In this document: one piece after another, positions 1 through 64,000 of the stretch
Layout: every line of letters starts with the position of its first letter
Numbering within the stretch: position 1 is the stretch's first letter
NCBI GenBank assembly: GCA_016432405.1
Contig: CP066687.1
Location: 411,040-475,039, forward strand
Source: Candidatus Giovannonibacteria bacterium
Lineage (GTDB): Bacteria; Patescibacteriota; Minisyncoccia; UBA11713; 2-01-FULL-45-33
DNA length: 64,000 bases
Direction of reading: 5' to 3'
Translations under genes and position numbers: made by a program
Notes under the pieces: generated by a model
Databases searched by the model: none
Seen by the model: the letters and a program-made list of their open reading frames with translations, nothing else
What the model was told of the DNA's origin: nothing

Positions 1-23
1 GCCGATTTCCTCCGAAAAATATT

Positions 24-374
24 TTATTGATAGACAAAGCTCGCGCTTTTGATAATTTCAAGGTTTTTGGGCTCTTCGTATCCTTGGGCAAAAAAATATT
101 CAAGATTCTTGCCGTAACTTGCCGCGACGAACGCGGTCTCGGTTTCCATGTTTTTCTGAAGCGCTTCGTCAGCCGCGGCAGAGAGCGCCGCCCTTTCTGC
201 GGTTTTTGAAACGACCGCGCCGGCAAGGTAAAGATGCACTGAAACAAATAAAATAAAAAGAGAAATCATGCTTTTTAAAATAAGCATTTTTTGTTTTAAA
301 GGCAAATCGGCGGCCTCTTTGCCCGCCGAGATATACGGCCTTGCGTATGAAAACGTTAAATGAAACACGCTCAT
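24..374 (-). CDS. FtsL-like single-pass membrane cell-division protein (positional inference)
   Basis: 116 aa with one central hydrophobic helix (LFILFVSVHLYLAGAVV). It lies immediately downstream of mraZ-rsmH on the same strand with a 4-nt overlap, which is the classic ftsL slot in dcw clusters. No family-level sequence recognition. Confidence 0.45.
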   Translation of the reverse strand: MSVFHLTFSYARPYISAGKEAADLPLKQKMLILKSMISLFILFVSVHLYLAGAVVSKTAERAALSAAADEALQKNMETETAFVAASYGKNLEYFFAQGYEEPKNLEIIKSASFVYQ

Positions 375-1234
375 ATTTTTTCTAAAACTCTTAATTTTGC
401 CGACCTCGCGCTTGAGTTGCGTCTTACTTCTTCATCTCCGGCAACAATCGGCTTTTTTGTTAAAATTTCGGCTCTCCCGTCGGCGCTCAATTTCTTGAAA
501 AAATTCTTCACAATGCGGTCCTCCAAAGAATGGTAGGATATTGCGGCGAGCCGCCCGCCCGGAAGCAAAATTTCAAATCCTTTCAGAAGCCCTTCCAAAA
601 GCGCGGCCAGCTCGTCGTTTACGGCTATGCGCAGCGCTTGGAAAACCCGCGCAAGTAACCTCTCTTTTCCTCTTATGTCATCTATCCCCAAAGCCGCCAA
701 AAAATCTCCTACCGAAAGCATCTTCCCTTTCTTTCTGGCCAAAACCAGTTTTTTCGCAATCAGCCGCGCCCTTGGCTCTTCCCCGAATTCTCTGAATATG
801 CGGGTGAGTTCGCGCTCGCTTGTCTGATTAACTATCTCCGCGGCGCTTTTCGCGCCGGCTCCCAAATTCATCAGCAGCGGCTCTTTAGACCTGCCAAAGG
901 AAAACCCGCGCCCGCTTTGCTCCAGATGCCACCGCGACATTCCCAAATCAAAGAGTATTGCTTTTGCTTTCCCGAAACCTTTTTGCTTGGCCAAAAGGTC
1001 AATGTTTCTGAAATTACCCAGCGCCGTCAGAAAATTTTTATTCTCGGGCATCAGTTTTATCATTGCTTCGTCCTGGTCTATGCCCAAAATAATTCCCTCG
1101 CCGCCGACAAGCCCCAGCATCATCTTTGCGTGCCCGCCGCCGTCCATTGTCGCGTCAATCGCTTTATCGCCCTTCCCTAGATTTAAAAGAGCTTTTAACT
1201 CTTCCGTCAGAACCGGGGTGTGAATCGCCTCCAT
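371..1234 (-). CDS. rsmH: 16S rRNA (cytosine1402-N4)-methyltransferase RsmH/MraW
   Basis: 287 aa. N-terminal HTPVL...DATMDGGGH SAM-binding signature and an RsmH-like C-terminus. Follows mraZ. Confidence 0.9.
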   Translation of the reverse strand: MEAIHTPVLTEELKALLNLGKGDKAIDATMDGGGHAKMMLGLVGGEGIILGIDQDEAMIKLMPENKNFLTALGNFRNIDLLAKQKGFGKAKAILFDLGMSRWHLEQSGRGFSFGRSKEPLLMNLGAGAKSAAEIVNQTSERELTRIFREFGEEPRARLIAKKLVLARKKGKMLSVGDFLAALGIDDIRGKERLLARVFQALRIAVNDELAALLEGLLKGFEILLPGGRLAAISYHSLEDRIVKNFFKKLSADGRAEILTKKPIVAGDEEVRRNSSARSAKLRVLEKI

Positions 1235-1236
1235 TT

Positions 1237-1671
1237 TCAGTAAAGTCCGCTCTCTCCTAATTTCTCCGCTATCGCCTCAACGCTGTCCCGCGAAAGCTCG
1301 CTGTAGTTCGCCCACAAATCCGGATTCCAAATCTCCACTCTGCTGTAAAGTCCGACAACAACTGCCGCCTCCGCCAATTTCGCGTAGACCTTGAGATAGT
1401 CGGGAATTAAAATTCTCCCCAAAGAATCTATTTCAGCGTCAGCGGCTCCCGCTATCATTGTGCGCACAAAGCTGCGGTTCTCGGCTTTGCCCCAAGGGAG
1501 TTTGGCGAGCTTTTCGGCAAGCTCTTTCCATTCACCCAATGGATATAAAAACAGGCACCTATCCAGCCCTCGCGTCAGCACCAGCCGGGTTCCCAAATCC
1601 TTGCGGAATTTTGAAGGTACTGAAATGCGGTTTTTCTGGTCTATTGTGTGTAAATATTCGCCTATTAGCAT
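1237..1671 (-). CDS. mraZ: Transcriptional regulator MraZ
   Basis: 144 aa with duplicated MraZ halves (DQKNRISVP ... GRILIP) and conserved N-terminus MLIGEY. First gene of the dcw cluster. Confidence 0.9.
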   Translation of the reverse strand: MLIGEYLHTIDQKNRISVPSKFRKDLGTRLVLTRGLDRCLFLYPLGEWKELAEKLAKLPWGKAENRSFVRTMIAGAADAEIDSLGRILIPDYLKVYAKLAEAAVVVGLYSRVEIWNPDLWANYSELSRDSVEAIAEKLGESGLY

Positions 1672-1745
1672 GGTGTTATAAGCTCCGACGCTCTGGTCGG
1701 AGCTCCGACTTCTTGAATCTAATTTTTAATGGTGCGTCGGAGTTA

Positions 1746-1776
1746 TCCACATTATCCACAGATTTATCCACATTTT
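1746..1776 (+). promoter_or_regulatory. Cluster of three perfect consensus DnaA boxes (TTATCCACA) upstream of mraZ
   Basis: TTATCCACA occurs at 1746-1754, 1755-1763 and 1768-1776, in tandem and in the same orientation. This is about 75-100 nt upstream of the mraZ start. Confidence 0.5.
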
Positions 1777-1820
1777 CCCACTTCATATTCATTCTAACCC
1801 ACACTAGCTCAATTAGGCAA

Positions 1821-1846
1821 CAAAAAAATGTCCCACTGTGTGGGAC
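1821..1846 (-). terminator. Rho-independent terminator downstream of lysS
   Basis: Perfect hairpin GTCCCAC-TGT-GTGGGAC at 1828-1846. It is followed on the minus strand by a TTTTTTT run (plus-strand AAAAAAA at 1821-1827), about 50 nt after the lysS stop. Confidence 0.55.
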
Positions 1847-1895
1847 AAAATAAAGCTAAATCTACTTATTTATTCACAGCTTGTCCCCAAATATA

Positions 1896-3419
1896 TCATT
1901 TCGGCTTCATTGTGGGGAAAATGATAACTTCCTTAATATTGTGCGTATTCGTTAAAAGCATGGCCAGACGGTCTATGCTTACGGCAAGTCCCGCGGCCGG
2001 GGGCATGCCGTATTCAAGCATTTCTATAAACTCCTCGTCCATCGGATGGGCCTCTTTGTTTTCCGCGGCTCTTAATTTCTCCTGCGCCTCCAGGCGCCTC
2101 CTTTGCTCTTCCGGGTCGTTAAGTTCGGAAAAGCCATTGGCAAGTTCCAGGCCGCCAACAATAAGCTGAAAACGGTCAACAATCTTCGGGTTGCCGGAAA
2201 TACCCGCCTTGCCGTCGGGCAGGTTTTTCGCCAAAGGAGACATTTCTATCGGGTAGTCCACGACATAGACCGGATTTGTCATCTTGGGGCGGCAGATTTT
2301 TTTGAAAATCTCATCCGATATTTTTTCTTTTGTTTCCCATCCTTCGGAATTTATGCCGAATTGTTTCGCGCGTAAAGCCAAATCCTCGCGGTTCAACTTT
2401 TCGGCTCCGGGAAGCAGGGCGTACCTTTCAAGCGTCTGCCAGAATTTTATCGTAGGTACTTTTTTTGGAAATTTGAGCGCCTTCCCTTCAAATTTAAACA
2501 CCGGCGCGCCCAAAACGCTTTTAATCAGCTTCTCCAAGGTCTCGGAAATAAAATCCCTAAGGTATGCCGCGTCTTTGTAAGCGGCGTAAAGCTCTACGGT
2601 GGTAAATTCAGGATTATGGGTCGCGTCCAAGCCCTCGTTCCTGAAGTTTTTTCCAATTTCGTAAATTTTATTAAATCCCGCCGCGAGCAATCTTTTTAAA
2701 TAAAGCTCCGGGGCGATTCTTAAATACATATCCATCTCCAGCATGCGATGGCGCGTCTTAAACGGCTCTGCCAGCGCCCCGCCGTATATCGGTTGGAGTA
2801 TCGGGGTTTCCACTTCTATATAATTTTCCTTGTCTAAAATATTCCGCAAATTTCGTACGATGCCGGATCGGAGTAAAAAACGCTCCATCACCTCCGGATT
2901 CATCAAAACGTCCAGATACCTTTTGCGGAACCGCTCCTCAATATCCTGAAGCCCGTGCCATTTCTCCGGCAGCGGAAGAAATGATTTTGCCAGCATCTGC
3001 CAGCGCGCGGCTTCAATGGTCGGCTCGCGCTTTTTGGTGTAAAAAGGCCTGCCGCAGACCGCGACGAAATCGCCAACGTCGGCCGCATCCGCAAATAATT
3101 TATATGGCTCGGCGCCTACTTTATCTTCTCCCATGAAAATCTGAATCCTCCCGCCTGCGGCGAGTCCGCCAGCTGGCGGATTAGAACCATCAAAAATATC
3201 AAAAAAAACGGCTCCGCCGTGCCCGCGCTTGGCCATAATTCTCCCGGCAGCGCACACGGATTTTTTTGCCGCGGCCCGCTTCTTAAAATTTTTTTTCACG
3301 GCGCTTATTTCCGTAAGCGCGAACGGCGCGGCGGCGGGATAAGGGTCAATCCCAAATGAGCGCAAAATGCCGGTTTTCCTGACGCGATGTTTTCTTATTT
3401 CTTCTCCCGAAGAAGACAT
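1896..3419 (-). CDS. lysS: Lysyl-tRNA synthetase, class II
   Basis: 507 aa. N-terminal OB anticodon-binding region, class II motifs, and the LysRS-typical segment NPEFTTVELYAAYKD...GLELANGFSELNDP...GMPPAAGLAVSIDRL. Confidence 0.9.
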   Translation of the reverse strand: MSSSGEEIRKHRVRKTGILRSFGIDPYPAAAPFALTEISAVKKNFKKRAAAKKSVCAAGRIMAKRGHGGAVFFDIFDGSNPPAGGLAAGGRIQIFMGEDKVGAEPYKLFADAADVGDFVAVCGRPFYTKKREPTIEAARWQMLAKSFLPLPEKWHGLQDIEERFRKRYLDVLMNPEVMERFLLRSGIVRNLRNILDKENYIEVETPILQPIYGGALAEPFKTRHRMLEMDMYLRIAPELYLKRLLAAGFNKIYEIGKNFRNEGLDATHNPEFTTVELYAAYKDAAYLRDFISETLEKLIKSVLGAPVFKFEGKALKFPKKVPTIKFWQTLERYALLPGAEKLNREDLALRAKQFGINSEGWETKEKISDEIFKKICRPKMTNPVYVVDYPIEMSPLAKNLPDGKAGISGNPKIVDRFQLIVGGLELANGFSELNDPEEQRRRLEAQEKLRAAENKEAHPMDEEFIEMLEYGMPPAAGLAVSIDRLAMLLTNTHNIKEVIIFPTMKPK

Positions 3420-3422
3420 ATT

Positions 3423-3893
3423 TTAAATTATATCAACGATTTTATACAAAACCGCGCCCTTTGGCGTTTGAGCCGAAACGGAATCGTATTTTTTACGTCC
3501 CAAGAGCGCCTTGCCCAGCGGGGATTCGTTTGAAATCTTGTTCTCGGCGGGAGAGGCCTCGTTTGAACCAACGATGGTGAAGGTGAGCCGCTGGCCGGAA
3601 GGGTCTTCAACCGTGATTTTTGACCCTATGTTCGCGGCGCCTCCTTTGGCGCCGCCTTCAACTACTATGGCCCGGCGGAGCATATCTTCCAGCTCTGCTA
3701 TTTTGGCCTCGTTTAATATCTGCGACTCTTTCGCCTCCTGATATTCCGAGTTTTCCGACAAATCACCCAAGCTCTTCGCAAACTCAAGCCGGTCGGCTAT
3801 TTCCTTCCGTTTTTTGGTCTTAAGCGCTTCAAGTTCTTTTTTAAGCTTTGCCAGACCTTCTTTTGAAAAATAAGCTGAATCTAGATCGTTCAT
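3423..3893 (-). CDS. greA: Transcription elongation factor GreA
   Basis: 156 aa. N-terminal coiled-coil (LTxEGLxKLKxEL...SENSEYxxAKExQ) and a C-terminal FKBP-like domain (VEDPSGQRLTFTIVG). Confidence 0.9.
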   Translation of the reverse strand: MNDLDSAYFSKEGLAKLKKELEALKTKKRKEIADRLEFAKSLGDLSENSEYQEAKESQILNEAKIAELEDMLRRAIVVEGGAKGGAANIGSKITVEDPSGQRLTFTIVGSNEASPAENKISNESPLGKALLGRKKYDSVSAQTPKGAVLYKIVDII

Positions 3894-4111
3894 AATTTAA
3901 TTTGTCTATTTGGGGAGTATATCATTATTACAAATTTATACCAATGGGGATATTATTGAAGCATTTAAGCAATAAGAATTCCCAAAAACTGAATTATAAA
4001 TCTGAGCGCTATCGCATTCAAACTTAGAATTCCAAATTTGCAATTTTCACGCTATAGCAAGTAAATTGCAAATTCAAAATTATACATACTTTTACGATCG
4101 TGAGAGAATGA

Positions 4112-4162
4112 ACAAAAATGACAAAACAAAAAGGCCCCTGGTACAATAACCAGACAGGGCCT
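4112..4162 (-). terminator. Rho-independent terminator of hypothetical gene 4201..4785
   Basis: Hairpin AGGCCC(C)TG-N13-CAGGGCCT at 4132-4162, followed on the minus strand by a T-rich run (rc of 4112-4131 = TTTTGTTTTGTCATTTTTGT). Confidence 0.45.
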
Positions 4163-4200
4163 TTCTTTTTTGTTGATTTTGCGGAGGAGCGGACGAATCG

Positions 4201-4785
4201 TCACAGAACAGCTGGGAATTTCGGGAGGCGACTGCCTGGCATATCAACATTGAAACCAGCGATGAGAAAATGGATGAAGTCAGTCCACTGGCATCTGTAT
4301 AACCTGTTTCCTTTCTGAAGGACTTTCATTTCCTCCAGAAGTAGGGAGATGCGTCGAAGGATGATGGGTACCACCCTACTTTTCTTGTCAAGCTCCTTCT
4401 TAAAATTCGTTGTTCTGCCATCTTCCCACTCCCACATTACACCGTCGTAAGCTTGTCTTAAGCGGCTCATTACTTCATTCTCACTAAGACCAAGCTTATG
4501 GCCGTTGAAGAGTGCCACTGCGACACAGACGGGGAGTGGCATAAGAGGCAACGAGCCAGAATCGGAATCCTGGCCAACAACTATAGCCAGCAATTCCGTA
4601 TTGTCAGGAGCTTTCCCGAGCCACGTTTCAATCTCTTTCAAACTTTCCCGATCCTCGTGCATAGAAACATTCAAGACAACATTTGTCCTCGGCTCCTCTT
4701 CCATTTCTCCAACGGGAATGAGAAACGCTAAGAATGTACGGAGCCTTCTTAGTTGTTCTCTGAGCGATTTATTAACATTTTCCAT
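4201..4785 (-). CDS. Hypothetical protein, compositionally distinct (possible acquired accessory gene)
   Basis: 194-aa ORF with no recognisable family. Its GC is about 47%, versus about 55% for the flanking core genes. It has its own terminator and is bounded by AT-rich non-coding DNA between greA and PBP2. Confidence 0.5.
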   Translation of the reverse strand: MENVNKSLREQLRRLRTFLAFLIPVGEMEEEPRTNVVLNVSMHEDRESLKEIETWLGKAPDNTELLAIVVGQDSDSGSLPLMPLPVCVAVALFNGHKLGLSENEVMSRLRQAYDGVMWEWEDGRTTNFKKELDKKSRVVPIILRRISLLLEEMKVLQKGNRLYRCQWTDFIHFLIAGFNVDMPGSRLPKFPAVL

Positions 4786-4829
4786 TATTAAGCTCCTTTT
4801 TGTGAATGGGCTACTTTGGCTAGCCTGCC

Positions 4830-6545
4830 CTATTCTCTGCCCCCATTATACTCCCAAAAAAGCTGTTTGTCAATAGTATCTAAAAAACCCGTGTCCGCCG
4901 CCCACCGGAAAACTTCCGAAGCGACGTATGTCGCGCCAATCGTGTTTTGCCGCGGCCCAGATTCAAGCAATATCGCAAATGCCAGCCGCGGAGCGCCTGC
5001 CGGCAAAAACCCTATTGACCATGAATTCACCCTGTCTTTTTGGCCAAGCTCCGCAGTGCCCGTTTTGGCCGCGATCTCCAGCGGAATGCCGCCGAGCCCG
5101 GCCGCCGTGCCGCGGAGCGCCGACGCCCTCATCCCGTCTTGGATAACTCTAAAAATTTCCGGCGGCAGCGCCAATTTTTCTTTCTGGGGGTAGCTAAAAA
5201 CCTGAACCGGTTTTTTGTTTTGGTCTAAAACCGCGGTAACTAAATGGGGATAAACAATTGCCCCTTCCCCCGCTATGGCCGATGCGTAAACTGCTGCCTC
5301 AATCGGCGTTATGGAAATATTCCCCTGGCCGATGGAGATGTGATAAGTGTCGCCCACGGTCCAATCTCTCCCGCCTTGTTTTTCCAACGGGTCCGGCAGG
5401 TGCCCGGACGCCTCCCCCGGCAAATCAATTCCGCTTTTTGAATCCATCCCGAACATGGATAAATATTTTTTTATGTTCCACGGCCCGAGGCCTTTCCGGC
5501 CCTGGTATCCTCCGCCGATTTCATAAAAATAAACGTCGCTGGACTGGGCAAGTGCTTGGCGCATATCAACCCATCCATGGGCTTTCCAATCCAAAAATAT
5601 ATTTGGCCGCGACGGGTCGTAGGGATTCGGCAAGCTTATGCTCCCGGTGCTTAAAATTTTTTCCTCCGGAGTTATAATATTTTCAAAAAGCGCGCCGGCC
5701 GCCAGCGCCGGCTTGACTATTGACCCCGGAGCGTAAAGCCCGGAGACGGCCCTGTTTAAAAACGGCTTGCCGGCGTCGCCAAGAATCCTGTTTACCTCCT
5801 CCGGTTTGTTTCTGCCTGCGAGCAGATTGGGGTCAAATTCCGGCGCGCTTACAAGGGCAAGAATTTCGCCGCTTCGCGCGTCCATAATCACTCCGGCTCC
5901 GCCCCGAAATCCTCTGGAGCGCATTGTCTCGTCCAGCGCCTCCGCAAGCTTTTGCTGAAGGTCGTAAGAGATGCTTGTTAAAATATTTTCGCCCGGCTTG
6001 CCTTTCTCCAAAATCCCTTCGCCAATCACGTTTCCTTTCGCGTCAACTTCCTCAATTCCTTTGGCGGGCTCTCCCCGGAGCACTTCGTCGTAAGACGATT
6101 CAAGCCCGCTCGCTCCATAAGCAAGTTCACCCTGCTCTTTGCCGGAATAACTTAAAAAACCCAAAACGTGCAGAAATCCGCGCGGCGGATATTTTCTCAC
6201 GCCGCCGGAGACGGCGGTTTCGTTGTAGGCAAGAGGGCGCATATCCCTGTCGTAAATTATCCCCCGCTCAACGCGTTGGCTCACCGCTCTCAAAAAATTT
6301 TTCTCCGCGCGCGCGAGAAACGCCTCCCCGTTTACGATTTGAAGAAAATAAGCGCGCGAACCAAAAAACAAAAACGTCGCGGCGATAACTGCGGCCAAAA
6401 ACCAGAACATTTCCTTCTTTACCGGATTTTCTATCATGCCCTCAAGATTTTCCTTGCGGAAACCGGGCGAGTTTTTTTGGTCCAGAAAAATCTCGTCTAT
6501 TTCTATTTCTCTTTTATCCTTCCGCGCCATAAAATATGCCCGCAA
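4830..6545 (-). CDS. mrdA: Penicillin-binding protein 2 (elongation-specific transpeptidase, MrdA-like)
   Basis: 571 aa. N-terminal TM anchor, transpeptidase motifs (SxxK-type region, SGS..., KTGTAE), and a position directly after mreBCD. Confidence 0.85.
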   Translation of the reverse strand: MRAYFMARKDKREIEIDEIFLDQKNSPGFRKENLEGMIENPVKKEMFWFLAAVIAATFLFFGSRAYFLQIVNGEAFLARAEKNFLRAVSQRVERGIIYDRDMRPLAYNETAVSGGVRKYPPRGFLHVLGFLSYSGKEQGELAYGASGLESSYDEVLRGEPAKGIEEVDAKGNVIGEGILEKGKPGENILTSISYDLQQKLAEALDETMRSRGFRGGAGVIMDARSGEILALVSAPEFDPNLLAGRNKPEEVNRILGDAGKPFLNRAVSGLYAPGSIVKPALAAGALFENIITPEEKILSTGSISLPNPYDPSRPNIFLDWKAHGWVDMRQALAQSSDVYFYEIGGGYQGRKGLGPWNIKKYLSMFGMDSKSGIDLPGEASGHLPDPLEKQGGRDWTVGDTYHISIGQGNISITPIEAAVYASAIAGEGAIVYPHLVTAVLDQNKKPVQVFSYPQKEKLALPPEIFRVIQDGMRASALRGTAAGLGGIPLEIAAKTGTAELGQKDRVNSWSIGFLPAGAPRLAFAILLESGPRQNTIGATYVASEVFRWAADTGFLDTIDKQLFWEYNGGRE

Positions 6546-6822
6546 TGATTAAGAAGGGCGATAAGTAAGCGGCGATGTGAGTCAGCGCCTTGGCGGACGG
6601 CAAAACGCCGCCGCCCAAAAAAATCGTTAAAAACAACATAAGCGCGGCCCCTGAAATCCAGGCGACGGCCAGATTCGCAAGCCTGGTTGTAAAAGGAAGC
6701 GCGCTCAGCAAAGCCGCGGCGACCATTAAAGGAACCAAATAAAATCCAAAAGGGCCCGCCCCAAAACTTTCAAACACAATACCGTATAAAAACGCCGAAA
6801 TTAAAATCTTATAATCAATCAT
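6514..6822 (-). CDS. mreD: Rod shape-determining protein MreD-like (polytopic membrane protein)
   Basis: 102 aa and almost entirely hydrophobic helices. Sits between mreC and PBP2 in the canonical order. Confidence 0.6.
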   Translation of the reverse strand: MIDYKILISAFLYGIVFESFGAGPFGFYLVPLMVAAALLSALPFTTRLANLAVAWISGAALMLFLTIFLGGGVLPSAKALTHIAAYLSPFLIIAGIFYGAEG

Positions 6823-7520
6823 TTTTTCAAAATCACCCTGACTTCGTAAAGCTCGCCCGGGTAAAATGGCGTTCTTATGAAAACTTTTTTTAACTGGCTC
6901 CCCTCTTCAACCGCGATTTTATCCACAAGCCCGGCTATGTAGTCAGGCAAATCCGAAAAGCGCGCCGCATCCCCGACTTTAACGTCCGCGCCGGCCGGAA
7001 GTTCTGCGACAAACTCGCCTCCCCCTCGCCCCCTTGCCTCCACCGGAGAGCCGGGCTCCTTGCCCAAGCGCAGCGCCGCCTCCTCGCCAATTCTGCCGGA
7101 AAGCAAAACCTTGCTCCTGCCGTTTAAGCTTTCGGAAACCCTTCCAACCAAAACGCCGCCTTCTGAAATTACCGGATCTCCCGGCTCCACCCCCGCATCA
7201 TTCCCAATGTTAACGAAAACCGCGTCCATAAAAAAATATCCGCCGCCAAAGATAACTTTTGCGGGGAGAGAGCGCGGCGCCCGCAGGCCCAGAGAGTTTT
7301 TCAAAAGCCCGTTTTCGCGCTCAAGGTCCGCTATTCTCAAAAGCAGGGCGAGGTCTTGGCGGCTTGTGCGCAGCCCTTCCGACTCCGGAGCGAAAAATAA
7401 AACAGCTCTCGCAGTAATATTTTTCAAAAACACCTTTGGTGCGTTAAAAAAAAGAAGCGTAATTATCGCCGCCAATAAAATAATTTTTTTATTTCGGCGG
7501 AATGTCATAGTCGTCTTCAA
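6819..7520 (-). CDS. mreC: Rod shape-determining protein MreC
   Basis: 233 aa. N-terminal TM, a coiled-coil, and beta-rich C-terminal domains (GDPVISEGGVLVGRV, GxxVxTSG-like). Immediately downstream of mreB. Confidence 0.75.
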   Translation of the reverse strand: MKTTMTFRRNKKIILLAAIITLLFFNAPKVFLKNITARAVLFFAPESEGLRTSRQDLALLLRIADLERENGLLKNSLGLRAPRSLPAKVIFGGGYFFMDAVFVNIGNDAGVEPGDPVISEGGVLVGRVSESLNGRSKVLLSGRIGEEAALRLGKEPGSPVEARGRGGGEFVAELPAGADVKVGDAARFSDLPDYIAGLVDKIAVEEGSQLKKVFIRTPFYPGELYEVRVILKK

Positions 7521-8541
7521 TAAAAACTTCGCGGAGTCCCTCCAAATCCTCCAAAATTATGCCGGTGCCGCGGACGACCGCCGTGAGCGGGTCTTCCATC
7601 AGATAAACCGGCATTTTTGTCTCCCTTTCCAAGAGCCGGTCCAGGCCTCTTATCAATCCTCCTCCGCCCACAAGCAATATCCCGCGGTGCATAATGTCCG
7701 CCACAAGTTCCGGAGGGGTGTCTTCAATGGTCGCTTTCACCGCCTCAACGATTGTCTTAGTTGATTTTGAGAGAGCCGCCCGCACGTCGCTGTCCGTAAT
7801 CAAAACTTCTCTCGGCAAACCGGTGACCAAATCCCGGCCGCGCAAAGTCCCCTCCAAAACCTCATTTGTTTTCCAAACGGAGCCGATTGAAATTTTAACA
7901 TCCTCCGCGGTGCGCTCGCCGATAAGAAGCTTAAATTCGTCCCTGGCGTAATTGGCAATATCTTCGTTGAATCTGTCTCCGGCAATGCGTAGATTGCGCG
8001 AAGCGACTATCCCCCCAAGCGAAATTACCGCTATATCCGTGGTCCCTCCGCCCAAATCTATAACCATGCTTCCGACCGCTTCTTGTATGGGCAGGCGCGC
8101 GCCGATGGCGGCGGCCATCGGCTCTTCCACCAAATAAACTTCCCTCGCGCCGGCGCTGTGAGCCGCGTCTCTCACGGCTCTTCGCTCAACCTCTGTAATG
8201 CTTGAAGGAATGCCGATGACGACTCTGGGCCTCGCGAAAAGCTGAGAAGTCGCGCTATGCACGCTTTTTATAAAATAAGTAAGCATCTCCGCCGTCACCT
8301 CAAAATCAGAAATCACGCCCTCCACCAAAGGGCGCATGGCCACGATATGCCCCGGCGTGCGGCCGACCATTTTCTTCGCCTCGTTGCCGATAGCCACCAC
8401 CTGCCCGGTTTTTTGGTTAAGCGCGACGACGGACGGCTCGTTTATCACAATCCCTTCGCCTTTTACATAAACCAGGGTGTTGGCCGTGCCTAAATCAATC
8501 CCCAGGTCTTTTGAAAATGCTCCGAAAATTTTATTAAACAT
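7489..8541 (-). CDS. mreB: Rod shape-determining actin homolog MreB
   Basis: 350 aa with actin-fold motifs: DLGTANTLVYVKG, VIDLGGGTTD, GIxLVGGG. Confidence 0.9.
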   Translation of the reverse strand: MFNKIFGAFSKDLGIDLGTANTLVYVKGEGIVINEPSVVALNQKTGQVVAIGNEAKKMVGRTPGHIVAMRPLVEGVISDFEVTAEMLTYFIKSVHSATSQLFARPRVVIGIPSSITEVERRAVRDAAHSAGAREVYLVEEPMAAAIGARLPIQEAVGSMVIDLGGGTTDIAVISLGGIVASRNLRIAGDRFNEDIANYARDEFKLLIGERTAEDVKISIGSVWKTNEVLEGTLRGRDLVTGLPREVLITDSDVRAALSKSTKTIVEAVKATIEDTPPELVADIMHRGILLVGGGGLIRGLDRLLERETKMPVYLMEDPLTAVVRGTGIILEDLEGLREVFIEDDYDIPPK

Positions 8542-8552
8542 GACACTACGAA

Positions 8553-9776
8553 TTACGAATTTTTACTAATATACGAATAAAGATTGGAAGTTTTAATGAG
8601 TTCAATTTTGTTTGAATCACGCTTTTTAATTTCCACCGAGCCGTTTTTCATCGTCCGGGCGCTTAAAACAACCCTTACTGGCGCGCCGATGAGGTCGGCG
8701 TCAACAAATTTTTCTCCGGCAGTCGCGCCTCGGCGGTCATCATATAACACTTCCCTCCCCTCCGCAACCATCCTGGAGTAAATTTTTGAGGCGTCTTTAT
8801 CCAACTCTATTAAATGTATCTGGAACGGCGCGATTTCCTTAGGCCAAATTATTCCGCGCTCATCGTGCCCCGCCTCCACCGCCGCCCCCATTACGCGCGT
8901 CGTGCCCAACCCGTAGCATCCGGCTGAAACCAGTCGTTCTTTTCCTTTGGCGTCTTTGAACTTCAAACCGAAATCCTCGGCGAATTTTTCTTTTAACGGG
9001 AAAATATTGCCCGCTTCTATTGTTTTAATTTCTTCCGTTCTCCCGCCGCACTTTCGGCATTTTTCGCCGCCGGCGGCGATTTCTTTATTTCGCGCGAAAC
9101 CGCACTTTCGGCATAAGAACAAAATGTCTTCTCCGGCGGCCGAAGCAACCTGAAACTCCAGCGAAAGCTCCGAAAAAGTTCCGCCGGACGCCTCCGCCAC
9201 TATCACCTTAAGCCCAAGCCGCCGGAAAGTTTTGAGATATGCCCTTTTCATCTCTTCATAAAACTTGTCGCGCTCTTTATCGCCCGCGTGAAAGCTGTAA
9301 AAATCCTTCATCCGAAATTCGCGCGAGCGCAAAAGTCCGGCTTTTGCCCTTTTTTCGTCCCTGAACTTCGTCTGAATCTGATAAGCCTTAATTGGCAGGT
9401 CTTTATACGAGCTTAAAAAACGCTTAAGCAACGGATAAATTATTTCTTCATGCGTCGGGCCCAAAGCATACCTGCCGCCAAAACGGCTTTCGGTTTTAAA
9501 AAGCGCGTCAAACTTATTCCATCTGCCTGTCGCCTCCCAATTTTCGGCGGGATGCAGCGCAGGCATCAAAATTTCTGCGCCGCCGATTCTGTTCATTTCC
9601 TCCCGGACGATATTTTCTATCTTATTTAAAACCCGGAGCCCCAAGGGCAAAAAGGTATAAACCCCAGCCGCTTCTTTTTTGATAAACCCGCCCTGCTCCA
9701 AAAAAATGGCGTTTGCGCTCTCCTCGTCCTTTGGCGGAGTCCTCCGGGTTTTAGTAAATAATTCCGAAAGCCGCAT
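8553..9776 (-). CDS. proS: Prolyl-tRNA synthetase, bacterial-type core lacking the INS editing domain; a Cys4 zinc ribbon sits in its place
   Basis: 407 aa. Strong ProRS N-terminal and motif 1/2 similarity (GVYTFLPLGLRVLNKIENIVREEM...LGPTHEE...YQIQTKFRDE...LRSREFRMKDFYSF). The insert CRKCGFARNKEIAAGGEKCRKCGG replaces the editing domain. A C-terminal anticodon-binding domain follows. Confidence 0.85.
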   Translation of the reverse strand: MRLSELFTKTRRTPPKDEESANAIFLEQGGFIKKEAAGVYTFLPLGLRVLNKIENIVREEMNRIGGAEILMPALHPAENWEATGRWNKFDALFKTESRFGGRYALGPTHEEIIYPLLKRFLSSYKDLPIKAYQIQTKFRDEKRAKAGLLRSREFRMKDFYSFHAGDKERDKFYEEMKRAYLKTFRRLGLKVIVAEASGGTFSELSLEFQVASAAGEDILFLCRKCGFARNKEIAAGGEKCRKCGGRTEEIKTIEAGNIFPLKEKFAEDFGLKFKDAKGKERLVSAGCYGLGTTRVMGAAVEAGHDERGIIWPKEIAPFQIHLIELDKDASKIYSRMVAEGREVLYDDRRGATAGEKFVDADLIGAPVRVVLSARTMKNGSVEIKKRDSNKIELIKTSNLYSYISKNS

Positions 9777-9822
9777 AGATTTATTATAGATTTATTATAC
9801 CTATAATCAACTTCAACGCAAT

Positions 9823-10548
9823 TGGTCAACCTGCCAGGTTGACCAAAAAATCTTCATAATCCTTTGCTTTGCTGCTGCTTACAAACGCGCCGTACTCTTC
9901 AGAACTAGAAAATTGATCCAACAAAATAGACCTGTTTATAAAATTGCCGAATCTATTCGAACCGATATAATCTTGATAACTAGACCATGGATACTTAGAT
10001 TCTTTATTGCGCCAACCAATCAACTCTCTAGGATTGCGGTGAATATACGCAGATAAATGCAAAAGATATTCATTGGTATCAACCAATATTTTATGGCAGT
10101 GGCTGCTGAACAAGTAGCCACTGCGCTTGTGTCTAAGGTTGAAATATTTAGTGTAGCTATTTCCTAATCTGCTCATAAACTTACTAATTCCATTTTCTTG
10201 TAATTCCAGAAGCATCAAATGGTAGTGATTTGGCATCAAAACAAATCCAATAAGCTCAACGATCTGCGCATTAAAAATGTCTCGCTCAATTTCTTGAAGC
10301 GCCGACGTGCCACGTTGACCAAATTTTTTCGCTAGGCTGGAAATGTGATTGAAAAATACATTACCCTGAAGCGCGCAGAGCAAAAATAAAAATCTATTTC
10401 TGTCGTCGTCATCAGCAAAAATATCACGTTTTTCCACGCCTCTGCTAAAAATGTGGTATACCGAATGCTCGCCCTCAAAAGTTATTTTCTTGTTCATGTC
10501 GTTATATTACACCCGCAGGCACTTTTTGGTCAACCTGGCAGGTTGACG
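9823..10548. mobile_element. REP-RAYT-REP unit (family A)
   Basis: The RAYT gene is bracketed by two copies of the 25-nt palindrome TTGGTCAACCTGCCAGGTTGACCAA (9823-9847 and 10527-10548). The two copies are in mutually inverted orientation. Confidence 0.7.
9826..10497 (-). CDS. REP-associated tyrosine transposase (RAYT; IS200/IS605-like HuH Y1 domain), copy 1
   Basis: 223 aa. HuH motif PNHYHLML. Conserved GxHxxFxRGxxKRDIF N-terminus and a catalytic-Tyr region (YIHRNP). The C-terminal codons are encoded by the REP palindrome. Confidence 0.8.
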   Translation of the reverse strand: MNKKITFEGEHSVYHIFSRGVEKRDIFADDDDRNRFLFLLCALQGNVFFNHISSLAKKFGQRGTSALQEIERDIFNAQIVELIGFVLMPNHYHLMLLELQENGISKFMSRLGNSYTKYFNLRHKRSGYLFSSHCHKILVDTNEYLLHLSAYIHRNPRELIGWRNKESKYPWSSYQDYIGSNRFGNFINRSILLDQFSSSEEYGAFVSSSKAKDYEDFLVNLAG

Positions 10549-10563
10549 GTTGACCAGTTGGTC

Positions 10564-11625
10564 TCAGAAGATTTTAGCAATGTCGCGGTAGGTTATGGCA
10601 AGCATAAGGGCGATTAAAATCATAAGCCCCAAGCTGTGAGCCAAAGCGCTGGTTCTGGAAGAAATGCGCTTGCCGCGCAAGGCCTCAATCAAAAGAAAAA
10701 ATAATCTCCCGCCGTCCAAACCCGGAAACGGCAGAATATTGACTAGGGCAAGATTAACGGATAAAACGGCAATTAATATAAGGAGTACGCCGAAGCCCAG
10801 ATTGATTGCGGAAGAGGTAATGTTGAAAATTCCAACGGGACCCGCCACTTCAACAGGCAAAGCTTCTCTTTTAAAAAGGCTTTGGATAAGCCCCCACAGT
10901 CCCAAAACCGTTCCTTTTAAAATTTCCCAAGTGAACTTCGCGCCGTCTATCGGAGCCAGATACCACGGAGATTTTTTTACGCGCACAAGCCCAAGAGCAA
11001 TTCCCAACGGCCCCTCGCCTTCCGGCGGATTCTGGCGGGACAGAGCGCTGACCGCAAGCGATTTTTCTCCCCGAATCAGAGAAAGCGAGATATTTTTGCC
11101 TTGGTTTTGTTTAATAAAGTTTTGCACTTCTCCTATTTTTTGAAATCCTGGGATTTGGTCTCCTGGTATTATACCGGCGCGCTCGGCGGGTGAATCCGGG
11201 GCGATATCCATAATAATTATTTTGGCGTCGGGATAATTGCCGCTTTCTTCTTCGGAGACGGCTTGCAGGACGCCCAAACCACTGACCAAAGTAAGCGCGA
11301 AATAAGCCAAAATAATATTGGCAAATACTCCGCTGGCCAGTATCACGGCTCTTTTTGGCGCAGATTTTGAGCCGAAACTGCCCAGCTTATCGCCGGCGTC
11401 TCCTTCCTCGCCGAAAATTTTTACGAACCCGCCGAAGGGCAGAAGGTTCAAAGAAAAAAGCGTCCCGCGCTTGTCCCGCCATAGCTCCAGAATGCGCGGC
11501 GGGATTCCAAAGCCGAATTCTTCAACTTTTATTCCGAAAGCCCGCGCCGCGAAAAAATGCCCAAATTCATGGGAAAGAACCAAAATTAACAATATTGCTA
11601 TAAAAATGAATGCCGTGATTATCAT
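10564..11625 (-). CDS. rseP: RIP zinc metalloprotease RseP (site-2 protease, M50) with PDZ domain
   Basis: 353 aa. HEFGH motif in TM1, a PDZ-like middle region, and LDGG in the C-terminal TM. Confidence 0.85.
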   Translation of the reverse strand: MIITAFIFIAILLILVLSHEFGHFFAARAFGIKVEEFGFGIPPRILELWRDKRGTLFSLNLLPFGGFVKIFGEEGDAGDKLGSFGSKSAPKRAVILASGVFANIILAYFALTLVSGLGVLQAVSEEESGNYPDAKIIIMDIAPDSPAERAGIIPGDQIPGFQKIGEVQNFIKQNQGKNISLSLIRGEKSLAVSALSRQNPPEGEGPLGIALGLVRVKKSPWYLAPIDGAKFTWEILKGTVLGLWGLIQSLFKREALPVEVAGPVGIFNITSSAINLGFGVLLILIAVLSVNLALVNILPFPGLDGGRLFFLLIEALRGKRISSRTSALAHSLGLMILIALMLAITYRDIAKIF

Positions 11626-11633
11626 TGAAAATT

Positions 11634-12185
11634 CTAGATTTCCATTATCTCTTTTTCTTTTTTTTCAGAAAGTTTTTTTATTTTTTCATTGACGTTTTCA
11701 GTCATTCGCTCCATCTTTTCTTTTTGCGAATATTTTTGGGTTTCGGAAATCAATTTTGCCCGCTCCTCCTCCTGGATTGTTTTCCAAATATCATCCCTTC
11801 TTTTTCTGACTTCTATTCTTGCTTCTTCCTCTTTTTTGCCCAAGAGCTTAACAAATTCCTTCCGGCGTTCCTCCGTAAGCGCCGGGAAAACCGCTCTAAC
11901 CTGGTCCCCTTCAGAAATAATGGAAAGCCCTAAATCGGCTTTCTCCAAAGCGGCTTCTATCGCCAGGAGCAAATTTTTGTCCCACGGTTTTATGAGCACG
12001 CTCTTTGGGTCCGGCGAGGACAAAGCGGCCAAGTGCGCGAGCGGGGTCGGCGCCCCGTAAGAATCCGCCGTAATCCCTTCCAAGACGGCCGGGGACGCCC
12101 TTCCTATGCGGATTTTTTTTAACTCTTCCTCAAAATTAGCCAAAATTTTTTTAAATTCTTTTTCTTCTGCGGAAAAATCAATCAT
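11634..12185 (-). CDS. frr: Ribosome recycling factor
   Basis: 183 aa with the Frr signature RIGRASPAVLEGI...VRAVFPALTEERRKE. Confidence 0.85.
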   Translation of the reverse strand: MIDFSAEEKEFKKILANFEEELKKIRIGRASPAVLEGITADSYGAPTPLAHLAALSSPDPKSVLIKPWDKNLLLAIEAALEKADLGLSIISEGDQVRAVFPALTEERRKEFVKLLGKKEEEARIEVRKRRDDIWKTIQEEERAKLISETQKYSQKEKMERMTENVNEKIKKLSEKKEKEIMEI

Positions 12186-12790
12186 GGCGCCATATTTAAG
12201 TATTCTCCGATTAAACGTTTATTCGCCGTCGGGTCGGCGGAAAGAGCGCAGGCCCGGAGCGCTTTCTCCAATTTTAAAATATTGTCCCGGTTTAACCCGG
12301 CGCGCAGCGCATCCTCGCTGCTCATAAGCGATTTTTTGAGGCGGAGCTCAAACTCGTCTCCCCCGCTCCGCTCGGCGAACGCGGATTTTGAAAAAAATCT
12401 GAAGGCCGAAAAACGCGATTTAATCGTGAGAGGAATCGCCCGCGTGTTTTTTGTGGTCGCGATGATAATTGAGCCGGCCGGCGGCTCTTCAAGGATTTTC
12501 AGCATGGCCGGCGCGGCCTCGCGGCTTAGGTTTTCAATACTTTCCACCAGAAAAACGTTTTTGGGGCTCACAATCGGCCTTCGCGATGCCTTGGACTTAA
12601 GCGAACGCACGTCTTCTATCGTAATAGGAGCGGATTCAATTTTAAAAAAATCCGGACTTTTCTCGGCTTGTTCCCCCAAAAAACGGCCGAGCAAAAATTT
12701 TATCGCCTCGCTCTTCGCCCTCTCGTCGTTGCCGTAAAAGAGATACGCGTGATTTGGAAATTGGAAATTGGAAATTGGAAATTTCATCAT
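12182..12790 (-). CDS. holB: DNA polymerase III delta-prime-like subunit (short form)
   Basis: 202 aa. HAYLFYG P-loop-degenerate N-terminus, sensor-1-like ...NVFLVE..., and APAMLKILEEPP / TIKSRFSAFRF matching the delta-prime signature. The N-terminus contains a TTGGAAA x4 tandem repeat. Confidence 0.55.
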   Translation of the reverse strand: MMKFPISNFQFPNHAYLFYGNDERAKSEAIKFLLGRFLGEQAEKSPDFFKIESAPITIEDVRSLKSKASRRPIVSPKNVFLVESIENLSREAAPAMLKILEEPPAGSIIIATTKNTRAIPLTIKSRFSAFRFFSKSAFAERSGGDEFELRLKKSLMSSEDALRAGLNRDNILKLEKALRACALSADPTANKRLIGEYLNMAP

Positions 12791-13800
12791 CTTTTGGCGA
12801 TTATGCTTTTTTTATAGGACTCAAGATGCTCCATGGCGATGCCGGTTCCTTTGGCCACGCAGTAAAGCGCGTCTTTGGCCACCGCCGCCGGCACGCCGGT
12901 TGACCTTGAAACCAAAACGTTGAGGTTTCGGAGAAGCGACCCTCCGCCGGTCATCACTATTCCGTTTTCAATTATGTCGGAGGCAAGTTCGGGAGGAGTG
13001 TTGTGCAAAACCTGCTTTATGGCCTTCACTATATCCCGCAGCTCGCCGTCTATCGCTTTAACCACTTCGTTCGTGCGGATATCAATTGACCTCGGAAGTC
13101 CGGTGAGAAAATCCCTTCCTTTTATGGCCATCGTGAGCTCTTCCTCAATAGGAATCGCGGAGCCGATGCCGATTTTTATCTGCTCGGCGGTTGAGTCCCC
13201 TATCGCCAGATTAAATTGCCTTTTAATGTAGTCGGCGATTGCCTGGTCTATTTTATTGCCGGCGACTTTTACCGAAATTGAGCTTACTATCCCGCCCAAT
13301 GAAATCACCGCCGCGTCCGCCGTCCCTCCGCCGATATCCACCACCATATGCCCCTGGGGCTCGTGTATCGGAATGCCCGCGCCGATGGCGGCCAGCACCG
13401 GCTCTTTTACGACGTACGCCGATTTTGCTCCGGCCTTAACCGCCGCCTCAACCACTGACCTGCGTTCCGTTGAAGTCACGCCCGCGGGCACGGAAACCAA
13501 AACCTCCGGCTTGACGAGATTCCATCTGCCGGTCGTCTTGGAAATAAAATAGCGCAGCATCGCCTCCGTCACGCGGTAGTCCGCGATTACGCCGTCTTTC
13601 ATCGGCCGGTAAGCGACAATCGTCTCCGGCGTGCGGCCAATCATCACCTTGGCTTCGTTGCCCACGGCCAAGACGCGGTTTTCCGGGAGCGTCACCGCCA
13701 CAACCGAGGGCTCGTTTAACACTATTCCTTTCCCGGGAATATAAACCAGCGTGTTGGCCGTGCCCAAGTCAATTCCGATTTTTTTTATGAAAAAATTCAT
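12787..13800 (-). CDS. Second MreB/Mbl-like actin homolog
   Basis: 337 aa with motifs DLGTANTLVYIPG, VVDIGGGTAD, GIVMTGGGS. Paralogous to the gene at 7489-8541. Confidence 0.8.
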   Translation of the reverse strand: MNFFIKKIGIDLGTANTLVYIPGKGIVLNEPSVVAVTLPENRVLAVGNEAKVMIGRTPETIVAYRPMKDGVIADYRVTEAMLRYFISKTTGRWNLVKPEVLVSVPAGVTSTERRSVVEAAVKAGAKSAYVVKEPVLAAIGAGIPIHEPQGHMVVDIGGGTADAAVISLGGIVSSISVKVAGNKIDQAIADYIKRQFNLAIGDSTAEQIKIGIGSAIPIEEELTMAIKGRDFLTGLPRSIDIRTNEVVKAIDGELRDIVKAIKQVLHNTPPELASDIIENGIVMTGGGSLLRNLNVLVSRSTGVPAAVAKDALYCVAKGTGIAMEHLESYKKSIIAKR

Positions 13801-13845
13801 CGTAAAGATGCTTCATTTATAGCATTTTTGTGTTGGAATGTAAAA

Positions 13846-15111
13846 TTACTCCACTCTTTTAATCTCCGCTCCGAGTTTGCGGAGGCGTTCGTCTATTTTT
13901 TCGTACCCGCGGTCGATTTGGTAAATGTTGCCGATTTGAGATTCCCCGTTGGCAATGAGCGCGGCCATTAGAAACGCAAGCCCAGCCCGGATATCCGGCC
14001 CCTCTAGATTCCATCCCGCTAAATTGGACGGGCCGTGCACAATTGCGCGATGAGGATCGCAAAGAGTAATACGCGCCCCCATCTTATTTAAATCTTCCAC
14101 GTAACTTAAGCGGCCTTCAAAAATAGTTTCATGTATCATGCTGGCGCCCTCCGCCTGCGTTGCAAAAACAACGTATGGCGCCTGCAAATCAGTGGCAAAA
14201 CCCGGATATTCTTTTGTTTGAATGTTAACCGCTCTCCCGACGTAACGTCGGGATTGCTTCAAAGCAAGCTCGCCATTCCCGATTTCATATTCAACTCCGG
14301 CGGCTTTTAAAACCGCAAGCAGGGCTGTAAGTTCTTCTGCCGGAAAATTTTTAATTGTCATTTCTTTTGCGGCAACAGCCCCGAGGATCGCCAAGCTCCC
14401 GGCTTCTATGCGGTCTGGCGGAGCAAAAAATGGAACTTGCCCGGAAAGCGGTTTTCCTGCACGGCCTTCTATAGTTATCGTGTGCGTGCCGGCTCCGCGG
14501 ATCTCCGCGCCGTTTTTATTCAGCCAATCTGCTAAACTCGCAATTTCCGGCTCTTCGGCGGCATTTCTTAAAACAGTCTGCCCTTTGGCTAAAATAGCCG
14601 TCATCATCAGCCCTTCGGTTCCGGTAACGCTCGGCACACGAAAAATAAAATCGCAGCCTTTAAGGCCTCGAGGCGCGCTGACTTCATAAATCGTTAAATT
14701 ATGGACGTCCGACGTCAATAGTTTACTATGGACGTCGGACGTCGATATATTAGCCCCCATTGCTTTCCAGCCGTCTAAAAAAACATCAATCGGCCGCGCG
14801 CCGATCACGCATCCTCCCGGGTGCGGAAAAGAGGTTTTGCCGAAATGCGCCAAAGCTGGCCCCACTGCCAAAATAGAAGCGCGGATTTTTTTTGCGATCT
14901 CATAATCAAATTGCCCGCCATTTACACTATCCAGAAGCTCTTTCATTCTTTTGATATCTTCAATTTCCGGAAGGTTTTGAAAAGCCGGTCCGCCAGCTGG
15001 CGGAGAAAAAAGCAGCGAGGCAGCCAGAGCCGGCAAAGACGCGTTTTTGGAGCCGGAAACCGAAATATTGCCTTCCAGCGCCTTGCCTCCTTTCACTAAA
15101 AATTTTGCCAT
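13846..15111 (-). CDS. murA: UDP-N-acetylglucosamine 1-carboxyvinyltransferase MurA. Start refined to MAKFLVKGG.
   Basis: About 421 aa. MurA N-terminus (KFLVKGGKALEGNISVSGSKNASLP), catalytic-Cys-region equivalents, and two EPSP-like domains. Contains in-frame palindromic inserts at 14699-14747. Confidence 0.9.
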   Translation of the reverse strand: MAKFLVKGGKALEGNISVSGSKNASLPALAASLLFSPPAGGPAFQNLPEIEDIKRMKELLDSVNGGQFDYEIAKKIRASILAVGPALAHFGKTSFPHPGGCVIGARPIDVFLDGWKAMGANISTSDVHSKLLTSDVHNLTIYEVSAPRGLKGCDFIFRVPSVTGTEGLMMTAILAKGQTVLRNAAEEPEIASLADWLNKNGAEIRGAGTHTITIEGRAGKPLSGQVPFFAPPDRIEAGSLAILGAVAAKEMTIKNFPAEELTALLAVLKAAGVEYEIGNGELALKQSRRYVGRAVNIQTKEYPGFATDLQAPYVVFATQAEGASMIHETIFEGRLSYVEDLNKMGARITLCDPHRAIVHGPSNLAGWNLEGPDIRAGLAFLMAALIANGESQIGNIYQIDRGYEKIDERLRKLGAEIKRVE

Positions 15112-15146
15112 TGGCTTAAATTTATGATAGATTAAGCCGAAAGGCA

Positions 15147-16055
15147 ATGTTAACCAAAAGAAAGCGCAGAATATTTTTCTACATATCTATTTTTGTTTTT
15201 TTGCTCGCCGCCCTTCCCATAATTTTTTACAGCCAAGGATATAGATTGGGGAAAGACCTGGCCCTGCACAAAACCGGCGGAATTTTTATAAAGGCATCCG
15301 AATCCGGAGCCGTCATAAAAGCGGATAAAAAGACCAAATCAACTTCTCTAATCAACAAATCCGCTCTCATCAAAAATCTCCTTCCGGGTGACTATCAAAT
15401 CAGCGCGGAAAAAGAGGGGTTTTGGCCGTGGGCAAAGAGGATTGAGGTTTTGCCGGAGATGGTAGCGGAACGAAGCGCGCTTTTAGTGCCCAAAAATCCA
15501 AAAATGGAAAACCTTGGGACAACCTCGCTGCAGATTGAAAACCCGAAACCCCCGTATCCATCTGTTAAAAAATTCTGGGAAGTCCCAAAAACCGGGGACT
15601 TCATTGTCTTGGGGGAGGACGGCAATTTTTACAAAAACCGCGCTCGCCTGGACGTAATCGGGCTTTGGGGCACGACAACCTATAATATTTTAAAAAGCAA
15701 AAAAAGCAGCTTTTTTGACGAAGATTTCTTAAAAATCGTCTATTGGGACACTCACTCGGTTGGCGCTTATTGGTTCGGGGACTTTGAGCGCGCGCCTAAA
15801 TGGCAGAAAGAAAGGGAACTGGACATATTTTACTCGGATTCGGAGCTTGCGGACGCAAGATTCTATCCCGGCTGGCCGGATTATCTCATAGCCGTAAGCG
15901 GCGATGGGATATACACTCTGGAGATGGACTCATCCGGCGGACAGAACATCGCCCCGCTCTACAAAGGAAGAAAACCGAAAATAGTGTTTATGGATAAAGA
16001 GACCCCGGCTTTAATTATCTTTGACTCTGGCCAATACATCCAGCTCAAACTTTAA
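15147..16055 (+). CDS. Membrane-anchored PEGA-like domain protein (hypothetical)
   Basis: 302 aa. N-terminal TM (FFYISIFVFLLAALPIIFY). The segment LLPGDYQISAEKEGFWPW resembles the PEGA motif. No enzyme motifs. Confidence 0.45.
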   Translation: MLTKRKRRIFFYISIFVFLLAALPIIFYSQGYRLGKDLALHKTGGIFIKASESGAVIKADKKTKSTSLINKSALIKNLLPGDYQISAEKEGFWPWAKRIEVLPEMVAERSALLVPKNPKMENLGTTSLQIENPKPPYPSVKKFWEVPKTGDFIVLGEDGNFYKNRARLDVIGLWGTTTYNILKSKKSSFFDEDFLKIVYWDTHSVGAYWFGDFERAPKWQKERELDIFYSDSELADARFYPGWPDYLIAVSGDGIYTLEMDSSGGQNIAPLYKGRKPKIVFMDKETPALIIFDSGQYIQLKL

Positions 16056-16134
16056 TAAACCTTAATAAATTATCCACAGCTTATAAACAAGCTTTCGCTC
16101 GACAGCCGGCTTTTCATTTTTTAGAATAAAAAAC

Positions 16135-16359
16135 ATGGAGGCGGCTAAAAAGTATTTAACCATCAACCAAACCGCGAAGCTGGTCGGCGTAACCACGCTT
16201 ACATTGCGCAACTGGGACAATGCGCGCAAATTCCGCGCCGCGCGCCACCCAATAAACAACTACAGAATGTATACCCTTGAACAAATAGAAGTACTCTTAA
16301 AAAAAATGGGATTGCCCAGACCTCCAAGAAAACTCGTGATTCAAGTTTTGGAGGACTAA
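16135..16359 (+). CDS. Small HTH DNA-binding protein (excisionase/MerR-superfamily-like HTH_17)
   Basis: 74 aa. LTINQTAKLVGVTTLTLRNWD helix-turn-helix. Paralogous to the N-terminus of the adjacent giant protein. Confidence 0.55.
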   Translation: MEAAKKYLTINQTAKLVGVTTLTLRNWDNARKFRAARHPINNYRMYTLEQIEVLLKKMGLPRPPRKLVIQVLED

Positions 16360-16421
16360 TTCTAAAACAATTTTTAATTTTCAATTTCAAATTTTAAATG
16401 AATTTTCAATTCAATAATTTT

Positions 16422-16769
16422 TTAATGATTAGCCATGGTTGCTGTTATTTTTCCAAAAATTAGCGTGAGCTGCTGAGCTTCTACCCACAATTTTTTGGCA
16501 TCAGTTTCCGATTTTTTGTCAGTATTGGCAATAATTCTTAGCCAATATTTTGTTTCTTGCGCTTCTTTCTTGCAGATGTGGATTTTGTTTCTAAAATCTT
16601 TTCTTGAACTTGCCCCATTCGCTTCGCAATAATTGGCACCGACAGAAGTACCCGCCCTTACCAGCTGTGAAATCAGCGGTAAGGTTACTGGATTTTTATC
16701 TATTTTTGAAGCCAAACTTATTACGCTTTCTGCAAATTTAGCCGTTCTTTCTTCCAAATCGTAATTCAT
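16422..16769 (-). CDS. Four-helix-bundle protein (23S rRNA intervening-sequence protein family-like)
   Basis: 115 aa, all-helical. Motif SVGANYCEA...SRKDF...ICKKEAQETKYWL is typical of this family. Confidence 0.55.
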   Translation of the reverse strand: MNYDLEERTAKFAESVISLASKIDKNPVTLPLISQLVRAGTSVGANYCEANGASSRKDFRNKIHICKKEAQETKYWLRIIANTDKKSETDAKKLWVEAQQLTLIFGKITATMANH

Positions 16770-16841
16770 AATTTAACATTAGATTTAACATTGGATCATT
16801 AGATAATTGATTCAAAATTTGAAATTCAAAATTTAAAATTT

Positions 16842-19800
16842 TTATTGAACCACCTCCACCGTCCTTACGGCTGTCGCGCTGTTTCCGGCGCTGTCGGTCG
16901 CGGAGTAAAGAATCGTGTGCGTGGTGGTGGTTGAGGTGTCCAGCGAAAGCCCGTCTCCTTGCGAAAGTGCCGGTCCCCCATTTAAAGAAGCAGTGTAACC
17001 GAGATTTGAATCAACGTTATCCGTGACGGTTACTCCCATATCCGCGTAACTCGCGCCCACGTTAATCGTCGCCGGGTTATTTCCCAAAATTGTGATTACC
17101 GGCGGGATAACATCGGGTGTTGAAGAAGAAACACCCGATGTTGAGGAGCCGGCGGCGCCGCACGCTCCTGCTTCCGATTTCAAAACCCCATTCTCCGAAA
17201 ACACGCAGACCGGCCCGCCGGTGGCGCGGTCATAAATTGTGAATCCCTGCGGCCCGGTTACGGTGAGTTTTTGCGTTTCAATTTCCTGAACAATCAATTT
17301 TCCGTTTTCATCTATACTCCACAATCCGGAGGCCGACAAAATCTTGCGGACGTTTATGATGTCGTTATTTTGCAAATCCAAGAGACCGGTCGTTCCCAAA
17401 GCAAGCCCTGAAATCTTCGCGTTCAATTCCTGAATCGCTTTTGCCAAAACCGCGGTCAGGTTCGCGTATTTAACATTGACCGGCGTAGAGGACGCGTCAA
17501 GCGTGACCAGCCGCGGGTCAATGCCGAAAACTTCTTCCGCGATTAAACCGACCTGTTCTCCCTTAACTCCGATGTCGTCATTATAAAGGAACGATACCGG
17601 GCGCAAATTTAATACCGTTTCAAGCGCTCCGGCGCCAAGCGAATTAATGTCGTGCTTGAAACGTTGCGAAGAACCCGTGCAGGCCGCGCCATCGCTATAT
17701 GTGACTTCCTTGTTCGCGGAGAGACAGAGAGCTCCGGCTCCGGCTCCGGCCGTAAGCCCGGAAAACGCCGCCGTCCCCGCAACCGACAAAGTCCTCCACG
17801 GCGTCGTGCTTGCGATGCCGAAATCTCCTCCGTTATTAATATATGATTTGTCGGTGCTCAAAACTGGATCGGAAACAATTTTAATCACAGTATCGCCAGC
17901 TTCATTAGTCATTGAAAAACTTGCTTGCTGATTACTGTCCATGCCGAGCTGATGACTAACTGAGCCGCTTGGTCTAACTATATTAACACCGAGAGGTCTT
18001 GGTGATGTTCCTAGACCTAACTGAATTTCAAGCGCGCTTTCACTTGTCGGCACACGGCCAATTCCTACTCTTTTGGTCACGCCGTCAACCGAGATAATTG
18101 GGGGGCCTACAGTTGATGAGGTTGCGATGCTCCACGCGTTAATTACTTGCGGAATTGTTGAGGTCGCGGATTTTTGATAGGAGAAAGTCAGCGCGGCCGC
18201 GGTGCTTGAAGAATAGGTGATGAGGTTGGAGTCAAGATAAGCGTTCCCCTGCACGGAAAGCAAACTTGCCGGACTCGTCGTCCCGATGCCGACGTTGCCG
18301 GTGGTTGCTGCAACAACCAAATGGTCTGCCACGCCACCTTCTCTTATGCCAAAGTTGGTATCTGAACTAGAGTTGCTAACATTGCGACCAATGAACCAAT
18401 CTGGCCCGTCGCCAGTATCAAAATACAAACTCACACTTGCCCCAGCGCCGGTGACCGTGTTGGAAAGTCGTATTTGTGCGGGATCAGTTGTGCCCGCGTC
18501 AATGTTTAATGAATAGGTCCCGGGGTTTGCCACCCCAATACCCACATTCCCCGTAAAATATCCATTTCCCGCAACTGAAAAGAGCGAAGCCGGACTCGTC
18601 GTCCCGATGCCGACGTTGCCGCCTGTTGTTATTACAAATTCATTACCTGTAAAATCAGCGTCCTCACTAATCTTAAAGGAATCCGAATCTGAATTATCTA
18701 TGCCTGCATACCATGAAATGACATCAGGCAATTGCCAACGCAATGTCGCATCCCCCGTCCCAGCTTGTTGAATTTTAATTCCCGCCGAACCAGTAAGGGC
18801 ATCATTATTTCTTACAACGAGAGACTGGTCTGGACTCGTCGTCCCAATGCCGACGTTGCCGCTTGTTTGCTGGACCACGAATTGGCTTGTGCCGATAGTG
18901 AAGCCACCTGTCCCGAATGTACTCGTCGCTGTGCCACTCACCGCGAGCGTTCCCGTCGCCGTAAGACCCGCCACAGAAAGATTGCTGGAGAACAGCCCGG
19001 CTCCATGCACCGAAAGCAAACTCCCCGGACTCGTCGTCCCGATGCCGACGTTGCCGTTATCAATTACACTCAAAACCTCCGTAATATTTACCAAGGCGGT
19101 ACTGGCATAACCAAGACTTATTCTAGAATTAGAGCCAGTAGAAAAATTTTCAATTCCTACACGAGTACTACCGCCAGCGTTCATCGCAATCCCATTCCCC
19201 GCGGCACCATTAGAGAAATAAATCTTTGATGCCGCTCCGCCAATTTCCACTTTAGTCGTAGGATTCGCTAACCCGATGCCGACATTGCCGCCATTAAGCA
19301 GAGTTAATACAGGCGGAGTTGAAGTGGCATACGCATCAGTTGATGTTCCCACATAGAGATTCCCTCCCATTGACGATAAGAGCCAATGTTTCAGGTTTGC
19401 TCCGGCAGAAGTATCGGAAAGCGCGAAAGAAGGCCTCGTCCCCGCCGCCTGCAGGAGCCAGTTCGGCGTCGTCGTCCCGATGCCGACGTTGCCACTGATT
19501 ATTGCTCCATTAGTTGGTGGAGTGGCTCCCCCGTCAGCGTAAGTTCCCACAGCTATGCCCTGATAGCCGACAGAAAGTGAGGGGGCTGTAACTCCATTAC
19601 TTCCGGTACCTTTAAGGTCTATTCGAACAGGACCCGAATCCGAAGCGCTGGCTCCGCTCTGTACAAACCGTATTTGTGCGTACCCGTCACCCTCACTAAA
19701 AAATAGATTATTAGCATTTACACCAAGAGCTCGTATCACACCGAGTTCGTCTCCACTGGCAGTCTGAGAAAGCGTGTCTACGCTTGTTCCAACAGATTTT

Positions 19801-22800
19801 CTGAAAGACAGAGTGCCACTATGAGTTAGAGTGGCGCTGTAAGCAGATATTGTTTGGACTGTATCGGCAGATGCTCCAGCCAGTTCTAGTAATGAACTCG
19901 GGCTAGCGTCCCCGATGCCGATTCTGCCGTTTTGATTTACTCCGCCAACCACAAATGACGGCGTTGAACTTCCGGTATTTGATATCACGAACGAATTTGT
20001 CTCCGTTCCCTGTTCAACCGACAACAACCCCCACGGACTCGTCGTCCCGATGCCGACGTTGCCGCCTTCTGCAATAGACATCCTTATGGCACTTGAGCCG
20101 CCGCCTATTGGGTCTGTATAAAAGTTCAATACATTATTGGTCTCGTCCCACTGAATGTAGGCGCGGTCCACGCCATTTTCATTGAAGCGGATATTTGAAC
20201 TCCCCTCCGCACCATCTAAAATCAATTTATCGGTGTTGGCCGAATTAAAGATATGCAAGGCGTTAGCCGGACTCATCGTCCCGATGCCGACGTTGCCGTT
20301 TTCCGCCACATACAAGCTGTTGGCGGTTGCTCCGCGATTTACAACAAAAGCGGTGTTGTTGCCAACAGTAAGCCCTCCAGAAATAGTGGAAGTGGCGGTG
20401 GTGGAAGTCGCGTTGAAAATAGGGATATTGAGAGTCCCGTAGCTTGTGATGCTTGAATTAAACAATCCTCCGCCCGCCACCGAAAGCAAAGCCCCCGGAC
20501 TCGTCGTCCCGATGCCGACGTTGCCTCCGCTTAACAATGTCATCACAATAGCATCATTGATAGCAAATTGAATTGGGTAAGTGCCAGTTGATTGAAGCAC
20601 ACTTGCGTATGCAGATGCTCCTGTTAGTAATCCTCCAGTAGTGCTCCAATTTTTACCCAACTCAAATGTACCGCCAGTATTTATAATATCGATATATGCA
20701 TAGTTTGTGCCTGTAGTTGATGTGATTTTCATCCTTCCAGTTTCACTTTGAATATCAAGTGGCAGTGTTGGATTCGTCGTCCCGATGCCGACGTTACCGC
20801 CGGATGTAGCCAGATACGTTGAGCCGGTGGTGGTTAATTGCGTCCCCGAAGCATTTCCAAAAGTTAGAAGCCCAGTAACATTCAGCGTTGAAGTCGCCGT
20901 TATCGCCCCGCCGAAGAATCCCGTGCCGGAGAAGTATCCGCTTCCCTGCACCGAGAGCAATGCCCCCGGACTCGTCGTCCCGATGCCGACGTTGCCGGCA
21001 GCATTTATCGTTATAGCCGGTGTTGTAGCTAACGCTCCGAGAGGCGCGGTATAGAACTTCAAACCAGCATCGTTGTTTGTGGCACTTTGGATAAAACCGC
21101 TTATCCGACCCATTGGTAAGACATCACTCCGCTGTTTGAAGTCTATGCTTATCTCGTCATTTGCAAGCATCTGGAGGTCGGAATATGACATACTGAGCAA
21201 AGTAATTTGTGTTGCGGCTCTATTTCCCCCTACCACATCTAATTTATACAAAGGCCCCGTCGTCCCGATGCCGACGTTGCCGCCATTAGTAACTATGAAA
21301 TTCGTTGCCGTTGAAGAGCCAACCACGAATGAAGGGACACCCGCGCCAAGAGCGTTCGGATTTACCGAAAGAAGCCCCCACGGCGAAGTTGATGCGATGC
21401 CGACGTTGCCGGTGGAGGTGACATTAAAAAGCGAAGAGTCAGATGAAGAAAGGACGCGGAAAAGGTCGGCGGATTGGCTGGTAACTCCCTTGATTGTTAA
21501 AGGAATGGCGGTGGTGGAAGTAGCTCCGATTGTGAGCACGGAAAGTCCGGAGTGAGTAGTGGTGCCGAAAGCGGCCTGTCCCGCGGCCGAGAAGACAAAT
21601 CTGGTTGTGGGCTCGCTGGCGCCATCCTGAAGCCGCAAAAGGTCTCCCGAAACGGTGGAGTTCCACATTGTGTATGCGGCGCCGGTAGTGGTGGCCAAAT
21701 GAGTAATTCTTCCCTTAAAAATATGGCTGTCGGCGTTGGGGGCGTCTCCCATTGTAAATTGATTTTCAACAGTGAAGTTGGATGCGGTGGTGGAAGCCAA
21801 AGTTGTGCCGCCAACGGTGGTCAGTCCATTTGCAAAAACGTCCCCGTCAGCATCAACAAGGAAGCGAACCGCTCCGCCGACAGCTATGCCCAGAAGATTG
21901 GTATCCGCCGCCGCCGAAGCCGGATTGATGACCACAACCGAGTCCGTGACCGCGGAGTTGGCAACGCCAACAGCCCAGGTGCCGAAAGTGTGCGAAACCG
22001 TCGGGCTTTTTGTGACTAAAAGCTGTTCGGTGAGAGTCGTGGTGGAGTTTACATTCATTGAAGCGCCGGAGACGTTAAGCCCGCCGCTCGCAAGTATGTC
22101 TCCCGAAACCGAAAAAGTTGCGCTGGGAGTCGTGGTGCCTATGCCAATTCTGTAGTTTTTTGTGTCAAAAGTAAGAAAAGGAGTGACGGAAGTGGAAGTG
22201 GCGAAAGAGAAAGCGTTGATTAAGGAAGAGGCGATGGTGGTGGTGGCCTGGTTGAAGAAAGCGAGATTTCCGTAAAGAGTCATGTCCCCCGTAAGTTGGA
22301 GGGTGGAAGAAGCGTAAACGGCGCTGGCGAAGTCGGAGCGGCCGGAGACGGTAAGAGCGCCGATGGAAGCGGAAGTTGAGTTAAGCGAGGTTGAGGTCAG
22401 AGAAGCCAAGCCCGATACCGCTCCGGCTGAAGTTACGTTCCAGACGTTTGAGGTTATGGATACGTTTTTGCCTTCAGCCCCAAGAGTCACGTTTCCTGAA
22501 GCGTTTAAATTGCCGCCGGTGGAAATTCCGTTGGAGAAGTCCCCGAAAGAAGCCGAGACGCCGGAGCCGGTCTGGGGAGGAGACGAAGCGTAAGGGCCGG
22601 GGATTGAAGTCGTGAGAAAGACAACCGGATTTTGGACCTGGTTGGAAGGAAGCCGTTTTTCCAAAGCGGCAAGAGAAAGCTGGACCTGTGCCAAGACGGC
22701 TTGGTTGAGAGAAGAGAGGCGCTGGTCAAGCTCTGTTTGGGAGATGCCTGCCTTGCCGGCAGGCAGGCCGGAGACGACGCGTTCAACTACTCCGACGCTC

Positions 22801-23987
22801 GGCTTTGCCGAGGTCGGAGCCCCGACCAAAGCGTCGGGGCGGGATGGAGGTGTGGAAGTTGATTCTCCAAATGTGATAATTTTACTTCCATCTTGAGGTA
22901 AATTGGGAGCCGGAGGAGTTTCCGCGGCTTCAGGCGGTTTAACCGAGAAAAAATCCATTGCCACCAGCTTCAGGTCGCCCCCCAAAGACGCTATGTATCC
23001 CCGCCAGCCGAGGACATTGTTTATAAATCTGTCTTTAATATCCGAGAGAGAGAGTTTGGCGTCTTTAAAAGTAAAGGGCAAAGAAAAGGTAGCTCCGACG
23101 TCAGGAAGTCGGAGTCCCGACCAAAGCGTCGGGGGAAGCGAGAATTCGGGCAAAGCAAGAGCCAGCGAGGGGAGTTTGATTTCCGGCCAAGCGAAAAGTT
23201 CTGTGAGAGGTTGGAAATTTGGAAGTTGAAAAGTCGGAAGTTTGAAAGTAAGTTGAGGCAGTTTTGGTTTTGGTAAAGTTAATTTTGGAAGTTTGATTTC
23301 GGGCAGGGAGAGGGCTAGAGAGGCTCGGTCTTTGATGCTTTGAAAAACGTTTCCGAGCACTGCTTTAATGTTAACCTCACCTCCCAACCCCCTCTCCTTA
23401 CGAAGGAGAGGGGGCGGAGGGGGTGAGGTAAGGGTCTCAAAAAATCCGGCTGCAAATTTTTTCGCAGAGACAATAGAATTCCCAATTTCATCCGCGACGA
23501 CGAAAATCTCACCTGCCAACTCTTTCACGGAGACATTAATATTTTCGGTTGCATCCGCAATAGAATTTTTGATTGCGCCCGCGTTATAAAAAATCAGCAC
23601 GGCAATCAGTACTGACGAGAGAGAAGCCGCTCCCAGCGACCATTGCTTCAGAGAAAATTTCGGAAACCGAATTTTTGGAAATTGAAAGTATTCTTTCTCT
23701 TTCTCCCCCAAAATCGCCTTGTCCCACTCATCTGTTGTATGAAAGATTTCCGGCTTTGTAAGGATAACTTGCGGCTCTGTTTTCTCTTGCGTCCGCAAGA
23801 TGGATTTTTTGTAATCCAAAATAGATTTTTCGGAAACCATCCAATCGGTGCCGAATTTTTTTCCTTTTACTTTTTCCTCGCGGCAAAGCTGTCCGACATA
23901 GATGCGTGTATAGCCGCAAAGAGCCGCGGCCTCGGAAGCCGTGATATATTTTTCCCCTTCTAAGATAATTTCACGAGAATCTTTCAT
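16842..23987 (-). CDS. Giant (2381 aa) membrane-anchored fibre-like surface protein: N-terminal HTH, TM, Pro-rich linker, GNVGIGTTSP repeats, C-terminal intramolecular-chaperone (peptidase S74-like) domain, Ig-like tail
   Basis: Single uninterrupted ORF. The N-terminal ITASEAAALCGYTRIYVGQLCREEKV is an HTH. A TM segment lies at about aa 110-135. The LPKLTLPKPKLPQLTFKLPTF Pro-rich repeats follow. There are more than 12 G(G)NVGIGTTSPxxLLSV modules. The C-terminus (SSQRFKHDINSL...LRPVSFLY...GLIAEEV) matches the auto-cleaving tailspike chaperone domain. The final approximately 120 aa (PVITILGNNPATINVGASYADMGVTVTDNVD) resemble a bacterial Ig-like/DUF5011-type domain. Confidence 0.8.
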   Translation of the reverse strand: MKDSREIILEGEKYITASEAAALCGYTRIYVGQLCREEKVKGKKFGTDWMVSEKSILDYKKSILRTQEKTEPQVILTKPEIFHTTDEWDKAILGEKEKEYFQFPKIRFPKFSLKQWSLGAASLSSVLIAVLIFYNAGAIKNSIADATENINVSVKELAGEIFVVADEIGNSIVSAKKFAAGFFETLTSPPPPPLLRKERGLGGEVNIKAVLGNVFQSIKDRASLALSLPEIKLPKLTLPKPKLPQLTFKLPTFQLPNFQPLTELFAWPEIKLPSLALALPEFSLPPTLWSGLRLPDVGATFSLPFTFKDAKLSLSDIKDRFINNVLGWRGYIASLGGDLKLVAMDFFSVKPPEAAETPPAPNLPQDGSKIITFGESTSTPPSRPDALVGAPTSAKPSVGVVERVVSGLPAGKAGISQTELDQRLSSLNQAVLAQVQLSLAALEKRLPSNQVQNPVVFLTTSIPGPYASSPPQTGSGVSASFGDFSNGISTGGNLNASGNVTLGAEGKNVSITSNVWNVTSAGAVSGLASLTSTSLNSTSASIGALTVSGRSDFASAVYASSTLQLTGDMTLYGNLAFFNQATTTIASSLINAFSFATSTSVTPFLTFDTKNYRIGIGTTTPSATFSVSGDILASGGLNVSGASMNVNSTTTLTEQLLVTKSPTVSHTFGTWAVGVANSAVTDSVVVINPASAAADTNLLGIAVGGAVRFLVDADGDVFANGLTTVGGTTLASTTASNFTVENQFTMGDAPNADSHIFKGRITHLATTTGAAYTMWNSTVSGDLLRLQDGASEPTTRFVFSAAGQAAFGTTTHSGLSVLTIGATSTTAIPLTIKGVTSQSADLFRVLSSSDSSLFNVTSTGNVGIASTSPWGLLSVNPNALGAGVPSFVVGSSTATNFIVTNGGNVGIGTTGPLYKLDVVGGNRAATQITLLSMSYSDLQMLANDEISIDFKQRSDVLPMGRISGFIQSATNNDAGLKFYTAPLGALATTPAITINAAGNVGIGTTSPGALLSVQGSGYFSGTGFFGGAITATSTLNVTGLLTFGNASGTQLTTTGSTYLATSGGNVGIGTTNPTLPLDIQSETGRMKITSTTGTNYAYIDIINTGGTFELGKNWSTTGGLLTGASAYASVLQSTGTYPIQFAINDAIVMTLLSGGNVGIGTTSPGALLSVAGGGLFNSSITSYGTLNIPIFNATSTTATSTISGGLTVGNNTAFVVNRGATANSLYVAENGNVGIGTMSPANALHIFNSANTDKLILDGAEGSSNIRFNENGVDRAYIQWDETNNVLNFYTDPIGGGSSAIRMSIAEGGNVGIGTTSPWGLLSVEQGTETNSFVISNTGSSTPSFVVGGVNQNGRIGIGDASPSSLLELAGASADTVQTISAYSATLTHSGTLSFRKSVGTSVDTLSQTASGDELGVIRALGVNANNLFFSEGDGYAQIRFVQSGASASDSGPVRIDLKGTGSNGVTAPSLSVGYQGIAVGTYADGGATPPTNGAIISGNVGIGTTTPNWLLQAAGTRPSFALSDTSAGANLKHWLLSSMGGNLYVGTSTDAYATSTPPVLTLLNGGNVGIGLANPTTKVEIGGAASKIYFSNGAAGNGIAMNAGGSTRVGIENFSTGSNSRISLGYASTALVNITEVLSVIDNGNVGIGTTSPGSLLSVHGAGLFSSNLSVAGLTATGTLAVSGTATSTFGTGGFTIGTSQFVVQQTSGNVGIGTTSPDQSLVVRNNDALTGSAGIKIQQAGTGDATLRWQLPDVISWYAGIDNSDSDSFKISEDADFTGNEFVITTGGNVGIGTTSPASLFSVAGNGYFTGNVGIGVANPGTYSLNIDAGTTDPAQIRLSNTVTGAGASVSLYFDTGDGPDWFIGRNVSNSSSDTNFGIREGGVADHLVVAATTGNVGIGTTSPASLLSVQGNAYLDSNLITYSSSTAAALTFSYQKSATSTIPQVINAWSIATSSTVGPPIISVDGVTKRVGIGRVPTSESALEIQLGLGTSPRPLGVNIVRPSGSVSHQLGMDSNQQASFSMTNEAGDTVIKIVSDPVLSTDKSYINNGGDFGIASTTPWRTLSVAGTAAFSGLTAGAGAGALCLSANKEVTYSDGAACTGSSQRFKHDINSLGAGALETVLNLRPVSFLYNDDIGVKGEQVGLIAEEVFGIDPRLVTLDASSTPVNVKYANLTAVLAKAIQELNAKISGLALGTTGLLDLQNNDIINVRKILSASGLWSIDENGKLIVQEIETQKLTVTGPQGFTIYDRATGGPVCVFSENGVLKSEAGACGAAGSSTSGVSSSTPDVIPPVITILGNNPATINVGASYADMGVTVTDNVDSNLGYTASLNGGPALSQGDGLSLDTSTTTTHTILYSATDSAGNSATAVRTVEVVQ
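18276..21420. repeat. Intragenic dispersed repeat, about 24-29 nt conserved between copies (GGACTCGTCGTCCCGATGCCGACGTTGCC and variants), at least 12 copies
   Basis: Copies sit at about 18276, 18590, 18830, 19030, 19460, 20033, 20268, 20500, 20773, 20960, 21250 and 21385. They are spaced irregularly at 130-600 nt. On the minus strand each encodes GNVGIGTTSP. Confidence 0.8.
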
Positions 23988-24083
23988 AGAAAGCTTTCAT
24001 AAGAAATATTCTTTTTAGAACATTCTATATCTTTCAGTATAAGTCCGCGGATTTTTTATTTAAACAAAAAATCCGCAATTTTC

Positions 24084-24092
24084 TGTGGATAA
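24084..24092 (-). promoter_or_regulatory. Consensus DnaA box (TGTGGATAA on plus = TTATCCACA) in the giant-gene promoter region
   Basis: Exact 9-mer, about 95 nt upstream of the giant ORF start. Next to the inverted repeat CGGATTTTTT-N8-AAAAAATCCG (24046-24073) and AT-rich AAATTTAAAATTTT tandem repeats. Confidence 0.4.
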
Positions 24093-24165
24093 GTATTAAA
24101 AAAATTTTAAATTTAAAATTTTAAATTTAAAATTAAGTTTTAATAAACGTTATTAAACCTTGATA

Positions 24166-24894
24166 CTAACTAGCTTTATTTGCCTGTCGCCAGGCGGCTA
24201 TTTTTTTATGATTCCCGGAAAGAAGGATTTTGGGGACTTTATATGTTTTCCCCTTCCATTTGAATATTTCCGGCCTTGTGTAGGCCGGCACGCCGATGCC
24301 GTGCCTTTTTTCTTCAAGCGATTCGGACTTGCCCAAAACCCCGGGAATTTTTCTTAAAACTGCGTCAACAATAACCATCGCGGGGAGTTCCCCGCCGGTG
24401 AGGACATAGGGACCTATGCTCAAATTTTCAATTTTTAACCCGCCTGCCGGACGGGCAGGTTTCCAATTTTCAATTATTGATTTAACGCGCTCGTCAATGC
24501 CTTCATAGCGGCCGCAGATAAAAATAATCCGTTTATATTTCTTGGCGAAATCTCCGGCCATTTTAGAATTAAATTGTTTTCCGGAAGCGGAGAGTAAAAT
24601 TATCAAGACGTCCGACGTCTTCTCTGACTTAGACGTCGGACGTCTAAGTTGAAGAATTGAATCAAGAGCTTTGGCAAGCGGCTCAATTTTCAATACCATC
24701 CCCGGGCCGCCGCCGTAGGGCCGGTCGTCAACCCGCCCAAAGCTACGCATTGAGGCGGGCAAGAAATTTCTTAAATCCCAGATTTTTATTTTTGCCAATT
24801 TCTTTTTTTGGGCGCGCGAAATTATGGACTCGTTAAAATAATCCCTAAAAACTTTCGGAAAAATTGTGATGATATCGAAACGCAAGTTTGACAT
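24166..24894 (-). CDS. trmD: tRNA (guanine37-N1)-methyltransferase TrmD. Start refined to MSNLRFDII.
   Basis: About 243 aa with a TrmD SPOUT fold (RFDIITIFP...GRYEGIDERV...GGELPAMV). The ORF-track N-terminal extension is encoded by a REP-B palindrome. In-frame GACGTC(C/G)GACGTC palindromes lie at 24606-24645. Confidence 0.85.
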   Translation of the reverse strand: MSNLRFDIITIFPKVFRDYFNESIISRAQKKKLAKIKIWDLRNFLPASMRSFGRVDDRPYGGGPGMVLKIEPLAKALDSILQLRRPTSKSEKTSDVLIILLSASGKQFNSKMAGDFAKKYKRIIFICGRYEGIDERVKSIIENWKPARPAGGLKIENLSIGPYVLTGGELPAMVIVDAVLRKIPGVLGKSESLEEKRHGIGVPAYTRPEIFKWKGKTYKVPKILLSGNHKKIAAWRQANKAS

Positions 24895-24912
24895 TTTTTT
24901 ATTTTTGCCCCG

Positions 24913-24933
24913 CTTAGCAATCCGATTGCTAAG
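24913..24933. repeat. REP family B palindrome CTTAGCAATC(C/G)GATTGCTAAG
   Basis: 21-nt palindrome between trmD and RAYT2. Other copies: 25391-25411 (inside RAYT2 coding, in-frame LLSNRIAKL), 25605-25625 (variant at the RAYT2 5' end) and 48691-48715 (25-nt perfect). Confidence 0.8.
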
Positions 24934-24940
24934 TAAATCT

Positions 24941-25588
24941 CTATTCACATAACAAATCCTCCATTTCTTTAAATAGCCGCTTTCGCTCCAAAATATCGTT
25001 GAGGGAGCTTTCCGCAAACTTCCTATATTCATCGGCGCTATCAAACTGTTCAAGAATAATAGCCGATCTGCAAAGGGAAGATTTAGATTTTTGCTTAGAA
25101 AAATATTCTTCCCAACTTGATCTAAACTTTTTGTTGCCTTTAATTCTGTGCGCTTTATTGTTTAGGTTTACGTATGCGCTCAAATGCAATAAATACTCGT
25201 TTGAATTGATATGTTTAGCTTTGAATTTTCCTTGGAGAAGAACGCCTGTTCTGTGATATTTAAAATTGAAATGTTGAGTAAACCCGGTCCCTATTCTTCG
25301 CATATATTCACTGATCCCATTGTCTACCCTTTGGCGCAAAATCATATGATAATGATTGGGGTTAAGACAAAAACACACGACGTCCACCAACTTAGCAATC
25401 CGATTGCTAAGTAGAAGTTTTCTAAAAGAATGTTCAAAAATACTGCCAATTGGTTTTACGGAATTAAAATCTTCCATGCCTTGAAGAAATCTTTCGAAAT
25501 CATAACCGTCCAAAAATATATCCCGTTTATCTACACCGCGATTATAAACGTGATAAAACTCTCCGTTTGTAAATCTAAATTTACGCAT
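24941..25588 (-). CDS. REP-associated tyrosine transposase (RAYT), copy 2. Start refined to MRKFRFTNGEFYHVYNRG.
   Basis: HuH motif NPNHYHMIL. Conserved N-terminal HVYNRGVDKRDIF and catalytic region YVNLN. Flanked by, and containing, REP-B. Confidence 0.75.
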   Translation of the reverse strand: MRKFRFTNGEFYHVYNRGVDKRDIFLDGYDFERFLQGMEDFNSVKPIGSIFEHSFRKLLLSNRIAKLVDVVCFCLNPNHYHMILRQRVDNGISEYMRRIGTGFTQHFNFKYHRTGVLLQGKFKAKHINSNEYLLHLSAYVNLNNKAHRIKGNKKFRSSWEEYFSKQKSKSSLCRSAIILEQFDSADEYRKFAESSLNDILERKRLFKEMEDLLCE

Positions 25589-25627
25589 AATTAAAACAAT
25601 AGCACTAAGCAATCGGATTGCCAAGTA

Positions 25628-25666
25628 AACCAACGGCTCGCATCCAAAAAATGCGAGCCGTTGGTT
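25628..25666. terminator. Perfect 16-bp-stem hairpin with an A/T-rich loop (possible bidirectional terminator)
   Basis: AACCAACGGCTCGCAT-CCAAAAA-ATGCGAGCCGTTGGTT. It lies between RAYT2 and the KH-protein gene. Confidence 0.4.
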
Positions 25667-25690
25667 ATTATTTCGCTTTTTCGGCGAAAT

Positions 25691-26017
25691 TTAAAGTTTA
25701 AGGTCGTCAACCATGTCGTCCACGCCCCGGCTTCTTGGAACATGAGTCCCTCCTTCCGGTTCCTCAATCTTGAGGTTCACCCGCGCGTGGTTTTTTATTC
25801 CGACCACGCGCAGAAGCGTGCGGAGCGCCTTGGCGGTGTTGCCTTGGCGGCCGATGAGCTTGCCGACGTCTTCTTTGCCCACTTTCACGGACAAAAGGAC
25901 GCCCATCTCATCAACCTTCCTCGCAACCTTGACAGCGCTGGGATTATCAACGAGCGCTTTGACCACATACTCCAAAAATTCCTCGTCAGAATACGTGCTA
26001 GATGCTTTTGCAGCCAT
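25691..26017 (-). CDS. KH-domain RNA-binding protein (YlqC/UPF0109-like)
   Basis: 108 aa with a KH GxxG-type loop (LIGRQGNTAKALRTL). Canonical position between rpsP and trmD. Confidence 0.8.
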   Translation of the reverse strand: MAAKASSTYSDEEFLEYVVKALVDNPSAVKVARKVDEMGVLLSVKVGKEDVGKLIGRQGNTAKALRTLLRVVGIKNHARVNLKIEEPEGGTHVPRSRGVDDMVDDLKL

Positions 26018-26074
26018 TGTAGCAAAGTCCGTTCTTTAGCCCTGTAATATCCGAATTTTCGACCATTTTCGGCG

Positions 26075-26317
26075 TTATTTGGTAATTATACCACCTTTAA
26101 TCAGTAAACTGCGCGCCGTAGCAGAAAGCTGGGCGCCGTTTATTATCCAGCGCTTAATGCGTTCGCTTTTAAAAAGTGCTTTCTTCGTTTTCGGGCTGTA
26201 AGAGCCGAGCGTCTCCAAATAGCCGCCGCTTTTGGGGCCCCTTTTGGAATCCGTAACCACCAGCCGGAAATTCGGGTCGTTTTTCCTCCCGACGCGCTGT
26301 AAGCGGATAATTAACAT
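26075..26317 (-). CDS. rpsP: 30S ribosomal protein S16
   Basis: 80 aa. MLIIRLQRVGRKNDPNFRLVV is the S16 N-terminus. Confidence 0.9.
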   Translation of the reverse strand: MLIIRLQRVGRKNDPNFRLVVTDSKRGPKSGGYLETLGSYSPKTKKALFKSERIKRWIINGAQLSATARSLLIKGGIITK

Positions 26318-26398
26318 ATAAAAAGAATCCTACACCAAAATAAAAAATCCCGCAAGGGCTTTTATATGTCAATGTGTATTAAAAAAAGCCCGGGAATA

Positions 26399-27277
26399 TC
26401 ATCTCCGGGGCTTAAGAACTTTTTGGCTTTCCTGAACAGCGTCCACGTCGGCTTTGTGGCCGGAGTAGAATGAAATAACCCGCGCCGCGAGGAGCCCAAT
26501 AGGATTAACCACGCTAAGCGCCCCCAAAAGATCTCCTAAACGGTGCAATACCGTGGCGCGCAAGGTTTCGTCAGCCCCGAGTTCCCGCAGCCAAGTTATA
26601 TTTTGGTGATGCGGCCACCAAATCTTAGACGCCAGACGGGAAAGATGATAAGTCCAGTTCGGCCAGCCCAGAGCGCAGGCTTCCAACGCGATTTCCAACA
26701 TCCTTGCGTCAGCGGGAAGATTTAATTCCAACAATTCCGTGCCGATGCCGTGGTAGTGGCAAGTTATGGATATGTCCAGCTCTGGGGATTCCTTGGGCTG
26801 AATTTCGGTGTAGCCAATTTTGGTCTCGCGTTTTATCGGCCGCCCGACGGTAATCCATTCCATCTCGCTTCCCAAATCGGAATGGCAGGCAATTTTTATG
26901 TGCCGCCAGAGTTCGTATGGCCGGCCATAATATGGAGGCCAGGCAGTGGACTGGATTATTATCCGTTCCAGACCCAGCCAGCGCAGAACCCCGATATGCT
27001 CAAAAACTTCCAGCTTAGCCCCGTGATATTCAAGCCGGGTACGCCTGAACTTATGATGAAGCAAATCCGCAGTAATCCTAACAGGCTCCATCCTTGGATC
27101 ATAAAGCCAAAACCAGCCCTTTTTGTCGGTCGGCAAAAACTTAATCCAGGCATCTCTTCCCCAATAATCTTTGCCCCAGACAACAATTTCCCGGCCAAGC
27201 CGGATAGGGTGCAGTTTTCTTTCTTCTATCTCCTCTATCTGCTCAATAATCCAACTTTCTCGCTCTCCGTAAGCCAT
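26399..27277 (-). CDS. Divergent LpxC-like (UDP-3-O-acyl-GlcNAc deacetylase fold) protein, function uncertain
   Basis: 292 aa. The C-terminal DETLRATVLHRLGDLLG...FYSGHKADVD aligns with E. coli LpxC DEFVRHKMLDAIGDLFMCG...YKSGHALNN. FEH is present upstream. The H238/D242 equivalents appear shifted (A...H). Confidence 0.4.
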   Translation of the reverse strand: MAYGERESWIIEQIEEIEERKLHPIRLGREIVVWGKDYWGRDAWIKFLPTDKKGWFWLYDPRMEPVRITADLLHHKFRRTRLEYHGAKLEVFEHIGVLRWLGLERIIIQSTAWPPYYGRPYELWRHIKIACHSDLGSEMEWITVGRPIKRETKIGYTEIQPKESPELDISITCHYHGIGTELLELNLPADARMLEIALEACALGWPNWTYHLSRLASKIWWPHHQNITWLRELGADETLRATVLHRLGDLLGALSVVNPIGLLAARVISFYSGHKADVDAVQESQKVLKPRR

Positions 27278-27346
27278 AAATCTCCCTCCTTTTTGCCAAA
27301 GTAAACTATCAAAAACATATCATTGGAAAAATATTATGTCAAGTAA

Positions 27347-28114
27347 CTATTTTAGATATTTATATTTATTAAGCGCGTGCTCTTCCAATGTCTTGGCGTA
27401 ATGCGTTTTGCCGCCTTTATCCGTAAGGTAATAAAAATATTCGGAGCCAGTCGGACGCAAAGCCGCCAAAATCGCGTCCATCCCGGGGTTGGAAATCGGC
27501 CCGGGCGGCAAACCGCGATAACGGTAGGTATTGTAGGAAGAATCGTATTTTAAGTCCGCCTCCGTCAGCTCGCCGCTCGGTTTGCCCAAAACGTAAGTAA
27601 GCGCGGCGTCAACATTAAGCCCCATGCCAAGCCGAAGCCGCTTCCACAAAATCCCCGCTACTATTTTCCTGTCCGCGGTGCTTTTAACTTCTTCTTCCAA
27701 AAGCGAGGCCATTATTATAATCTGCTCCAAGGTCTTGCCGGAGCTCTTTGCCTCCGCCAAAATCTCGGGGGTTATCTTCTTATTGAAATTATCCCTCATT
27801 TTGGCTATCACCTGCTCCGGCTTCGCGGTTTTGTAAAATCTATAAGTGTCCGGGAACAAATATCCTTCGTGCTTTTGGGCCTCCAAAACAAATTCGTCTT
27901 TTGAAAAAAGCCCCGCTTTCTCAAGCGCTTCCCCTATCTGGCGGACGCTGTATCCTTCCGGAATGGTCACGGCCGCCTCATTGGAAACCATTCTTTCTTT
28001 TTCTTTGTATTTTATGTAAGCCGGAAATTTTCCCAAAAAGAAAATACCCGAAAGGAGAAGGAAGAGCGCGAGGGCCGCGGTTAAAAGTTTTTTAATGTCA
28101 CCGTTTTGAATCAT
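27347..28114 (-). CDS. mltG: Endolytic murein transglycosylase MltG (YceG-like)
   Basis: 255 aa. N-terminal TM and YceG-like core (EGYLFPDTYRF...SIIEKE-like...YNTY...GLPPGPISNPG). Confidence 0.8.
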   Translation of the reverse strand: MIQNGDIKKLLTAALALFLLLSGIFFLGKFPAYIKYKEKERMVSNEAAVTIPEGYSVRQIGEALEKAGLFSKDEFVLEAQKHEGYLFPDTYRFYKTAKPEQVIAKMRDNFNKKITPEILAEAKSSGKTLEQIIIMASLLEEEVKSTADRKIVAGILWKRLRLGMGLNVDAALTYVLGKPSGELTEADLKYDSSYNTYRYRGLPPGPISNPGMDAILAALRPTGSEYFYYLTDKGGKTHYAKTLEEHALNKYKYLK

Positions 28115-28844
28115 TGTCGGAAATTAAAGGCACAAACACAAAACCGGGATGCTCGGTCGCATCAAATTTATGCGCTGTATTAGCGGGCGCGGTTTTATTT
28201 TTTTTAATAAACCCACACACCAAACAGTTTGGTGTGTGGGTAAATTCAAAAATACTGCCGCCGATAGGGGCGACGATTTTGCCGCCGATTTTTAATTGAT
28301 TCCGCCAAGTAGCCGGCAAATGCCCCAAACCCAAATGCCCCAAACCTGGTTTGGGGCTAGCGGAGGCCGCGGCGATTATTTTATCAAAGCCACCTATTTT
28401 TTGAGCAATTTCAGGGAGACCCGGAACGCCGTCCTGGCAATAAAACCTTACCTCCCCCCTCCCTTCCTTATTAAGGAGGGGATTTAAGGGGAGGTTAAAA
28501 AACTCCTCAAAATTTTCTTTTCCGAATTTACAAAGTTCCGGCACCCTTTCAATCGCGTAGACATTTGCGCCTACATAGGCCAAAAGCGCCGTCTGCCAGC
28601 CGGAGCCGTAGCCAACCTCCATAATATTATCCCCGGACTCCGGGTTTAAAAGCTCAAGCATAAAAGCCACCGTCCACGGCTGGGAAATCGTCTGCCCCTC
28701 ACCTATCGCAAGCGGCTCATCAATATATGCGTAATCCTCAAATTCTTTTGGCACAAAATTTTTTCTATCAACTGCCCGGAACGCCTCAATCAGCCGAGGT
28801 GTTTTCAGAACTCCTCTTTTGATTAAATTGTCAGCTAAAGCCAT
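28098..28844 (-). CDS. pcm: Protein-L-isoaspartate O-methyltransferase with in-frame palindromic inserts. Start refined to MALADNLIK.
   Basis: Pcm motifs: SQPWTVAFMLELL, EVGYGSGWQTALLA and C-terminal VFVPL. Contains two palindromes in-frame (28212-28240 and 28337-28355). Confidence 0.75.
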   Translation of the reverse strand: MALADNLIKRGVLKTPRLIEAFRAVDRKNFVPKEFEDYAYIDEPLAIGEGQTISQPWTVAFMLELLNPESGDNIMEVGYGSGWQTALLAYVGANVYAIERVPELCKFGKENFEEFFNLPLNPLLNKEGRGEVRFYCQDGVPGLPEIAQKIGGFDKIIAAASASPKPGLGHLGLGHLPATWRNQLKIGGKIVAPIGGSIFEFTHTPNCLVCGFIKKNKTAPANTAHKFDATEHPGFVFVPLISDNDSKR

Positions 28845-28853
28845 ACCAAATGT

Positions 28854-28870
28854 CCGAAACTTAGTTTCGG
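28854..28870. repeat. REP family C hairpin CCGAAAC-TTAG-TTTCGG
   Basis: Copies at 28854-28870 (between pcm and RAYT3), 29526-29542 (other side of RAYT3) and 29327-29344 (inside RAYT3, in-frame DLNLVSDI). Confidence 0.75.
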
Positions 28871-29517
28871 TCATCTAATGTATAATTATCATTTCTGGCG
28901 GTTTCAATAAAACGTCTCACCTCTCTTCTATCAGAATCAAAATAATTGAGCAGGAAATCTGTCTTCAACAACTCCCCCCACCTGTTTTCGCCTATGTAAT
29001 CCTGGAAGCTGGACCAAGGATATTTATGCTCCCGTCTTTTCCAACCCTTGATATCTTTGGGATTAAGATGCGCATATGCCAGTGCTCGCAACAAATAATT
29101 ATCGCCGTTTAAATATTTAGCATCAAAAGTTCTTTCAAAAACATGCCCGCGTCTTTTATACTTCAAATTAAAGTATTTTGCATAGCTAACAAGTAGTTTG
29201 TGCATAAATAAAGAAACGTTGCCGTCTTCTTTTTCACGCAAAATTAAATGAAAGTGATTCGGCATAAAACAAAAGCCGACTATATCTATTAAATTATCTC
29301 CGATATCTATCTTTCTATTCCTTATGTCCGAAACTAAGTTTAGGTCAGGAAAGCGGTCCAGGTGTGAAATATCGCGTTTTCCATTAGCCGCAAATAAAGT
29401 AGTTAAAAATCGTTTGTAGTCGCGGTCGGTACCAAACAAAGCCACATCGCCAATGGCGTGAGAATAAACATGATAATGTTCCCCTTCCGTAAAAGCGTAC
29501 TTACGCATAATGCTCAT
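28861..29517 (-). CDS. REP-associated tyrosine transposase (RAYT), copy 3
   Basis: 218 aa. HuH motif PNHFHLIL. N-terminal EGEHYHVYSH and catalytic region YAHLNP. Flanked by REP-C hairpins. Confidence 0.75.
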   Translation of the reverse strand: MSIMRKYAFTEGEHYHVYSHAIGDVALFGTDRDYKRFLTTLFAANGKRDISHLDRFPDLNLVSDIRNRKIDIGDNLIDIVGFCFMPNHFHLILREKEDGNVSLFMHKLLVSYAKYFNLKYKRRGHVFERTFDAKYLNGDNYLLRALAYAHLNPKDIKGWKRREHKYPWSSFQDYIGENRWGELLKTDFLLNYFDSDRREVRRFIETARNDNYTLDDRN

Positions 29518-29613
29518 ATTATTGTCTGAAACTTAGTTTCGGTCAAGTTTCAATTAAATCATCCACAGGCGCCTATTTTCAATGTTAACACCCCGTGGTA
29601 AAATTAGAATAAC

Positions 29614-29865
29614 GTGGAGATTCAAGATGTTAAAACAAAACTGGTTTTGGCGGCCATCCTGCTTGTAGCAGTCGCGGCCGGAGCTTGGTATTGGTTTGCG
29701 GGAAGGCCCAAGCCGATTAAAACCCCTGAAGATATTGTTGAGGCAGTGACGAACCCGAATCTGGAGGTGCCCTCAAATCCGGTTCAAAATAAAGTGCCGG
29801 AGCTAAATCCGATTGACCGGGCAAACCCATTTAAAGACGCTTATAAGAATCCTTTCGCGGAGTAA
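29614..29865 (+). CDS. Small single-TM protein (hypothetical)
   Basis: 83 aa. TM LVLAAILLVAVAAGAWYWFA, then a Pro/Asn-rich tail. Immediately upstream of the Cys-rich secreted protein. Confidence 0.35.
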   Translation: MEIQDVKTKLVLAAILLVAVAAGAWYWFAGRPKPIKTPEDIVEAVTNPNLEVPSNPVQNKVPELNPIDRANPFKDAYKNPFAE

Positions 29866-29873
29866 AATAAAAT

Positions 29874-31853
29874 ATGAAAAAAGCGATAATTTTGGCAGGA
29901 TTATTAATCGCCGCGATGCAGGTAAGCGCCGGCGGCGGCAATGCTTCCTTTTCGCTCCAAAAAGACAAGAGCACCGACCTTTTTATATTGAATATGCGCG
30001 ACTCCCAAGGCATCCGCAGTTTCGCCCTTGTTTTCCCGACAGACAAGCTCCCCTACAGCGGCGATCTGAACGGGTGCCCCCAAAGCCGCAAAATAGACAA
30101 TGTTTTGATAAACGAAATCTCCGATTTTAAGCCGATGATGAAAGCGGTAATCGTTGACTGCCGCGGAGAGGAAACGGAATTTGAAATAACCGCGCCGGTA
30201 GGCGGAGTGGCCCAGGTTAAAAAAGTTGAGCCGCCTCCACCCCCGCCGCCTCCGCCACCGCCTCCGCCGCCTTCTCCCCTCCCGACGCCCGCCGAAGGCG
30301 GGGTCGGGACTCCGACTACAGAAGTTTCTAAAACAAACGTTGGAGCAGCCACGCCGGCAACTTTAGAATACCCGATTAAAGAACTTGGCGGGTGCGAGAG
30401 TCAGGAGGCCTGCAAAACTTATTGCGACGCCCCGGCGAACCTTGAGCGCTGCATCGCCTTCGCCGAAACAAACGGGCTTTTAACGAAAAGTGAAATTGAA
30501 CGCGGCAAAAAATTCGCCGCGATAGTCAAATCCGGCGGCGGGCCAGGAGGATGCAAAACCGAGGCATCCTGCAAGGATTACTGCAACGACGTGGGGCGGC
30601 TTGACGAGTGCGTCGCTTTCGCGGAAAATAGCGGCCTGGTTTCCGGCGCGGAGCTGGAAGAGATGAAAAAAATTCAAAACGTCGTTAAGCGCGGGACTAA
30701 ATTCCCCGGCAACTGCACCAACCGCGCCGCCTGCGAGCTTTACTGCAAGACACCGGAGCACGCGGACGAATGCGTTGCTTTCGCCAAAGAAGCCGGATTC
30801 ATGAGCGAAGAGGAATCCAGAGAAATGGAGAAAATTCTTCCCTTAATGAGAAGCGGCCAGATGCCCGGCGGATGCACATCAAAAGAATTATGCGAGGCGT
30901 ACTGCGAAGACGAGGGGCATTTTGACGAATGCGTCGCTTTCGCCCAAAAGGCGGGATTGGTGTCAGAAAAAGAGCTTGAGATAATGCGAAAAACCGGCGG
31001 CAAGGGCCCGGGCGGCTGCCGCGGAAGGGCATGCCAGACGTTTTGCGAAAATCCGGCAAACCAGCAGGCCTGTTTTGAATTCGGCAAACAGTACGGCCTT
31101 ATCTCGGAAGAGGACTTAAGCAGAATGGAAGAAGGTAAGCGGCTCATCCGCGAACAGCTTGAAAGCGGGCCTCCGGAAGTTCAGGAATGCCTTAAGTCGG
31201 TGGTGGACGTGACCGTTTTAGAATCAGAGGGTTTCGCGGGCGGGCCGGAATTGGGCGAAAAGATGAAAGAGTGTTTCGAAAAAATGATTCCAGAAGGCAT
31301 GGAAGGGAAATTTGAGTTTGGCGCAAACGGAGAATTTAAAGGCCCGGGCGATTGCAAGTCGCGCGAGGAGTGCGAGACATATTGCACATCAAATCCGGAA
31401 GCATGCGGCGAGAGCGGTGACCGCGGCGGCGAGGAATGTGTAAAACAAGGGGGCAGTTGGAACGGCGAAACTTGTAATTTCCCCGGCAGTGATCGCGGCA
31501 CAGAAGAATGCGCCAAGCAGGGAGGAACCTGGGACGGAACAAATTGTAATTACCCCCACATTGAACGCGGCGGCGAGGAATGTGTAAAACAAGGGGGCAG
31601 TTGGGACGGGGCGAACTGCGATTTTTCTAACTCACAGCGACCCCCGCAACAGCCGCCATCACAAGAGCAATACCAGCAACAATATCAACAGCAATACCAA
31701 CAGCAGTATCAGGAAGAGGTTCGGAAGCAATGCGAATCCCAGGGCGGAGTTTGGGACGGCGCTCAATGCAAAGCCCCCACAAATTTCCAGCAACCGCCAG
31801 CGGAACTCTCGCCCGGCTCGGCGCTGGACGCTCTGTTGCGGCTGGTCAGGTAA
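29874..31853 (+). CDS. Secreted modular cysteine-rich repeat protein (novel)
   Basis: 659 aa. Signal peptide MKKAIILAGLLIAAMQVSA. A 14-residue poly-Pro run. Five modules of about 46 aa (GGC-x5-C-x2-YC-x8-EC-x-AFA-x3-GL-S-x2-E). Four EC-x-KQGG-x-W(D/N)G-x-NC modules. A QQYQ x4 tail. Confidence 0.7.
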   Translation: MKKAIILAGLLIAAMQVSAGGGNASFSLQKDKSTDLFILNMRDSQGIRSFALVFPTDKLPYSGDLNGCPQSRKIDNVLINEISDFKPMMKAVIVDCRGEETEFEITAPVGGVAQVKKVEPPPPPPPPPPPPPPSPLPTPAEGGVGTPTTEVSKTNVGAATPATLEYPIKELGGCESQEACKTYCDAPANLERCIAFAETNGLLTKSEIERGKKFAAIVKSGGGPGGCKTEASCKDYCNDVGRLDECVAFAENSGLVSGAELEEMKKIQNVVKRGTKFPGNCTNRAACELYCKTPEHADECVAFAKEAGFMSEEESREMEKILPLMRSGQMPGGCTSKELCEAYCEDEGHFDECVAFAQKAGLVSEKELEIMRKTGGKGPGGCRGRACQTFCENPANQQACFEFGKQYGLISEEDLSRMEEGKRLIREQLESGPPEVQECLKSVVDVTVLESEGFAGGPELGEKMKECFEKMIPEGMEGKFEFGANGEFKGPGDCKSREECETYCTSNPEACGESGDRGGEECVKQGGSWNGETCNFPGSDRGTEECAKQGGTWDGTNCNYPHIERGGEECVKQGGSWDGANCDFSNSQRPPQQPPSQEQYQQQYQQQYQQQYQEEVRKQCESQGGVWDGAQCKAPTNFQQPPAELSPGSALDALLRLVR

Positions 31854-31870
31854 TCTGTTAAAATGCTTCT

Positions 31871-32029
31871 ATGTCTCAAGACAATCTGATAAAATTGCAG
31901 TGCCAAAGCTGCAAAAGAATCGGCTATTGGTCAAGCAAAAATAAGAAAACAGTGGAACGCAAAATTGAGCTAAGTAAGTTCTGCAAATGGTGTCGGAAAC
32001 ATACCACACACAAAGAAGGTAAAAAGTAA
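31871..32029 (+). CDS. rpmG: 50S ribosomal protein L33
   Basis: 52 aa MSQDNLIKLQCQSCKRIGYWSSKNKKTVERKIELSKFCKWCRKHTTHKEGKK. Four Cys zinc ribbon plus the HTxHKE tail typical of L33. Not in the ORF track because it is under 60 aa. Confidence 0.8.
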   Translation: MSQDNLIKLQCQSCKRIGYWSSKNKKTVERKIELSKFCKWCRKHTTHKEGKK

Positions 32030-32033
32030 GCAA

Positions 32034-32120
32034 CCCCGACGCCTAGAAGGGTCGGGGCTCCGACCGAAGCGTCGGAGATGGTGCAGAAAGCATACGGAGC
32101 ACAAAGAAGGGAAAAAATAA
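32034..32120 (+). repeat. Two GTCGG(G/A)GCTCCGAC-type hairpins (REP family F), followed by a degenerate duplicate of the rpmG 3' end
   Basis: CCCCGAC-GCCTAGAAG-GGTCGGGG and CTCCGAC-CGAAGC-GTCGGAG at 32034-32077. Then ATGGTGCAGAAAGCATACGGAGCACAAAGAAGGGAAAAAATAA at 32078-32120, which aligns to the last about 42 nt of rpmG. Confidence 0.7.
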
Positions 32121-32135
32121 ATTGTCTACTTACAT

Positions 32136-32921
32136 CTAGTTCTGTTCGATTAGTAGTACACGAATAGGTATGCCGAGTGTATTGGTAGTTTTATTAAATA
32201 TTGCCGTCACAAAAACTTTTAGTTGAGAACTCAAACCTTGCCTAGACCAAGCACGGGCATAAGCTACACAATTTGGCTCCAAAACAACATCTTTAAAACC
32301 AGGCAAGCTTCCAAATCCCTCAATCAAATCTCTATTAATAGCCAACACACGTCCCTCACGAAGAATAATCACCTTATTACTCCCTTCGTAAGCAATACAA
32401 ATATTTTCCGTTTGATTTGGGGCATTAGCACCCATTTTAATTTCAAGAGACTTTAATAAACCTAGACCCTTATCAGAAACCAAAAAAGACAACGATCTAG
32501 GTTGCCCCCCTCCGATAACTAAGGGGATTGAAGGGAAAATATATACAGAGTAGATAATAATCCAAATTATTAAAAACAAAAATACAAATTCCAACCACAA
32601 CGATTTAAACATTCGTTCTCCTATTTTTTTAAAAAACAAACCAAAATCATTGGCATGACAATAAATATTGATAAAAAAATAACTCAGAAGCTTTCCTAAT
32701 ACTTTTAAAATAGAGAAAAGAATTATAGTTAGGAAAAAGAAAAAAAATCCAGTTATAATAAATCTTGCTTTAATAATTTCGTCTTCAATAAAACCCAGAG
32801 TATAAAGGTAAACATTCCAAATCACGAAACCAAATACTAAAAGTGTTATCGATATGATAGAGAAATAAAGTACCAAGTTTTTACTTTCAAGTATTTTAAC
32901 TATTAAATTAAAAACTCTCAT
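32136..32921 (-). CDS. Polytopic membrane protein in a low-GC gene (hypothetical, probably acquired)
   Basis: 261 aa. Several TM helices, then a soluble C-terminal domain. About 30% GC versus about 50% background. Its start codon abuts the 3' end of tRNA-Trp. Confidence 0.55.
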   Translation of the reverse strand: MRVFNLIVKILESKNLVLYFSIISITLLVFGFVIWNVYLYTLGFIEDEIIKARFIITGFFFFFLTIILFSILKVLGKLLSYFFINIYCHANDFGLFFKKIGERMFKSLWLEFVFLFLIIWIIIYSVYIFPSIPLVIGGGQPRSLSFLVSDKGLGLLKSLEIKMGANAPNQTENICIAYEGSNKVIILREGRVLAINRDLIEGFGSLPGFKDVVLEPNCVAYARAWSRQGLSSQLKVFVTAIFNKTTNTLGIPIRVLLIEQN

Positions 32922-32994
32922 GGCGGGAGATGAGGGAATCGAACCCCCGATAGCGGTTTTGGAGACCGCAGTTATGCCACTTAACTAATCTCCC
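32921..32994 (-). tRNA. tRNA-Trp (anticodon CCA)
   Basis: The reverse complement folds as a cloverleaf. Acceptor GGGAGAT/ATCTCCC. Anticodon stem GCGGT/ACCGC with loop CTCCAAA. T-loop GGTTCGATTCC. 3' GCCA encoded. Confidence 0.8.
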
Positions 32995-33080
32995 ATCAAA
33001 AAGATTATAACAAAAAATAAGAAACCCGGCTAGAGGCCGGGGATTTTTATTTGATTGAATATCGGTTAAAATTAGTATTT

Positions 33081-34049
33081 ATGAATAAGGCGGTCAAAAT
33101 TACGCTTTTGATTGCCGCGATCGCGGCTCTTGTTTACGCCTTCCGTGGGCAGATTCAAGAAAAAATCAGCGGAAAAATTGAGCTTCCGCTGGCGAATTTT
33201 GAGCTGCCGTTCTCCGCCCCCCTCTCCCCTTGCCAAAAACCGATTGCTTACGGCTTGGGAGCATTTGACGAAAAATTCGGCCTTACCCAAAAAGATTTTT
33301 TGGACGCCGTATCCAAATCCGAAGACGTCTGGGAGCGCCCGATGGCGCTGGAGCTTTTTTCTTACAAGCCGGGCGGAGCGCTTAAAATAAATCTCATCTA
33401 TGACTACCGCCAGGACGCGACTTTGAAACTCCAAAAACTGGGAATCGCGGTTAAAGACACGAAGTCCTCCTACGAAACGGTTAAAGCGCAGTACGAAGCA
33501 ATGAAAGTTTCTTACGGAACCCTTAAAACGGCGTACGAAAAGCGCTTTGCCGAGTTTGAAGCGCGCCAAGAGGATTACAACGCCGAAGTGGCATCATGGA
33601 ACCGGCGCGGAGGCGCGCCTAAAGATGTCTACGACCGCCTGACGGCGGAAAAAAACGCGCTTGACCAGGAATTTTCAAAAATAAAAGCGCTGGAAGCAGA
33701 GCTCAACGCAAAAGTAGACGACATAAACGCCTTTGTCGTCGTGCTGAATAGATTGGCGCAGACGCTCAACCTCAACGTCGCAAAATACAACGAAATCGGC
33801 GGCAGCGCCGGGCGAGAGTTTGAAGAAGGAACCTACCGGAGCGGCTCCGGGGGCGAGCAAATAGACATTTACCAGTTTGACAGCCGGCAAAAATTGGTAA
33901 GGGTGCTGGCGCACGAGCTTGGGCACGCGTTGGGGCTGGAGCATCTGGAAAACTCCAAAGCGATAATGTACCGCCTAAACAGCGGGGCAAACGAAACCGC
34001 AACCCCCGACGACCTTGCGGCGCTGAAGGCGCTCTGCGAGATAAAATAA
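33081..34049 (+). CDS. Membrane-anchored metzincin (matrixin-like) zinc metalloprotease. Start refined to MNKAVKI.
   Basis: HELGHALGLEH (HExxHxxGxxH) followed by the Met-turn SKAIMY. N-terminal TM and a long coiled-coil region. Confidence 0.6.
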   Translation: MNKAVKITLLIAAIAALVYAFRGQIQEKISGKIELPLANFELPFSAPLSPCQKPIAYGLGAFDEKFGLTQKDFLDAVSKSEDVWERPMALELFSYKPGGALKINLIYDYRQDATLKLQKLGIAVKDTKSSYETVKAQYEAMKVSYGTLKTAYEKRFAEFEARQEDYNAEVASWNRRGGAPKDVYDRLTAEKNALDQEFSKIKALEAELNAKVDDINAFVVVLNRLAQTLNLNVAKYNEIGGSAGREFEEGTYRSGSGGEQIDIYQFDSRQKLVRVLAHELGHALGLEHLENSKAIMYRLNSGANETATPDDLAALKALCEIK

Positions 34050-34356
34050 AAGGTGGCGGCACATAGCCGCCCGCTTCAGATTCTTTTTACAAACCGGGGC
34101 TGATTAAAAATAAGCGGTTTGATCTCGCTCTATGTCTCATAATTGCGCTCCTTCCAACGAACAAATACTAAAACAAGTTTAACGCGCAGCGCCGAGAAAG
34201 TCAATTGCTAAAATTGTTGTGTTTTTTATTTTGGTTTGCTATCATTTGAATGTATATGCAAACGAAAGATATTCAGAAAATTAAAAAAAACTGAAAGACC
34301 GAAAGGCAATTCTCCGATGCACCAATGCTTAAGGAGCGACTTGTAACCTAAACACT

Positions 34357-35781
34357 ATGAAAAATTTTGACTTAATCATCATCGGCGGCGGAGCGGGCGC
34401 GTTTGCCGCCGCTATCCGCGCCAATGAGCTAAAAGCGAAAACGGCGATTGTGAATGCCGGACTGCCGCTCGGCGGCACCTGCGTCAATGTTGGGTGCGTA
34501 CCGTCAAAGACGCTTCTTTACGCTGGTGAAGTGTTACATCACGCCAAACATCACGGCGTTCCCGGCGTTGAGCTTGAAGTGAAAAATTTTGATTTTCAAA
34601 AAGTCGTGCAAGACGAGCTCTCGCTTGTGGAAAAATTGCGTCAAGAGAAATACGAAAAAGTATTAAAAAATTTAGAGCATGTAACCGCCATCGAGGGCAA
34701 AGCAAAATTTGTTTCTCAAAACGAGGTAGAGGTGAATGGAGAAAAGTTGAGTGCGGAAAAATTTATTATCGCTGCCGGATCAACAGCAACAGTGCCGCCC
34801 ATAGAAAATATCCGCGAAGTCGGATTCGTTACGCATATTGAAGCGTTGCGACTTCCGCGCCAGCCGAAAGAGCTAGTTATCATCGGCGCGGGACCGCTTG
34901 GCTTAGAGTTTGCCCAGATGTTCGCTCGCTTTGGCACGAAAGTAACTGTTTTACAGCGCGGCGATTCAATTTTACCGCACTCTGAAAAAACTCTCACCGA
35001 TCGTCTCACCGAAATCCTCTCAAAAGAAGGAATTACTATCAAAACAAATGTTGAGGTAAAAAGCGCCCGCCTGCGCCAAGGCTCCGGCGGGCAAGCGCGC
35101 AAAGTATTGACATGCACACAAACCGACCTGTCCGCCGAAACTTCAGTGGAGGCGGATGAAATACTTTTAGCGGCAGGCAAAACGCCCAACACGCAAGGAC
35201 TCGGTCTCGATGTTGTTGGCGTTGAAATTGATAAACGGCAAGCAATCGTTGTCAATCAAAATTTCCAAACAACCGATAAAAACATTTTTGCAGTCGGCGA
35301 TGTTACAAACGGCCCCTTGCGGCTTGAGCCGACCGCCGGACGCGAGGGCACGCTTGCGGCAGAAAACGCACTCAAAGGTGCGGCACTTTCGATTGATTAC
35401 AACGCCGTACCCTACACCATTTTTACCGACCCCCAACTTGCGGGTGTCGGCTTTACCGAAGACGAGCAGATGAAGCAAATGGGCGTTTGTGCCTGCCGCA
35501 CGGTTTCGTTTGAAAATGTGCCGAAAGCGATTCTAATGCACCGCACCGAGGGAATGATAAAAATGGCAATTCACCCGCAAACAAAACAAATTCTCGGCGT
35601 GCATATTCTTGCGCCGAACGCCGGTGAGCTGATCGCCGAAGCGATGATGCTGGTAAAAAACAAAAATACGATTGACGATGTGGTGAATTCTCTCCCGATG
35701 TTCCCGACGCTTTCCGAGGCGATAAAGATTGTCGCACTCTCATTTACCAAAGATATTTCCAAATTAAGCTGTTGTATATGA
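34357..35781 (+). CDS. merA: Mercuric reductase MerA core (no N-terminal HMA domain)
   Basis: 474 aa class I pyridine-nucleotide-disulfide oxidoreductase (GGGAGAFAAA...GGTCVNVGCVPSK). The C-terminus FPTLSEAIKIVALSFTKDISKLSCCI matches the MerA-specific C-terminal vicinal Cys pair and the surrounding motif. Confidence 0.75.
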   Translation: MKNFDLIIIGGGAGAFAAAIRANELKAKTAIVNAGLPLGGTCVNVGCVPSKTLLYAGEVLHHAKHHGVPGVELEVKNFDFQKVVQDELSLVEKLRQEKYEKVLKNLEHVTAIEGKAKFVSQNEVEVNGEKLSAEKFIIAAGSTATVPPIENIREVGFVTHIEALRLPRQPKELVIIGAGPLGLEFAQMFARFGTKVTVLQRGDSILPHSEKTLTDRLTEILSKEGITIKTNVEVKSARLRQGSGGQARKVLTCTQTDLSAETSVEADEILLAAGKTPNTQGLGLDVVGVEIDKRQAIVVNQNFQTTDKNIFAVGDVTNGPLRLEPTAGREGTLAAENALKGAALSIDYNAVPYTIFTDPQLAGVGFTEDEQMKQMGVCACRTVSFENVPKAILMHRTEGMIKMAIHPQTKQILGVHILAPNAGELIAEAMMLVKNKNTIDDVVNSLPMFPTLSEAIKIVALSFTKDISKLSCCI

Positions 35782-36200
35782 AAAAATTTTTAAATCTTTT
35801 TGGAACCGGGGCATCTGGTATTATTGCCGTAGCAGTGTGTCCTTCCTGCATACCCGCTTTAGCTTCACTCGTTACCTCATTGGGGATTTGGCCATTCTTT
35901 CAACTGAAATATATGCAGCCATTGGCGATTATTGCCTTTCTTATCGGGCTTTTTGGCCTCATCTATTCTTGGCGGCGACATAAAAACTTCGTTCCTCTTA
36001 TAATTGGAATCGTCAGCATCTTTTGGCTTTATGTTGCTATATTCATCAAATTTTATACCATTCTTTACTGGCAGGTTTGGTTTCCTACGCTTTTACTAAT
36101 TTTTTCTTCCGCGATGAATCTCTACTTTGAAAAAACCTGCGCTTCTTGTAAAATATCTGCAGAGGTCGGGAAAAGCAATCAAGAAAAAATCTATGAATAA
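35772..36200 (+). CDS. MerC-like Hg(II) transporter (4-TM membrane protein with a CxxC in TM1)
   Basis: 142 aa. AVCPSCIPALASLVTSLGIW resembles the MerC GCAACFPALASFGAAIGLGF metal-binding helix. A second Cys pair, CASC, lies at the C-terminus. Confidence 0.5.
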   Translation: MYMKKFLNLFGTGASGIIAVAVCPSCIPALASLVTSLGIWPFFQLKYMQPLAIIAFLIGLFGLIYSWRRHKNFVPLIIGIVSIFWLYVAIFIKFYTILYWQVWFPTLLLIFSSAMNLYFEKTCASCKISAEVGKSNQEKIYE

Positions 36201-36768
36201 AAAAGTGCAATTTATAGTCGTTGGACTTTTCCTGCTATTTATCGGGGGCGTTTTTGTCCTTTCTTCAAAAGAAAAGGCTACCCCCTCTAATGTTTTAGTT
36301 CCTCAAACCTTGGCTGCAAAATTTGACTACCTTTCCAAAAACGGCAATTCGTCTTGCTCGGCCACATTCAGAGAATCAATTCCGTCAATGCCGGATACTG
36401 CTCGTCTTCAAGGTTCATGTTGCAGTCCTATGAGCATGCACCGCTACAACGAACAGATTGAAGGATTGAAAAAATATAGCAACATACCGGAAATTCCTCC
36501 TGACCCTTATGATGTTGAGGTCGGCCTCGCAAAAAAGCTGATGGGTTACTACGATATGAAACTCACGCCAGAAGAACAAAAGGTGTATGAATATGCAATG
36601 CAAAACTCCGATGAAAAAGGGCCGTGCTGTTGCAAGTGCTGGCGATGGTATGTGTATGGAGGACTGGGAAAACTTCTTATCCAAAAGTACGGTTTTACTG
36701 GCGAGCAAGTTACGGAAGTATGGAATTTGTCTGATGGCTGTGGAGGTGCAGACGATCATTTGCATTGA
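36193..36768 (+). CDS. Exported vicinal-cysteine-rich protein (novel, candidate Hg/thiol-metal binding). Start refined to MNKKVQF.
   Basis: N-terminal signal anchor (FIVVGLFLLFIGGVFVLSS). Motifs SCCSPM, GPCCCKCWRW, DGCGGADDH. Third gene of the mer locus. Confidence 0.5.
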   Translation: MNKKVQFIVVGLFLLFIGGVFVLSSKEKATPSNVLVPQTLAAKFDYLSKNGNSSCSATFRESIPSMPDTARLQGSCCSPMSMHRYNEQIEGLKKYSNIPEIPPDPYDVEVGLAKKLMGYYDMKLTPEEQKVYEYAMQNSDEKGPCCCKCWRWYVYGGLGKLLIQKYGFTGEQVTEVWNLSDGCGGADDHLH

Positions 36769-36881
36769 TTGAAACTTTGTAAGCCCGCCAAAAAATCGTC
36801 AGCCAAGCGAGTGCATGGCGGAAAAGAGGGAGGGTATGGGGGTCACAGCACCAGAGCAAAGCTCGGAAAGTCTAATTCCGG

Positions 36882-36953
36882 AGCCAACGGCCGGGATTGA
36901 ACCGGCGACCTACTCCTTACCATGGAGTTGCTCTACCGCTGAGCTACGTTGGC
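36882..36953 (-). tRNA. tRNA-Thr (anticodon GGT)
   Basis: Reverse-complement cloverleaf. Acceptor GCCAACG/CGTTGGC. D-arm GCTCAGCGGTAGAGC. Anticodon loop ATGGTAA. T-arm GCCGGTTCAATCCCGGC. CCA not encoded. Confidence 0.8.
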
Positions 36954-36968
36954 CTAAAAAATAATTTT

Positions 36969-37053
36969 TGCGCAGGGCAGGATTCGAACCTGCGTAGCCC
37001 TTCCGGGCGCGCGGTTTACAGCCGCGTGCGATTGACCACTCCGCCACCTGCGC
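36969..37053 (-). tRNA. tRNA-Tyr (anticodon GTA), class II with long variable arm
   Basis: Reverse complement: acceptor GCGCAGG/CCTGCGC. Anticodon stem CGCGG/CCGCG with loop CTGTAAA. Long variable arm GCCCGGAAGGGC. T-arm GCAGGTTCGAATCCTGC. Confidence 0.8.
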
Positions 37054-37056
37054 CTA

Positions 37057-39738
37057 TTACGCAACTATTTTAACCTTTTTCGGCTTTTCTGGCAAAGGTG
37101 CAGACAGTTTTTGGGCGGAGATTATAAACTCGCCGTTTTTGAACTCCACCGAAGCTACGTCTCCTTCCTTGATTTCTTTGGAGATAATTTTCTCCGCCAA
37201 GGGATTTAAAATCCTGTTTTGAATAAGGCGGCGCAGCGGCCGCGCGCCGTAATTTGGGTCGTAACCCTCTTTGGCCAGCGCGTCCTCGGCGGACTTCTGC
37301 ACCAAAATCTCAATGCCCCTGCCGCTTACGCGCCGGGCGAGCTTCATAATCTGTATTTTGGCGATTTGCTTCAGCATCTCCGGCGTCAGGGAATTAAATA
37401 TGATTATCTCGTCCAAGCGGTTTAAAAATTCCGGACGGAAATGGTTCTCCAGCGCGCGCTGGATTTTGGTTTTAAGCTCGTCTCCACGCTTGGCGGCTTT
37501 CCTGTCGCTCTCCGAAACAAACCCCAAACTCCCCATCTCGCGGATAAATTCCCCGCCTATATTGGAGGTCATGATTATAACCGTGTTTTTAAAATTTACG
37601 TGCCTTCCTTTGGCGTCGGTGAGGGTGCCGTTGTCCAAGATCTGGAGCATTATGTTGAATACCTCCGGATGCGCTTTTTCAATCTCGTCAAAAAGCAAAA
37701 CGGCGTAAGGCCTGTGGCGGATGGCTTCAGTAAGATGTCCGCTTTCTTCATAGCCGACGTATCCCGGCGGCGAGCCGATGAATTTGGAGACGGCGTGCCG
37801 CTCCATGTATTCCGACATATCCACCCGCACCAGCGCTTTTTCATCGTTGAAAAGAAACTCAGCCAAGGCCAGAGCCAGCTCGGTTTTTCCAACCCCCGTC
37901 GGCCCCAAAAACATGAATGATCCTATGGGCCGCTTCTCGTCCGCGATGCCGGCGCGCGAGCGGCGGATGGCCTGGGACACTTTTTCAATAACCTCTTCCT
38001 GGCCCACAACGCGCTTTTTAAGCTCGCCCTCCATTCTCAAAAGTTTTTTGGCTTCGGATTCAAGCATCCGGCGCACGGGTACGCCCGTCCATTTTGAAAC
38101 AATGTCGGCAATGTCCTCTTCAATGATTTCTTCGCGCAAAATGCGTTTTGACCCCTGCAGTTTCCGGAGCTTGCCCTCTTCGGCAAACAGCTTTTTTTGG
38201 AGTTCCGGAACGCGTCCGTAGCGGATTTCGGCGACTTTCGCCAAATCTCCCTTCCGCTCCGCCGCCTCCGATTCCTGGCGCAAAACGTCCAAATCCTTTT
38301 TCAGCTGGCGGATGGAATCTATGGTTTCCTTCTCATGCTTCCAGCGGAGCTCCAGCCCGCCGGTTTTTTCCTTAAGCTCTCCGAGCTGTTTGTGTATTTT
38401 TCTCACTTTTTGCTTATTGTCCGCGACATTTTCTTCCTTTTTCAGCGCCTCCTTTTCAATCTCCAGCCGCATCGTTTCCCTCCTGGTTTCCTCCAGTTCG
38501 TTCGGCATGCTGTCCATCTGAAGGCGCAAGGAAGAGGCGGCTTCGTCTATAAGGTCAATGGCTTTGTCCGGCAGAAAGCGGTCGGTGATGTAGCGCGCGG
38601 AAAGATTTACTGCCGCGGTTATCGCCGCATCGGTAATTTTTATGCCGTGGTGCAGCTCGTACTTGCTTTTGATGCCGCGAAGAATTGAAATCGTGTCCTC
38701 GGTTGAGGGCTCCTCCACGTAAACCGGCTGGAAACGTCTGGCCAGCGCCGCGTCCTTTTCTATATATTTCTGGTATTCCTTTAAAGTCGTGGCGCCGATC
38801 GCGTGCAGCTCTCCGCGCGCCAAAGCGGGTTTTAACATATTGGACGCGTCCATAGACCCCTCGGCGGCTCCGGCGCCCACAAGCGTATGGAGTTCGTCTA
38901 TGAATAATATGAATTTGCCGGAGGCGCGCTCCAACTCTTTCATTACCGCCTTTAAACGTTCCTCAAATTCTCCCCTGTATTTCGTCCCGGCCACCAAAGC
39001 GCCCAAATCAAGTGAAATCAATTCCCTGTCTTTCAGGCCTTCCGGAACGTCTCCGGAGGCGATGCGCAGAGCCAAGCCCTCAACGATAGCGGTTTTTCCC
39101 ACGCCGGCCTCGCCTATCAAAACCGGATTGTTTTTCGTCCGGCGGGAAAGCACCTGCATCACCCGCCTGATTTCGCCGTCCCGGCCGATAACCGGGTCAA
39201 GCTTGTCTTCGCGCGCGAGACGGGTCAGATTTCTGGCGTATCTTTCAAGCGCGCGGTATTTGTGTTCCGGCTCGGCGTCCGTAACCCTCTGGGTTCCGCG
39301 TATGTCGGCAAGCGCCCGCAAAACCATTTCGCGGTTTAAAGAAAATCTGGAAAGCAAATCTTTCGCGCGCGACGGCGCTTCCAAAATACCCAAAAACAGG
39401 TGCTCGGTTGAAATGAATTCGTCTTTTAAAAAGATAGCCGACTTGTGGGCTTCTTCCAAAATTCTGGCCAGCTCCGGCGTCAAATAAATCTGGTGCGCCG
39501 GGGAAAGCACGCTGGAGCGGATGGGGCTCTCAAGCTCGCCCATCATCAAATCCAAAAGGCCGGCGTGGTCTATTTCCAATTTGTCCAGCAAAGACGGCAC
39601 GACGCCTTCTTCCTGCAAAATCAGCGCGGCCAAAAGGTGCGAGCCGTCTATCTGGCTGGACCCGCGCTCTATCGCCAGCTCATGCGCCTTTTTCAAGGCC
39701 TCCTGCGCCTTTATCGTAAATTGTCCTAATGGAGGCAT
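37057..39738 (-). CDS. clpB: Chaperone ClpB (two AAA+ modules plus coiled-coil M-domain)
   Basis: 893 aa. Clp N-domain, Walker A GEAGVGKT and GPTGVGKT, a long M-domain coiled coil, and sensor/arginine fingers. Confidence 0.9.
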
Positions 39739-39803
39739 TGTTTTTTTATTAACTCTATGCTAGCATAAAAATCAGAGTAAATCAAACCTTAAGGAGGTGT
39801 ACT

Positions 39804-40115
39804 ATGCTACCAGAAGTGAAATGTGAGGTCGCGAAAGAAGAATGCGATTTTGTATGGCTGAATGCAGAGGCATGTGGGCCAGTTGATCCTATGTGTCATT
39901 CTAAGTCGTTGGTAATCCTGGCATACGAGCACTATGAGGACCATCGTTGCTTTTCGCATGCGGCATATGATTTAGCAGAGACCCTCTGCAAACAAATCGG
40001 TATTCCGAGAACCGACGTACCCACAAAAGCTTTCAAGTCGCTACGTTTCTTTTTCGCGGCGTATATTTTAAAAAAACTTCATCCACTAGCAATAAAAACA
40101 CCGCGCGCCTCATAA
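39804..40115 (+). CDS. Hypothetical small Cys/His-containing protein
   Basis: 103-aa ORF in a low-GC islet after clpB. No family recognised. Confidence 0.3.
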   Translation: MLPEVKCEVAKEECDFVWLNAEACGPVDPMCHSKSLVILAYEHYEDHRCFSHAAYDLAETLCKQIGIPRTDVPTKAFKSLRFFFAAYILKKLHPLAIKTPRAS

Positions 40116-40190
40116 TTATTCTCACCACAGGCTTACCAAGTTTGATAAGCCCTTTTTTTATTTTTATCTACGCCATGATACTTTTTATAT

Positions 40191-40472
40191 TTATTTCTTA
40201 TACAGTCGTTTGTAAATCTCATCGCGATGTTCAACAAAATATAAAACTATCTCTTTCTTCTCATGGTTTACCCAAAAGAAAACACGCCAGTCGCCAACGC
40301 GTGTTTTATGAAGGCCAATTAAATCTTTCGGCAGCCCGCCCATTGGCCTTGGTATCAAAGCAGGATTTTCTGCCAGCCGATCGAGTTTTTCTATAACCCG
40401 CCTGGAGATATTGTTATCAAGTTTATCAAGGCTCTTATCAAAAGTCGGAAGAGGCCTAAGGTTATATGCCAT
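40191..40472 (-). CDS. RelE/ParE-family type II toxin. Start refined to MAYNLRPL.
   Basis: The C-terminal LHKTRVGDWRVFFWVNHEKKEIVLYFVEHRDEIYK matches the RelE/ParE fold signature. Overlaps the upstream antitoxin gene. Confidence 0.7.
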   Translation of the reverse strand: MAYNLRPLPTFDKSLDKLDNNISRRVIEKLDRLAENPALIPRPMGGLPKDLIGLHKTRVGDWRVFFWVNHEKKEIVLYFVEHRDEIYKRLYKK

Positions 40473-40671
40473 ATCTCGATCTGACTTTCTCCCAATCAAG
40501 AAATTGGCCCTTTTTATGTTCATGGCGCGCCTTGCGAGCTTGGGCGATAAAGTTCTTATTTCGGCTCAACATATAATTCTCGAGTTCGTCTTGGGCTCGC
40601 TCAAAATGCTCGGTGGCTTTAACTAAGTCATCAAAAACTTTTTTAGGCAATGTTATAGTCGTTCCATTCAT
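40462..40671 (-). CDS. Putative antitoxin partner of the RelE-like toxin
   Basis: 69 aa, immediately upstream of and overlapping the toxin. The C-terminal YMLSRNKNFIAQARKARHEHKKGQF resembles YefM/Phd-type C-terminal toxin-binding segments. Confidence 0.5.
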   Translation of the reverse strand: MNGTTITLPKKVFDDLVKATEHFERAQDELENYMLSRNKNFIAQARKARHEHKKGQFLDWEKVRSRYGI

Positions 40672-40709
40672 ATTATAAAATTAGCACGGAAGAATGAGAA
40701 AATCAAGTT

Positions 40710-41042
40710 TTATGCCCCAAGCCGGACGGCGTAAGCGAATTGCAGGAAGTATTTTTCCAAATCCTCAAGCGAACTTTTGTATTCCGCTCCGCCGGAAATT
40801 GCATCGCAAAAAACTTCCCTGGCCCGTGCGATTTCCAAAAGTCGGCCGCGCCAGCGCTTGTCTTCAAGCGTCAGGTCAAAAAGCTCAAGCGCCCGCTCCA
40901 CAGCGCCGTCATACAATTTTTTATCTTTTGCCCGCCAACTTGCAGCACGCGACACCTCGCTGCCGATATTTCCCATCTGCTCCTTAAGCGAGAGCCGCGA
41001 CCATCCTCCGTTCGCGAGTTCTTTGTGCGTAAATTTCCTCAC
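40710..41042 (-). CDS. Hypothetical all-helical protein, second gene of an overlapping two-gene cassette
   Basis: 110 aa. 4-nt ATGA overlap with the upstream gene. No HEPN Rx4-6H motif. Family not recognised. Confidence 0.4.
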   Translation of the reverse strand: MRKFTHKELANGGWSRLSLKEQMGNIGSEVSRAASWRAKDKKLYDGAVERALELFDLTLEDKRWRGRLLEIARAREVFCDAISGGAEYKSSLEDLEKYFLQFAYAVRLGA

Positions 41043-41389
41043 GGCTTTACCAATCTGCGCACAATCGCCTTAATTTGCTCTCTGATAGCCGGGCTTTCAA
41101 TCCCGCGAGAACGGTTCCCAAAAGCCGGCTTTATGTTAACCATTGAATCAAACTCAATAAACTCATCGCCGGATTTTTCAGTGTATAAATTTACCCCCCA
41201 CGTATTTTCGCGGCTTGAACCTTCGCGCTCAACAAGCAAGGCCTCTTCGTCCGCGTGCAATTCGCCGCCAACCGCCATTATTCCTTGTTTAATGTCCACT
41301 ACCGCTTTTACAAAATTCCCGAACCCAGCTTTGGCGACTGCTTGAAATTCATTTTTGCCTGTTGGCTCTTTAATTATCTTTACATCCAT
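41039..41389 (-). CDS. Hypothetical protein, first gene of an overlapping two-gene cassette
   Basis: 116 aa with mixed alpha/beta character (GIMAVGGELHADEEALLVEREG...). Family not recognised. Confidence 0.4.
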   Translation of the reverse strand: MDVKIIKEPTGKNEFQAVAKAGFGNFVKAVVDIKQGIMAVGGELHADEEALLVEREGSSRENTWGVNLYTEKSGDEFIEFDSMVNIKPAFGNRSRGIESPAIREQIKAIVRRLVKP

Positions 41390-41413
41390 AATTTTAATCC
41401 GTAAACAATAAAC

Positions 41414-42664
41414 TCAAAAATTCTTGCGCTCTTCAAGAGTCAGCTCCAGTTTTATTTCGCGTCCGTCGCGCAAAATTTTGATTGTGACTTTATCGCCGAC
41501 GCTGTGAAGCTGAATAAGCTTGTTCAAAGGATTATCTATATTTACTTTAATCCCGCCGAATTCCAGAATAATGTCGCTCTCCTTTATCCCTGCCTTGGAC
41601 GCCGGCGAATTTAAAAGCACTGCATCCTCGCCCCCCGCGCCTTGGGTAATCAGCGCGCCATAATCAACGGACAATTTATTTTTCTCCTTAAGCTGGGGCG
41701 TAACAAGCACGTATCTCACGCCGACGTACGGATTTACTATCCTGCCTTTTGTCTGGACGTCGCGGAGCGCGCGCTTGATTTGGTTTATGGGAATCGCAAA
41801 CCCCACATTTTCCGCGTTTTGGGCTTTGGCCGTGTTTAAACCGATCGCCCCGCCTCTTAAATTCAAAAGCGGCCCGCCGGAATTGCCCAGATTGATTGCG
41901 GCATCCGTTTGAATCAACTGCGAAAGTTCCTCCGGCCCGGAAAGCGCGCCGGAAGCGATAATTGTCCGGCGGAGCCCGGAGATTACGCCTATGGAAACCG
42001 TGTTTTGAAATTCCCCCAGAGCGTTCCCGATGGCTATCGCCGTCTGGCCTATCCGCAAAGATTCGGAATCGCCCAAATCAATGGGGACATACGTTCCGTC
42101 CACCTTAAGTACGGCTGCGTCGTTCAAAACGTCGCGCGCCAAAACTTTCGCTTTTAACTTTCTCCCGTCGTTCATGATAACCGAATATTCCGCTTCGGCG
42201 TCTTCAACAACATGCCTGTTGGTCAGGATATATCCGTCAGAAGAAACAAAAAATCCGCTGCCGGAGGAAACCTGTCGCCTCTCCGTGCCGCGCTGGCGGT
42301 ACTGCGGTATCCTGATGTCGCCGAAAAAATCGTCGTTCGGAAACGGATTTATAAAATACTGCTCAATTACCGGTATATCCTTTGCGGCAACAATGCTCAC
42401 CACCGACGGAGAGACCCTTTGCACGATGTCTTCAATTAAAACATCTCTGGCCATGGCGTTCGCCTCCAGTTCTTTTTTCTCGTCTTTCTTTAAGGGCTCC
42501 GGCAAAGAGCCGATGGTTTTTTCAATGACGCGCTGGACGGTCTGGGTGATGGGCTGCGGCGCCTGGTTAAGCAAGGTCACGGCAACAATGCCTGTAACCA
42601 AAGCGGTCACGAAGCTTACCAAAAGCACCAAAAGGACAAGCTGCTGTTTAGACATGTCGTTCAT
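41414..42664 (-). CDS. htrA: HtrA/DegP-family serine protease with PDZ domain
   Basis: 416 aa. N-terminal TM, catalytic triad context (TNRHVV, D, GNSGGPLLN), and a C-terminal PDZ. Confidence 0.85.
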   Translation of the reverse strand: MNDMSKQQLVLLVLLVSFVTALVTGIVAVTLLNQAPQPITQTVQRVIEKTIGSLPEPLKKDEKKELEANAMARDVLIEDIVQRVSPSVVSIVAAKDIPVIEQYFINPFPNDDFFGDIRIPQYRQRGTERRQVSSGSGFFVSSDGYILTNRHVVEDAEAEYSVIMNDGRKLKAKVLARDVLNDAAVLKVDGTYVPIDLGDSESLRIGQTAIAIGNALGEFQNTVSIGVISGLRRTIIASGALSGPEELSQLIQTDAAINLGNSGGPLLNLRGGAIGLNTAKAQNAENVGFAIPINQIKRALRDVQTKGRIVNPYVGVRYVLVTPQLKEKNKLSVDYGALITQGAGGEDAVLLNSPASKAGIKESDIILEFGGIKVNIDNPLNKLIQLHSVGDKVTIKILRDGREIKLELTLEERKNF

Positions 42665-42673
42665 AGATTTATT

Positions 42674-42898
42674 TTAGTCAACTGCCTCCACTTTTTCAAC
42701 TCCTCTCACCTTTTCTTTAAGCAACGCTTCAATGCCGGTTTTGAGCGTAAGATTTGAAAGCGGGCATCCCTTGCATGTGCCCTGAAATCGCACCGAAACC
42801 ACACCATTTTCAAAACCGACAAAATCCAAAGACCCCAAATGCAATTTCAGCATCGGCTTTATCTCTTTTTCCAAAATTTCCTTGATTTCCGCCTCCAT
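42674..42898 (-). CDS. NifU C-terminal-domain (Nfu-type) Fe-S cluster carrier
   Basis: 74 aa with motif GTCKGCPLS (CxxC). Confidence 0.8.
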   Translation of the reverse strand: MEAEIKEILEKEIKPMLKLHLGSLDFVGFENGVVSVRFQGTCKGCPLSNLTLKTGIEALLKEKVRGVEKVEAVD

Positions 42899-43500
42899 TA
42901 TTTTTTCAAAAAAAACAGGCTGTATTCCGAAATTCGCATGTCTACGTATTTCCAGTCAATGTTTTTGAAAAACGCCTCAATGTATGCCTTGCGGCCCGTG
43001 GCGTAGTCAATAAAATACGCATGCTCGTAGACGTCCATGATAAGCAGCGCGAGCATGTTCCACGGAGCGCCTTGATTGTGCGAATCGCAAAGGATGTTTT
43101 TTAATTTTTTCTCGTCCAAATCATACCCCAAAACAACCCAGCCGCGCGCGCATAGCCCCATCGCCTTAAATTCTTTCTCCCAATTTTCATAAGAGCCGAA
43201 ATCACGCTCTAACATTTCCCTAATTTTACCGGAGGGAAGATTGCCCGCACTCACCATGTTATCAAAATATCCCTCGTGCAATTTTACGCCGTTTAGCGCG
43301 AAAGTTTCCTCCATTTTTAGTTCCCTAAGTTCGGAGTAGGTCGCATTTGCCGACGAGATATCGACGCTTTTTAATTTTTCTTCAATCTCCCCTATTTTTT
43401 TGACGTATCCGGCGTAGAGCACGTCGTGGTGCTCACGCAACTGCTTCTCCGAAAGCCCGTCTAACTCGGTGTATTTTAATTTTTTTATTTCTCGTGCCAT
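42898..43500 (-). CDS. sodA: Fe/Mn superoxide dismutase. Start refined to MAREIKKLKY.
   Basis: About 201 aa. HHDVLYAGYV (metal-ligand His pair region) and the C-terminal DVYEHAYFIDY signature. The 70-aa N-terminal extension in the ORF track is rejected. Confidence 0.85.
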   Translation of the reverse strand: MAREIKKLKYTELDGLSEKQLREHHDVLYAGYVKKIGEIEEKLKSVDISSANATYSELRELKMEETFALNGVKLHEGYFDNMVSAGNLPSGKIREMLERDFGSYENWEKEFKAMGLCARGWVVLGYDLDEKKLKNILCDSHNQGAPWNMLALLIMDVYEHAYFIDYATGRKAYIEAFFKNIDWKYVDMRISEYSLFFLKK

Positions 43501-43510
43501 AAATTTATAA

Positions 43511-43738
43511 TTATTCCGGATAAATTTTGTTTCCATCCTTGTCATAAAGCGAAATCGCGCGCGTGGGGCAGGACTGCGCCGCCAAAAGAATGGTCTCATC
43601 GTCCGCGCCTTCTGAATTAACCACATAGGCCTTGTTTTCATTATCCAGCGCGAAGACCCCGGGGGCAATGGCCACGCAGCTTGCCGCACCAATGCAAAGC
43701 TCCCGGTCAACATAAATTTTCGCGATTTTTTTATCCAT
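43511..43738 (-). CDS. 4Fe-4S single-cluster ferredoxin. Start refined to MDKKIAKIYVD.
   Basis: CIGAASCVAIAP...C (Cys-x2-Ala-x2-Cys...Cys-Pro pattern) is typical of small bacterial/archaeal ferredoxins. Confidence 0.7.
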   Translation of the reverse strand: MDKKIAKIYVDRELCIGAASCVAIAPGVFALDNENKAYVVNSEGADDETILLAAQSCPTRAISLYDKDGNKIYPE

Positions 43739-44378
43739 AATATTTATCCTTGTAAAATCTAACCAACTGCTCAACTTCGGTGATGATTTCCGGAGAGCCG
43801 ATGCCGACTTTCAACTTTTTCTGGACGTCTTCAAGATTTTGCGCGCCCTCCAGAACCGCTTCCTCTATATCTTTGTCCGTGATATTTAACCGCGCGTCAA
43901 TCACCCGCGCGCCTTCCACGATAATTTTATCATATTGGCCGATTTTTCTGAAATAATCGTTGGCGGTTTTTTGGAACGCCTTGTCCGCCAAAACCGAGCA
44001 GTGGATTTTGCGGTTTGGAAGCCCTCCCAATCTTTTCATCACATCCTGCGGGCGGACTTTGAGCGCCTCGTCAATCGGCAAGCCGCCGTTTTCAGTAACC
44101 ATCACCGAAAACATTGAGGTCGCGGCGATCGCCGAGGCACACCCGAATGTTTTCCATTTTAAATCTTGAACGCGCGCCGTCGCCGGATCAATCTTCATCC
44201 ACATCTCCATCATATCCCCGCAAGCCGGGCTTCCCACCATCCCATGCGCGTCGTATTCATTTTCATCTTTCGGCCGTTCCCAAAGCAAATTCCTTGGATG
44301 AAAAAAATGCTCTTTTACGATATCCGTGTAATACCACTTCTCCCCGGTGTATTGATTGATAACGTCTATGTCTTTCAT
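43731..44378 (-). CDS. IscU/NifU-type Fe-S scaffold with C-terminal extension
   Basis: 215 aa. GSPACGDMMEMW, KTFGCASAIAATS and KIHCSVLA are the three conserved scaffold Cys motifs. Confidence 0.8.
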   Translation of the reverse strand: MKDIDVINQYTGEKWYYTDIVKEHFFHPRNLLWERPKDENEYDAHGMVGSPACGDMMEMWMKIDPATARVQDLKWKTFGCASAIAATSMFSVMVTENGGLPIDEALKVRPQDVMKRLGGLPNRKIHCSVLADKAFQKTANDYFRKIGQYDKIIVEGARVIDARLNITDKDIEEAVLEGAQNLEDVQKKLKVGIGSPEIITEVEQLVRFYKDKYYG

Positions 44379-45709
44379 TTGTAACTTTGCGATTTCGCTT
44401 TAACTTTTAAATTTTCTCCCGCGAATGCCTCGGGGTGGCTCATTGATTTGGCGCCGAGTTTAAGATTTAACGGAGAAACCTTGCGGAGCCATTCCACCGC
44501 GCTCGGAAGCTCGCTTAAAACATAATCCACCTCCTCTTTTGTTGTCCCGCGGCCCATTGTAAAACGCATAGACGCGTGCGCGAATTCGTAGGGCTTGCCC
44601 AAAGCCAAAATAACGTGCGACGGCTCCAGCGACTCCGAAGTGCAAGCCGAGCCGGTTGAAAAAGAAATTCCCTTCGCGTCCAGATAAAGCACCAGCGCCT
44701 CGCCTTCAATATCCAAAATGGAAACATTTATATTGTTTGGGAGCCGCTTCGTCGGATGTCCGTTTAAGATAACTTTTGGAACGCGCTTTTGAAGTTCTGC
44801 AATAAAATAGTCGCGAAGCGGCGTCAGGCGCGCCGACTCGGCAAACCGCTCGGCTTGAGCAATCTCCAGCGCCTTGGCCAAACCGACAATCAAAGCCACC
44901 GGTTCCGTGCCGGAGCGCATCCGCATCTCCTGCCCACCGCCGATAATCTGCGGTTTTATTTTTACTCCCATTTTGCGGTATAAAAATCCAATTCCTTTCG
45001 GCCCGTAAATCTTTGAGCCGTTCACCGTCATCAAATCAACACCCAATCCGCCAGCTGGCGGATTCACGTTCAAATCCAAATACCCCGCCGCCTGGCAGGC
45101 GTCGGTATGGAAATAGGGATAAGCTGATTTATTTTGTGCCCTAAATTCTCTAATAATATTCCCGATCTCCGCGATCGGCTGGACTGTGCCGATTTCGTTA
45201 TTGGCGTACATTATGGAAACCAAAATCGTTTCTGGCCGCAAAGAACGTTTGACGTTCTCCGGTTTTACAATCCCGTCTTCACCGACATCCAAAAAGGTTA
45301 CGTCAAAATTTTCTTTCGCTAATTGCTGGCATGGCTCCAAAACCGCGTGATGCTCAAATTTTGTGGTTATGATGTGTGGTTTTATCGCGCCGCTCGGGAA
45401 AAAACCAGGTTTTTTTGCAGATTCAAAACCTGGTTTTGAGGAGAGCGGCGCGGCCCCAAAAGCAACCCCGAAAATCGCGAGATTATCCGACTCGGTCCCG
45501 CCGGAGGTAAAAATAATCTCCTCCGGCCGCGCGCCGATTATTCTCGCAATTGTTTCGCGAGATTTTACTAAAGCATTTTTCGCAAGGCGGCCCTCTTCAT
45601 AAAGCCCCCCGGCGTTGCCGAACTCTTCCGTCCAAAAAGAATTCATCGCTTCCTTAACGCGCTGGTCCGTTGGAGTCGTCGCAGCATGGTCTAAATACAC
45701 TCTACGCAT
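44375..45709 (-). CDS. Cysteine desulfurase (NifS/IscS class) carrying an in-frame palindromic insert
   Basis: 444 aa. YLDHAATTP, a PLP-Lys region and the active-site loop SxGSACTS. The insert SSKPGFESAKKPGFFPS is encoded by the AAAACCAGGTTTT/AAAACCTGGTTTT palindromes at 45401-45437. Confidence 0.85.
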   Translation of the reverse strand: MRRVYLDHAATTPTDQRVKEAMNSFWTEEFGNAGGLYEEGRLAKNALVKSRETIARIIGARPEEIIFTSGGTESDNLAIFGVAFGAAPLSSKPGFESAKKPGFFPSGAIKPHIITTKFEHHAVLEPCQQLAKENFDVTFLDVGEDGIVKPENVKRSLRPETILVSIMYANNEIGTVQPIAEIGNIIREFRAQNKSAYPYFHTDACQAAGYLDLNVNPPAGGLGVDLMTVNGSKIYGPKGIGFLYRKMGVKIKPQIIGGGQEMRMRSGTEPVALIVGLAKALEIAQAERFAESARLTPLRDYFIAELQKRVPKVILNGHPTKRLPNNINVSILDIEGEALVLYLDAKGISFSTGSACTSESLEPSHVILALGKPYEFAHASMRFTMGRGTTKEEVDYVLSELPSAVEWLRKVSPLNLKLGAKSMSHPEAFAGENLKVKAKSQSYK

Positions 45710-45721
45710 AATTTTTAATTT

Positions 45722-46003
45722 TCAATTTCTAATTTTTAATCTAGTAATCGGGCAAATATTGTAAGGCCTTTCAAAAAAATTAATCAGCTCCGAAACCTGC
45801 AAATCTTTTTTAATCAATCTATATCCGCCGCCGATGCCCCGGCGCGCCTCAAGCCACCCCGCACGCCGAAGTTCCTGCGCCACCTTTTCCATATAAGCGG
45901 TAGGTAAGCCGTGTTCTTTTGCTACGCTTTTCGCGTCCAAATAAGCCCCATCCGCAACTTTCAGGCGCTCAATCAAAATAACCCCGTAATCAAACTTTTT
46001 CAT
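45722..46003 (-). CDS. Rrf2-family HTH regulator, short form lacking the C-terminal Cys ligands. Start refined to MKKFDYG.
   Basis: The RRGIGGGYRL signature and wHTH are present. Directly upstream of the nifS-nifU operon. Confidence 0.65.
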   Translation of the reverse strand: MKKFDYGVILIERLKVADGAYLDAKSVAKEHGLPTAYMEKVAQELRRAGWLEARRGIGGGYRLIKKDLQVSELINFFERPYNICPITRLKIRN

Positions 46004-46311
46004 AAATCGGACACTTATAGTCCGATTATAATCCACACTAAAAGCCATGCAATATTGACAAACGCTAATTAAAACTATATTCTAAATATTAGAATAAGAT
46101 TTGTGAAGGAGGGCTCAATCAATGGCTATTGAAGAATTTGGAGATTGGATGACCGATCATATCTTATTGATATCCTTCCTGGGGCTTATAGCATGGATAC
46201 TGCTAATAGTAGGCGGGATATGGGTGTATCACTCATTCACTTATTTTTTTTAAAGCCGATATTTCGGCGGCGGACCCTAGACGGAGCACCGCCTATTTTT
46301 TTACTTGTGAT

Positions 46312-46335
46312 TCTACAATTCGCGCGAATCGTAGA
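46312..46335. promoter_or_regulatory. Inverted-repeat site CTACAATTCGCGCGAATCG (copy 1, downstream of arsR)
   Basis: Core perfect palindrome ATTCGCGCGAAT. An identical 19-mer occurs at 46648-46666. Confidence 0.45.
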
Positions 46336-46343
46336 GTAATAGA

Positions 46344-46613
46344 TTAAAATATTCTTCGCAAAATTTCTTTTACTTTCGGGTGGGAACTCAAATCAATTTT
46401 GTACCACACTCTCCCATTCTTGCCGGAGCTTTCAAGAAATCCGAGGTTGTCCAGCGAAATTAGGTGCTTTGAAGTCGCTTTCAATGATATCCCAATCTCG
46501 TCTTTAATCTCTGAAACCGTCCGTTCCTTGCCGTCAAAAAGAAACTTTAAAATCTTAATCCGGCCTTCATTCCCCAACGCCTTGAAAATCTTAACCCAAG
46601 TTTTTATATTCAT
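46344..46613 (-). CDS. ArsR/SmtB-family metalloregulator
   Basis: 89 aa. ALGNEGRIKILKFL and a wHTH (VSEIKDEIGISLKATSKHL). Confidence 0.8.
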   Translation of the reverse strand: MNIKTWVKIFKALGNEGRIKILKFLFDGKERTVSEIKDEIGISLKATSKHLISLDNLGFLESSGKNGRVWYKIDLSSHPKVKEILRRIF

Positions 46614-46647
46614 ATTTTTATATGAAACATAGCACTTTATTATCTGT

Positions 46648-46666
46648 CTACAATTCGCGCGAATCG
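46648..46666. promoter_or_regulatory. Inverted-repeat site CTACAATTCGCGCGAATCG (copy 2, arsR promoter region)
   Basis: Lies 35-50 nt upstream of the arsR start. Same 19-mer as the copy at 46313-46331. A 12-2-12-like operator geometry is typical for ArsR/SmtB. Confidence 0.5.
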
Positions 46667-46688
46667 GCGGCTCAATATATATCCGATC

Positions 46689-47954
46689 TTAATCGTTCCG
46701 CGAGTGGATTTCAAGCCCTTTTCTCCACAAGCCATATGCCCTCTGCCAGCCCAGAAGCCCGGCCCAATAGCGGAGCGCGATAAATTCTTTTAAAAACCAT
46801 GGCAAAAAGCCGGAAAAACGGACGCCGTAAAGCTCTAAAAGGGCGTATTTGCCCCCCAGTGGGATTATAAAGCCGGGATGATTTACGCGATAGTGAAGAA
46901 GCGTTTTCCTGGCAGCCGTCCTTTTTATATTTTCCGCAACGCATTTCGCTTCCCTTAAAGCGACCGAAGCCGTCATAGGCAGCGATTTGCCGGTTGCCTC
47001 GTCAACGCAGTAAGTAATATCCCCCACTCCGAAAACGTTTTCGTAAGGCGCGATTCTTAAATTTTTATCAACCGCGACGCAAGAGGCCTTTTCAAATTTC
47101 ACGCCCTCCAGCGCCTTGACGGATTCGCTGGCTTTGACTCCGGCCGTCCAAACGAGCAAATCGTATGGGACTTTAGGGCATGCCTCGCCGGCAGGCGGGC
47201 CGCCACCCAAAATAATTTCTTTTTGCCCGATTTCTTTTATGGCGCTTTTGAACATAAATTTCACGCCGAGTTTTTGGAGCCGCGCTTTGGCTTTTTTTTG
47301 AACCCACGGGCTCGCGCTGCCCAAGAGCGCCTCCGCCGCCTCAACAATCAAACATTCCGCGTAGTAGCGCGGCCTGCCGTGGATTTGGGAGAGCTTATCC
47401 ATGTATCCCATGAGCTCGCCGGCCAGCTCGCAACCGGTGAACCCCCCTCCGCCTATCACGATTTTTATGAGATGGTTCTTCGGCGCCCTGAAAAAAAGCT
47501 CGTCAATTGCGTTTCGGAGCGCGAGCGCGTCAAAAAAATTTTTAAGCGGCAGGGCTTTTTCCGTCATTCCGGGGATGCCGAAATAATTCGTCTCGCTGCC
47601 CATCGCGAGCACTAAAAAATCATACCGCAATTTTCCGGTTCTTTTTAAATTTACAAAATGTTTTTTAAAATCCGCGCCCAAAAACTCGTCTTCCAGCACG
47701 GAAACGTTCAGGTCATCCAAAAAAATATCCTCCAGAGGATAAATGACGGAAGATTTCAGGTCAACAAAATCAATCGGCAGATGGCCGAAAACCTCCGGCA
47801 GATGCGCAGTAGCCACCTCGTAAAGATTGGGATAAAAAGTATGGTAGCGGCTTTTGTCCACCAAAGTAACGCGCAGGTTTTTCTCATCTGCCAAAATTTT
47901 CGCGATTTTGACCCCCCCAAACCCCCCGCCGATTATCACGACATCGTGGATCAT
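46689..47954 (-). CDS. ndh: Type II NADH dehydrogenase (NDH-2) / FAD-dependent pyridine-nucleotide-disulfide oxidoreductase
   Basis: 421 aa. Two Rossmann GxGxxG motifs (VVIIGGGFGG and KIVIGGGGFTGCE). Confidence 0.8.
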   Translation of the reverse strand: MIHDVVIIGGGFGGVKIAKILADEKNLRVTLVDKSRYHTFYPNLYEVATAHLPEVFGHLPIDFVDLKSSVIYPLEDIFLDDLNVSVLEDEFLGADFKKHFVNLKRTGKLRYDFLVLAMGSETNYFGIPGMTEKALPLKNFFDALALRNAIDELFFRAPKNHLIKIVIGGGGFTGCELAGELMGYMDKLSQIHGRPRYYAECLIVEAAEALLGSASPWVQKKAKARLQKLGVKFMFKSAIKEIGQKEIILGGGPPAGEACPKVPYDLLVWTAGVKASESVKALEGVKFEKASCVAVDKNLRIAPYENVFGVGDITYCVDEATGKSLPMTASVALREAKCVAENIKRTAARKTLLHYRVNHPGFIIPLGGKYALLELYGVRFSGFLPWFLKEFIALRYWAGLLGWQRAYGLWRKGLEIHSRND

Positions 47955-48484
47955 AGAAATTGATTAATATCTTCTTTTGTCAAAAGTCTTCTTATATCCG
48001 AATGTGTAATCAAGCCATAAGATGGTTTATGGCTAAACCCGATATATTCAACTTTCTTTTTCATTGAGCGTACTTTAGCTAATGCCGGAATCAAATCGGT
48101 ATCGGAGCTAACCAAAATTGCGGTATCATAAAGATTTTCGTAAGCTCCAATCAACAAATCAACAGCGATTTGAACATCAACTCCTTTTTCGTGATAACCG
48201 TCGGTTTTAAGCATATGACCGAATTTAACTATCCAGCCGTCTCTTTGAAGTATGCCTGTCAATTTTTGCTGCCCAGTCATTAACTCCTTGCTTTTTGGAT
48301 TATTGTGTTCTTCGCGGATAGCGCCGATGTAATAATTTTTTGACATCAAAAACCTGCGACCGACAAGAAACCGAGTAATTTTTTCATAATCAAAAGATAA
48401 TAGATTAGTCAACTTTAACTCTTTCAGTCGGTGATAAAAATTATTGCCGTCAATAATTATAAAAATTCTCTCTTTTTCATCCAC
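47951..48484 (-). CDS. NYN/LabA-like (DUF88) domain protein
   Basis: 177 aa. Motifs IFIIIDGNNF...GVDVQIAVD...SSDTDLIP are characteristic of the NYN nuclease-like fold. Confidence 0.7.
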   Translation of the reverse strand: MDEKERIFIIIDGNNFYHRLKELKLTNLLSFDYEKITRFLVGRRFLMSKNYYIGAIREEHNNPKSKELMTGQQKLTGILQRDGWIVKFGHMLKTDGYHEKGVDVQIAVDLLIGAYENLYDTAILVSSDTDLIPALAKVRSMKKKVEYIGFSHKPSYGLITHSDIRRLLTKEDINQFL

Positions 48485-48584
48485 AAAATCATTTTAACAT
48501 AAACAAAACCCCGCACCTACAAGTAAGCGCGGGGGTGGTTAATAGTTCTAGAGTAACAAGCCCTCCAAAAAAGTCAATAGGGCA

Positions 48585-48760
48585 TTATCCACACCCTTCA
48601 TTTTTCCCGCCCGCCGAAAATCTGCTGTTTTGCTCTCAACAACATTCCAACATTCTGCAGAATGTTGGAATGTTGTTTGTTAATAATTCGCACTTAGCAA
48701 TCGGATTGCTAAGTGACTGGCGTCTTATTTCTAACGCGGCCCGCCGGAAATCTGCAGATT
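48585..48760. repeat. Palindrome-dense intergenic region containing a consensus DnaA box
   Basis: TTATCCACA at 48585-48593. A 36-nt perfect palindrome CAACATTCCAACATTCTGCAGAATGTTGGAATGTTG at about 48631-48666. A 25-nt REP-B palindrome CACTTAGCAATCGGATTGCTAAGTG at 48691-48715. GAAA(A)TCTGCAGATTT(T)C motifs at about 48612 and 48740. Confidence 0.75.
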
Positions 48761-48763
48761 TTC

Positions 48764-50545
48764 TCAATCAATAACCTGCCAATTATAACTATCCTTTTTA
48801 GTTCGGTATAATTTGCATTTATCCAACTCTAAAGCATCGAGACCTAATTGAGCGCATTGGAGTTCTGGATTGAAATCAGATGAAAAAATAGTGCTTCGTT
48901 TAATTGTAATTGTGCTACCAAAAGTTGGCAGAAAGTTAGATAATACTTTATCGCTTATTGCTTGGTTTATGTTATCTGTGTATTCATTTACCTCTACCCA
49001 TACATAATTTTTTGGAAAGGAACGGTATAAATTACAGGCAAATAAATCTTTGTCAGTAAAACCCAACATAGAACAGCTTAATGATGGATTGAGGTCCACT
49101 CTAACCTTAACATCTGTACGAATCTGCACTTCACTTCCTACCGGCGGGGCAGGCTGACCTTGATAATCAATTTTATTTTCTCCTTGTTTGAGCTTTGGGA
49201 TTATACTTTTGATAAAGTTTATTGGTACAGCGAAGTTAAGCCCTACATCTATTTTAATGCCCTGAATTTTGGGCCCTATACCTGCTACGTGTAATCCAAT
49301 AAGTTTTCCGTGTTCACTAACCCACCCACCTCCACTACTGCCTGGTTGTGTTTTTGCGTCTGTTTGTAAGAAGGTAAAATTATTGCCGGGCTGCTTGCCA
49401 CCAATTATCCCAGTCGAAAGCACTGCGCTTGGAAGGTCTAGGGGGTGTCCAAATACTAAAACTTTATCACCAATCATTATGTGGTCTGAATCACCAAACA
49501 CCACAATGGGCAAATTATTTTTACTTATTCGAACCAGCGCCATATCATTAAACTCATCTCTTCCTATAATTTTTCCTATGTGTGTTTCGCCGTTGCTTAA
49601 ATAAACTTGCACACTGTCAAAACCTTTCACAACATGCGCAGCTGTTAATATCAAACCATCAGATTCAATTGTTACTCCGCTTCCTACGCTCTCTGAATCC
49701 GTAGTAAATGTTTTAATCCGTGTTATTGCAGGTATAATCCTATTAGCTATTTCTGTAACAGTGAGTACACCATTTTCTGTTTTGATTTTATCTTCAGATT
49801 TTGGAATACTAATAATATTTCCATACCGATCAACAACCACACCAGTAGAAAGAATGAAGTTTCCTGACTCCTGTGAATTTTGCTGAGTTGTTTTTGCCCC
49901 CGCAGTTGATTGGCTTTGTATTTTATTCTCCAACTCTTCCCGCTTTTTTCGTTCTTGCAACAACAAATTACGAAGTTCATCTAACTCTTTTTTTGTTAAG
50001 TTCACTTCATTCGATCCCATTTCTGACCCGCCGCCTTCAGATTTATTTAACTCGGCGATTTTGTTGAGTGCTTCTTCTTGGCCTTTTTTGCTGGCTTCAA
50101 GAGCTTTCGTTATCGCCTCTTTGGCTTCGTCGGGGACTTTAGACAAAACATCAGCCAAAATTTCTTGGTGCTTTGAGGTATTATTCGCGATTAAATTAAG
50201 CAAACTTTCGGCTTTGGTTTCGTCTTTAACTTTTTTTGACGCCTCCGCCGCGAGAGCGATGTTTGCTTCATAGCCCGAAATCGCCGTTTTAACCGCGTCT
50301 GAATTTTTATCTCCGGCAACCGCCTCGGCTTCGGTGAGCCGCTTTTCGGCGTATTTAAGCGCCTTCTCCGCTTTTTTCTCGGGATTGAAAGTGAAAAAGA
50401 GATTTATCTTTTCAAAAGTCGTAACAAAACCGTATAAAAAACTGCCGGGCTTAATTCCGGTGCTTTGGGCGGCCGAAACAGAAAGAGGAGCTACGAAAAC
50501 AGCCGTTAGAAGCAAAAAGGAAACAACAAAAGAGAGCTTTTTCAT
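48764..50545 (-). CDS. Secreted trypsin-like (S1/HtrA-type) serine protease with an N-terminal helical domain and a twin-Cys C-terminal repeat. Start refined to MKKLSFVV.
   Basis: Signal peptide. Catalytic context TAAHVV...D...TQPGSSGGG. C-terminal repeats Cx2LGxxxxxLxxCxLYR x2. Low GC. Confidence 0.7.
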   Translation of the reverse strand: MKKLSFVVSFLLLTAVFVAPLSVSAAQSTGIKPGSFLYGFVTTFEKINLFFTFNPEKKAEKALKYAEKRLTEAEAVAGDKNSDAVKTAISGYEANIALAAEASKKVKDETKAESLLNLIANNTSKHQEILADVLSKVPDEAKEAITKALEASKKGQEEALNKIAELNKSEGGGSEMGSNEVNLTKKELDELRNLLLQERKKREELENKIQSQSTAGAKTTQQNSQESGNFILSTGVVVDRYGNIISIPKSEDKIKTENGVLTVTEIANRIIPAITRIKTFTTDSESVGSGVTIESDGLILTAAHVVKGFDSVQVYLSNGETHIGKIIGRDEFNDMALVRISKNNLPIVVFGDSDHIMIGDKVLVFGHPLDLPSAVLSTGIIGGKQPGNNFTFLQTDAKTQPGSSGGGWVSEHGKLIGLHVAGIGPKIQGIKIDVGLNFAVPINFIKSIIPKLKQGENKIDYQGQPAPPVGSEVQIRTDVKVRVDLNPSLSCSMLGFTDKDLFACNLYRSFPKNYVWVEVNEYTDNINQAISDKVLSNFLPTFGSTITIKRSTIFSSDFNPELQCAQLGLDALELDKCKLYRTKKDSYNWQVID

Positions 50546-50605
50546 TGGCTTAATTATACGCGATTTATTGCTTTTTCGCAATACGCGGTGTAAAATTAAA
50601 AAATT

Positions 50606-50678
50606 GCCGGAGTAGCTCAATGGCAGAGCAACGGTTTTGTAAACCGTAGGTTGGAGGTTCAAATCCTCTCTCCGGCTT
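50606..50678 (+). tRNA. tRNA-Thr (anticodon TGT)
   Basis: Acceptor GCCGGAG/CTCCGGC. D-arm TAGCTCAATGGCAGAGCA. Anticodon stem ACGGT/ACCGT with loop TTTGTAA. T-arm GGAGGTTCAAATCCTCT. CCA not encoded. Confidence 0.8.
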
Positions 50679-51021
50679 AGCGATTTATATCGGCGTTGTC
50701 TCCGTGGCCGTCACCGCTCGCGCCGTTCCCGTTTTCGGGGTTTCCGTTCCCATTCCTTTCTTTTATCCCGCGTATTTTGCTGGCCGTGCGGAAAAGCATG
50801 CTTTCGGTCTTCAAAACCCAAATTCTCGCTTCCCTAAGGCGCTTTTCCAAAAACGTGAATGACCTTTCGCGCAAGTGCAAATGCCACGCCTCCGCGGCGT
50901 CGTCCACAAGCCCCTCCATAAACTCCGCGAAATTAAACGCGGCGAATTCCTCGCGGTTGCGGCGGATAATCGCGATTATCCCGCCGGCGCTCAAAAGAAA
51001 AATTATGGAGTAAAAGATCAT
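50677..51021 (-). CDS. Hypothetical membrane protein
   Basis: 114-aa ORF with an N-terminal TM and a Gly/Asn-rich tail. Weak support. Confidence 0.3.
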   Translation of the reverse strand: MIFYSIIFLLSAGGIIAIIRRNREEFAAFNFAEFMEGLVDDAAEAWHLHLRERSFTFLEKRLREARIWVLKTESMLFRTASKIRGIKERNGNGNPENGNGASGDGHGDNADINR

Positions 51022-51028
51022 GTCAATT

Positions 51029-51481
51029 TTACACCTCGTACCTTGTAAACCGCGCTACTTCTATTTTTTCCCCGAAACGCCCGATGGCGCGCTTGATTAA
51101 TTCTTCAATGCTTGTGCTCGGGTCTTTGACATAGGGCTGGGCCATAAGCGCAATAACATCCTCCGGAGCCATTCCAGCGATGTGCAGGGCCAAATCATGC
51201 GCCAGGGCCTGAAACTCCGCGTTTTTGGCCACAAAATCTGTTTCGCACCGAAGTTCAAGCAAAACCCCCACGCGCCTGTTTACGTGGATATAAGAATCAA
51301 TAACGCCGGCGCCGGTTTTGCGCTCCGCTTTTTTAAGGGCTACCGCTTCGGAAGATTTTTGGAGCAGCGCTATTGCTTTGTCCGTGTCTCCTTCCGCTTC
51401 TTCCAGCGCCTTTTTACAAAGCGCCACGGACGCCCCAGTGAGCTCCCTTAGACGTTTAACTGAATCCGCGGATACGGTCAT
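51029..51481 (-). CDS. tsf: Elongation factor Ts, short form. Start refined to [11 protein letters not shown].
   Basis: UBA-like N-terminus LRELTGASVALCKKALEEAEGDTDKAIALL. Core HVNRRVGVLLELRCETDFVAKN. Confidence 0.8.
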   Translation of the reverse strand: MTVSADSVKRLRELTGASVALCKKALEEAEGDTDKAIALLQKSSEAVALKKAERKTGAGVIDSYIHVNRRVGVLLELRCETDFVAKNAEFQALAHDLALHIAGMAPEDVIALMAQPYVKDPSTSIEELIKRAIGRFGEKIEVARFTRYEV

Positions 51482-52200
51482 AATTGTGTTGTTTGTGCTG
51501 TTTGTTCTTTCTCCCTGAGGCCCGCCTCGTAAGCCAAGGCAAGGCGGTCCAAAACCAAAGCGATTGCGGCCGAAGAGTTGTCGTTTAATGGTATGGGGTA
51601 ATTTACGTCCCGGGGGTCGCAATCAACGTTGAGCAAGGCCACAACCGGAATATTTTTTCTTTCGGCTTCCGCCAGAGCAGTTTTTTCCTCGCCCGGGTCA
51701 ACAATCACCAGCGCCCCAAGGAGGGATTTAAGGGGCCTTAACCCTCCAAACATTCTAGCAAGTTTTTTGATTTCTATCGTCTTCATCATTTTTTCTTTCT
51801 TGGAGTATTTTTCAAATTCTCCGGCTTTCTCTTCCGCTTCAAGCTTCACCAGATGCCCCAGCCGGCCCTCAAAGATTTTGAAATTAGTCAATGTCCCGCC
51901 AAGCCATCTCTCAAAAACGTAAGGCGATTTTGTTTTTTTGCCGGCGGCCTCAACATGCGCCCTGGCCGGGGCCTTTGTGCCAACCCACAAAACCGTCCCA
52001 CCGGCTTTGCCCAGCGCCCTTAAAAATTCTTCCGCCTCCTTGAGCTTGGCTTCGGTTTTAACCAAATCAAAAACCTCCACATTGTTTCTGGTCCCGAAAA
52101 CAAATTCGGACATTTTGGGATGGCGGCGCGATTTCGTATATCCGATGTGCGCACCGGCGACAAAAAGCTGCTCAATTCCGGCATTTTCCGTAATTTCCAT
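51478..52200 (-). CDS. rpsB: 30S ribosomal protein S2. Start refined to MEITENAG.
   Basis: [19 protein letters not shown] is the S2 N-terminus. LLNVDCDP in the C-terminal part. Confidence 0.9.
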
Positions 52201-52263
52201 AATACGGTTAAGTATACGCGAAAAACGTTGCAAAAGCAAGCGCGGCGTGTTAAAATGACATTT

Positions 52264-52473
52264 ATGAAAACCGATATACATCCGAAATACCACAAAGCAA
52301 AAATAGAGTGCGCCTGCGGCGCGGTTTTTTCAGTCGGCTCCGCGAAAGAAAAAATGTCCGTTGAAATCTGTTCAAATTGCCATCCCTTCTACACCGGGAA
52401 GGAAAAATTGGTTGACGCAGCCGGCAGAGTGGAAAAATTCAGGGCGAGAGCCGCTAAAAAATCTAAAAAATAA
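52264..52473 (+). CDS. rpmE: 50S ribosomal protein L31. Start refined to [10 protein letters not shown].
   Basis: 69 aa. [19 protein letters not shown]...[10 protein letters not shown] (CxxC...CxxC zinc form). Confidence 0.85.
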
Positions 52474-52476
52474 CTC

Positions 52477-53445
52477 ATGGACTTCGAACTGCAAAAAAAA
52501 CTCGATGAAGCCCTTCGAGAATACGATGCCTTGGAGATGGATGTCGCCGAAAGCTTTAAGTGGACCAAAGATAAAGTGGTGAAGTTCGGAGAGCTCTCAA
52601 AACTGAAAGTCATGGTTGACGAATACGAAAAAGCGGACGAGGCCGGAAAAAAAGATATTGAAGAAAAACTGAAAGGCATGCTGGGTCTGGCAACCGGCGA
52701 AGACGGTAAAGAGAGAAACAAAGCGATTTTGGAAATTCGTGCCGGCGTCGGCGGAGACGAAGCCGCACTTTTTGCGTCCGACCTTTTAAACATGTATAAA
52801 AATTATGCCCAAAAACAGGGCTGGTGCTTTTCCGTTTTGGACGAGTCAAAAAATGATTTGGGCGGGCACAAAGAAGCGGTCGCCGAGATAAAAGGCAAAG
52901 ACGTTTACAGCGCACTGCGCCACGAATCCGGCGTGCATAGAATCCAGCGCGTGCCGGCTACGGAGAAATCCGGCAGAATCCATACCTCAACCGCTTCCGT
53001 GGCCGTTTTACCTGCGGCGGAAGAAAAAGAAATAGAAATAAAAGAGTCAGAATTGGAAGTGAGTTTTTCAAGGGCCGGAGGGCCGGGCGGGCAGAATGTG
53101 AATAAGGTGGAAACGGCGGTGCGCCTGCTTCACAAGCCGACCGGAATTATAATATCCTCGCGGACGGAACGGTCCCAGCAGGCAAACCGCGAGCGCGCTA
53201 TGGAGATTCTTCGCGCCAAACTTTTGGATGAAAAATTGAGAAAAGAAGAAGAGATGCTCCGTAAGGAAAGAAAAGAGCAAATCGGCACTGCCGACAGAAG
53301 CGAAAAAATCCGCACCTACAATTTTCTGCAGGACCGCGTCACCGACCACCGCCTTAAAAAATCCTGGCACAATATAGAGCGTATTCTGGACGGCGATTTA
53401 GACCCGATCGTTAAGGCGTTGGGGAAGTTTCAACAGGAACCATAG
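52477..53445 (+). CDS. prfA: Peptide chain release factor 1
   Basis: 322 aa. GGQ motif ([13 protein letters not shown]) and the PAT tripeptide anticodon motif ([14 protein letters not shown]), indicating RF1 rather than RF2. Confidence 0.85.
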
Positions 53446-54850
53446 GTTCAGCAGGCAAAGCGTCAATGATACTAAACGGCGCATCGCTGTCATCCACAGT
53501 GCAGGAATAATCAGCGCACTCAACAAATATAACGTAATTACCAGAGGGGGGTAAAGATTGGCCATTTTTATCGATTAATTCAGCAAGCGGCGCGACTTTC
53601 CAGTCAACAAAACCGCTATTCGGGATGTTTTGAAAAATAATTTGTCCGAATCTGGTCGGCTCATCCAAAAGCCAAATGTTCAAATTGGCAGAAGCGGGAA
53701 CATCAGAAGAAACCCATTTAATGGTATAAGATTCGCCCGATACTAGATTCTCACCGCCATTCGGTGAGAGAATTGTTAAATAAGGATATCCCTTGGGGGG
53801 TTCAAGAGGTTCAACAGGAACGGAAGGAGGAACGGTTTTCACAATGTCTATTCTTGCATGGTCATCGACTCGCCAAGGTTTACTCTCAAGATCAACGGCT
53901 CTATAACCAAATACATCAATTACATAGTTGCCTTCTGTTAAATCTTGTGGACAATTCTCCCGAACACAAGCGAGCGTGGAGCCAACTACCCATTCAAAAG
54001 AATTTGTGCCTTTGGGAAGTTCTGGCGAAATTGACCAGACGCTGACGGTTTGTGCGTCGCCTACATAGCCAGAAATTTCTATCCCATAGGTTACAAGGTC
54101 GCCGCTGTCCTCCCATTGAAAAGTTTGTTTCTCGCCCAATGTCCAAGTTTCCCCGCCGACGGGATAAGAAAGGGTAATAAAAGAGGAAGGTAGGATATAA
54201 AAAATGCTGTCGCTGTCATCGAAGACATCATTTTGAGGAGCATCTTTATCTACAACCCGGATTGAATAATCCTTGCCGGCCGGAAGCGTATCTGGAATTT
54301 TCCACTCAAAAAAACCTTCGTTTTTAATTACATCAGAAATCATCCCTTCCGGTCCAGCATAAGTATCGTCACCCTTGCGAAGTTTTATATAAACCTGCGG
54401 AACTTGCTCGGATTCCCATTTGATAGTATAAGTTTCGCCGCCCTTCAACTTCTCACCGCCATTCGGAGTCAAAACTTTTATAAAAGCTTTCGGACGGGGA
54501 GTTTCCTCGCTCTTGGCATTTCCTCCACCTCCTCCACCTCCCCCGCCACCACCTCCGCCGAAACCAGCATAAGGAAGAGCAACCATAAAGCTGCCGCTTG
54601 CTGGCTCGTCCTTTCCGGTTTTGTTGCGCAAAACATCTTTGAGCGGTTTCGGCTCCGGCGGCCTGAAAGCCGCGGATTCAATGGACTGCGGAGCCGTTAC
54701 CTTCAGTCCGGAGGGCAGGGTAAATTCTTTCATCACTAAGTCGAAAAACGCGGCTTCGGCAGGCACAACAAAAACCGCGAGCATAATGATTAAAATCGCT
54801 GGGAAATACGGGAAATAAAGGCTTTTTTGACTAAAACTCATATTGGCCAT
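53411..54850 (-). CDS. Secreted repeat protein with Kre9/KNH-like (SPNGGExLxxGxxYxIxW) domains and a Gly13 run
   Basis: 479 aa. N-terminal TM/signal. Two or three repeats [22 protein letters not shown] / [22 protein letters not shown]. Poly-Gly stretch GGGGGGGGGGGGG. Confidence 0.55.
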
Positions 54851-54947
54851 ATGATAGCAAACTCACCCCAAAATGTCAACAACAAAAAAGAGGGCCTCCT
54901 AGATATGCCGGGGGAAGCCCTCATAAATTATGAAACTGGCGCAAAAA

Positions 54948-55322
54948 TCATTTTTCTACTATTACACTAACTTTTATGAAGGTCCCTCCTTTCCCATCTG
55001 TCATGAACTTCACCAGATAAGGGACCATCTTCCCACAGCGCCACAATTGCCAGCGCTCGGTCCACCCGCCTGTACGCAAGCCACCACCTGGGAAACGTTT
55101 GCCCTTGGGCGGTTCAATGACATCAGCCCAAAGGATTACTCTTTCTTGGCGGCAGCTTGAGTAAGCCGCCATATCTGCCAAGATTAAAATCCGTGTTGCG
55201 TCTCTCTGTAATAAAGTATCTGCCACGGAACCAGGCAATGTCCTCGGTGCCTCGCTTTGTGCTATAGAATCATCCCCCACCATTAGCGCCAGCAAGCAAA
55301 AAACCCAAACAGCCACTTTCAT
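54948..55322 (-). CDS. Small secreted protein (hypothetical). Start refined to MKVAVWV.
   Basis: Signal peptide MKVAVWVFCLLALMVG, then a 100-aa domain with no recognised family. Confidence 0.4.
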   Translation of the reverse strand: MKVAVWVFCLLALMVGDDSIAQSEAPRTLPGSVADTLLQRDATRILILADMAAYSSCRQERVILWADVIEPPKGKRFPGGGLRTGGWTERWQLWRCGKMVPYLVKFMTDGKGGTFIKVSVIVEK

Positions 55323-55394
55323 GGGATTCTCCTTTCTTAAGATCAAATCCCGTTCATTATTTAGGATATTTAGAAATTTTGCAAGGGGCGCTAA

Positions 55395-55546
55395 CGCTGG
55401 GCGAATTGCTGGAGAAGATCAATCTGCTCCTGATATTTCTGCAGGACCGCGTCACCGACCACCGCATCAAAAAATCCTGGTACAATATCCAAAATATTAT
55501 GGCAGGAAACCTTGACATAATTGTTGACGAAATAATCAGTCGTTGA
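55395..55546. pseudogene. Chimeric junction of two gene-3'-end remnants: the C-terminal fragment of gene 55866..57203 (minus) abutting a C-terminal fragment of prfA (plus)
   Basis: 55395-55432 rc encodes LQKYQEQIDLLQQFAQR*, versus the real KKYQEQIDLLQELAQR* at 55866. 55436-55546 encodes [36 protein letters not shown], versus the prfA end [30 protein letters not shown]... The first about 50 nt are nearly identical to prfA 53322-53372, then diverged. Confidence 0.6.
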
Positions 55547-55788
55547 TAGAACGCAAGTTTGTCTTTTCCGAAGATGGGCTTTTAGCCCTAGAAAAGCTAG
55601 GTGACGAACTTGGTCTAAAAGATAAAGGCGAGGTAATCAACCACGCGCTTGGGGTGTTAAAAAGCACCGTTGCGCAGATAAAAAGTGGGGGGTTGATAAT
55701 CTACACCAACCCCGATACCTGCGTCGCCAAAACGATAATTTTTGACGAGCTTGAGGCTTTACTACGCAAAGTGCCCACCACTGCTTAA
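55543..55788 (+). CDS. Hypothetical small protein
   Basis: 81-aa ORF followed by an AAACC-GCGGT-GGTTT hairpin plus a T-run. No family recognised. Confidence 0.3.
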   Translation: MIERKFVFSEDGLLALEKLGDELGLKDKGEVINHALGVLKSTVAQIKSGGLIIYTNPDTCVAKTIIFDELEALLRKVPTTA

Positions 55789-55865
55789 ACCGCGGTGGTT
55801 TTTATTTTTAGTTCTATAACAAAATCGACCGATCGGTCAGAAATGTTATATCGAATTAATTTTAT

Positions 55866-57203
55866 CTATCTTTGCGCTAGCTCTTGGAGCAAATCAATCT
55901 GCTCCTGGTATTTTTTGGCAATGGCCATGACGTCGTCGCCATAGAAGCGGTAGGCCTTTTTATTCCAATTGCTCCCGGCCAGGTATTTCATAGCGGCTGT
56001 CCACTCAGCGTTGTAATTTCCCGCTTTGGCGCCGTTGTCTTTTAGAAGCAAAGCCGCGGCCATAAACGCGTCTTTTGGTTCCCATGGCGAGGGCGGATTA
56101 TTTCCGGTGCGCCTGGCAACGGCGTTTTTATAAAGCTGCCAAGTCGTTGGGATAAACTGCGCCGGACCCATCGCTCCTCCGCAATATCCGTACCACGCTT
56201 TTTTTGAAACCGGCATAAGGTCGGGGTCCAAGCCAAGTTCCGAAGTTATCTGTAAAAACGCCTCTCTTTGCTTGGCGCACCTCGCGTGCGATAAATCTAT
56301 TCTCCAGTTTCCCTTGCCGACGTTTTGCCCAAGATTTGATTCTTCTGTAATCAGCCCCAGAAGAAACGCCGGCCGCACGCCCGTAGCTTTCTCGGCCAAA
56401 TCGGCGTATTCCAAGGCCTTTTCAAACGGGATGGACGGCGACCCGACCAAAAGGAAAAGCTGGCTCCGGATGCTTGCCGCGTTTTTTTGCTTGTCTTTGA
56501 GGACTTTTTGGTATTCGGATTCTTTCCCCTTGGTGTCTTTGAGCAATTTTTGTTTTTCTTTTTCGTTTTTCTCCAAGGCCTTTTTCTGCAATTCCTGCAA
56601 AGCCCGCAGTTCCAACTCTTCCCGCTTCTGTTCTTCCAGCTCGTCTCTGACTTTTTCCTCTTCTATTTTTAAACTGCTGAATTTCGCGAAGGCCTGCTGC
56701 AAAGACGCCTGCAGATTGTTAATTGACTGCAATTCCCCGAAGAATTCCGATACGTTGTCGTAAATCAAGGCGAGCTCCAAGGCGGAAAAATTATCGTTTT
56801 GCCTGACCTTGCGCAAAAATTCCGTAAGCGACTGCCGGGACGCGTTTATCTCGGCGACCAGCTCTTCAATATTTTTTGATTTTTGGTTTATATCTCCGAT
56901 TAATTTTTGGATGTTTAAAGTTCTGGCTTTGATTTCCAGTTTGGCTTTGGATATTTCGGCGTTCAAAATGTCTATCTCCCGCTTCAGCGAATCCGCTTCC
57001 GCCTGTTTGGCCTGAATCAATCCTTGATATTGGTCTATCTGCGTTTCGTACTCGCGGAGCTGCGTTTCCAGCTCCGCGCGGCGCGAATTAACCAGCGCTG
57101 GGTCAATCCCGTTAGAGGCGATGCCTCTAACGGGATCAACCTGGGCGTTGGCCAAAGACGCGGCAAGCAAAAAAACGCTTATTAAATTTATCAGATTACT
57201 CAT
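55866..57203 (-). CDS. Secreted coiled-coil protein with a C-terminal lytic-transglycosylase (MltB/Slt35-like) domain
   Basis: 445 aa. Signal peptide, about 250 aa of coiled coil. The C-terminal TEESNLGQN...GYCGGAMGPAQFIPTTW resembles the GxMQFMPxTW motif of family-3 lytic transglycosylases. Confidence 0.6.
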   Translation of the reverse strand: MSNLINLISVFLLAASLANAQVDPVRGIASNGIDPALVNSRRAELETQLREYETQIDQYQGLIQAKQAEADSLKREIDILNAEISKAKLEIKARTLNIQKLIGDINQKSKNIEELVAEINASRQSLTEFLRKVRQNDNFSALELALIYDNVSEFFGELQSINNLQASLQQAFAKFSSLKIEEEKVRDELEEQKREELELRALQELQKKALEKNEKEKQKLLKDTKGKESEYQKVLKDKQKNAASIRSQLFLLVGSPSIPFEKALEYADLAEKATGVRPAFLLGLITEESNLGQNVGKGNWRIDLSHARCAKQREAFLQITSELGLDPDLMPVSKKAWYGYCGGAMGPAQFIPTTWQLYKNAVARRTGNNPPSPWEPKDAFMAAALLLKDNGAKAGNYNAEWTAAMKYLAGSNWNKKAYRFYGDDVMAIAKKYQEQIDLLQELAQR

Positions 57204-57870
57204 TTTTTGGAGCGGCTTTGCCCGCCACGCCTTCTTCGGCTTCGGCTTTGGGCTTCTTGCTCAAAACTTCAATGGACTCCAAAGACGGCTCTGCGGCGGT
57301 TTCAGCCGCCTTTGGCTCTTCCTCTGCCCTCGGGGCTTCAACCACGGCAACCGTCTCAGACCGGCTATCCAACAAAGAAACCGCTGCCGGAATTTTTAAA
57401 TCGCTTATTAAAATGGAATTCCCTATGGTTTTGATGGCGGATATGTCAACGGAGATTGAGTGAGGCAGGTCATTCGGCAAGGCCTCGATTTTAAGAGAGT
57501 GCAAGACTTTAACCAAAACTCCCCCGGCTTTCACAGCCTCCGACTCTCCGACGAACTCCAAAGGCACGTCAACACGGATTTTTTTGTGCATATCCACCGC
57601 GTAAAAATCAGCGTGAACGGGCGTATCTTTTAAAGGGTCAATGGCAACGTCGTGTATCAGCACGTTTCTTTTATGCCCGCCTAAAACCAGCTCAATAACG
57701 GTGGATTCTCCGGCAAACCTCCAAGTCCTGTTGAAATCCGACTCTTTTACCGAAATCGGCTCCGCCGCCTTGCCGCCGCTATAAACCACGGCAGGCAAAA
57801 AGCCCTTGCTGCGCAAGATTTTTACTTTTTTACCCAAAATATCCCGCTTTTCGGCAGTTATTGACTGCAT
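57196..57870 (-). CDS. rplY: 50S ribosomal protein L25 / general stress protein Ctc
   Basis: 224 aa. N-terminal L25 domain (EKRDILGKKVKILRSKGFLPAVVYS) plus the Ctc C-terminal domain and an acidic tail. Confidence 0.85.
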   Translation of the reverse strand: MQSITAEKRDILGKKVKILRSKGFLPAVVYSGGKAAEPISVKESDFNRTWRFAGESTVIELVLGGHKRNVLIHDVAIDPLKDTPVHADFYAVDMHKKIRVDVPLEFVGESEAVKAGGVLVKVLHSLKIEALPNDLPHSISVDISAIKTIGNSILISDLKIPAAVSLLDSRSETVAVVEAPRAEEEPKAAETAAEPSLESIEVLSKKPKAEAEEGVAGKAAPKNE

Positions 57871-57895
57871 AAACTCAATATTACCCCGAAACGCG

Positions 57896-58867
57896 CTATT
57901 TTACAATATTAGGCGGTTCTTTGCCGGAAAGCGCCGCGATGATATTTTCGGCAGCCAACTCCGCCATCTTATCGCGCGTTGCTTCCGTGGCGGAAGCGAT
58001 GTGGGGAGTCAAAATAATATTTTCCAATTTTAAAAGCTCGGGTTCAATCACCGGCTCATTTTCAAAGACGTCAAGTGCGGCGCCTTTTATAATATTATTT
58101 TTCAAAGCTTCCGCTAAAGCTTTTTCATCAATTACTGGCCCGCGGGAAGTGTTAATCAGATACGCTGTGGGTTTCATAATCTTCAAACTCTCCGCGTTAA
58201 TCAAATGATGTGTCATCGGCAAAAGAGGGACATGGACGGAAACGAAATCCGCTTCTTTTAAAACTTCCTCCGCGCTCGCCCGAAACTGGGCGTTGAACTC
58301 TTTTTCAAAATTCTCGTTTCGCTTCACGTCGTAATAAACAACTTTCATGTCAAAACCGCGAACGGCATGGTGCGCCACTCTGGAACCAATTCTACCGAGA
58401 CCCAAAATCCCGAGCGTTTTTTTAGAAACATCCGCCCCCAAAAGCATCATCGGCTCCCAACCGTGGTATTTTCCCGCGCGGACAAATCTATCGGCCTCGG
58501 CAATGCGGTGAGCAATGGCAAGCATCAAAGCGAAAGTGTGTTCGGCCACGGTGTCAGTAAGCACGCCCGGCGTATTTGAAATCATAATCCCCGCTTTTTT
58601 GGCGGCTTCCAAATCAACATTATCAAAACCCACAGCCATATTGGCAAAAATTTTAACGCTTTCTTTTGCCGCCTCAAAAACATCGGCGTCCAATTTATCG
58701 GTAAGTAAAGCCAAAACCGCGTCCGGCTTAACTCGCTTAACTTGCTTAATTAGCTCGTCCTTAGTAAGCGCTCTGTCTTCCGGATTTACCTCCACCTCAT
58801 ATCCGGCGCTTTTTAGCTTACTTATCCCCGCCTCCGGAATTTTTCTGGTCACAAATATTTTAGGCAT
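57896..58867 (-). CDS. D-isomer-specific 2-hydroxyacid dehydrogenase (glyoxylate/hydroxypyruvate reductase-like)
   Basis: 323 aa. NAD-binding GLGRIGSRVAHHA and catalytic R/E/H context (SVHVPLLPMTHHLI...NTSRGPVID). Confidence 0.8.
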   Translation of the reverse strand: MPKIFVTRKIPEAGISKLKSAGYEVEVNPEDRALTKDELIKQVKRVKPDAVLALLTDKLDADVFEAAKESVKIFANMAVGFDNVDLEAAKKAGIMISNTPGVLTDTVAEHTFALMLAIAHRIAEADRFVRAGKYHGWEPMMLLGADVSKKTLGILGLGRIGSRVAHHAVRGFDMKVVYYDVKRNENFEKEFNAQFRASAEEVLKEADFVSVHVPLLPMTHHLINAESLKIMKPTAYLINTSRGPVIDEKALAEALKNNIIKGAALDVFENEPVIEPELLKLENIILTPHIASATEATRDKMAELAAENIIAALSGKEPPNIVK

Positions 58868-58958
58868 AAGTTTATTGTATCAAATTCAAAACCGCTTCAC
58901 CTCTTGACAAATTATGCTTTATTTTGCTAGTATTGTAGCTGGAAAGGAGGTGATAAAA

Positions 58959-59228
58959 ATGAAAAAGAGCTTGCGTTTTTTGCTAGTTCCGGTTTCTATT
59001 CTTGTGGTTTTTGGAGTGGTTTTTGGAGCCATTTGGACCGGAATTACTTTGACCGGTAGGCGAGCTTACGCCGCGCAAGAAAACTGCGAGAAGCTTTATC
59101 AAGAAGCCCAAAAAGCGCTAGAACTAAGTAAAAGTCCGCACATTTCCCATAATACCCACCGCATAGCGGACGGTATCTCAAAGGGCCTTGAATACATCAG
59201 ATGCCTAGATAAGCTGATTAAGCGCTAA
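58959..59228 (+). CDS. Hypothetical small membrane protein. Start refined to MKKSLRF.
   Basis: TM FLLVPVSILVVFGVVFGAIWTGITL, then a 55-aa soluble tail. Confidence 0.4.
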   Translation: MKKSLRFLLVPVSILVVFGVVFGAIWTGITLTGRRAYAAQENCEKLYQEAQKALELSKSPHISHNTHRIADGISKGLEYIRCLDKLIKR

Positions 59229-59235
59229 ACGCGTC

Positions 59236-59278
59236 CACGCTGCCGAGGAGAATAGCGATCCTCCCGGCAGTTTTTTTA
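59236..59278 (+). terminator. Rho-independent terminator
   Basis: Hairpin GCTGCCGAGGAG-AATAGCGA-TCCTCCCGGCAG followed by TTTTTTTATTTTATTT. Confidence 0.6.
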
Positions 59279-59356
59279 TTTTATTTAGAAATTTATAACA
59301 CGATAAAACAGCGATACATCGTTTTCTTCCGATCGTGAGAAAACAGTGTATGTATA

Positions 59357-59899
59357 TTAAAGACTAAAAAAATTACGTAAATTTTCGTCTTCAGTAATTT
59401 TCGCGGACTCTATCGCTACTAAATGGTTATCCAGATTAAAATCGCTCCACAAATCAAAGAAGTCTTTGGGCAAAGGATATGGATACGCCCAAACGCTTTT
59501 TTGAAGCTGGTAAAATCCAAAATCTTGCAATTCTTTTCTGAAAAAATCCCGACGCGCGCGGATACGCTCCGGAATATCAAAAATTAAGAGCCGCCATTTG
59601 CCGTCCCACTTCTTCGCTTTAGCCAGTTTTAGTTTGAGAAAAATCCTATCTGCTAATTTTTGACCCCTCTTCGTAAGAGAAAACGCTACTCGCCCGCCTT
59701 TCTGTCTTTCGCCAACTATTAAATCACGACTTCTTAGGCGATCAATGGCATTGCGGAAAGAACGTTTATTGGCGTGTTCGCAAAAAGTATGATAATAAGG
59801 ATGCGGCCAAAATGATTCAATAAAAATTTTACTTACCCCGCCGAGTATTAAAAGCGCGGCATCAGATAAAGTTGGCTCATAGATTATCCTTTTTCTCAT
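59357..59899 (-). CDS. PaaX-like regulator-domain protein (winged helix plus PaaX_C-like WDGxW...DIPE...QxSVW segment)
   Basis: KWDGKWRLLIFDIPERIRARRDFFRKELQDFGFYQLQKSVWAYP matches the PaaX C-terminal domain pattern. The gene is flanked by TCCGATCGT direct repeats and CAGTGTAT/ATACACTG inverted repeats. Confidence 0.45.
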   Translation of the reverse strand: MRKRIIYEPTLSDAALLILGGVSKIFIESFWPHPYYHTFCEHANKRSFRNAIDRLRSRDLIVGERQKGGRVAFSLTKRGQKLADRIFLKLKLAKAKKWDGKWRLLIFDIPERIRARRDFFRKELQDFGFYQLQKSVWAYPYPLPKDFFDLWSDFNLDNHLVAIESAKITEDENLRNFFSL

Positions 59900-59981
59900 G
59901 CAATTTTATGATACACTGAAATCCTCCGATCGTACAAATTCAGTGCACTATTGACAACTTATCATAGCTTATAGATAATTT

Positions 59982-60893
59982 TTATATTCGATCTTCTGCG
60001 CAGAATAAAATAAGTTTTTCTTTTACGATTTTTTTGACGGCTTCTCTGGCGGAAGAGTCAAATTTGTATGGCGCGACTTCATCGGGATTTTTGGAAAATT
60101 CTTCGCGTAAGGCCATCGTATAAGCCACGCGGATATCTGTGTTTATGTGGATATTCGCGATGCCCGCTCCGATCGCCGCCTTAATCTGTTCATCCGGTAT
60201 TCCAGACCCCCCATGCAACACCAGCGCGACATTTTTCGGCACTGCTTCCCTTATTTTTTTTATTCTTTCAATATCTAGAGTCGGCTCCCCCAGAGAAAGC
60301 CCGTGTATATTGCCGACGGCAATGGCTAGCCGGTTCACGCCGGTGCGCGAAATAAAGTTCTTAGCCGTGTCCGGATTGGTTAAATCTTCCGGCTTGACCG
60401 TTATTTTTTCTTTCTGTATTTTTGACTCCCCTCTCAAATACCCCAGCTCGCCCTCAACGCTTATCTGGAAATTTTTTCCACCCGAGGCGGATCCGCCTAT
60501 GGCGGAATTTTTCGCGTACTCAACAATTTCTTTGGTGCCGGCAACATTCTCTTCATACGGCTCCGCGGATAAATCAATGTGGATTGAATCGTACCCGGCA
60601 TCCACCGCTTTTTTTGCGGCCTCCACGCTTTTATGATGGTCGGAATTTAAAAAAACCGGAGTGCCAAGCTCTTTTCTAAAGGCATCGCGCAAAGCAACCG
60701 CCTCAAAATAACCCAGATGTTTTGCCTCGCCTTCAGATGTTCCGATTATTGCAGGAATTTCGATATTTCGATATTTCGATATTTCGAGTGCTGCTTCGCA
60801 GATTGCCCGGAATTGGTCGGACTCCGACGCGTTAAAATGCCCCGTCGCCCAACCTTCTTTCAGCGCTTTATTTAAATAATCATTCAGATTCAT
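59982..60893 (-). CDS. fba: Class II fructose-bisphosphate aldolase carrying an 8-nt tandem-repeat in-frame insert
   Basis: 303 aa. Zn ligand His residues (HLDHG-like SDHHKS, HGGSG) and EGELGYLRG. The inserted peptide ISKYRNIEI is encoded by ATATTTCG x3.5 at 60757-60787. Confidence 0.85.
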   Translation of the reverse strand: MNLNDYLNKALKEGWATGHFNASESDQFRAICEAALEISKYRNIEIPAIIGTSEGEAKHLGYFEAVALRDAFRKELGTPVFLNSDHHKSVEAAKKAVDAGYDSIHIDLSAEPYEENVAGTKEIVEYAKNSAIGGSASGGKNFQISVEGELGYLRGESKIQKEKITVKPEDLTNPDTAKNFISRTGVNRLAIAVGNIHGLSLGEPTLDIERIKKIREAVPKNVALVLHGGSGIPDEQIKAAIGAGIANIHINTDIRVAYTMALREEFSKNPDEVAPYKFDSSAREAVKKIVKEKLILFCAEDRI

Positions 60894-61879
60894 ATCAACT
60901 TAGGAATATAGTCAGCCGGGGCTTCTGATAAATATTTTTCCAATTTATAGCGGGTGAGCAACCCTTCGCGCGCGCCGACATACTGCACAACCGACATGGA
61001 ATTTATCGGCGCCCAACGGAGTGCTTCTTCAACGCGAAGGCCAAGGCAAAGCGCGACGATAAAAGTGGAAGAAAAAGCATCGCCCGCCCCCGTCCGCTCA
61101 AAGGGCGGCTTGGGGTCTGGGTAAGGAGGCATAAACCAAGCGGATGCGCCATCGTAAGCGCAAGCGCCCGCCGGGCCATCCGTAACCACGACGATTTTCG
61201 GGCCCAAATCCGCCAGATTCTTCATTAATTTTTTCACGTCTTTCTCGTTTGACTCTAAAATTCTCTGCGCCTCTTCTTTATTGCAGACAAAAACTTCCGT
61301 CCGTTTGTAAATGCCCACCAATTTTTTTCTTCCGAATTTCATCTGGAAAGTTCCCGGCTGGAAAGCTAGTTTTACCTTCGGGTGCTCGTTCATATATCTT
61401 TCAAAAACTTCGTGAAACGGAAGAGAATTTTCAGCCATTGAGGAAAAATAAACCCACTTGGGGTCGTTAAAATACGGCAGTTTATAATCGTATTCTTGGT
61501 GCTTGATTAAAAGAGTGCGGTCGTCTTCGTACCAAAGCACGTAGTGATAATTAGTTTTTTTGCCCGGGTGAGCTATAACAAATTCCGTCCCGACATTTTC
61601 TTTTTTAAGAGCGTCCAGGGCTTCCTGGCCAAAGTAATCGTCACCAACATTGGAAATCAGCGCGCTTTGAAGCCCCAAGCGCGAAGCGGCAACCGATGCG
61701 TTCGCGGCATTACCAACAGCAGGCACGACATAAACTTCTTCGTAAGGAATTTTGTCCTTGAATCGCAAACAGATCTCGCACTTTTCCTTGTTAATATTGC
61801 AATGCACCGACGCGTCTTTCAATTTAATAAACGCGTCGGTCGTGGAATCCCCTATCGCGATAAAATCATACTGCTTCAT
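60890..61879 (-). CDS. PfkB-family sugar/nucleoside kinase (ribokinase-like)
   Basis: 329 aa. GG dipeptide region and C-terminal TGAGDAF anion-hole motif. Confidence 0.75.
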   Translation of the reverse strand: MKQYDFIAIGDSTTDAFIKLKDASVHCNINKEKCEICLRFKDKIPYEEVYVVPAVGNAANASVAASRLGLQSALISNVGDDYFGQEALDALKKENVGTEFVIAHPGKKTNYHYVLWYEDDRTLLIKHQEYDYKLPYFNDPKWVYFSSMAENSLPFHEVFERYMNEHPKVKLAFQPGTFQMKFGRKKLVGIYKRTEVFVCNKEEAQRILESNEKDVKKLMKNLADLGPKIVVVTDGPAGACAYDGASAWFMPPYPDPKPPFERTGAGDAFSSTFIVALCLGLRVEEALRWAPINSMSVVQYVGAREGLLTRYKLEKYLSEAPADYIPKLI

Positions 61880-61880
61880 T

Positions 61881-62882
61881 TTATTTTTTTCTTTTTAAAA
61901 CCCTTTTAACCGCCTCTTTGATGTGCGAAACGCCCATGCCAAATGCTTCCACAAGTTCGTTTGGCGCGCCAGATTCTCCGAAGCGGTTCTGCACTCCGAT
62001 AAATTCCATCGGCACCGGACAATTTTTCGCCAAAACTTCCGCCACCGCCGAACCCATTCCTCCCTGAACCTGATGTTCTTCAACCGTCACCACCGCGCCC
62101 GCGTCTCTGGCGGCCTGAATAATAGTTTTTTCATCCATCGGTTTAATTGTGTGATTATTTATCACGCGGATTTTCAGCCCTTCTTTTTCCAAATCCGCCG
62201 CGGCTAAAATCGCGTTATACACCAAAGGACCACAAGCAACTATGCTCACGTCCAACTTCTCACTAGAGCCAAAGAGCACTTCGGCTCGTCCCACTTCAAA
62301 GGGCGACTCTATTGTAGTAAACACGGGCGTCTTTTCACGTGCGAAACGGAGATAAACCGGCCCATTTATGTCGACTGCCGCCATCGTTGCTTTTCTGGCC
62401 TCGTGCACATCGCACGGATTGATTACGGTCATATTCGGAATCGGCCGCATAAGAGCGATGTCTTCAATCGCCTGATGCGTCGCGCCGTCCGGCCCCACGG
62501 AAACCCCGGCATGCGATCCGGCAATTTTCACAGGAACATCATTGTAGCAAATCGTTGTCCGGATCTGCTCCCAGTTTCTCCCCGGAGAAAACATCGCGTA
62601 AGAAGAAATAAATGGAATCTTGCCGTAATTCGCGAGCCCCGCCGCAACGGTTGCCATATTCTGCTCGGCAACCCCCATCTCAATAAACCTTTGCGGAAAT
62701 TTCTTTGCGAACAGATGCATCTGCGTTGATTCGGTGAGGTCGGCGCAGAGCGCGACAACTTTTTCATTCGCCTCGCCGGCAGCCAAAAGCCCCTCGCCGT
62801 AACCCTTTCTCGTCGGCGCCTGTTCAATTGTTTTGAACTCCAGAATGTTCAGTACTAATTTTACTTTCGGATTTATCGGCAT
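61881..62882 (-). CDS. Transketolase, C-terminal subunit (split form)
   Basis: 333 aa. Pyrimidine-binding and C-terminal domains (EMGVAEQNMATVAAGLA...GPDGATHQAIEDIA). Confidence 0.85.
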   Translation of the reverse strand: MPINPKVKLVLNILEFKTIEQAPTRKGYGEGLLAAGEANEKVVALCADLTESTQMHLFAKKFPQRFIEMGVAEQNMATVAAGLANYGKIPFISSYAMFSPGRNWEQIRTTICYNDVPVKIAGSHAGVSVGPDGATHQAIEDIALMRPIPNMTVINPCDVHEARKATMAAVDINGPVYLRFAREKTPVFTTIESPFEVGRAEVLFGSSEKLDVSIVACGPLVYNAILAAADLEKEGLKIRVINNHTIKPMDEKTIIQAARDAGAVVTVEEHQVQGGMGSAVAEVLAKNCPVPMEFIGVQNRFGESGAPNELVEAFGMGVSHIKEAVKRVLKRKK

Positions 62883-62883
62883 A

Positions 62884-63744
62884 TTATTGGTGCTCGCTTT
62901 TTATTTTACCGCCCAGCGTGCGGAGCTCCGCTAAAAATTTCGCGGCCTGCTCTTTATTTGGCGGAATGCCGTGCCATTTGTAATCAAACTCAATTTCTTT
63001 AATCCCCTTTCCGGGAATATTGTGCGAAATTATAACCGTTGGCTTTTCATAGATTGCTTTGGCTTCCTCCACAGCGTTTACGATTTCTTCAAAATCGTGG
63101 CCGTTGATTTCCAAAACATGCCAGTTGAAAGCTTCATATTTTTCTTTGAGGGGCTCTAAAGGCATAATATCCTCGGTCATCCCGTCAATCTGAATGTTGT
63201 TGCGGTCAATTAAGGCGGTCAAATTGTCCAGCTTTAACTTGCCGGCAAGCATTGCGGCCTCCCATGTGTTTCCCGCTTCCTGCTCGCCGTCCGACATCAG
63301 GCAATAAACTTGATTTTTCTTTCCATCCATTTTAAACCCGATCGCCATGCCGACCGCCTGCGAAAGACCGCTGCCAAGCGGCCCCGAGGTTATTTCAATC
63401 CCGGGCAAAGAGCCGCGGTGCGGGTGCCCCTGAAGACGCGTACCGAATTTTCTTAAAGTTTTGAGTTCTGATATCGGAAAATACCCGGCGTGCGCCATCG
63501 CAGCATAGTGCACCGGGCAGATGTGCCCATTGGATAAAATCAGGTGGTCTCTTTCCTCCCAAAATGGATTTTTCGGGTCGTGGTTTAAAATATGAAAATA
63601 AAACGCGGTAAAAACATCCGCCATCCCCAAGGTACCGGCCGTATGCCCGCTCCCAGCTTCCAAAAGCATCTCAATAATCGACTGCCTCACAGCATTCGCC
63701 TTCTCCTCCAAAAATTTAATTTTTTCTTCGTGCAGATGAAACAT
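62884..63744 (-). CDS. Transketolase, N-terminal TPP-binding subunit (split form)
   Basis: 286 aa. GHTAGTLGMADV and TPP motif GDG-x-EGxxxE region (SDGEQEAGNTWEA). Confidence 0.85.
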   Translation of the reverse strand: MFHLHEEKIKFLEEKANAVRQSIIEMLLEAGSGHTAGTLGMADVFTAFYFHILNHDPKNPFWEERDHLILSNGHICPVHYAAMAHAGYFPISELKTLRKFGTRLQGHPHRGSLPGIEITSGPLGSGLSQAVGMAIGFKMDGKKNQVYCLMSDGEQEAGNTWEAAMLAGKLKLDNLTALIDRNNIQIDGMTEDIMPLEPLKEKYEAFNWHVLEINGHDFEEIVNAVEEAKAIYEKPTVIISHNIPGKGIKEIEFDYKWHGIPPNKEQAAKFLAELRTLGGKIKSEHQ

Positions 63745-64000
63745 TTTCTAGTTCTGCGATTGCTTTTTTAATATTTTTTGACTCAAAAATTGCTTTGCCG
63801 GCGACGAGCAGATTCGCACCTTCTTTTATCAGCCGCGCGGCGACGCGCTTGTTCACCCCGCCGTCAACTTCTATTATACACTTTTTGCAAAGCGAGCGGA
63901 TATGCCCTATTTTGTGGAGAATTTCTTCGCTAAACTCTTGCCCCGAGGGGCCGGGGGGCACAGCAAGCAATTGCAAAACCTCAACTTTTCCTAAGTAAGG
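63716..64000 (-). CDS. rpe: Ribulose-phosphate 3-epimerase, C-terminal part (gene continues beyond window end)
   Basis: IIEVDGGVN...ANLLVAGKAIF matches the Rpe C-terminal barrel strands. The N-terminus lies outside the window. Confidence 0.6.
   Translation of the reverse strand, partial: PYLGKVEVLQLLAVPPGPSGQEFSEEILHKIGHIRSLCKKCIIEVDGGVNKRVAARLIKEGANLLVAGKAIFESKNIKKAIAELENVSSARRKN

Follow-up and report, generated by a model that had tools for sequence, protein, structure and literature searches.

The window analysed in this study is a 64-kb stretch from Candidatus Giovannonibacteria bacterium (CP066687.1, GCA_016432405.1), an ultra-small CPR bacterium, and all positions given below are window positions. 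Three RAYT-like genes, together with copies of three palindrome families (A, B and C), were found where an earlier note on this DNA had placed them. The features were as follows.

9826–10497, minus strand: RAYT-like gene 1, ORF of 223 aa with motifs NHYH and YIHRNP
9822–9846, unstranded: family A, stop-codon copy, overlapping the gene 1 stop
10298–10322, minus strand: family A, internal remnant, in frame, encoding FGQRGTSA, left arm only
10526–10550, unstranded: family A, upstream copy, 3 mismatches
24941–25588, minus strand: RAYT-like gene 2, ORF of 215 aa with motifs NHYH and YVNLNN
24913–24933, unstranded: family B, downstream copy, 19 nt before trmD
25390–25412, minus strand: family B, internal copy, perfect 11-bp stem, in frame, encoding LLSNRIAKL
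25605–25625, unstranded: family B, upstream copy, 2 mismatches, centre base flipped
48691–48715, unstranded: family B, solo intergenic copy, 12-bp stem
28861–29517, minus strand: RAYT-like gene 3, ORF of 218 aa with motifs NHFH and YAHLNP
28854–28870, unstranded: family C, stop-codon copy, overlapping the gene 3 stop and the pcm start
29328–29344, minus strand: family C, internal copy, in frame, encoding DLNLVSD
29526–29542, unstranded: family C, upstream copy

The three genes encode RAYT-like Y1 HUH nucleases. Their products carry HuH and Y..N[PN] motifs, with H79, H81 and Y139 invariant in 68 sequences. Pfam family PF01797 matched gene 1 with 29.4 bits and gene 3 with 27.1 bits (cutoff, 23), and gene 2 scored 21 bits, under the cutoff. 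AF2 models had pLDDT values of 85 for gene 2 and 91 for gene 3. Comparison of the gene 2 model with solved structures returned 4ER8 (a REP-bound RAYT of E. coli) first, followed by the IS608 and ISDra2 transposases. The gene 2 protein is 100% identical to P0003, named a Candidatus Giovannonibacteria transposase. Gene 3 probably starts at its second ATG (29508), giving 215 aa, as judged from the resemblance of MRKYAF to MRKFRF in gene 2. The paralogues, estimated earlier at about 30–40% identity, were 38–39% identical to gene 1 and 34–38% identical in all pairs by tblastn.

The RAYT genes were syntenic among relatives, across genera. Orthologues L001 and L002 of gene 1 occupy the identical rseP-proS site, orthologue L096 of gene 2 the identical KH/rpsP-trmD site, and orthologue L027 of gene 3 has the same neighbours, pcm and mltG, as the window gene. 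Orthologue pairs, including gene 1 (W1)/L001 (0.11) and L043/L044 of cluster 5, gave dN/dS values of 0.07–0.16, indicating purifying selection; gene 3 against L027 gave 0.16.

The palindrome sequences were TTGGTCAACCTGSCAGGTTGACCAA for family A, CTTAGCAATCSGATTGCTAAG for family B and CCGAAACTWAGTTTCGG for family C, with 0.00 (in shuffles), 0.01 and 0.02 matches, respectively, expected by chance in the window. Each RAYT gene had a distinct palindrome, private to it, that was present upstream, at the stop codon or downstream, and inside the coding sequence. The family B sequence itself matched at 25391–25411 within gene 2 and at 48693–48713 in the solo copy. The copies at the 3′ side were predicted to fold well, with z of −4.25 (DNA hairpin of −11 kcal/mol), −4.1 and −5.3 for families A, B and C, respectively. 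The upstream copies overlapped the −35 element of a promoter-like sequence in all three genes, namely TTGACC-18-TAATAT (10533–10504, ending 6 nt before the ATG; TTGACC is provided by the right arm of the palindrome) for gene 1, TTGGCA-17-TATTGT (25624–25596) for gene 2 and TTGACC-17-AATAAT (29546–29518) for gene 3. Solo copies of family A or C were absent from the 64-kb window; therefore, evidence for dispersal is limited to family B.

The internal copies were cognate and in frame, and the peptides LLSNRIAKL, DLNLVSDI and FGQRGTSAL had been read correctly. All three genes thus contain a REP or a remnant of one, as the earlier note proposed; it is intact only in gene 2 (z −4.9, the sole intact hairpin among the three). 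The copy in gene 3 is weakened, with 1–2 mismatches including one uncompensated in the stem, a flipped centre and a weak hairpin (z −1.2); it is perfect in orthologue L027. That in gene 1 is decayed, differing from the flank copy at 5 of 25 positions and having lost the hairpin (z +0.9). At the matching alignment column, L002 has TGGTCAACGTGGCAGGTTAGCCA, intact and 2 mismatches from its own flank copy, indicating that the gene 1 remnant is a true decayed REP. The palindromes start 19 (gene 2), 29 (gene 3) and 31 (gene 1) codons before the first HuH histidine, and the position proposed earlier, 20–30 codons before HuH, therefore held as a shared linker and not as a shared residue. In the alignment and AF2 models, this linker follows the N-terminal helix and ends before the strand preceding HuH, the peptide forming a low-confidence loop (residues 55–67) in gene 2 and a short helix in gene 3. 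The positions of the internal copies are related, and their peptides do not correspond to conserved residues of REP-free homologues.

We surveyed 80 loci of CPR homologues, together with the window genes, for a flanking palindrome pair and an internal copy. An upstream and downstream pair was present in 46 loci; 31 of these also contained a cognate copy within the gene when ≤30% mismatch was allowed, and 23 at ≤15%. Non-cognate pairings reached ≤15% mismatch in only 11 of 2070 cases, all between close relatives. Internal copies occupied three sites: before HuH (most clusters), nearer HuH (the gene 2 clade) and after the Y motif (L068, L076, L080 and L123); L097 had both a pre-HuH and a post-Y copy. 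They were thus gained independently at three positions. Nearly all members of several clusters had at least one internal copy, and every member examined of the gene 2 clade had one at either site. The internal copy was absent from the entire Microgenomates-type cluster and several other loci of the census, and decayed in gene 1 and L001, L005 and L019. Its orientation was random, as was the relative orientation of the two flanking palindromes (26 same, 20 inverted). Stem mismatches were about twice as frequent in internal copies (2.29) as in the flanks (1.03 and 1.13; p = 0.0005), indicating that the internal copy is less tightly constrained. The upstream palindrome overlapped a promoter-like −35 in 13 of the 46 loci, compared with 3% of shuffles. 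These results indicate that the self-carrying RAYT/REP layout is real and widespread among CPR relatives.

Four gene 2 orthologues shared 70–74% protein identity, and only 51% of their alignment columns were invariant. The longest invariant runs were the internal REP (10 + 15 nt) and the downstream REP (11 + 10 nt), each interrupted only at the centre base, where G and C are exchanged and Arg and Pro with them, indicating that the DNA and not the peptide is conserved. Between L068 and L076 (dS about 1), parallel changes had occurred in each of the three copies, affecting the loop and the inner part of the stem.

Family B extends beyond the RAYT genes. An exact-match search found 45 distinct sites, 41 of them in metagenome contigs; as such a search detects perfectly conserved copies only, the family-wide uniformity is partly an ascertainment effect. 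At dozens of sites the palindrome occurred alone. In relatives it lay in frame in argS, dnaG (one copy or two in tandem), tsaD and genes for an epimerase, a ROK kinase and a TP_methylase. The unit is symmetric, about 27 nt long, without flank motif or GTAG tag, and also forms tandem inverted doublets. The window contained 19 palindromes with stems of ≥9 bp, compared with about 1.3 expected. In-frame examples lay in trmD, pcm and murA, among other genes, and comparison with the L027 orthologue showed one of those in pcm to be an insertion.

The explanation we favour, with moderate confidence, is that the loci are REPtron-like units with mobile palindromes for which insertion in frame is tolerated, the RAYT gene being a favoured target in cis. 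Each unit would consist of a vertically inherited, single-copy RAYT-like Y1 HUH gene between copies of its own near-perfect short palindrome. By analogy to E. coli TnpAREP and IS200/IS605 TnpA, the enzyme may recognise the palindrome as a single-stranded DNA hairpin, cutting and rejoining beside it. REPs of this lineage are small symmetric units, dispersed and often tolerated in frame within coding sequences, and the RAYT-internal copy would be one such insertion, in a variable linker tolerated by the fold. In this sense the self-targeting suggested earlier holds, the RAYT gene being hit by its own REP family. The internal copy would be common and always cognate because the enzyme prefers acting near its own gene, with donor copies flanking. 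Its identity with the flanks would be kept by a family-wide process, perhaps continuing replacement or conversion that depends on the RAYT and affects persistent sites, or else selection driven by recognition, and not by importance of the peptide; where this process lapses, the copy would decay as in gene 1. As neither empty sites nor excision products were seen, we infer mobility, unit length and cis preference. The extreme enrichment would be explained equally well by selection for the internal copy, a point against cis bias alone.

Such selection is the core of a possible but doubtful alternative, in which the RAYT acts on the hairpin of its own coding strand or mRNA, by binding it or by cutting and resealing it, and in this way limits its own expression or activity, so that lineages keep at least one cognate copy. 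The high prevalence and strict cognacy of the internal copy, its independent acquisition at three positions, its presence throughout the examined gene 2 clade, and nucleotide-level conservation while the peptide varies freely are consistent with this. So are the upstream copies over promoter-like −35 elements, which place the putative site of the enzyme where binding would affect expression. However, the copy is absent or decayed in lineages whose genes remain under purifying selection, internal hairpins are less perfect than flank hairpins and randomly oriented, and only one of the three in the window still folds. The family B REP is also equally well conserved when it lies within argS or dnaG in different organisms, genes in which RAYT regulation is not at stake.

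The cassettes are unlikely to be IS200-like insertion sequences with the outer hairpins as ends and the internal hairpin as part of the transposition or second-strand machinery. Their length (689–729 bp, about 700 bp) is IS200-like and the fold is related to the TnpA transposases of IS608 and ISDra2; moreover, L005 has a RAYT of another clade beside KH/rpsP, the genes upstream of gene 2, hinting at occasional movement or replacement. Nevertheless, the paralogues are just 38% identical, near-identical copies are absent, orthologues are syntenic across genera, and the palindrome also stands alone. The end hairpins are identical and randomly oriented relative to each other, whereas IS200/IS605 ends have a fixed orientation. 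According to Table 1 of Quentin et al. 2018 (PMC6006769), IS200 transposases carry Y...Q in place of the Y..N[PN] motif present here.

It is very unlikely that the palindromes serve a dimeric regulator as double-stranded operators or promoter elements, or act as bidirectional −35 boxes, with the internal copy driving an internal or antisense promoter. Many contain TTGACA-like hexamers on both strands and upstream copies do overlap promoter-like sites, but in only 13 of the 46 paired loci; arms of 10–15 bp set 1–3 nt apart are typical of a hairpin-forming REP and not of an operator, the units are dispersed in frame in unrelated genes and form tandem inverted doublets, and no regulator gene was associated with the loci. 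Chance or protein-coding constraint, favoured by nothing but the shortness of family C (17 nt), is refuted by the expected counts of 0.00–0.02 per window, the large excess of cognate over non-cognate matches and the invariance of the DNA in gene 2 orthologues, with peptides that differ between clades and tolerate the Arg/Pro swap.

The REPtron-like reading was compared with known systems. In contrast to the earlier view that co-resident RAYT/REP systems and an embedded REP are unusual, several RAYTs with their own REP families are normal, and in-frame REPs inside the cognate tnpAREP gene are already the hallmark of TnpAY1 subclass 2.4 (Bertels group 4), where they are viewed as tolerated insertions (Quentin, Siguier, Chandler, Fichant 2018, PMC6006769). 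As in that subclass, the gene has cognate flanking REPs and an internal cognate REP that keeps the frame, the insertion falls within a variable region at the periphery of the protein, and the paralogues are divergent and low in copy number. The motifs differ (NH[YF]H, no WQ and Y[IVA]H[LR]N[PN] in the window; NH[IFV]H, WQ and YIxNNP in subclass 2.4), the CPR insertion precedes HuH or follows Y instead of lying between them, and the CPR REPs, which are perfect and symmetric palindromes, have no GT[AG]G feet.

By motif inspection only, the CPR consensus fits TnpAY1 subclass 2.1 (Bertels group 1; TIRYT-like), with NH[YF]H, FQ, Y[IV]HLNP, an SS tail and >200 aa (Table 1, PMC6006769). Subclass 2.1 is reported without REPs, some members having terminal inverted repeats, and with an HTH-like C-terminal domain (PMC6006769). 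The CPR genes, in contrast, possess palindromes both beside and within the gene, and no Pfam match to an HTH was found in them at E up to 0.01.

E. coli TnpAREP with its REP/BIME (PDB 4ER8; Ton-Hoang 2012; Messing 2012; Corneloup 2021) is the best structural match and likewise a REP-flanked gene; PMC8266576 describes the enzyme as processing cognate single-stranded REP hairpins and co-evolving with them. Sequence identity to it is only 14%, the NCBIfam equivalog NF047646 scored 26–39 against a cutoff of 80, and the E. coli gene has no internal REP. E. coli REPs are imperfect, bulged, GTAG-tagged and extragenic, with hundreds of copies.

Intragenic REPs (GTAG/CGTC) in other genes are known (Di Nocera et al. 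2013, PMC3733652), as are Rickettsia palindromic elements (RPE; Ogata 2000, as cited in PMC3733652). The CPR palindromes resemble both in that a small genome carries them in frame within housekeeping genes and tolerates the short peptides that they add. They differ in surrounding and adjoining an evident cognate RAYT-like gene and in lacking GTAG and CGTC tags. The CPR units, about 21–33 nt, are also much shorter than RPE, which are about 100–150 bp long.

CPR/Patescibacteria hosts are not mentioned in the text and two supplementary files of PMC6006769. The CPR case adds a new example to a phenomenon known from other bacteria, differing from the known subclass 2.4 case in subclass, insertion position, REP type and phylum.

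The three RAYT-like ORFs claimed in an earlier note were present, all on the minus strand of the window, and each was flanked by a REP family specific to itself (family A for gene 1, B for gene 2 and C for gene 3). The palindromes were also found where the note had placed them, with a chance expectation for matches to families A, B and C of 0.00-0.02 per window. The genes and their palindromes are as follows.

9822-9846, family A palindrome on the gene 1 stop codon
9826-10497, minus strand, ORF of RAYT gene 1
10298-10322, family A internal remnant in the gene 1 coding sequence
10526-10550, family A palindrome upstream of gene 1
24913-24933, family B palindrome downstream of gene 2
24941-25588, minus strand, ORF of RAYT gene 2
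25391-25411, family B palindrome in the gene 2 coding sequence, perfect
25605-25625, family B palindrome upstream of gene 2
28854-28870, family C palindrome on the gene 3 stop codon
28861-29517, minus strand, ORF of RAYT gene 3
29328-29344, family C palindrome in the gene 3 coding sequence
29526-29542, family C palindrome upstream of gene 3
48693-48713, family B solo copy

This solo copy of family B was the only one within the 64 kb, and families A and C had none. In gene 1 only the left arm of family A is kept inside the gene, in agreement with the degenerate half-REP that had been described there. The three proteins had been put at about 30-40% identity; copies 2 and 3 were 38-39% identical to copy 1, and tblastn gave 34-38% for all pairs.

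The HuH motifs of genes 1, 2 and 3 are NHYH, NHYH and NHFH, and the Y motifs are YIHRNP, YVNLNN and YAHLNP, gene 2 having NN for NP. Both histidines of HuH and the catalytic tyrosine, which were invariant in 68 sequences, are intact in all three. Pfam Y1_Tnp (PF01797) scored 29.4 bits for copy 1, 27.1 for copy 3 and 21 for copy 2 (gathering cutoff, 23), and the NCBIfam equivalog NF047646 scored 38.9, 25.9 and 33.2 bits for copies 1 to 3, all far under its cutoff of 80; on sequence scores, genes 1-3 are placed outside this E. coli-type equivalog. Sequence-profile search of solved structures gave only marginal matches to ISDra2 (E 0.04). By fold search with the AF2 model of gene 2 (pLDDT 85, pTM 0.82), the top Foldseek PDB match was 4ER8, the E. 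coli RAYT with a REP hairpin (E 2.5e-6, TMt 0.65), and the IS608 and ISDra2 TnpA structures ranked after it. In this model the REP-encoded peptide LLSNRIAKL forms a low-confidence loop (residues 55-67, pLDDT below 50 at 56-62) leading from a short helix to the strand that precedes the HuH strand. The REP-encoded segment of gene 3 was modelled as a short helix in the same linker (pLDDT of the gene 3 model, 91).

Folded as single-stranded DNA, all downstream palindromes of the three genes folded well. Among the internal copies, that of gene 2 gave the only strong hairpin (z -4.9); that of gene 3 was weak (z -1.2) and in gene 1 none was left (z +0.9). An Rfam scan of positions 9000-30500 at gathering thresholds returned zero matches, and the hairpins are therefore unexplained by any known RNA family. 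A further hairpin in the gene 1 coding sequence, between HuH and Y (10096-10124; 9-bp stem, 11-nt loop), occurs partly in L001, the closest genomic locus to gene 1, and is absent in L002 and other relatives; it is lineage-specific and was rejected as a REP family member.

Generality was assessed on 80 homologous loci, taken from CPR and from a few further MAGs; each was screened for hairpins that recur in the gene and its surroundings. An upstream and downstream pair of one palindrome was found in 46 of the 80 loci, and a cognate internal copy was present in 31 of these 46 at a mismatch of 30% or less and in 23 at 15% or less. The original observation was confirmed, and it is a family-wide feature. 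Palindromes are wholly unlike from locus to locus, yet they are related along the protein tree (e.g. TGTCAAACA.., TGTGCAAAG.., TGAGCAACA.. and TGGTCAAC..). On the protein alignment, the internal copies of clusters 1, 2, 3, 7, 9 and 10 share one variable region some 40 columns ahead of HuH; those of the copy-2 clade either lie about 20 columns nearer to HuH or follow the Y motif (L068, L076, L080 and L123). On the DNA, the insertions begin either 57-120 nt ahead of HuH or, past the Y motif, some 210 nt behind it. The Microgenomates-type cluster has the flank copies and no internal copies. The conserved position claimed in the note is therefore a tolerant linker that the genes share, not a single residue, and insertion occurred more than once.

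One RAYT gene (L097:10063-10644) carries two cognate internal REPs, one before HuH and one after Y. Another locus, L054, has two adjacent inverted internal copies, which begin 88 and 63 nt before HuH and together make up a perfect REPIN-like palindrome of 44 nt in the coding sequence. Judged by the loop, the copies are oriented at random relative to one another (end palindromes, 26 same vs 20 inverted), and a common orientation scheme for the three was rejected.

The gene 1 orthologues L001 (a Giovannonibacteria MAG, 96% identity) and L002 both have rseP on one side and proS on the other, the same neighbours as gene 1 of the window; the gene 2 orthologue L096 lies between KH/rpsP and trmD, and the gene 3 orthologue L027 adjoins pcm and mltG. 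Gene 2 is 100% identical to a protein (P0003) named as a Candidatus Giovannonibacteria transposase; with the L001 match of gene 1, this places the window in a CPR/Patescibacteria genome. By synteny and by dN/dS values of 0.07-0.16 over six orthologue pairs, the RAYT genes are stable, functional and low in copy number. As expected, such low copy number, vertical inheritance and purifying selection fit RAYTs and not insertion sequences. Locus L005 (MFIU01000002.1) has a copy-1-type RAYT with another palindrome beside the KH/rpsP genes that flank copy 2 upstream in the window, which suggests occasional replacement, or re-use of this site, by a RAYT of another clade.

Four gene 2 orthologues shared 70-74% protein identity, and only 51% of their aligned nucleotide columns were invariant. 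In the 770-nt alignment, no invariant runs were longer than those of the internal palindrome (10+15 nt) and of the downstream one (11+10 nt). Since the sole break in each run is the centre base, a G/C flip that swaps Arg and Pro, the constraint acts on the DNA. Over the 31 three-copy loci, internal-to-flank similarity equalled flank-to-flank similarity, and stem mismatches were about twice as many in the internal copy as in the flanks (2.29 vs 1.03 and 1.13, p 0.0005). Between L068 and L076 the inner stems and loops differ and have changed in parallel in all three copies; with dS of about 1, this concerted change is real but its speed is not necessarily high, and a 'rapid' turnover was not accepted.

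Exact search of metagenome contigs with family B gave 53 matches at 41 distinct sites, and contigs of several related organisms together with the window copies make 45 distinct exact sites. From these, the unit reads yCA-CTTAGCAATC-S-GATTGCTAAG-TGr, symmetric and about 27 nt long, with nothing conserved beyond it and without a GTAG tag; a GT[AG]G guide at the hairpin foot was absent in families A and C and in the flanks of the 45 family B sites. The boundaries of the inserted unit are blurred by neighbouring indels and partial duplications, as in one- and two-copy dnaG alleles and the pcm insertion. Many solo copies lie in frame in long ORFs, where they encode LSN[RP]IAK or LAI[GR]LLS, and by Pfam the host ORFs include argS, dnaG, tsaD, an NAD-epimerase, a ROK kinase and a TP_methylase. 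Family B copies were seen in metagenome contigs L081-L123 (e.g. L093:311, L089:2149, L100:7360/7385 and L082:1832). In dnaG there is either one copy or two in tandem inverted arrangement, spaced by 25 nt, and in argS the identical site is occupied in two diverged orthologues whose flanks are only about 60% identical.

The window itself has 19 perfect palindromes with a stem of at least 9 bp, compared with about 1.3 expected in shuffles. Several that lie in frame in other genes, housekeeping genes among them, have stems of 9-15 bp and are listed below.

14235-14253, in murA
23388-23414, in a 2381-aa protein
24627-24649, in trmD, ACTTAGACGTCGGACGTCTAAGT, a family B variant sharing the outer stem
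28211-28241, in pcm
28337-28357, in pcm, 11 aa inserted compared with the L027 orthologue
57106-57136, in a 445-aa ORF

Together, the family B copies in many genes and these in-frame palindromes indicate that in-frame REP insertion is a general habit of this lineage.

Several other features of the window were noted. The peptide PLL[RN]KE[RG]G is common to pcm and the giant 2381-aa protein, whose ORF (16842-23987) has many GGNVGIGTTSP-like repeats and is preceded by a small gene (16422-16769). Between the giant gene and trmD there is a 32-nt palindrome consisting entirely of A/T (AATTTTAAATTTAAAATTTTAAATTTAAAATT, 24103-24134). The interval from the KH-domain gene to the upstream REP of gene 2 holds a 16-bp stem with a 7-nt loop (25628-25666), likely the terminator of the rpsP-KH operon. 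The intergenic region 48485-48763 contains a perfect palindrome of 20-bp stem without loop (48638-48677), near the solo family B copy, with a direct repeat CCGCC..AAATCTGC on either side. A 659-aa ORF (29874-31853) has a run of 13 prolines, repeated Cys-rich C..YC....DEC[VI]AFA modules and a QQYQQQYQQQYQ stretch.

We favour, with moderate confidence, a reading in which each RAYT gene forms a REPtron-like unit, bracketed by its own REPs, and the internal copy is a passenger. By analogy with the E. coli enzyme, the nuclease would recognise its own palindrome as a single-strand hairpin, as the 4ER8-like fold and the co-variation of the palindromes suggest. REPs would move or be replaced at persistent sites, in-frame copies would survive in tolerant loops, and the most exposed target would be the gene of the enzyme itself, which has donor copies on both sides. 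This reading would account for the cognate specificity, the repeated gain at several positions, the tandem and flipped copies, the DNA-level uniformity shared with the argS and dnaG copies, and the decay in some lineages.

The main alternative, which we regard as possible but rather improbable, is selection of the internal copy as a target through which the RAYT regulates itself. In favour, this copy is almost universal in several clades, and the upstream copy overlaps a promoter-like site; against, the internal copy is absent or decayed in lineages whose genes are under purifying selection, and the internal hairpins are weaker. In one form of this alternative, given a slightly lower probability, the nuclease would throttle itself by recognising a hairpin that its own coding strand or transcript forms, which would explain why at least one copy is convergently placed at three positions of the gene and why the copy is invariant in DNA while the encoded peptide is free to vary. 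In a related reading, the REPs of CPR would be a case of RPE-like in-frame protein remodelling for which the mobilising enzyme can be named.

An IS200-like cassette is unlikely: the likeness to IS200/IS605 is limited to the size of about 700 bp, and those elements have near-identical copies, Y...Q and fixed end hairpins, whereas the window genes are 38% identical, with Y..N[PN] and random ends. Promoter-like sites occur on the minus strand at 10504-10533, 25596-25624 and 29518-29546, with the -35 hexamer within the upstream palindrome of all three RAYT genes. As a universal -35 box, the upstream palindrome was rejected, this being true for the three window genes but for only 13 of the 46 loci, and a role of the palindromes as duplex operator or promoter is unlikely. 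In genes 1-3 the end of the -10 hexamer is 1-8 nt from the ATG, which suggests that these genes may be transcribed leaderless. Chance is also an unlikely source of the internal matches; non-cognate probe/CDS pairings reached 15% mismatch in 11 of 2070 cases, all between close relatives sharing a palindrome. The interpretation in the earlier note, which proposed self-targeting or regulation of the RAYT through its own REP, is partly supported.

The palindromes co-vary at three sites per locus in dozens of lineages and lie in frame in essential genes (argS, dnaG, tsaD, trmD and pcm) of organisms with very small genomes. They offer a tractable natural series in which to study the co-evolution of REP specificity and enzyme, to ask whether a nuclease derived from a transposase is directed at its own gene, and to gauge the contribution of REP insertion to protein loops in reduced genomes. 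For annotation, odd short peptides in housekeeping proteins of CPR may be REP-encoded.

RAYT/REP studies have so far been almost all in Proteobacteria and Cyanobacteria. The earlier note had considered three co-resident RAYT/REP systems with the REP embedded in the transposase gene to be unusual, which was overstated. According to Quentin, Siguier, Chandler and Fichant (2018, PMC6006769), more than one tnpAREP gene can reside in a genome, with a separate REP family for each, and in-frame REPs within the tnpAREP gene are a feature unique to subclass 2.4, where they generally lie between HuH and Y; these authors took them for insertions that a peripheral region tolerates. Many genes with REPs inside them have also been described, in a study that brings up the Rickettsia RPEs as well (Di Nocera et al. 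2013, PMC3733652); Nunvar et al. 2010 did not mention intragenic copies. CPR does not appear in the text of PMC6006769 or its two text supplementary files, and no paper linking RAYT/REP systems with CPR/Patescibacteria was found in literature searches. The genes of CPR resemble TnpAY1 subclass 2.4 in having the cognate REP in frame inside the RAYT gene. However, the motifs of that subclass (NH[IFV]H, WQ and YIxNNP; PMC6006769 Table 1) do not fit the CPR consensus (NH[YF]H, LFQG and YxHLNP, with an SS tail), and the CPR insertions lie before HuH or after Y. By eye, the consensus fits subclass 2.1/TIRYT in the same table (NH[YF]H, FQ, Y[IV]HLNP and an SS tail). Subclass 2.1 is reported without REPs and with an HTH-like C-terminal domain, whereas the CPR genes have clear cognate palindromes; no Pfam match to HTH or DnaA_C was obtained in them at E up to 0.01. 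From the REPtrons of PMC6006769 they differ in their hosts and in their perfect, symmetric and untagged REPs. The REP within a gene was therefore already known from these two studies (PMC6006769 and PMC3733652), and the present case differs in its CPR hosts, in the subclass 2.1-like motifs of the genes, in the positions before HuH or after Y, and in the untagged symmetric REPs.

What the first reader, a model, noticed from the sequence alone, without database searches (positions are those of the whole stretch)
14699..14747. RPE-like phenomenon: at least six families of short palindromes inserted in-frame into housekeeping proteins
Copies of palindromic elements lie inside ORFs while preserving the reading frame:
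- murA carries 2x TATGGACGTC(C/G)GACGTC (14699-14747), encoding TSDVHSKLLTSDVH.
- trmD carries 2x AGACGTC(C/G)GACGTCT (24606-24645).
- pcm carries CCCACACACCAAAC-A-GTTTGGTGTGTGGG (28212-28240, peptide THTPNCLVCG) and CCCCAAACCTGGTTTGGGG (28337-28355).
- iscS/nifS carries AAAACCAGGTTTT...AAAACCTGGTTTT (45401-45437, peptide KPGFESAKKPGF).
- The giant protein carries GTCGGAGCCCCGAC-type elements (22813-22839 and 23108-23135).
- The RAYT genes carry their own REPs.
The same element families also occur intergenically, and they create the spurious N-terminal extensions of trmD, pcm and RAYT2 in the ORF track. This parallels Rickettsia palindromic elements, which insert peptide-coding palindromes into proteins. 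To my knowledge it is not a described feature of CPR-like genomes.
Basis: seen in the sequence. Interest (0 to 1): 0.75.

Follow-up and report, generated by a model that had tools for sequence, protein, structure and literature searches.

The report
In-frame transposon palindromes in housekeeping genes
Short DNA palindromes of the kind that flank a family of small transposase genes have been inserted, without breaking the reading frame, into surface loops of essential enzymes in this ultra-small (CPR) bacterium and its relatives, which is a known type of selfish-DNA behaviour seen here in a new lineage and form.

Summary
The window holds 25 strong hairpins against 3.7 expected by chance.

The inserts are true insertions. 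Closer relatives at about 75-87% protein identity have empty sites in pcm, iscS and the giant ORF. For murA the insert-free orthologues are 62-65% identical. AlphaFold models place the MurA and IscS inserts in disordered loops.

The elements are not Rickettsia RPEs. They are REP/REPIN-type palindromes of a very large RAYT-like Y1 (HUH) transposase family found almost entirely in Patescibacteria. Each is flanked by its own palindrome and has a third, in-frame copy inside the gene.

The murA/trmD palindrome GACGTCSGACGTC flanks a RAYT paralogue in another Giovannonibacteria genome. Three further coding-insert cores also match RAYT-flanking palindromes.

The closest relative shows a RAYT gene deleted down to a palindrome doublet. 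The iscS insert is a 71-nt hairpin with conserved loops and covarying stems.

Intragenic REPs were already described outside CPR, so this is a new variant of a known kind. Mobilisation by the RAYT is inferred, not shown.

The parts
13846..15111 (-). murA (UDP-GlcNAc 1-carboxyvinyltransferase), host gene. The true start is the ATG at 15111.
   Evidence: Pfam EPSP_synthase E 9e-62. PDB MurA E 6e-84. The exact 421-aa protein is called on 11 public contigs.
14695..14752 (.). REP doublet in murA. The units GACGTCCGACGTC (14704-14716) and GACGTCGGACGTC (14731-14743) are inverted relative to each other. It encodes STSDVHSKLLTSDVH.
   Evidence: 28-nt arms, 86% complementary. 13-aa insertion relative to PDB MurA. 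Absent from orthologues P0015-18 and more distant ones. It forms loop 127-139 between two strands, with pLDDT <50 at 128-136. The core is identical to the REP flanking a RAYT in L010.
24166..24894 (-). trmD, host gene. The true start is at 24894. The listed ORF runs on to 25053 through a REP.
   Evidence: Pfam tRNA_m1G_MT. PDB alignment starts at ORF residue about 54-60.
24606..24648 (.). REP doublet in trmD. One unit is the full REP CTTAGACGTCSGACGTCTAAG (24628-24648) and the other is at 24606-24620. It encodes LRRPTSKSEKTSDV.
   Evidence: 15-nt arms, 100% complementary. About 10-aa insertion relative to PDB TrmD. The 21-nt unit is identical to the L010 RAYT-flanking REP. An orthologous copy is present in L090, L107, L006 and L091, and other families or no insert are present elsewhere.
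24439..24459 (.). 21-nt hairpin insert CCTGCC-CGTCC-GGCAGG(CGGG) in trmD, encoding PARPAGG.
   Evidence: A clean 7-codon insertion absent from L090 and L006. The same CCTGCC...GGCAGG family lies in ORFs of several relatives and appears as PASPAGG in IscS of P0263 and P0286.
28098..28844 (-). pcm (protein-L-isoaspartate O-methyltransferase), host gene. The probable start is the ATG at 28844.
   Evidence: Pfam PCMT. PDB alignment begins at ORF residue 12. The orthologues in L090 and L006 are 207 and 205 aa.
28211..28241 (.). 31-nt perfect palindrome ACCCACACACCAAAC-N-GTTTGGTGTGTGGGT in pcm, encoding THTPNCLVCG.
   Evidence: It is a 33-nt insertion absent from L090 and L006. The same family is inserted in mreC of L006.
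28323..28355 (.). CCCCAAACCWGGTTTGGGG palindrome plus a short tandem duplication in pcm, encoding PKPGLGHLGLG.
   Evidence: A 33-nt insertion absent from L090 and L006.
28450..28497 (.). Nested palindrome CCTCCCC..CCCCTCCTT-AAT-AAGGAAGGG..GGGGAGG in pcm, encoding PLNPLLNKEGRGEV.
   Evidence: A 36-nt insertion relative to L090. The inner palindrome is at 28460-28482. The same PLLxKEG family is in the giant ORF and in murA of L008.
44375..45709 (-). iscS/nifS-type cysteine desulfurase, host gene.
   Evidence: Pfam Aminotran_5, split into two stretches. PDB E 6e-102, with the alignment broken between residues 84 and 110.
45386..45454 (-). 'Type A' composite hairpin element in iscS: outer stem, TCCTC, AAAACCAGGTTTT, an 11-nt loop, AAAACCTGGTTTT, TTCCC, outer stem. 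It encodes APLSSKPGFESAKKPGFFPSGA.
   Evidence: Six copies share the scaffold with covarying stems: 95.3% of cells paired, 20 of 25 pairs changed on both sides, 0 of 500 shuffles as high. The site is empty in IscS of P0245 and others at 83-87% identity. pLDDT is <50 at residues 89-107.
24913..25625 (-). REPtron 1. The RAYT-like Y1 transposase gene is at 24941-25588. Its own palindrome CTTAGCAATCSGATTGCTAAG lies 5' (25605-25625, 2 mismatches), in frame inside the gene (25391-25411, LLSNRIAKL) and 3' (24913-24933).
   Evidence: Pfam Y1_Tnp and NCBIfam REP_Tyr_transpos hits, both weak. REP positions. L090 has only 5'REP-54 nt-3'REP at this site, including a remnant of the RAYT N-terminus. L092 and L093 have the full REPtron.
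28854..29542 (-). REPtron 2. The RAYT-like gene is at 28861-29517. Its palindrome CCGAAACTNAGTTTCGG lies 5' (29526-29542), inside the gene (29328-29344) and 3' (28854-28870).
   Evidence: Pfam Y1_Tnp 27.1 bits, above the cutoff of 23. REP positions. Absent from the syntenic site in L090.
9822..10550 (-). The RAYT-like gene is at 9826-10497. Its palindrome GGTCAACCTGSCAGGTTGAC lies 5' (10528-10547) and 3' (9824-9844). A degenerate internal copy lies near 10311.
   Evidence: Pfam Y1_Tnp 29.4 bits. Sequence. The site between proS and the M50 peptidase gene is a 20-nt spacer in L006.
48693..48713 (.). Solitary intergenic copy of the REPtron-1 palindrome (CTTAGCAATCGGATTGCTAAG).
23092..23135 (.). 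GTCGG-type two-hairpin element in the giant ORF (residues about 285-294).
   Evidence: It is a 14-aa insertion absent from the L090 orthologue.
22790..22840 (.). GTCGG-type two-hairpin element in the giant ORF (residues about 383-392).
   Evidence: At this site L090 carries a PLLTKEG-type element instead.
23388..23414 (.). PLLxKEG palindrome CCCCCTCTCCTT-ACG-AAGGAGAGGGGG in the giant ORF.
   Evidence: It is shared with the L090 orthologue, so it is an older insertion.
17109..17142 (.). Doublet AACATCGGGTGTT-8 nt-AACACCCGATGTT in the giant ORF.
   Evidence: The related ACATCSGATGT core flanks a RAYT in L046 and sits in murA of L007.
1682..1709 (.). Intergenic GTCGG-type element between mraZ and the next gene.
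32033..32077 (.). Intergenic GTCGG-type two-hairpin element.
30279..30316 (.). GTCGG-type element inside the 659-aa ORF (29874-31853).
   Evidence: Not compared codon by codon with L090.

Best explanation
The in-frame palindromes are REP/REPIN-type miniature elements belonging to REPtron systems. A REPtron is a RAYT-like Y1 (HUH) tyrosine transposase gene flanked by its own palindrome.

This Giovannonibacteria genome carries several divergent RAYT-like paralogues, each with a cognate perfect palindrome of 13-31 nt with an odd centre. Single palindromes, inverted doublets that fold into one long hairpin, and a 71-nt composite hairpin have been copied into new sites.

The genome is about 90% or more coding, so most landing sites are genes. 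Purifying selection leaves only copies that are a multiple of three in length, free of stop codons in the frame used, and located in permissive surface loops. This explains why the same loops of MurA, TrmD and IscS carry different families in different lineages.

Doublets can also arise from a REPtron by internal deletion of the transposase gene.

Shown here:
- the insertions and the empty sites in relatives;
- sharing of families across genes and genomes;
- identity of four insert cores with RAYT-flanking palindromes;
- a deletion derivative of a REPtron;
- loop location of the inserts;
- stem covariation in the composite hairpin.

Inferred by analogy with IS200/IS605 TnpA and E. coli TnpA-REP (PMC8266576):
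- that the RAYT-like enzymes recognise the folded single-stranded hairpins and catalyse their spread;
- that the inserted peptides are translated and tolerated.
For: 1. Real insertions.
- MurA has a 13-aa gap against PDB homologues, TrmD gaps of 10 and 12 aa, and IscS about 20 extra residues.
- The pcm of L090 (the closest relative found; 72% pcm, 83-97% other shared proteins) and of L006 lacks all three pcm inserts of 36, 33 and 33 nt, and both lack the trmD 21-nt insert.
- IscS of P0245/46/50-52/57 (83-87% identity) has an empty site.
- MurA of P0015-18 has an empty loop.
- Between the window and L006, nearly all internal indels of >=7 aa are palindromic DNA.

2. Families recur in other genes and genomes.
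- The iscS element here is homologous to the murA element in L006.
- The pcm palindrome here matches one in mreC of L006.
- The PLLxKEG family occurs in pcm, the giant ORF and murA of L008.

3. Link to RAYT.
- All three RAYT-like genes in the window are flanked by their own palindromes.
- Under perfect-match criteria, 30 of 74 related loci have the same palindrome on both flanks.
- In L010 the RAYT is flanked by ACTTAGACGTCCGACGTCTAAGT, which is identical over 21 nt to the trmD unit.
- The flanking palindromes in L046, L048 and L047/L059 match the cores inserted in murA of L007, iscS of L171 and trmD of L148.

4. Origin of a doublet. At the RAYT1 site L090 has 5'REP-54 nt-3'REP, and the spacer still encodes MRKFKFIR, the RAYT N-terminus.

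5. Hairpin as the unit. Six copies of the 71-nt element are 95.3% paired, 20 of 25 pairs change on both sides, and 0 of 500 shuffles reach the observed values. Slid controls give 41-46% pairing. The internal loops TCCTC and TTCCC are invariant. The element occurs in both orientations relative to the host gene.

6. Loop location. pLDDT is <50 only in the insert and in known flexible loops.

7. Generality. In 628 kb of related loci there are 87 perfect palindromes against 10 expected, and 34 of them lie inside long ORFs.
Against: - No transposition was observed, and the cognate RAYT for the GACGTC family is not in this window.
- The AAACCWGGTTT, CCCACACCAAAC, PLLxKEG, GTCGG and CCTGCC/GGCAGG cores were not found next to any RAYT in the 80 RAYT loci sampled.
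- The RAYT-like proteins score far below the NCBIfam REP_Tyr_transpos cutoff (26-33 bits against 80). They hit only ISDra2 TnpA in the PDB, at E about 1e-3.
- The palindromes lack the 5' GTAG or CGTC tag that defines the classical REP superfamilies (PMC3733652).
- Copy numbers in the window are low, at 2-5 units per family.
- No clear target-site signature was found. A possible TTTA duplication appears at one pcm site only.
- Covariation in the simple GACGTC doublets is mixed. It is compensatory in trmD of L006 but parallel and non-compensatory in murA of L009.
- Different families at the same codon positions could reflect replacement in place rather than independent insertion.
Confidence: 0.8

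Rival explanations
1. Some of the families (CCCACACCAAAC, PLLxKEG, GTCGG two-hairpin, CCTGCC/GGCAGG) are RPE-like orphan palindromic MITEs. They would be mobilised by something other than the RAYT-like enzymes, or be no longer mobile. On this reading the RAYT link holds only for the GACGTC-type cores.
For: These families were not found flanking any of the 80 sampled RAYT loci. Di Nocera et al. report whole REP superfamilies (CGTC) with no dedicated transposase, including the intragenic RPE-4 and RPE-6 of R. conorii.
Against: - These families share the same design as the RAYT-linked ones: a perfect palindrome with an odd centre, often doubled or nested.
- They occupy the same hot-spot sites. 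For example, the giant-ORF site holds a GTCGG element here and a PLLTKEG element in L090.
- The AAACCWGGTTT core sits in the same 71-nt scaffold as RAYT-linked cores.
- Only 80 of thousands of RAYT loci were sampled.
Confidence: 0.25
2. The hairpins are kept because they do something for the host. Candidates are mRNA or DNA structures that pause translation or transcription, nuclease or methylase target clusters, or sources of loop variability. On this reading they are exapted, not merely tolerated selfish DNA.
For: - Some inserts are old and retained. The trmD doublet is shared by relatives down to 65% identity.
- Stem complementarity is maintained by compensatory changes, as in trmD of L006 and in the 71-nt element.
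- Each RAYT gene keeps an in-frame copy of its own palindrome at a fixed position.
Against: - Presence and absence are patchy among close relatives.
- The host proteins are unrelated to one another.
- The element occurs in both orientations relative to transcription.
- The inserted segments are predicted to be disordered.
- There is no Rfam match.
- Covariation of orthologous copies can also come from quasi-palindrome correction or re-copying.
Confidence: 0.1
3. The palindromes arise in place by a mutational process such as template switching or fold-back synthesis at each site. They would not come from insertion of pre-existing elements.
For: Palindromic insertions can be made by template switching. 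Some inserts include short local duplications, for example TTGGGGCAT repeated in pcm.
Against: - Near-identical 21-71-nt sequences occur in unrelated genes and in different genomes, and they flank transposase genes.
- The outer stems of the 71-nt element resemble each other between murA and iscS copies rather than resembling the host flanks.
Confidence: 0.04
4. The segments are ancestral protein sequence, chance palindromes or assembly artefacts.
For: None beyond the fact that these loops are variable in length in many lineages.
Against: - Hairpin excess of 25 against 3.7 expected.
- Empty sites in relatives.
- The identical MurA protein occurs on 11 independent contigs.
Confidence: 0.01

Closest known systems
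REPtrons / REP-REPIN-RAYT systems (Nunvar 2010; Bertels & Rainey 2011, PMC3116915; Ton-Hoang 2012, PMC3333891; Corneloup 2021, PMC8266576)
   Same: - An HUH/Y1 transposase gene flanked by its own short palindromes.
- The same palindromes dispersed as singlets and as inverted doublets that fold into one long hairpin.
- Co-evolution of enzyme and palindrome.
- A 'perfect palindrome' REP group is known.
   Different: - The proteins are only distant relatives, below the NCBIfam cutoff, with ISDra2 TnpA as the best PDB hit.
- There are several divergent paralogues per genome (three in 64 kb), whereas RAYTs are typically single-copy.
- There is no GTAG tag.
- Copy number is low.
- Many copies lie inside genes.
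- An in-frame copy of the palindrome sits inside the transposase ORF at +160 to +190 nt.
- The lineage is CPR/Patescibacteria.
Intragenic REPs (Di Nocera et al. 2013, PMC3733652)
   Same: REP singlets and dimers lie inside known protein-coding genes and add about 20-30 amino acids. More than half of them are dimers. The highest counts were reported in Opitutus terrae and Rickettsia conorii.
   Different: - That study covered GTAG- and CGTC-tagged REPs in cultured phyla.
- Here the palindromes are untagged.
- Here they are linked to RAYT-like genes even for a CGTC-containing core.
- Here they concentrate in recurrent hot-spot loops of MurA, TrmD and IscS across many lineages.
Rickettsia palindromic elements (RPE; Ogata et al. 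2000, as summarised in PMC10969869)
   Same: Several families of palindromic selfish DNA are inserted in frame into unrelated housekeeping genes. The insertions are compatible with protein fold and function and occur in a reduced genome.
   Different: - RPEs are about 100-150 bp, have no known transposase, and are specific to Rickettsia.
- The elements here are 21-75 nt and match the palindromes that flank Y1 transposase genes.
- No sequence relationship to RPEs was tested.
IS200/IS605 insertion sequences (IS608, ISDra2)
   Same: They have a Y1 HUH transposase, subterminal hairpins at both ends and single-strand DNA transposition. ISDra2 TnpA is the best match among solved structures.
   Different: - No near-identical multicopy IS is seen.
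- The three genes in the window are only 34-38% identical to each other.
- The two ends carry the same perfect palindrome, whereas these insertion sequences have distinct left and right ends.
- One REPtron sits at the same locus in relatives of 67% TrmD identity, which points to mostly vertical inheritance.

Membership tests
REPtron / RAYT-REP system | Encodes a Y1 HUH transposase with an HUH motif and a catalytic tyrosine. | tested here: met
   NH(Y/F)H and the conserved Y in ..AY.H.N.. are invariant in the alignment of the three window proteins. Pfam Y1_Tnp scores are 27.1 and 29.4 bits (cutoff 23) for RAYT2 and RAYT3, and 20.8 for RAYT1.
REPtron / RAYT-REP system | The protein belongs to the curated RAYT family (NCBIfam NF047646 equivalog, or close to E. 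coli TnpA-REP). | tested here: not met
   REP_Tyr_transpos is the best NCBIfam hit but scores 25.9-33.2 bits against a cutoff of 80. A PDB profile search finds only ISDra2 TnpA at E about 1e-3 and no TnpA-REP entry. JGI names some homologues 'REP element-mobilizing transposase RayT'.
REPtron / RAYT-REP system | The transposase gene is flanked on both sides by copies of a short palindrome. | tested here: met
   All three window genes are flanked in this way. So are 30 of 74 related loci under perfect-match criteria and 30 of 42 when mismatches are allowed.
REPtron / RAYT-REP system | The same palindrome is dispersed elsewhere in the genome as singlets or inverted doublets (REPINs). | tested here: met
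   There is a solo copy at 48693-48713. The GACGTC, ACATC, GAAGTC and TGTCAAACAC cores flank RAYTs in some genomes and form doublets in genes in others. The whole-genome copy number could not be counted.
REPtron / RAYT-REP system | A conserved GTAG (or CGTC) tetranucleotide lies at the 5' foot of the hairpin. | tested here: not met
   The flanks read ACTTAG/CTAAGT, ACTTGG/CCAAGT or other sequences. No conserved GTAG is present. CGTC occurs inside the GACGTC stem, not as a tag.
REPtron / RAYT-REP system | Extragenic location and high copy number (typically >100 per genome). | tested here: not met
   Many copies are intragenic. There are 2-5 units per family in 64 kb. Genome-wide numbers were not obtainable.
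REPtron / RAYT-REP system | The enzyme cleaves and joins its cognate single-stranded REP. | not testable with these tools
   This needs a biochemical assay such as the one in PMC8266576.
Rickettsia palindromic elements (RPE) | Palindromic repeats inserted in frame into unrelated housekeeping genes at positions compatible with the fold. | tested here: met
Rickettsia palindromic elements (RPE) | Element length of about 100-150 bp and sequence membership in RPE-1 to RPE-10. | tested here: not met
   The elements here are 21-75 nt. Sequence comparison with RPE consensus sequences was not done.
Classical MITE | Terminal inverted repeats plus a direct target-site duplication. | tested here: inconclusive
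   The whole element is a palindrome. Only one site (pcm, 28211-28241) shows a possible TTTA duplication, and the other sites show none.
IS200/IS605 insertion sequence | Multiple near-identical autonomous copies with distinct left-end and right-end hairpins. | tested here: not met
   The three genes are 34-38% identical. Both ends carry the same palindrome.

The most novel reading that the evidence does not exclude
The palindrome cores may be rewritten in place rather than only inserted.

Across relatives, the same codon positions in IscS, TrmD, MurA and the giant ORF hold different palindrome families. The same is true of the fixed in-frame site inside the RAYT gene itself.

RAYT1-subfamily proteins of 64-75% identity carry either LSNRIAK (..GCAATCSGATTGC..) or LRRPTSK (..GACGTCSGACGTC..) at the same residue, between the same CTTAG/CTAAG feet. 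This matches the palindromes that flank them.

The 71-nt scaffold keeps its loops while its 13-nt core and outer stems change in a compensated way.

This would mean that the Y1 enzymes mediate copy-over or gene conversion of hairpin cores at existing sites. It would be a concerted-evolution mechanism that also diversifies surface loops of essential proteins. The intragenic copy in the RAYT ORF could then be a self-recognition or autoregulatory site.
Probability: 0.15. Interest if true: 0.8.

Novelty: new variant of a known kind. Interest (0 to 1): 0.62.

Why it matters
CPR/Patescibacteria genomes are small, densely coding and poorly understood.

- **Annotation and inference.** A very large lineage-specific family of RAYT-like transposases (at least 6,752 proteins at E <=1e-10 in one capped search) seeds palindromes into essential enzymes. 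This explains many odd low-complexity loop inserts and spurious N-terminal extensions in CPR annotations. It also cautions against reading such inserts as functional adaptations or using them as phylogenetic characters.

- **Link to RPEs.** The finding ties the RPE-like phenomenon of peptide-coding selfish palindromes to a candidate transposase. This has been missing for Rickettsia RPEs and for CGTC-type REPs.

- **Experimental access.** It supplies natural enzyme-hairpin pairs, each with a distinct perfect-palindrome specificity, for testing how Y1 enzymes read hairpins.

- **Open question.** The hot-spot loops and the in-ORF palindrome copy raise a testable question: are hairpin cores replaced in place?

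Tried and rejected
- **Rfam scan of the window.** It found only four tRNAs and nothing at the palindromes.
- **PDB search with the RAYT profile.** It found only ISDra2 TnpA at marginal E-values and no TnpA-REP.
- **Finding RAYT paralogues of the same genome.** I tried the 'longest contig = 651549' flag. Only RAYT1 itself appeared among the 120 listed hits.
- **Searching the 80 RAYT loci for other cores.** I looked for AAACCWGGTTT, CACACCAAA, PLLxKEG and GTCGG-type. None was adjacent to a RAYT.
- **Reading REP families from the in-ORF peptide of 120 RAYT homologues.** This recovered only the LSNRIAK and LRRPTSK types.
- **Target-site duplication analysis.** Using codon alignments with L090 and L006, it was inconclusive.
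- **Host origin of the outer stems.** I considered that the outer stems of the 71-nt element were inverted copies of host flanks. I rejected this because the outer stems of the murA and iscS copies resemble each other (RCGCCGC...).
- **Covariation in the simple GACGTC doublets.** The result was mixed, so I did not use it as an argument.
- **Scan for more copies of the TCCTC...TTCCC scaffold.** In 1.17 Mb of fetched sequence it found only the six already known. My first regex version returned nothing because of a coding flaw.
- **Restriction-site explanation.** GACGTC occurs 17 times against about 14 expected, and 8 of the 17 lie in the two doublets. This gives no sign of general enrichment.
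Full report
**What is there**

The window comes from a Candidatus Giovannonibacteria (CPR/Patescibacteria) genome. Its MurA is 100% identical to an NCBI MAG protein on a 651,549-nt contig.

Every palindrome in the finding is present at the stated place and lies in frame inside an ORF. Pfam and PDB alignments identify the hosts as murA, trmD, pcm and iscS, with homology on both sides of each insert.

The window has 25 hairpins with >=11 matched bp, <=1 mismatch and loop <=20. Dinucleotide shuffles give 3.7. At >=13 bp the count is 11 against 0.33.

The exact 421-aa MurA protein is called on 11 contigs from several sequencing runs, so the inserts are not assembly artefacts.

**They are insertions**

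Against solved structures:
- MurA has a 13-residue gap exactly at STSDVHSKLLTSDVH.
- TrmD has gaps of 10 and 12 residues.
- IscS has about 20 extra residues between positions 84 and 110.
- Pcm loses alignment over the insert-bearing part.

Two syntenic relatives were recovered. L006 has MurA at 76% identity. L090 is the closest relative found; its shared proteins are 83-97% identical, except pcm at 72%.
- Both have a pcm of 205-207 aa that lacks all three palindromic inserts of 36, 33 and 33 nt.
- Both lack the 21-nt CCTGCC..GGCAGG insert of trmD.
- Between the window and L006, nearly all internal indels of >=7 aa are palindromic DNA in whichever genome carries them.
- One GTCGG element of the giant ORF is absent from L090.
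- IscS orthologues at 83-87% identity have an empty site.

AlphaFold models give the following:
- MurA (mean pLDDT 86.5): the insert is the loop between strands 121-126 and 140-145, with pLDDT <50 at 128-136.
- IscS (mean pLDDT 76.0): the insert is a disordered loop at 89-107, between helix 72-86 and strand 112-116.

**The families are shared between genes and genomes**

- The GACGTCSGACGTC doublet is in murA and trmD here.
- The AAACCWGGTTT element of iscS here is homologous over about 70 nt to an element in murA of L006.
- The CCCACACCAAAC palindrome of pcm recurs in mreC of L006.
- PLLxKEG palindromes occur in pcm, the giant ORF, murA of L008 and the giant ORF of L090.
- CCTGCC..GGCAGG recurs in several relatives.

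The same loops are hot spots.
- The MurA loop holds TSDV, KPGF, PLLxKEG or FEPRR..STRFE inserts, or none, in different orthologues.
- The TrmD loop does likewise across 80 loci.
- The IscS loop holds KPGF, KSDF, STLGVE/TPGV or TSDV doublets, or none.

**Link to transposases**

The window has three genes for RAYT-like Y1 (HUH) transposases: 24941-25588, 28861-29517 and 9826-10497. They are 34-38% identical to each other, with conserved HUH and Tyr motifs.

Each gene is flanked 5' and 3' by its own perfect palindrome. Each also has a third, in-frame copy inside the gene about 20 residues before the HUH motif; in RAYT3 this copy is degenerate. None of the three is present at the syntenic site in the relative(s) covering that site — L090 and L006 for RAYT1 and RAYT2, L006 only for RAYT3.

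A scan of species-representative genomes returned 80 related loci, almost all Patescibacteria.
- With perfect-match criteria, 30 of 74 have the same palindrome on both flanks.
- Allowing mismatches, 30 of 42 analysable loci have a 3' copy. Eighteen of 42 have an internal copy, mostly at +160 to +190 nt of the ORF.

The decisive matches are these:
- In L010 (Giovannonibacteria RIFCSPLOWO2_02_FULL_45_28) the RAYT is flanked by ACACTTAGACGTCCGACGTCTAAGTGT and CCCCACTTAGACGTCCGACGTCTAAGTGGGG. It also has GACGTCCGACGTC inside the gene. The trmD unit CTTAGACGTCCGACGTCTAAG in the window is identical to this.
- The ACATCSGATGT core flanks the RAYT in L046 and is inserted in murA of L007.
- The GAAGTCSGACTTC core flanks the RAYT in L048 and is inserted in iscS of L171.
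- The TGTCAAACACTNAGTGTTTGACA palindrome flanks the RAYTs in L047/L059 and forms a 24-bp-stem doublet in trmD of L148.

At the RAYT1 site, L090 has 5'REP-54 nt-3'REP, and the spacer still encodes MRKFKFIR, the transposase N-terminus. This is a direct example of a doublet formed by internal deletion of the gene. L092 and L093 have the full REPtron at the same site.

**The composite element**

The iscS insert (45386-45454) is one of six copies of a 71-nt element. The copies are in iscS of the window, L171, L172 and L173, and in murA of L006 and L007.

Its layout is: outer stem (12 bp), TCCTC, a 13-nt unit, an 11-nt loop, the complementary unit, TTCCC, outer stem. The internal-loop pentamers are invariant.

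The stems vary with compensation: 95.3% of cells are paired, 20 of 25 pairs change on both sides, and 0 of 500 shuffles reach the observed values. Slid controls give 41-46% pairing. The inner helix was a selection criterion, but the outer helix was not (90.3% paired, 10 of 12 pairs compensated).

The element occurs in both orientations relative to the host gene. This argues for a DNA-level unit rather than an mRNA signal.

**Interpretation**

These are REP/REPIN-type miniature elements of REPtron systems, copied into a genome with almost no intergenic space. Selection has filtered them so that only in-frame, stop-free copies in permissive loops survive.

That the Y1 enzymes mobilise them is inferred from the association and from what is known of IS200/IS605 TnpA and TnpA-REP. 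The latter includes a group acting on perfect palindromes (PMC8266576).

Several points count against a simple filing as 'RAYT':
- The proteins are far below the NCBIfam cutoff.
- Their best PDB match is ISDra2 TnpA at E about 1e-3.
- There is no GTAG tag.
- There are several paralogues per genome, whereas RAYTs are typically single-copy (PMC5581495).
- Copy numbers are low.
- Five palindrome families are not yet tied to any RAYT.

**Comparison with what is known**

RPEs are the functional analogue, but they are longer and have no known transposase (PMC10969869).

In-frame intragenic REP singlets and dimers adding 20-30 aa were already catalogued in other phyla, including R. conorii RPE-4/6 and Opitutus terrae (PMC3733652).

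I found no open-access paper linking RAYT, REPIN or REP with Patescibacteria or Parcubacteria. This is not proof of absence, because subscription literature was not searched.

New here:
- the CPR setting;
- the size of the protein family (at least 6,752 hits at E <=1e-10);
- the in-ORF palindrome copy;
- the 71-nt scaffold;
- the hot-spot loops.

**Unresolved**

The same sites carry different families in different lineages. Examples:
- the giant-ORF site holds a GTCGG element here and a PLLTKEG element in L090;
- the IscS loop;
- the in-ORF site of RAYT1-subfamily proteins reads LSNRIAK in most but LRRPTSK in P0195, between the same CTTAG/CTAAG feet.

This may mean independent insertions into permissive or preferred sites, or replacement of hairpin cores in place. 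The data do not decide between these.

Noticed in passing
window 48638-48677: A perfect 40-bp palindrome (AACAACATTCCAACATTCTG / CAGAATGTTGGAATGTTGTT) lies in an intergenic stretch, 15 nt from the solitary RAYT1-type palindrome at 48693-48713. Its AACATTC..GAATGTT core resembles palindromes flanking RAYTs in L051 and L060.
   Followed up: partly
window 29547-29573 and 28815-28844: Upstream of RAYT2 there is a pseudo-copy of the pcm 5' end (A-GGCGCCTGTGGATGATTTAATTGAAAC). It matches the pcm start of L090 better than the functional pcm start downstream of RAYT2 does. The REPtron appears to have landed at the start of pcm with a duplication or replacement of about 27 nt.
   Followed up: partly
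window 25391-25411, 29328-29344, about 10311; loci L010-L087: Each RAYT-like gene carries an in-frame copy of its own flanking palindrome at +160 to +190 nt of the ORF. The internal copy changes family together with the flanks (LSNRIAK or LRRPTSK at the same residue in 64-75% identical proteins). A second recurrent internal site lies near +450 nt in L013 and L019.
   Followed up: partly
window 26399-27277: This 292-aa ORF has only a weak LpxC-like Pfam hit (E 1e-5, below the cutoff). It is absent from both syntenic relatives. L090 goes straight from yceG to rpsP, and L006 has a glycerol-3-phosphate dehydrogenase gene there.
   Followed up: no
IscS relatives P0249, P0256, P0258, P0260, P0263, P0265, P0271, P0273, P0286 (alignment A3, after window IscS residue 196): A second insertion hot spot holds 34-60-aa inserts such as LKDLASPTGASTRNFSAEKYPCLSKF... 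and AQILRDLAQ...RAILQQENMRV. These lengths are closer to RPEs. The window's IscS lacks them.
   Followed up: no
window 16135-23987: The block holding a MerR-like ORF, a four-helix-bundle gene (23S rRNA intervening-sequence protein family, TIGR02436) and the 2381-aa giant ORF lies between the PEGA-like gene and trmD. It is absent there in L006. The giant ORF is present next to trmD in L090, with large repeat-length differences.
   Followed up: partly
window 57051-57136, 57279-57315, 61806-61840, 60816-60828: Further strong hairpins lie in the N-terminal region of an SLT-domain ORF, the C-terminal tail of ribosomal protein L25/Ctc, the N-terminal region of a PfkB kinase, and near the start of class-II fructose-bisphosphate aldolase. 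I did not check whether they are insertions.
   Followed up: no
loci L094, L095, L101, L108, L112, L125 (TrmD loop): Many Parcubacteria TrmD loops carry K-rich inserts such as NSKFKILNSKQIPNSKFKK or SNFQFPIFKQISKSK, encoded by AT-rich imperfect inverted repeats (AATTTTCAATTTCCAAATT...). This looks like another widespread family of the same phenomenon.
   Followed up: no
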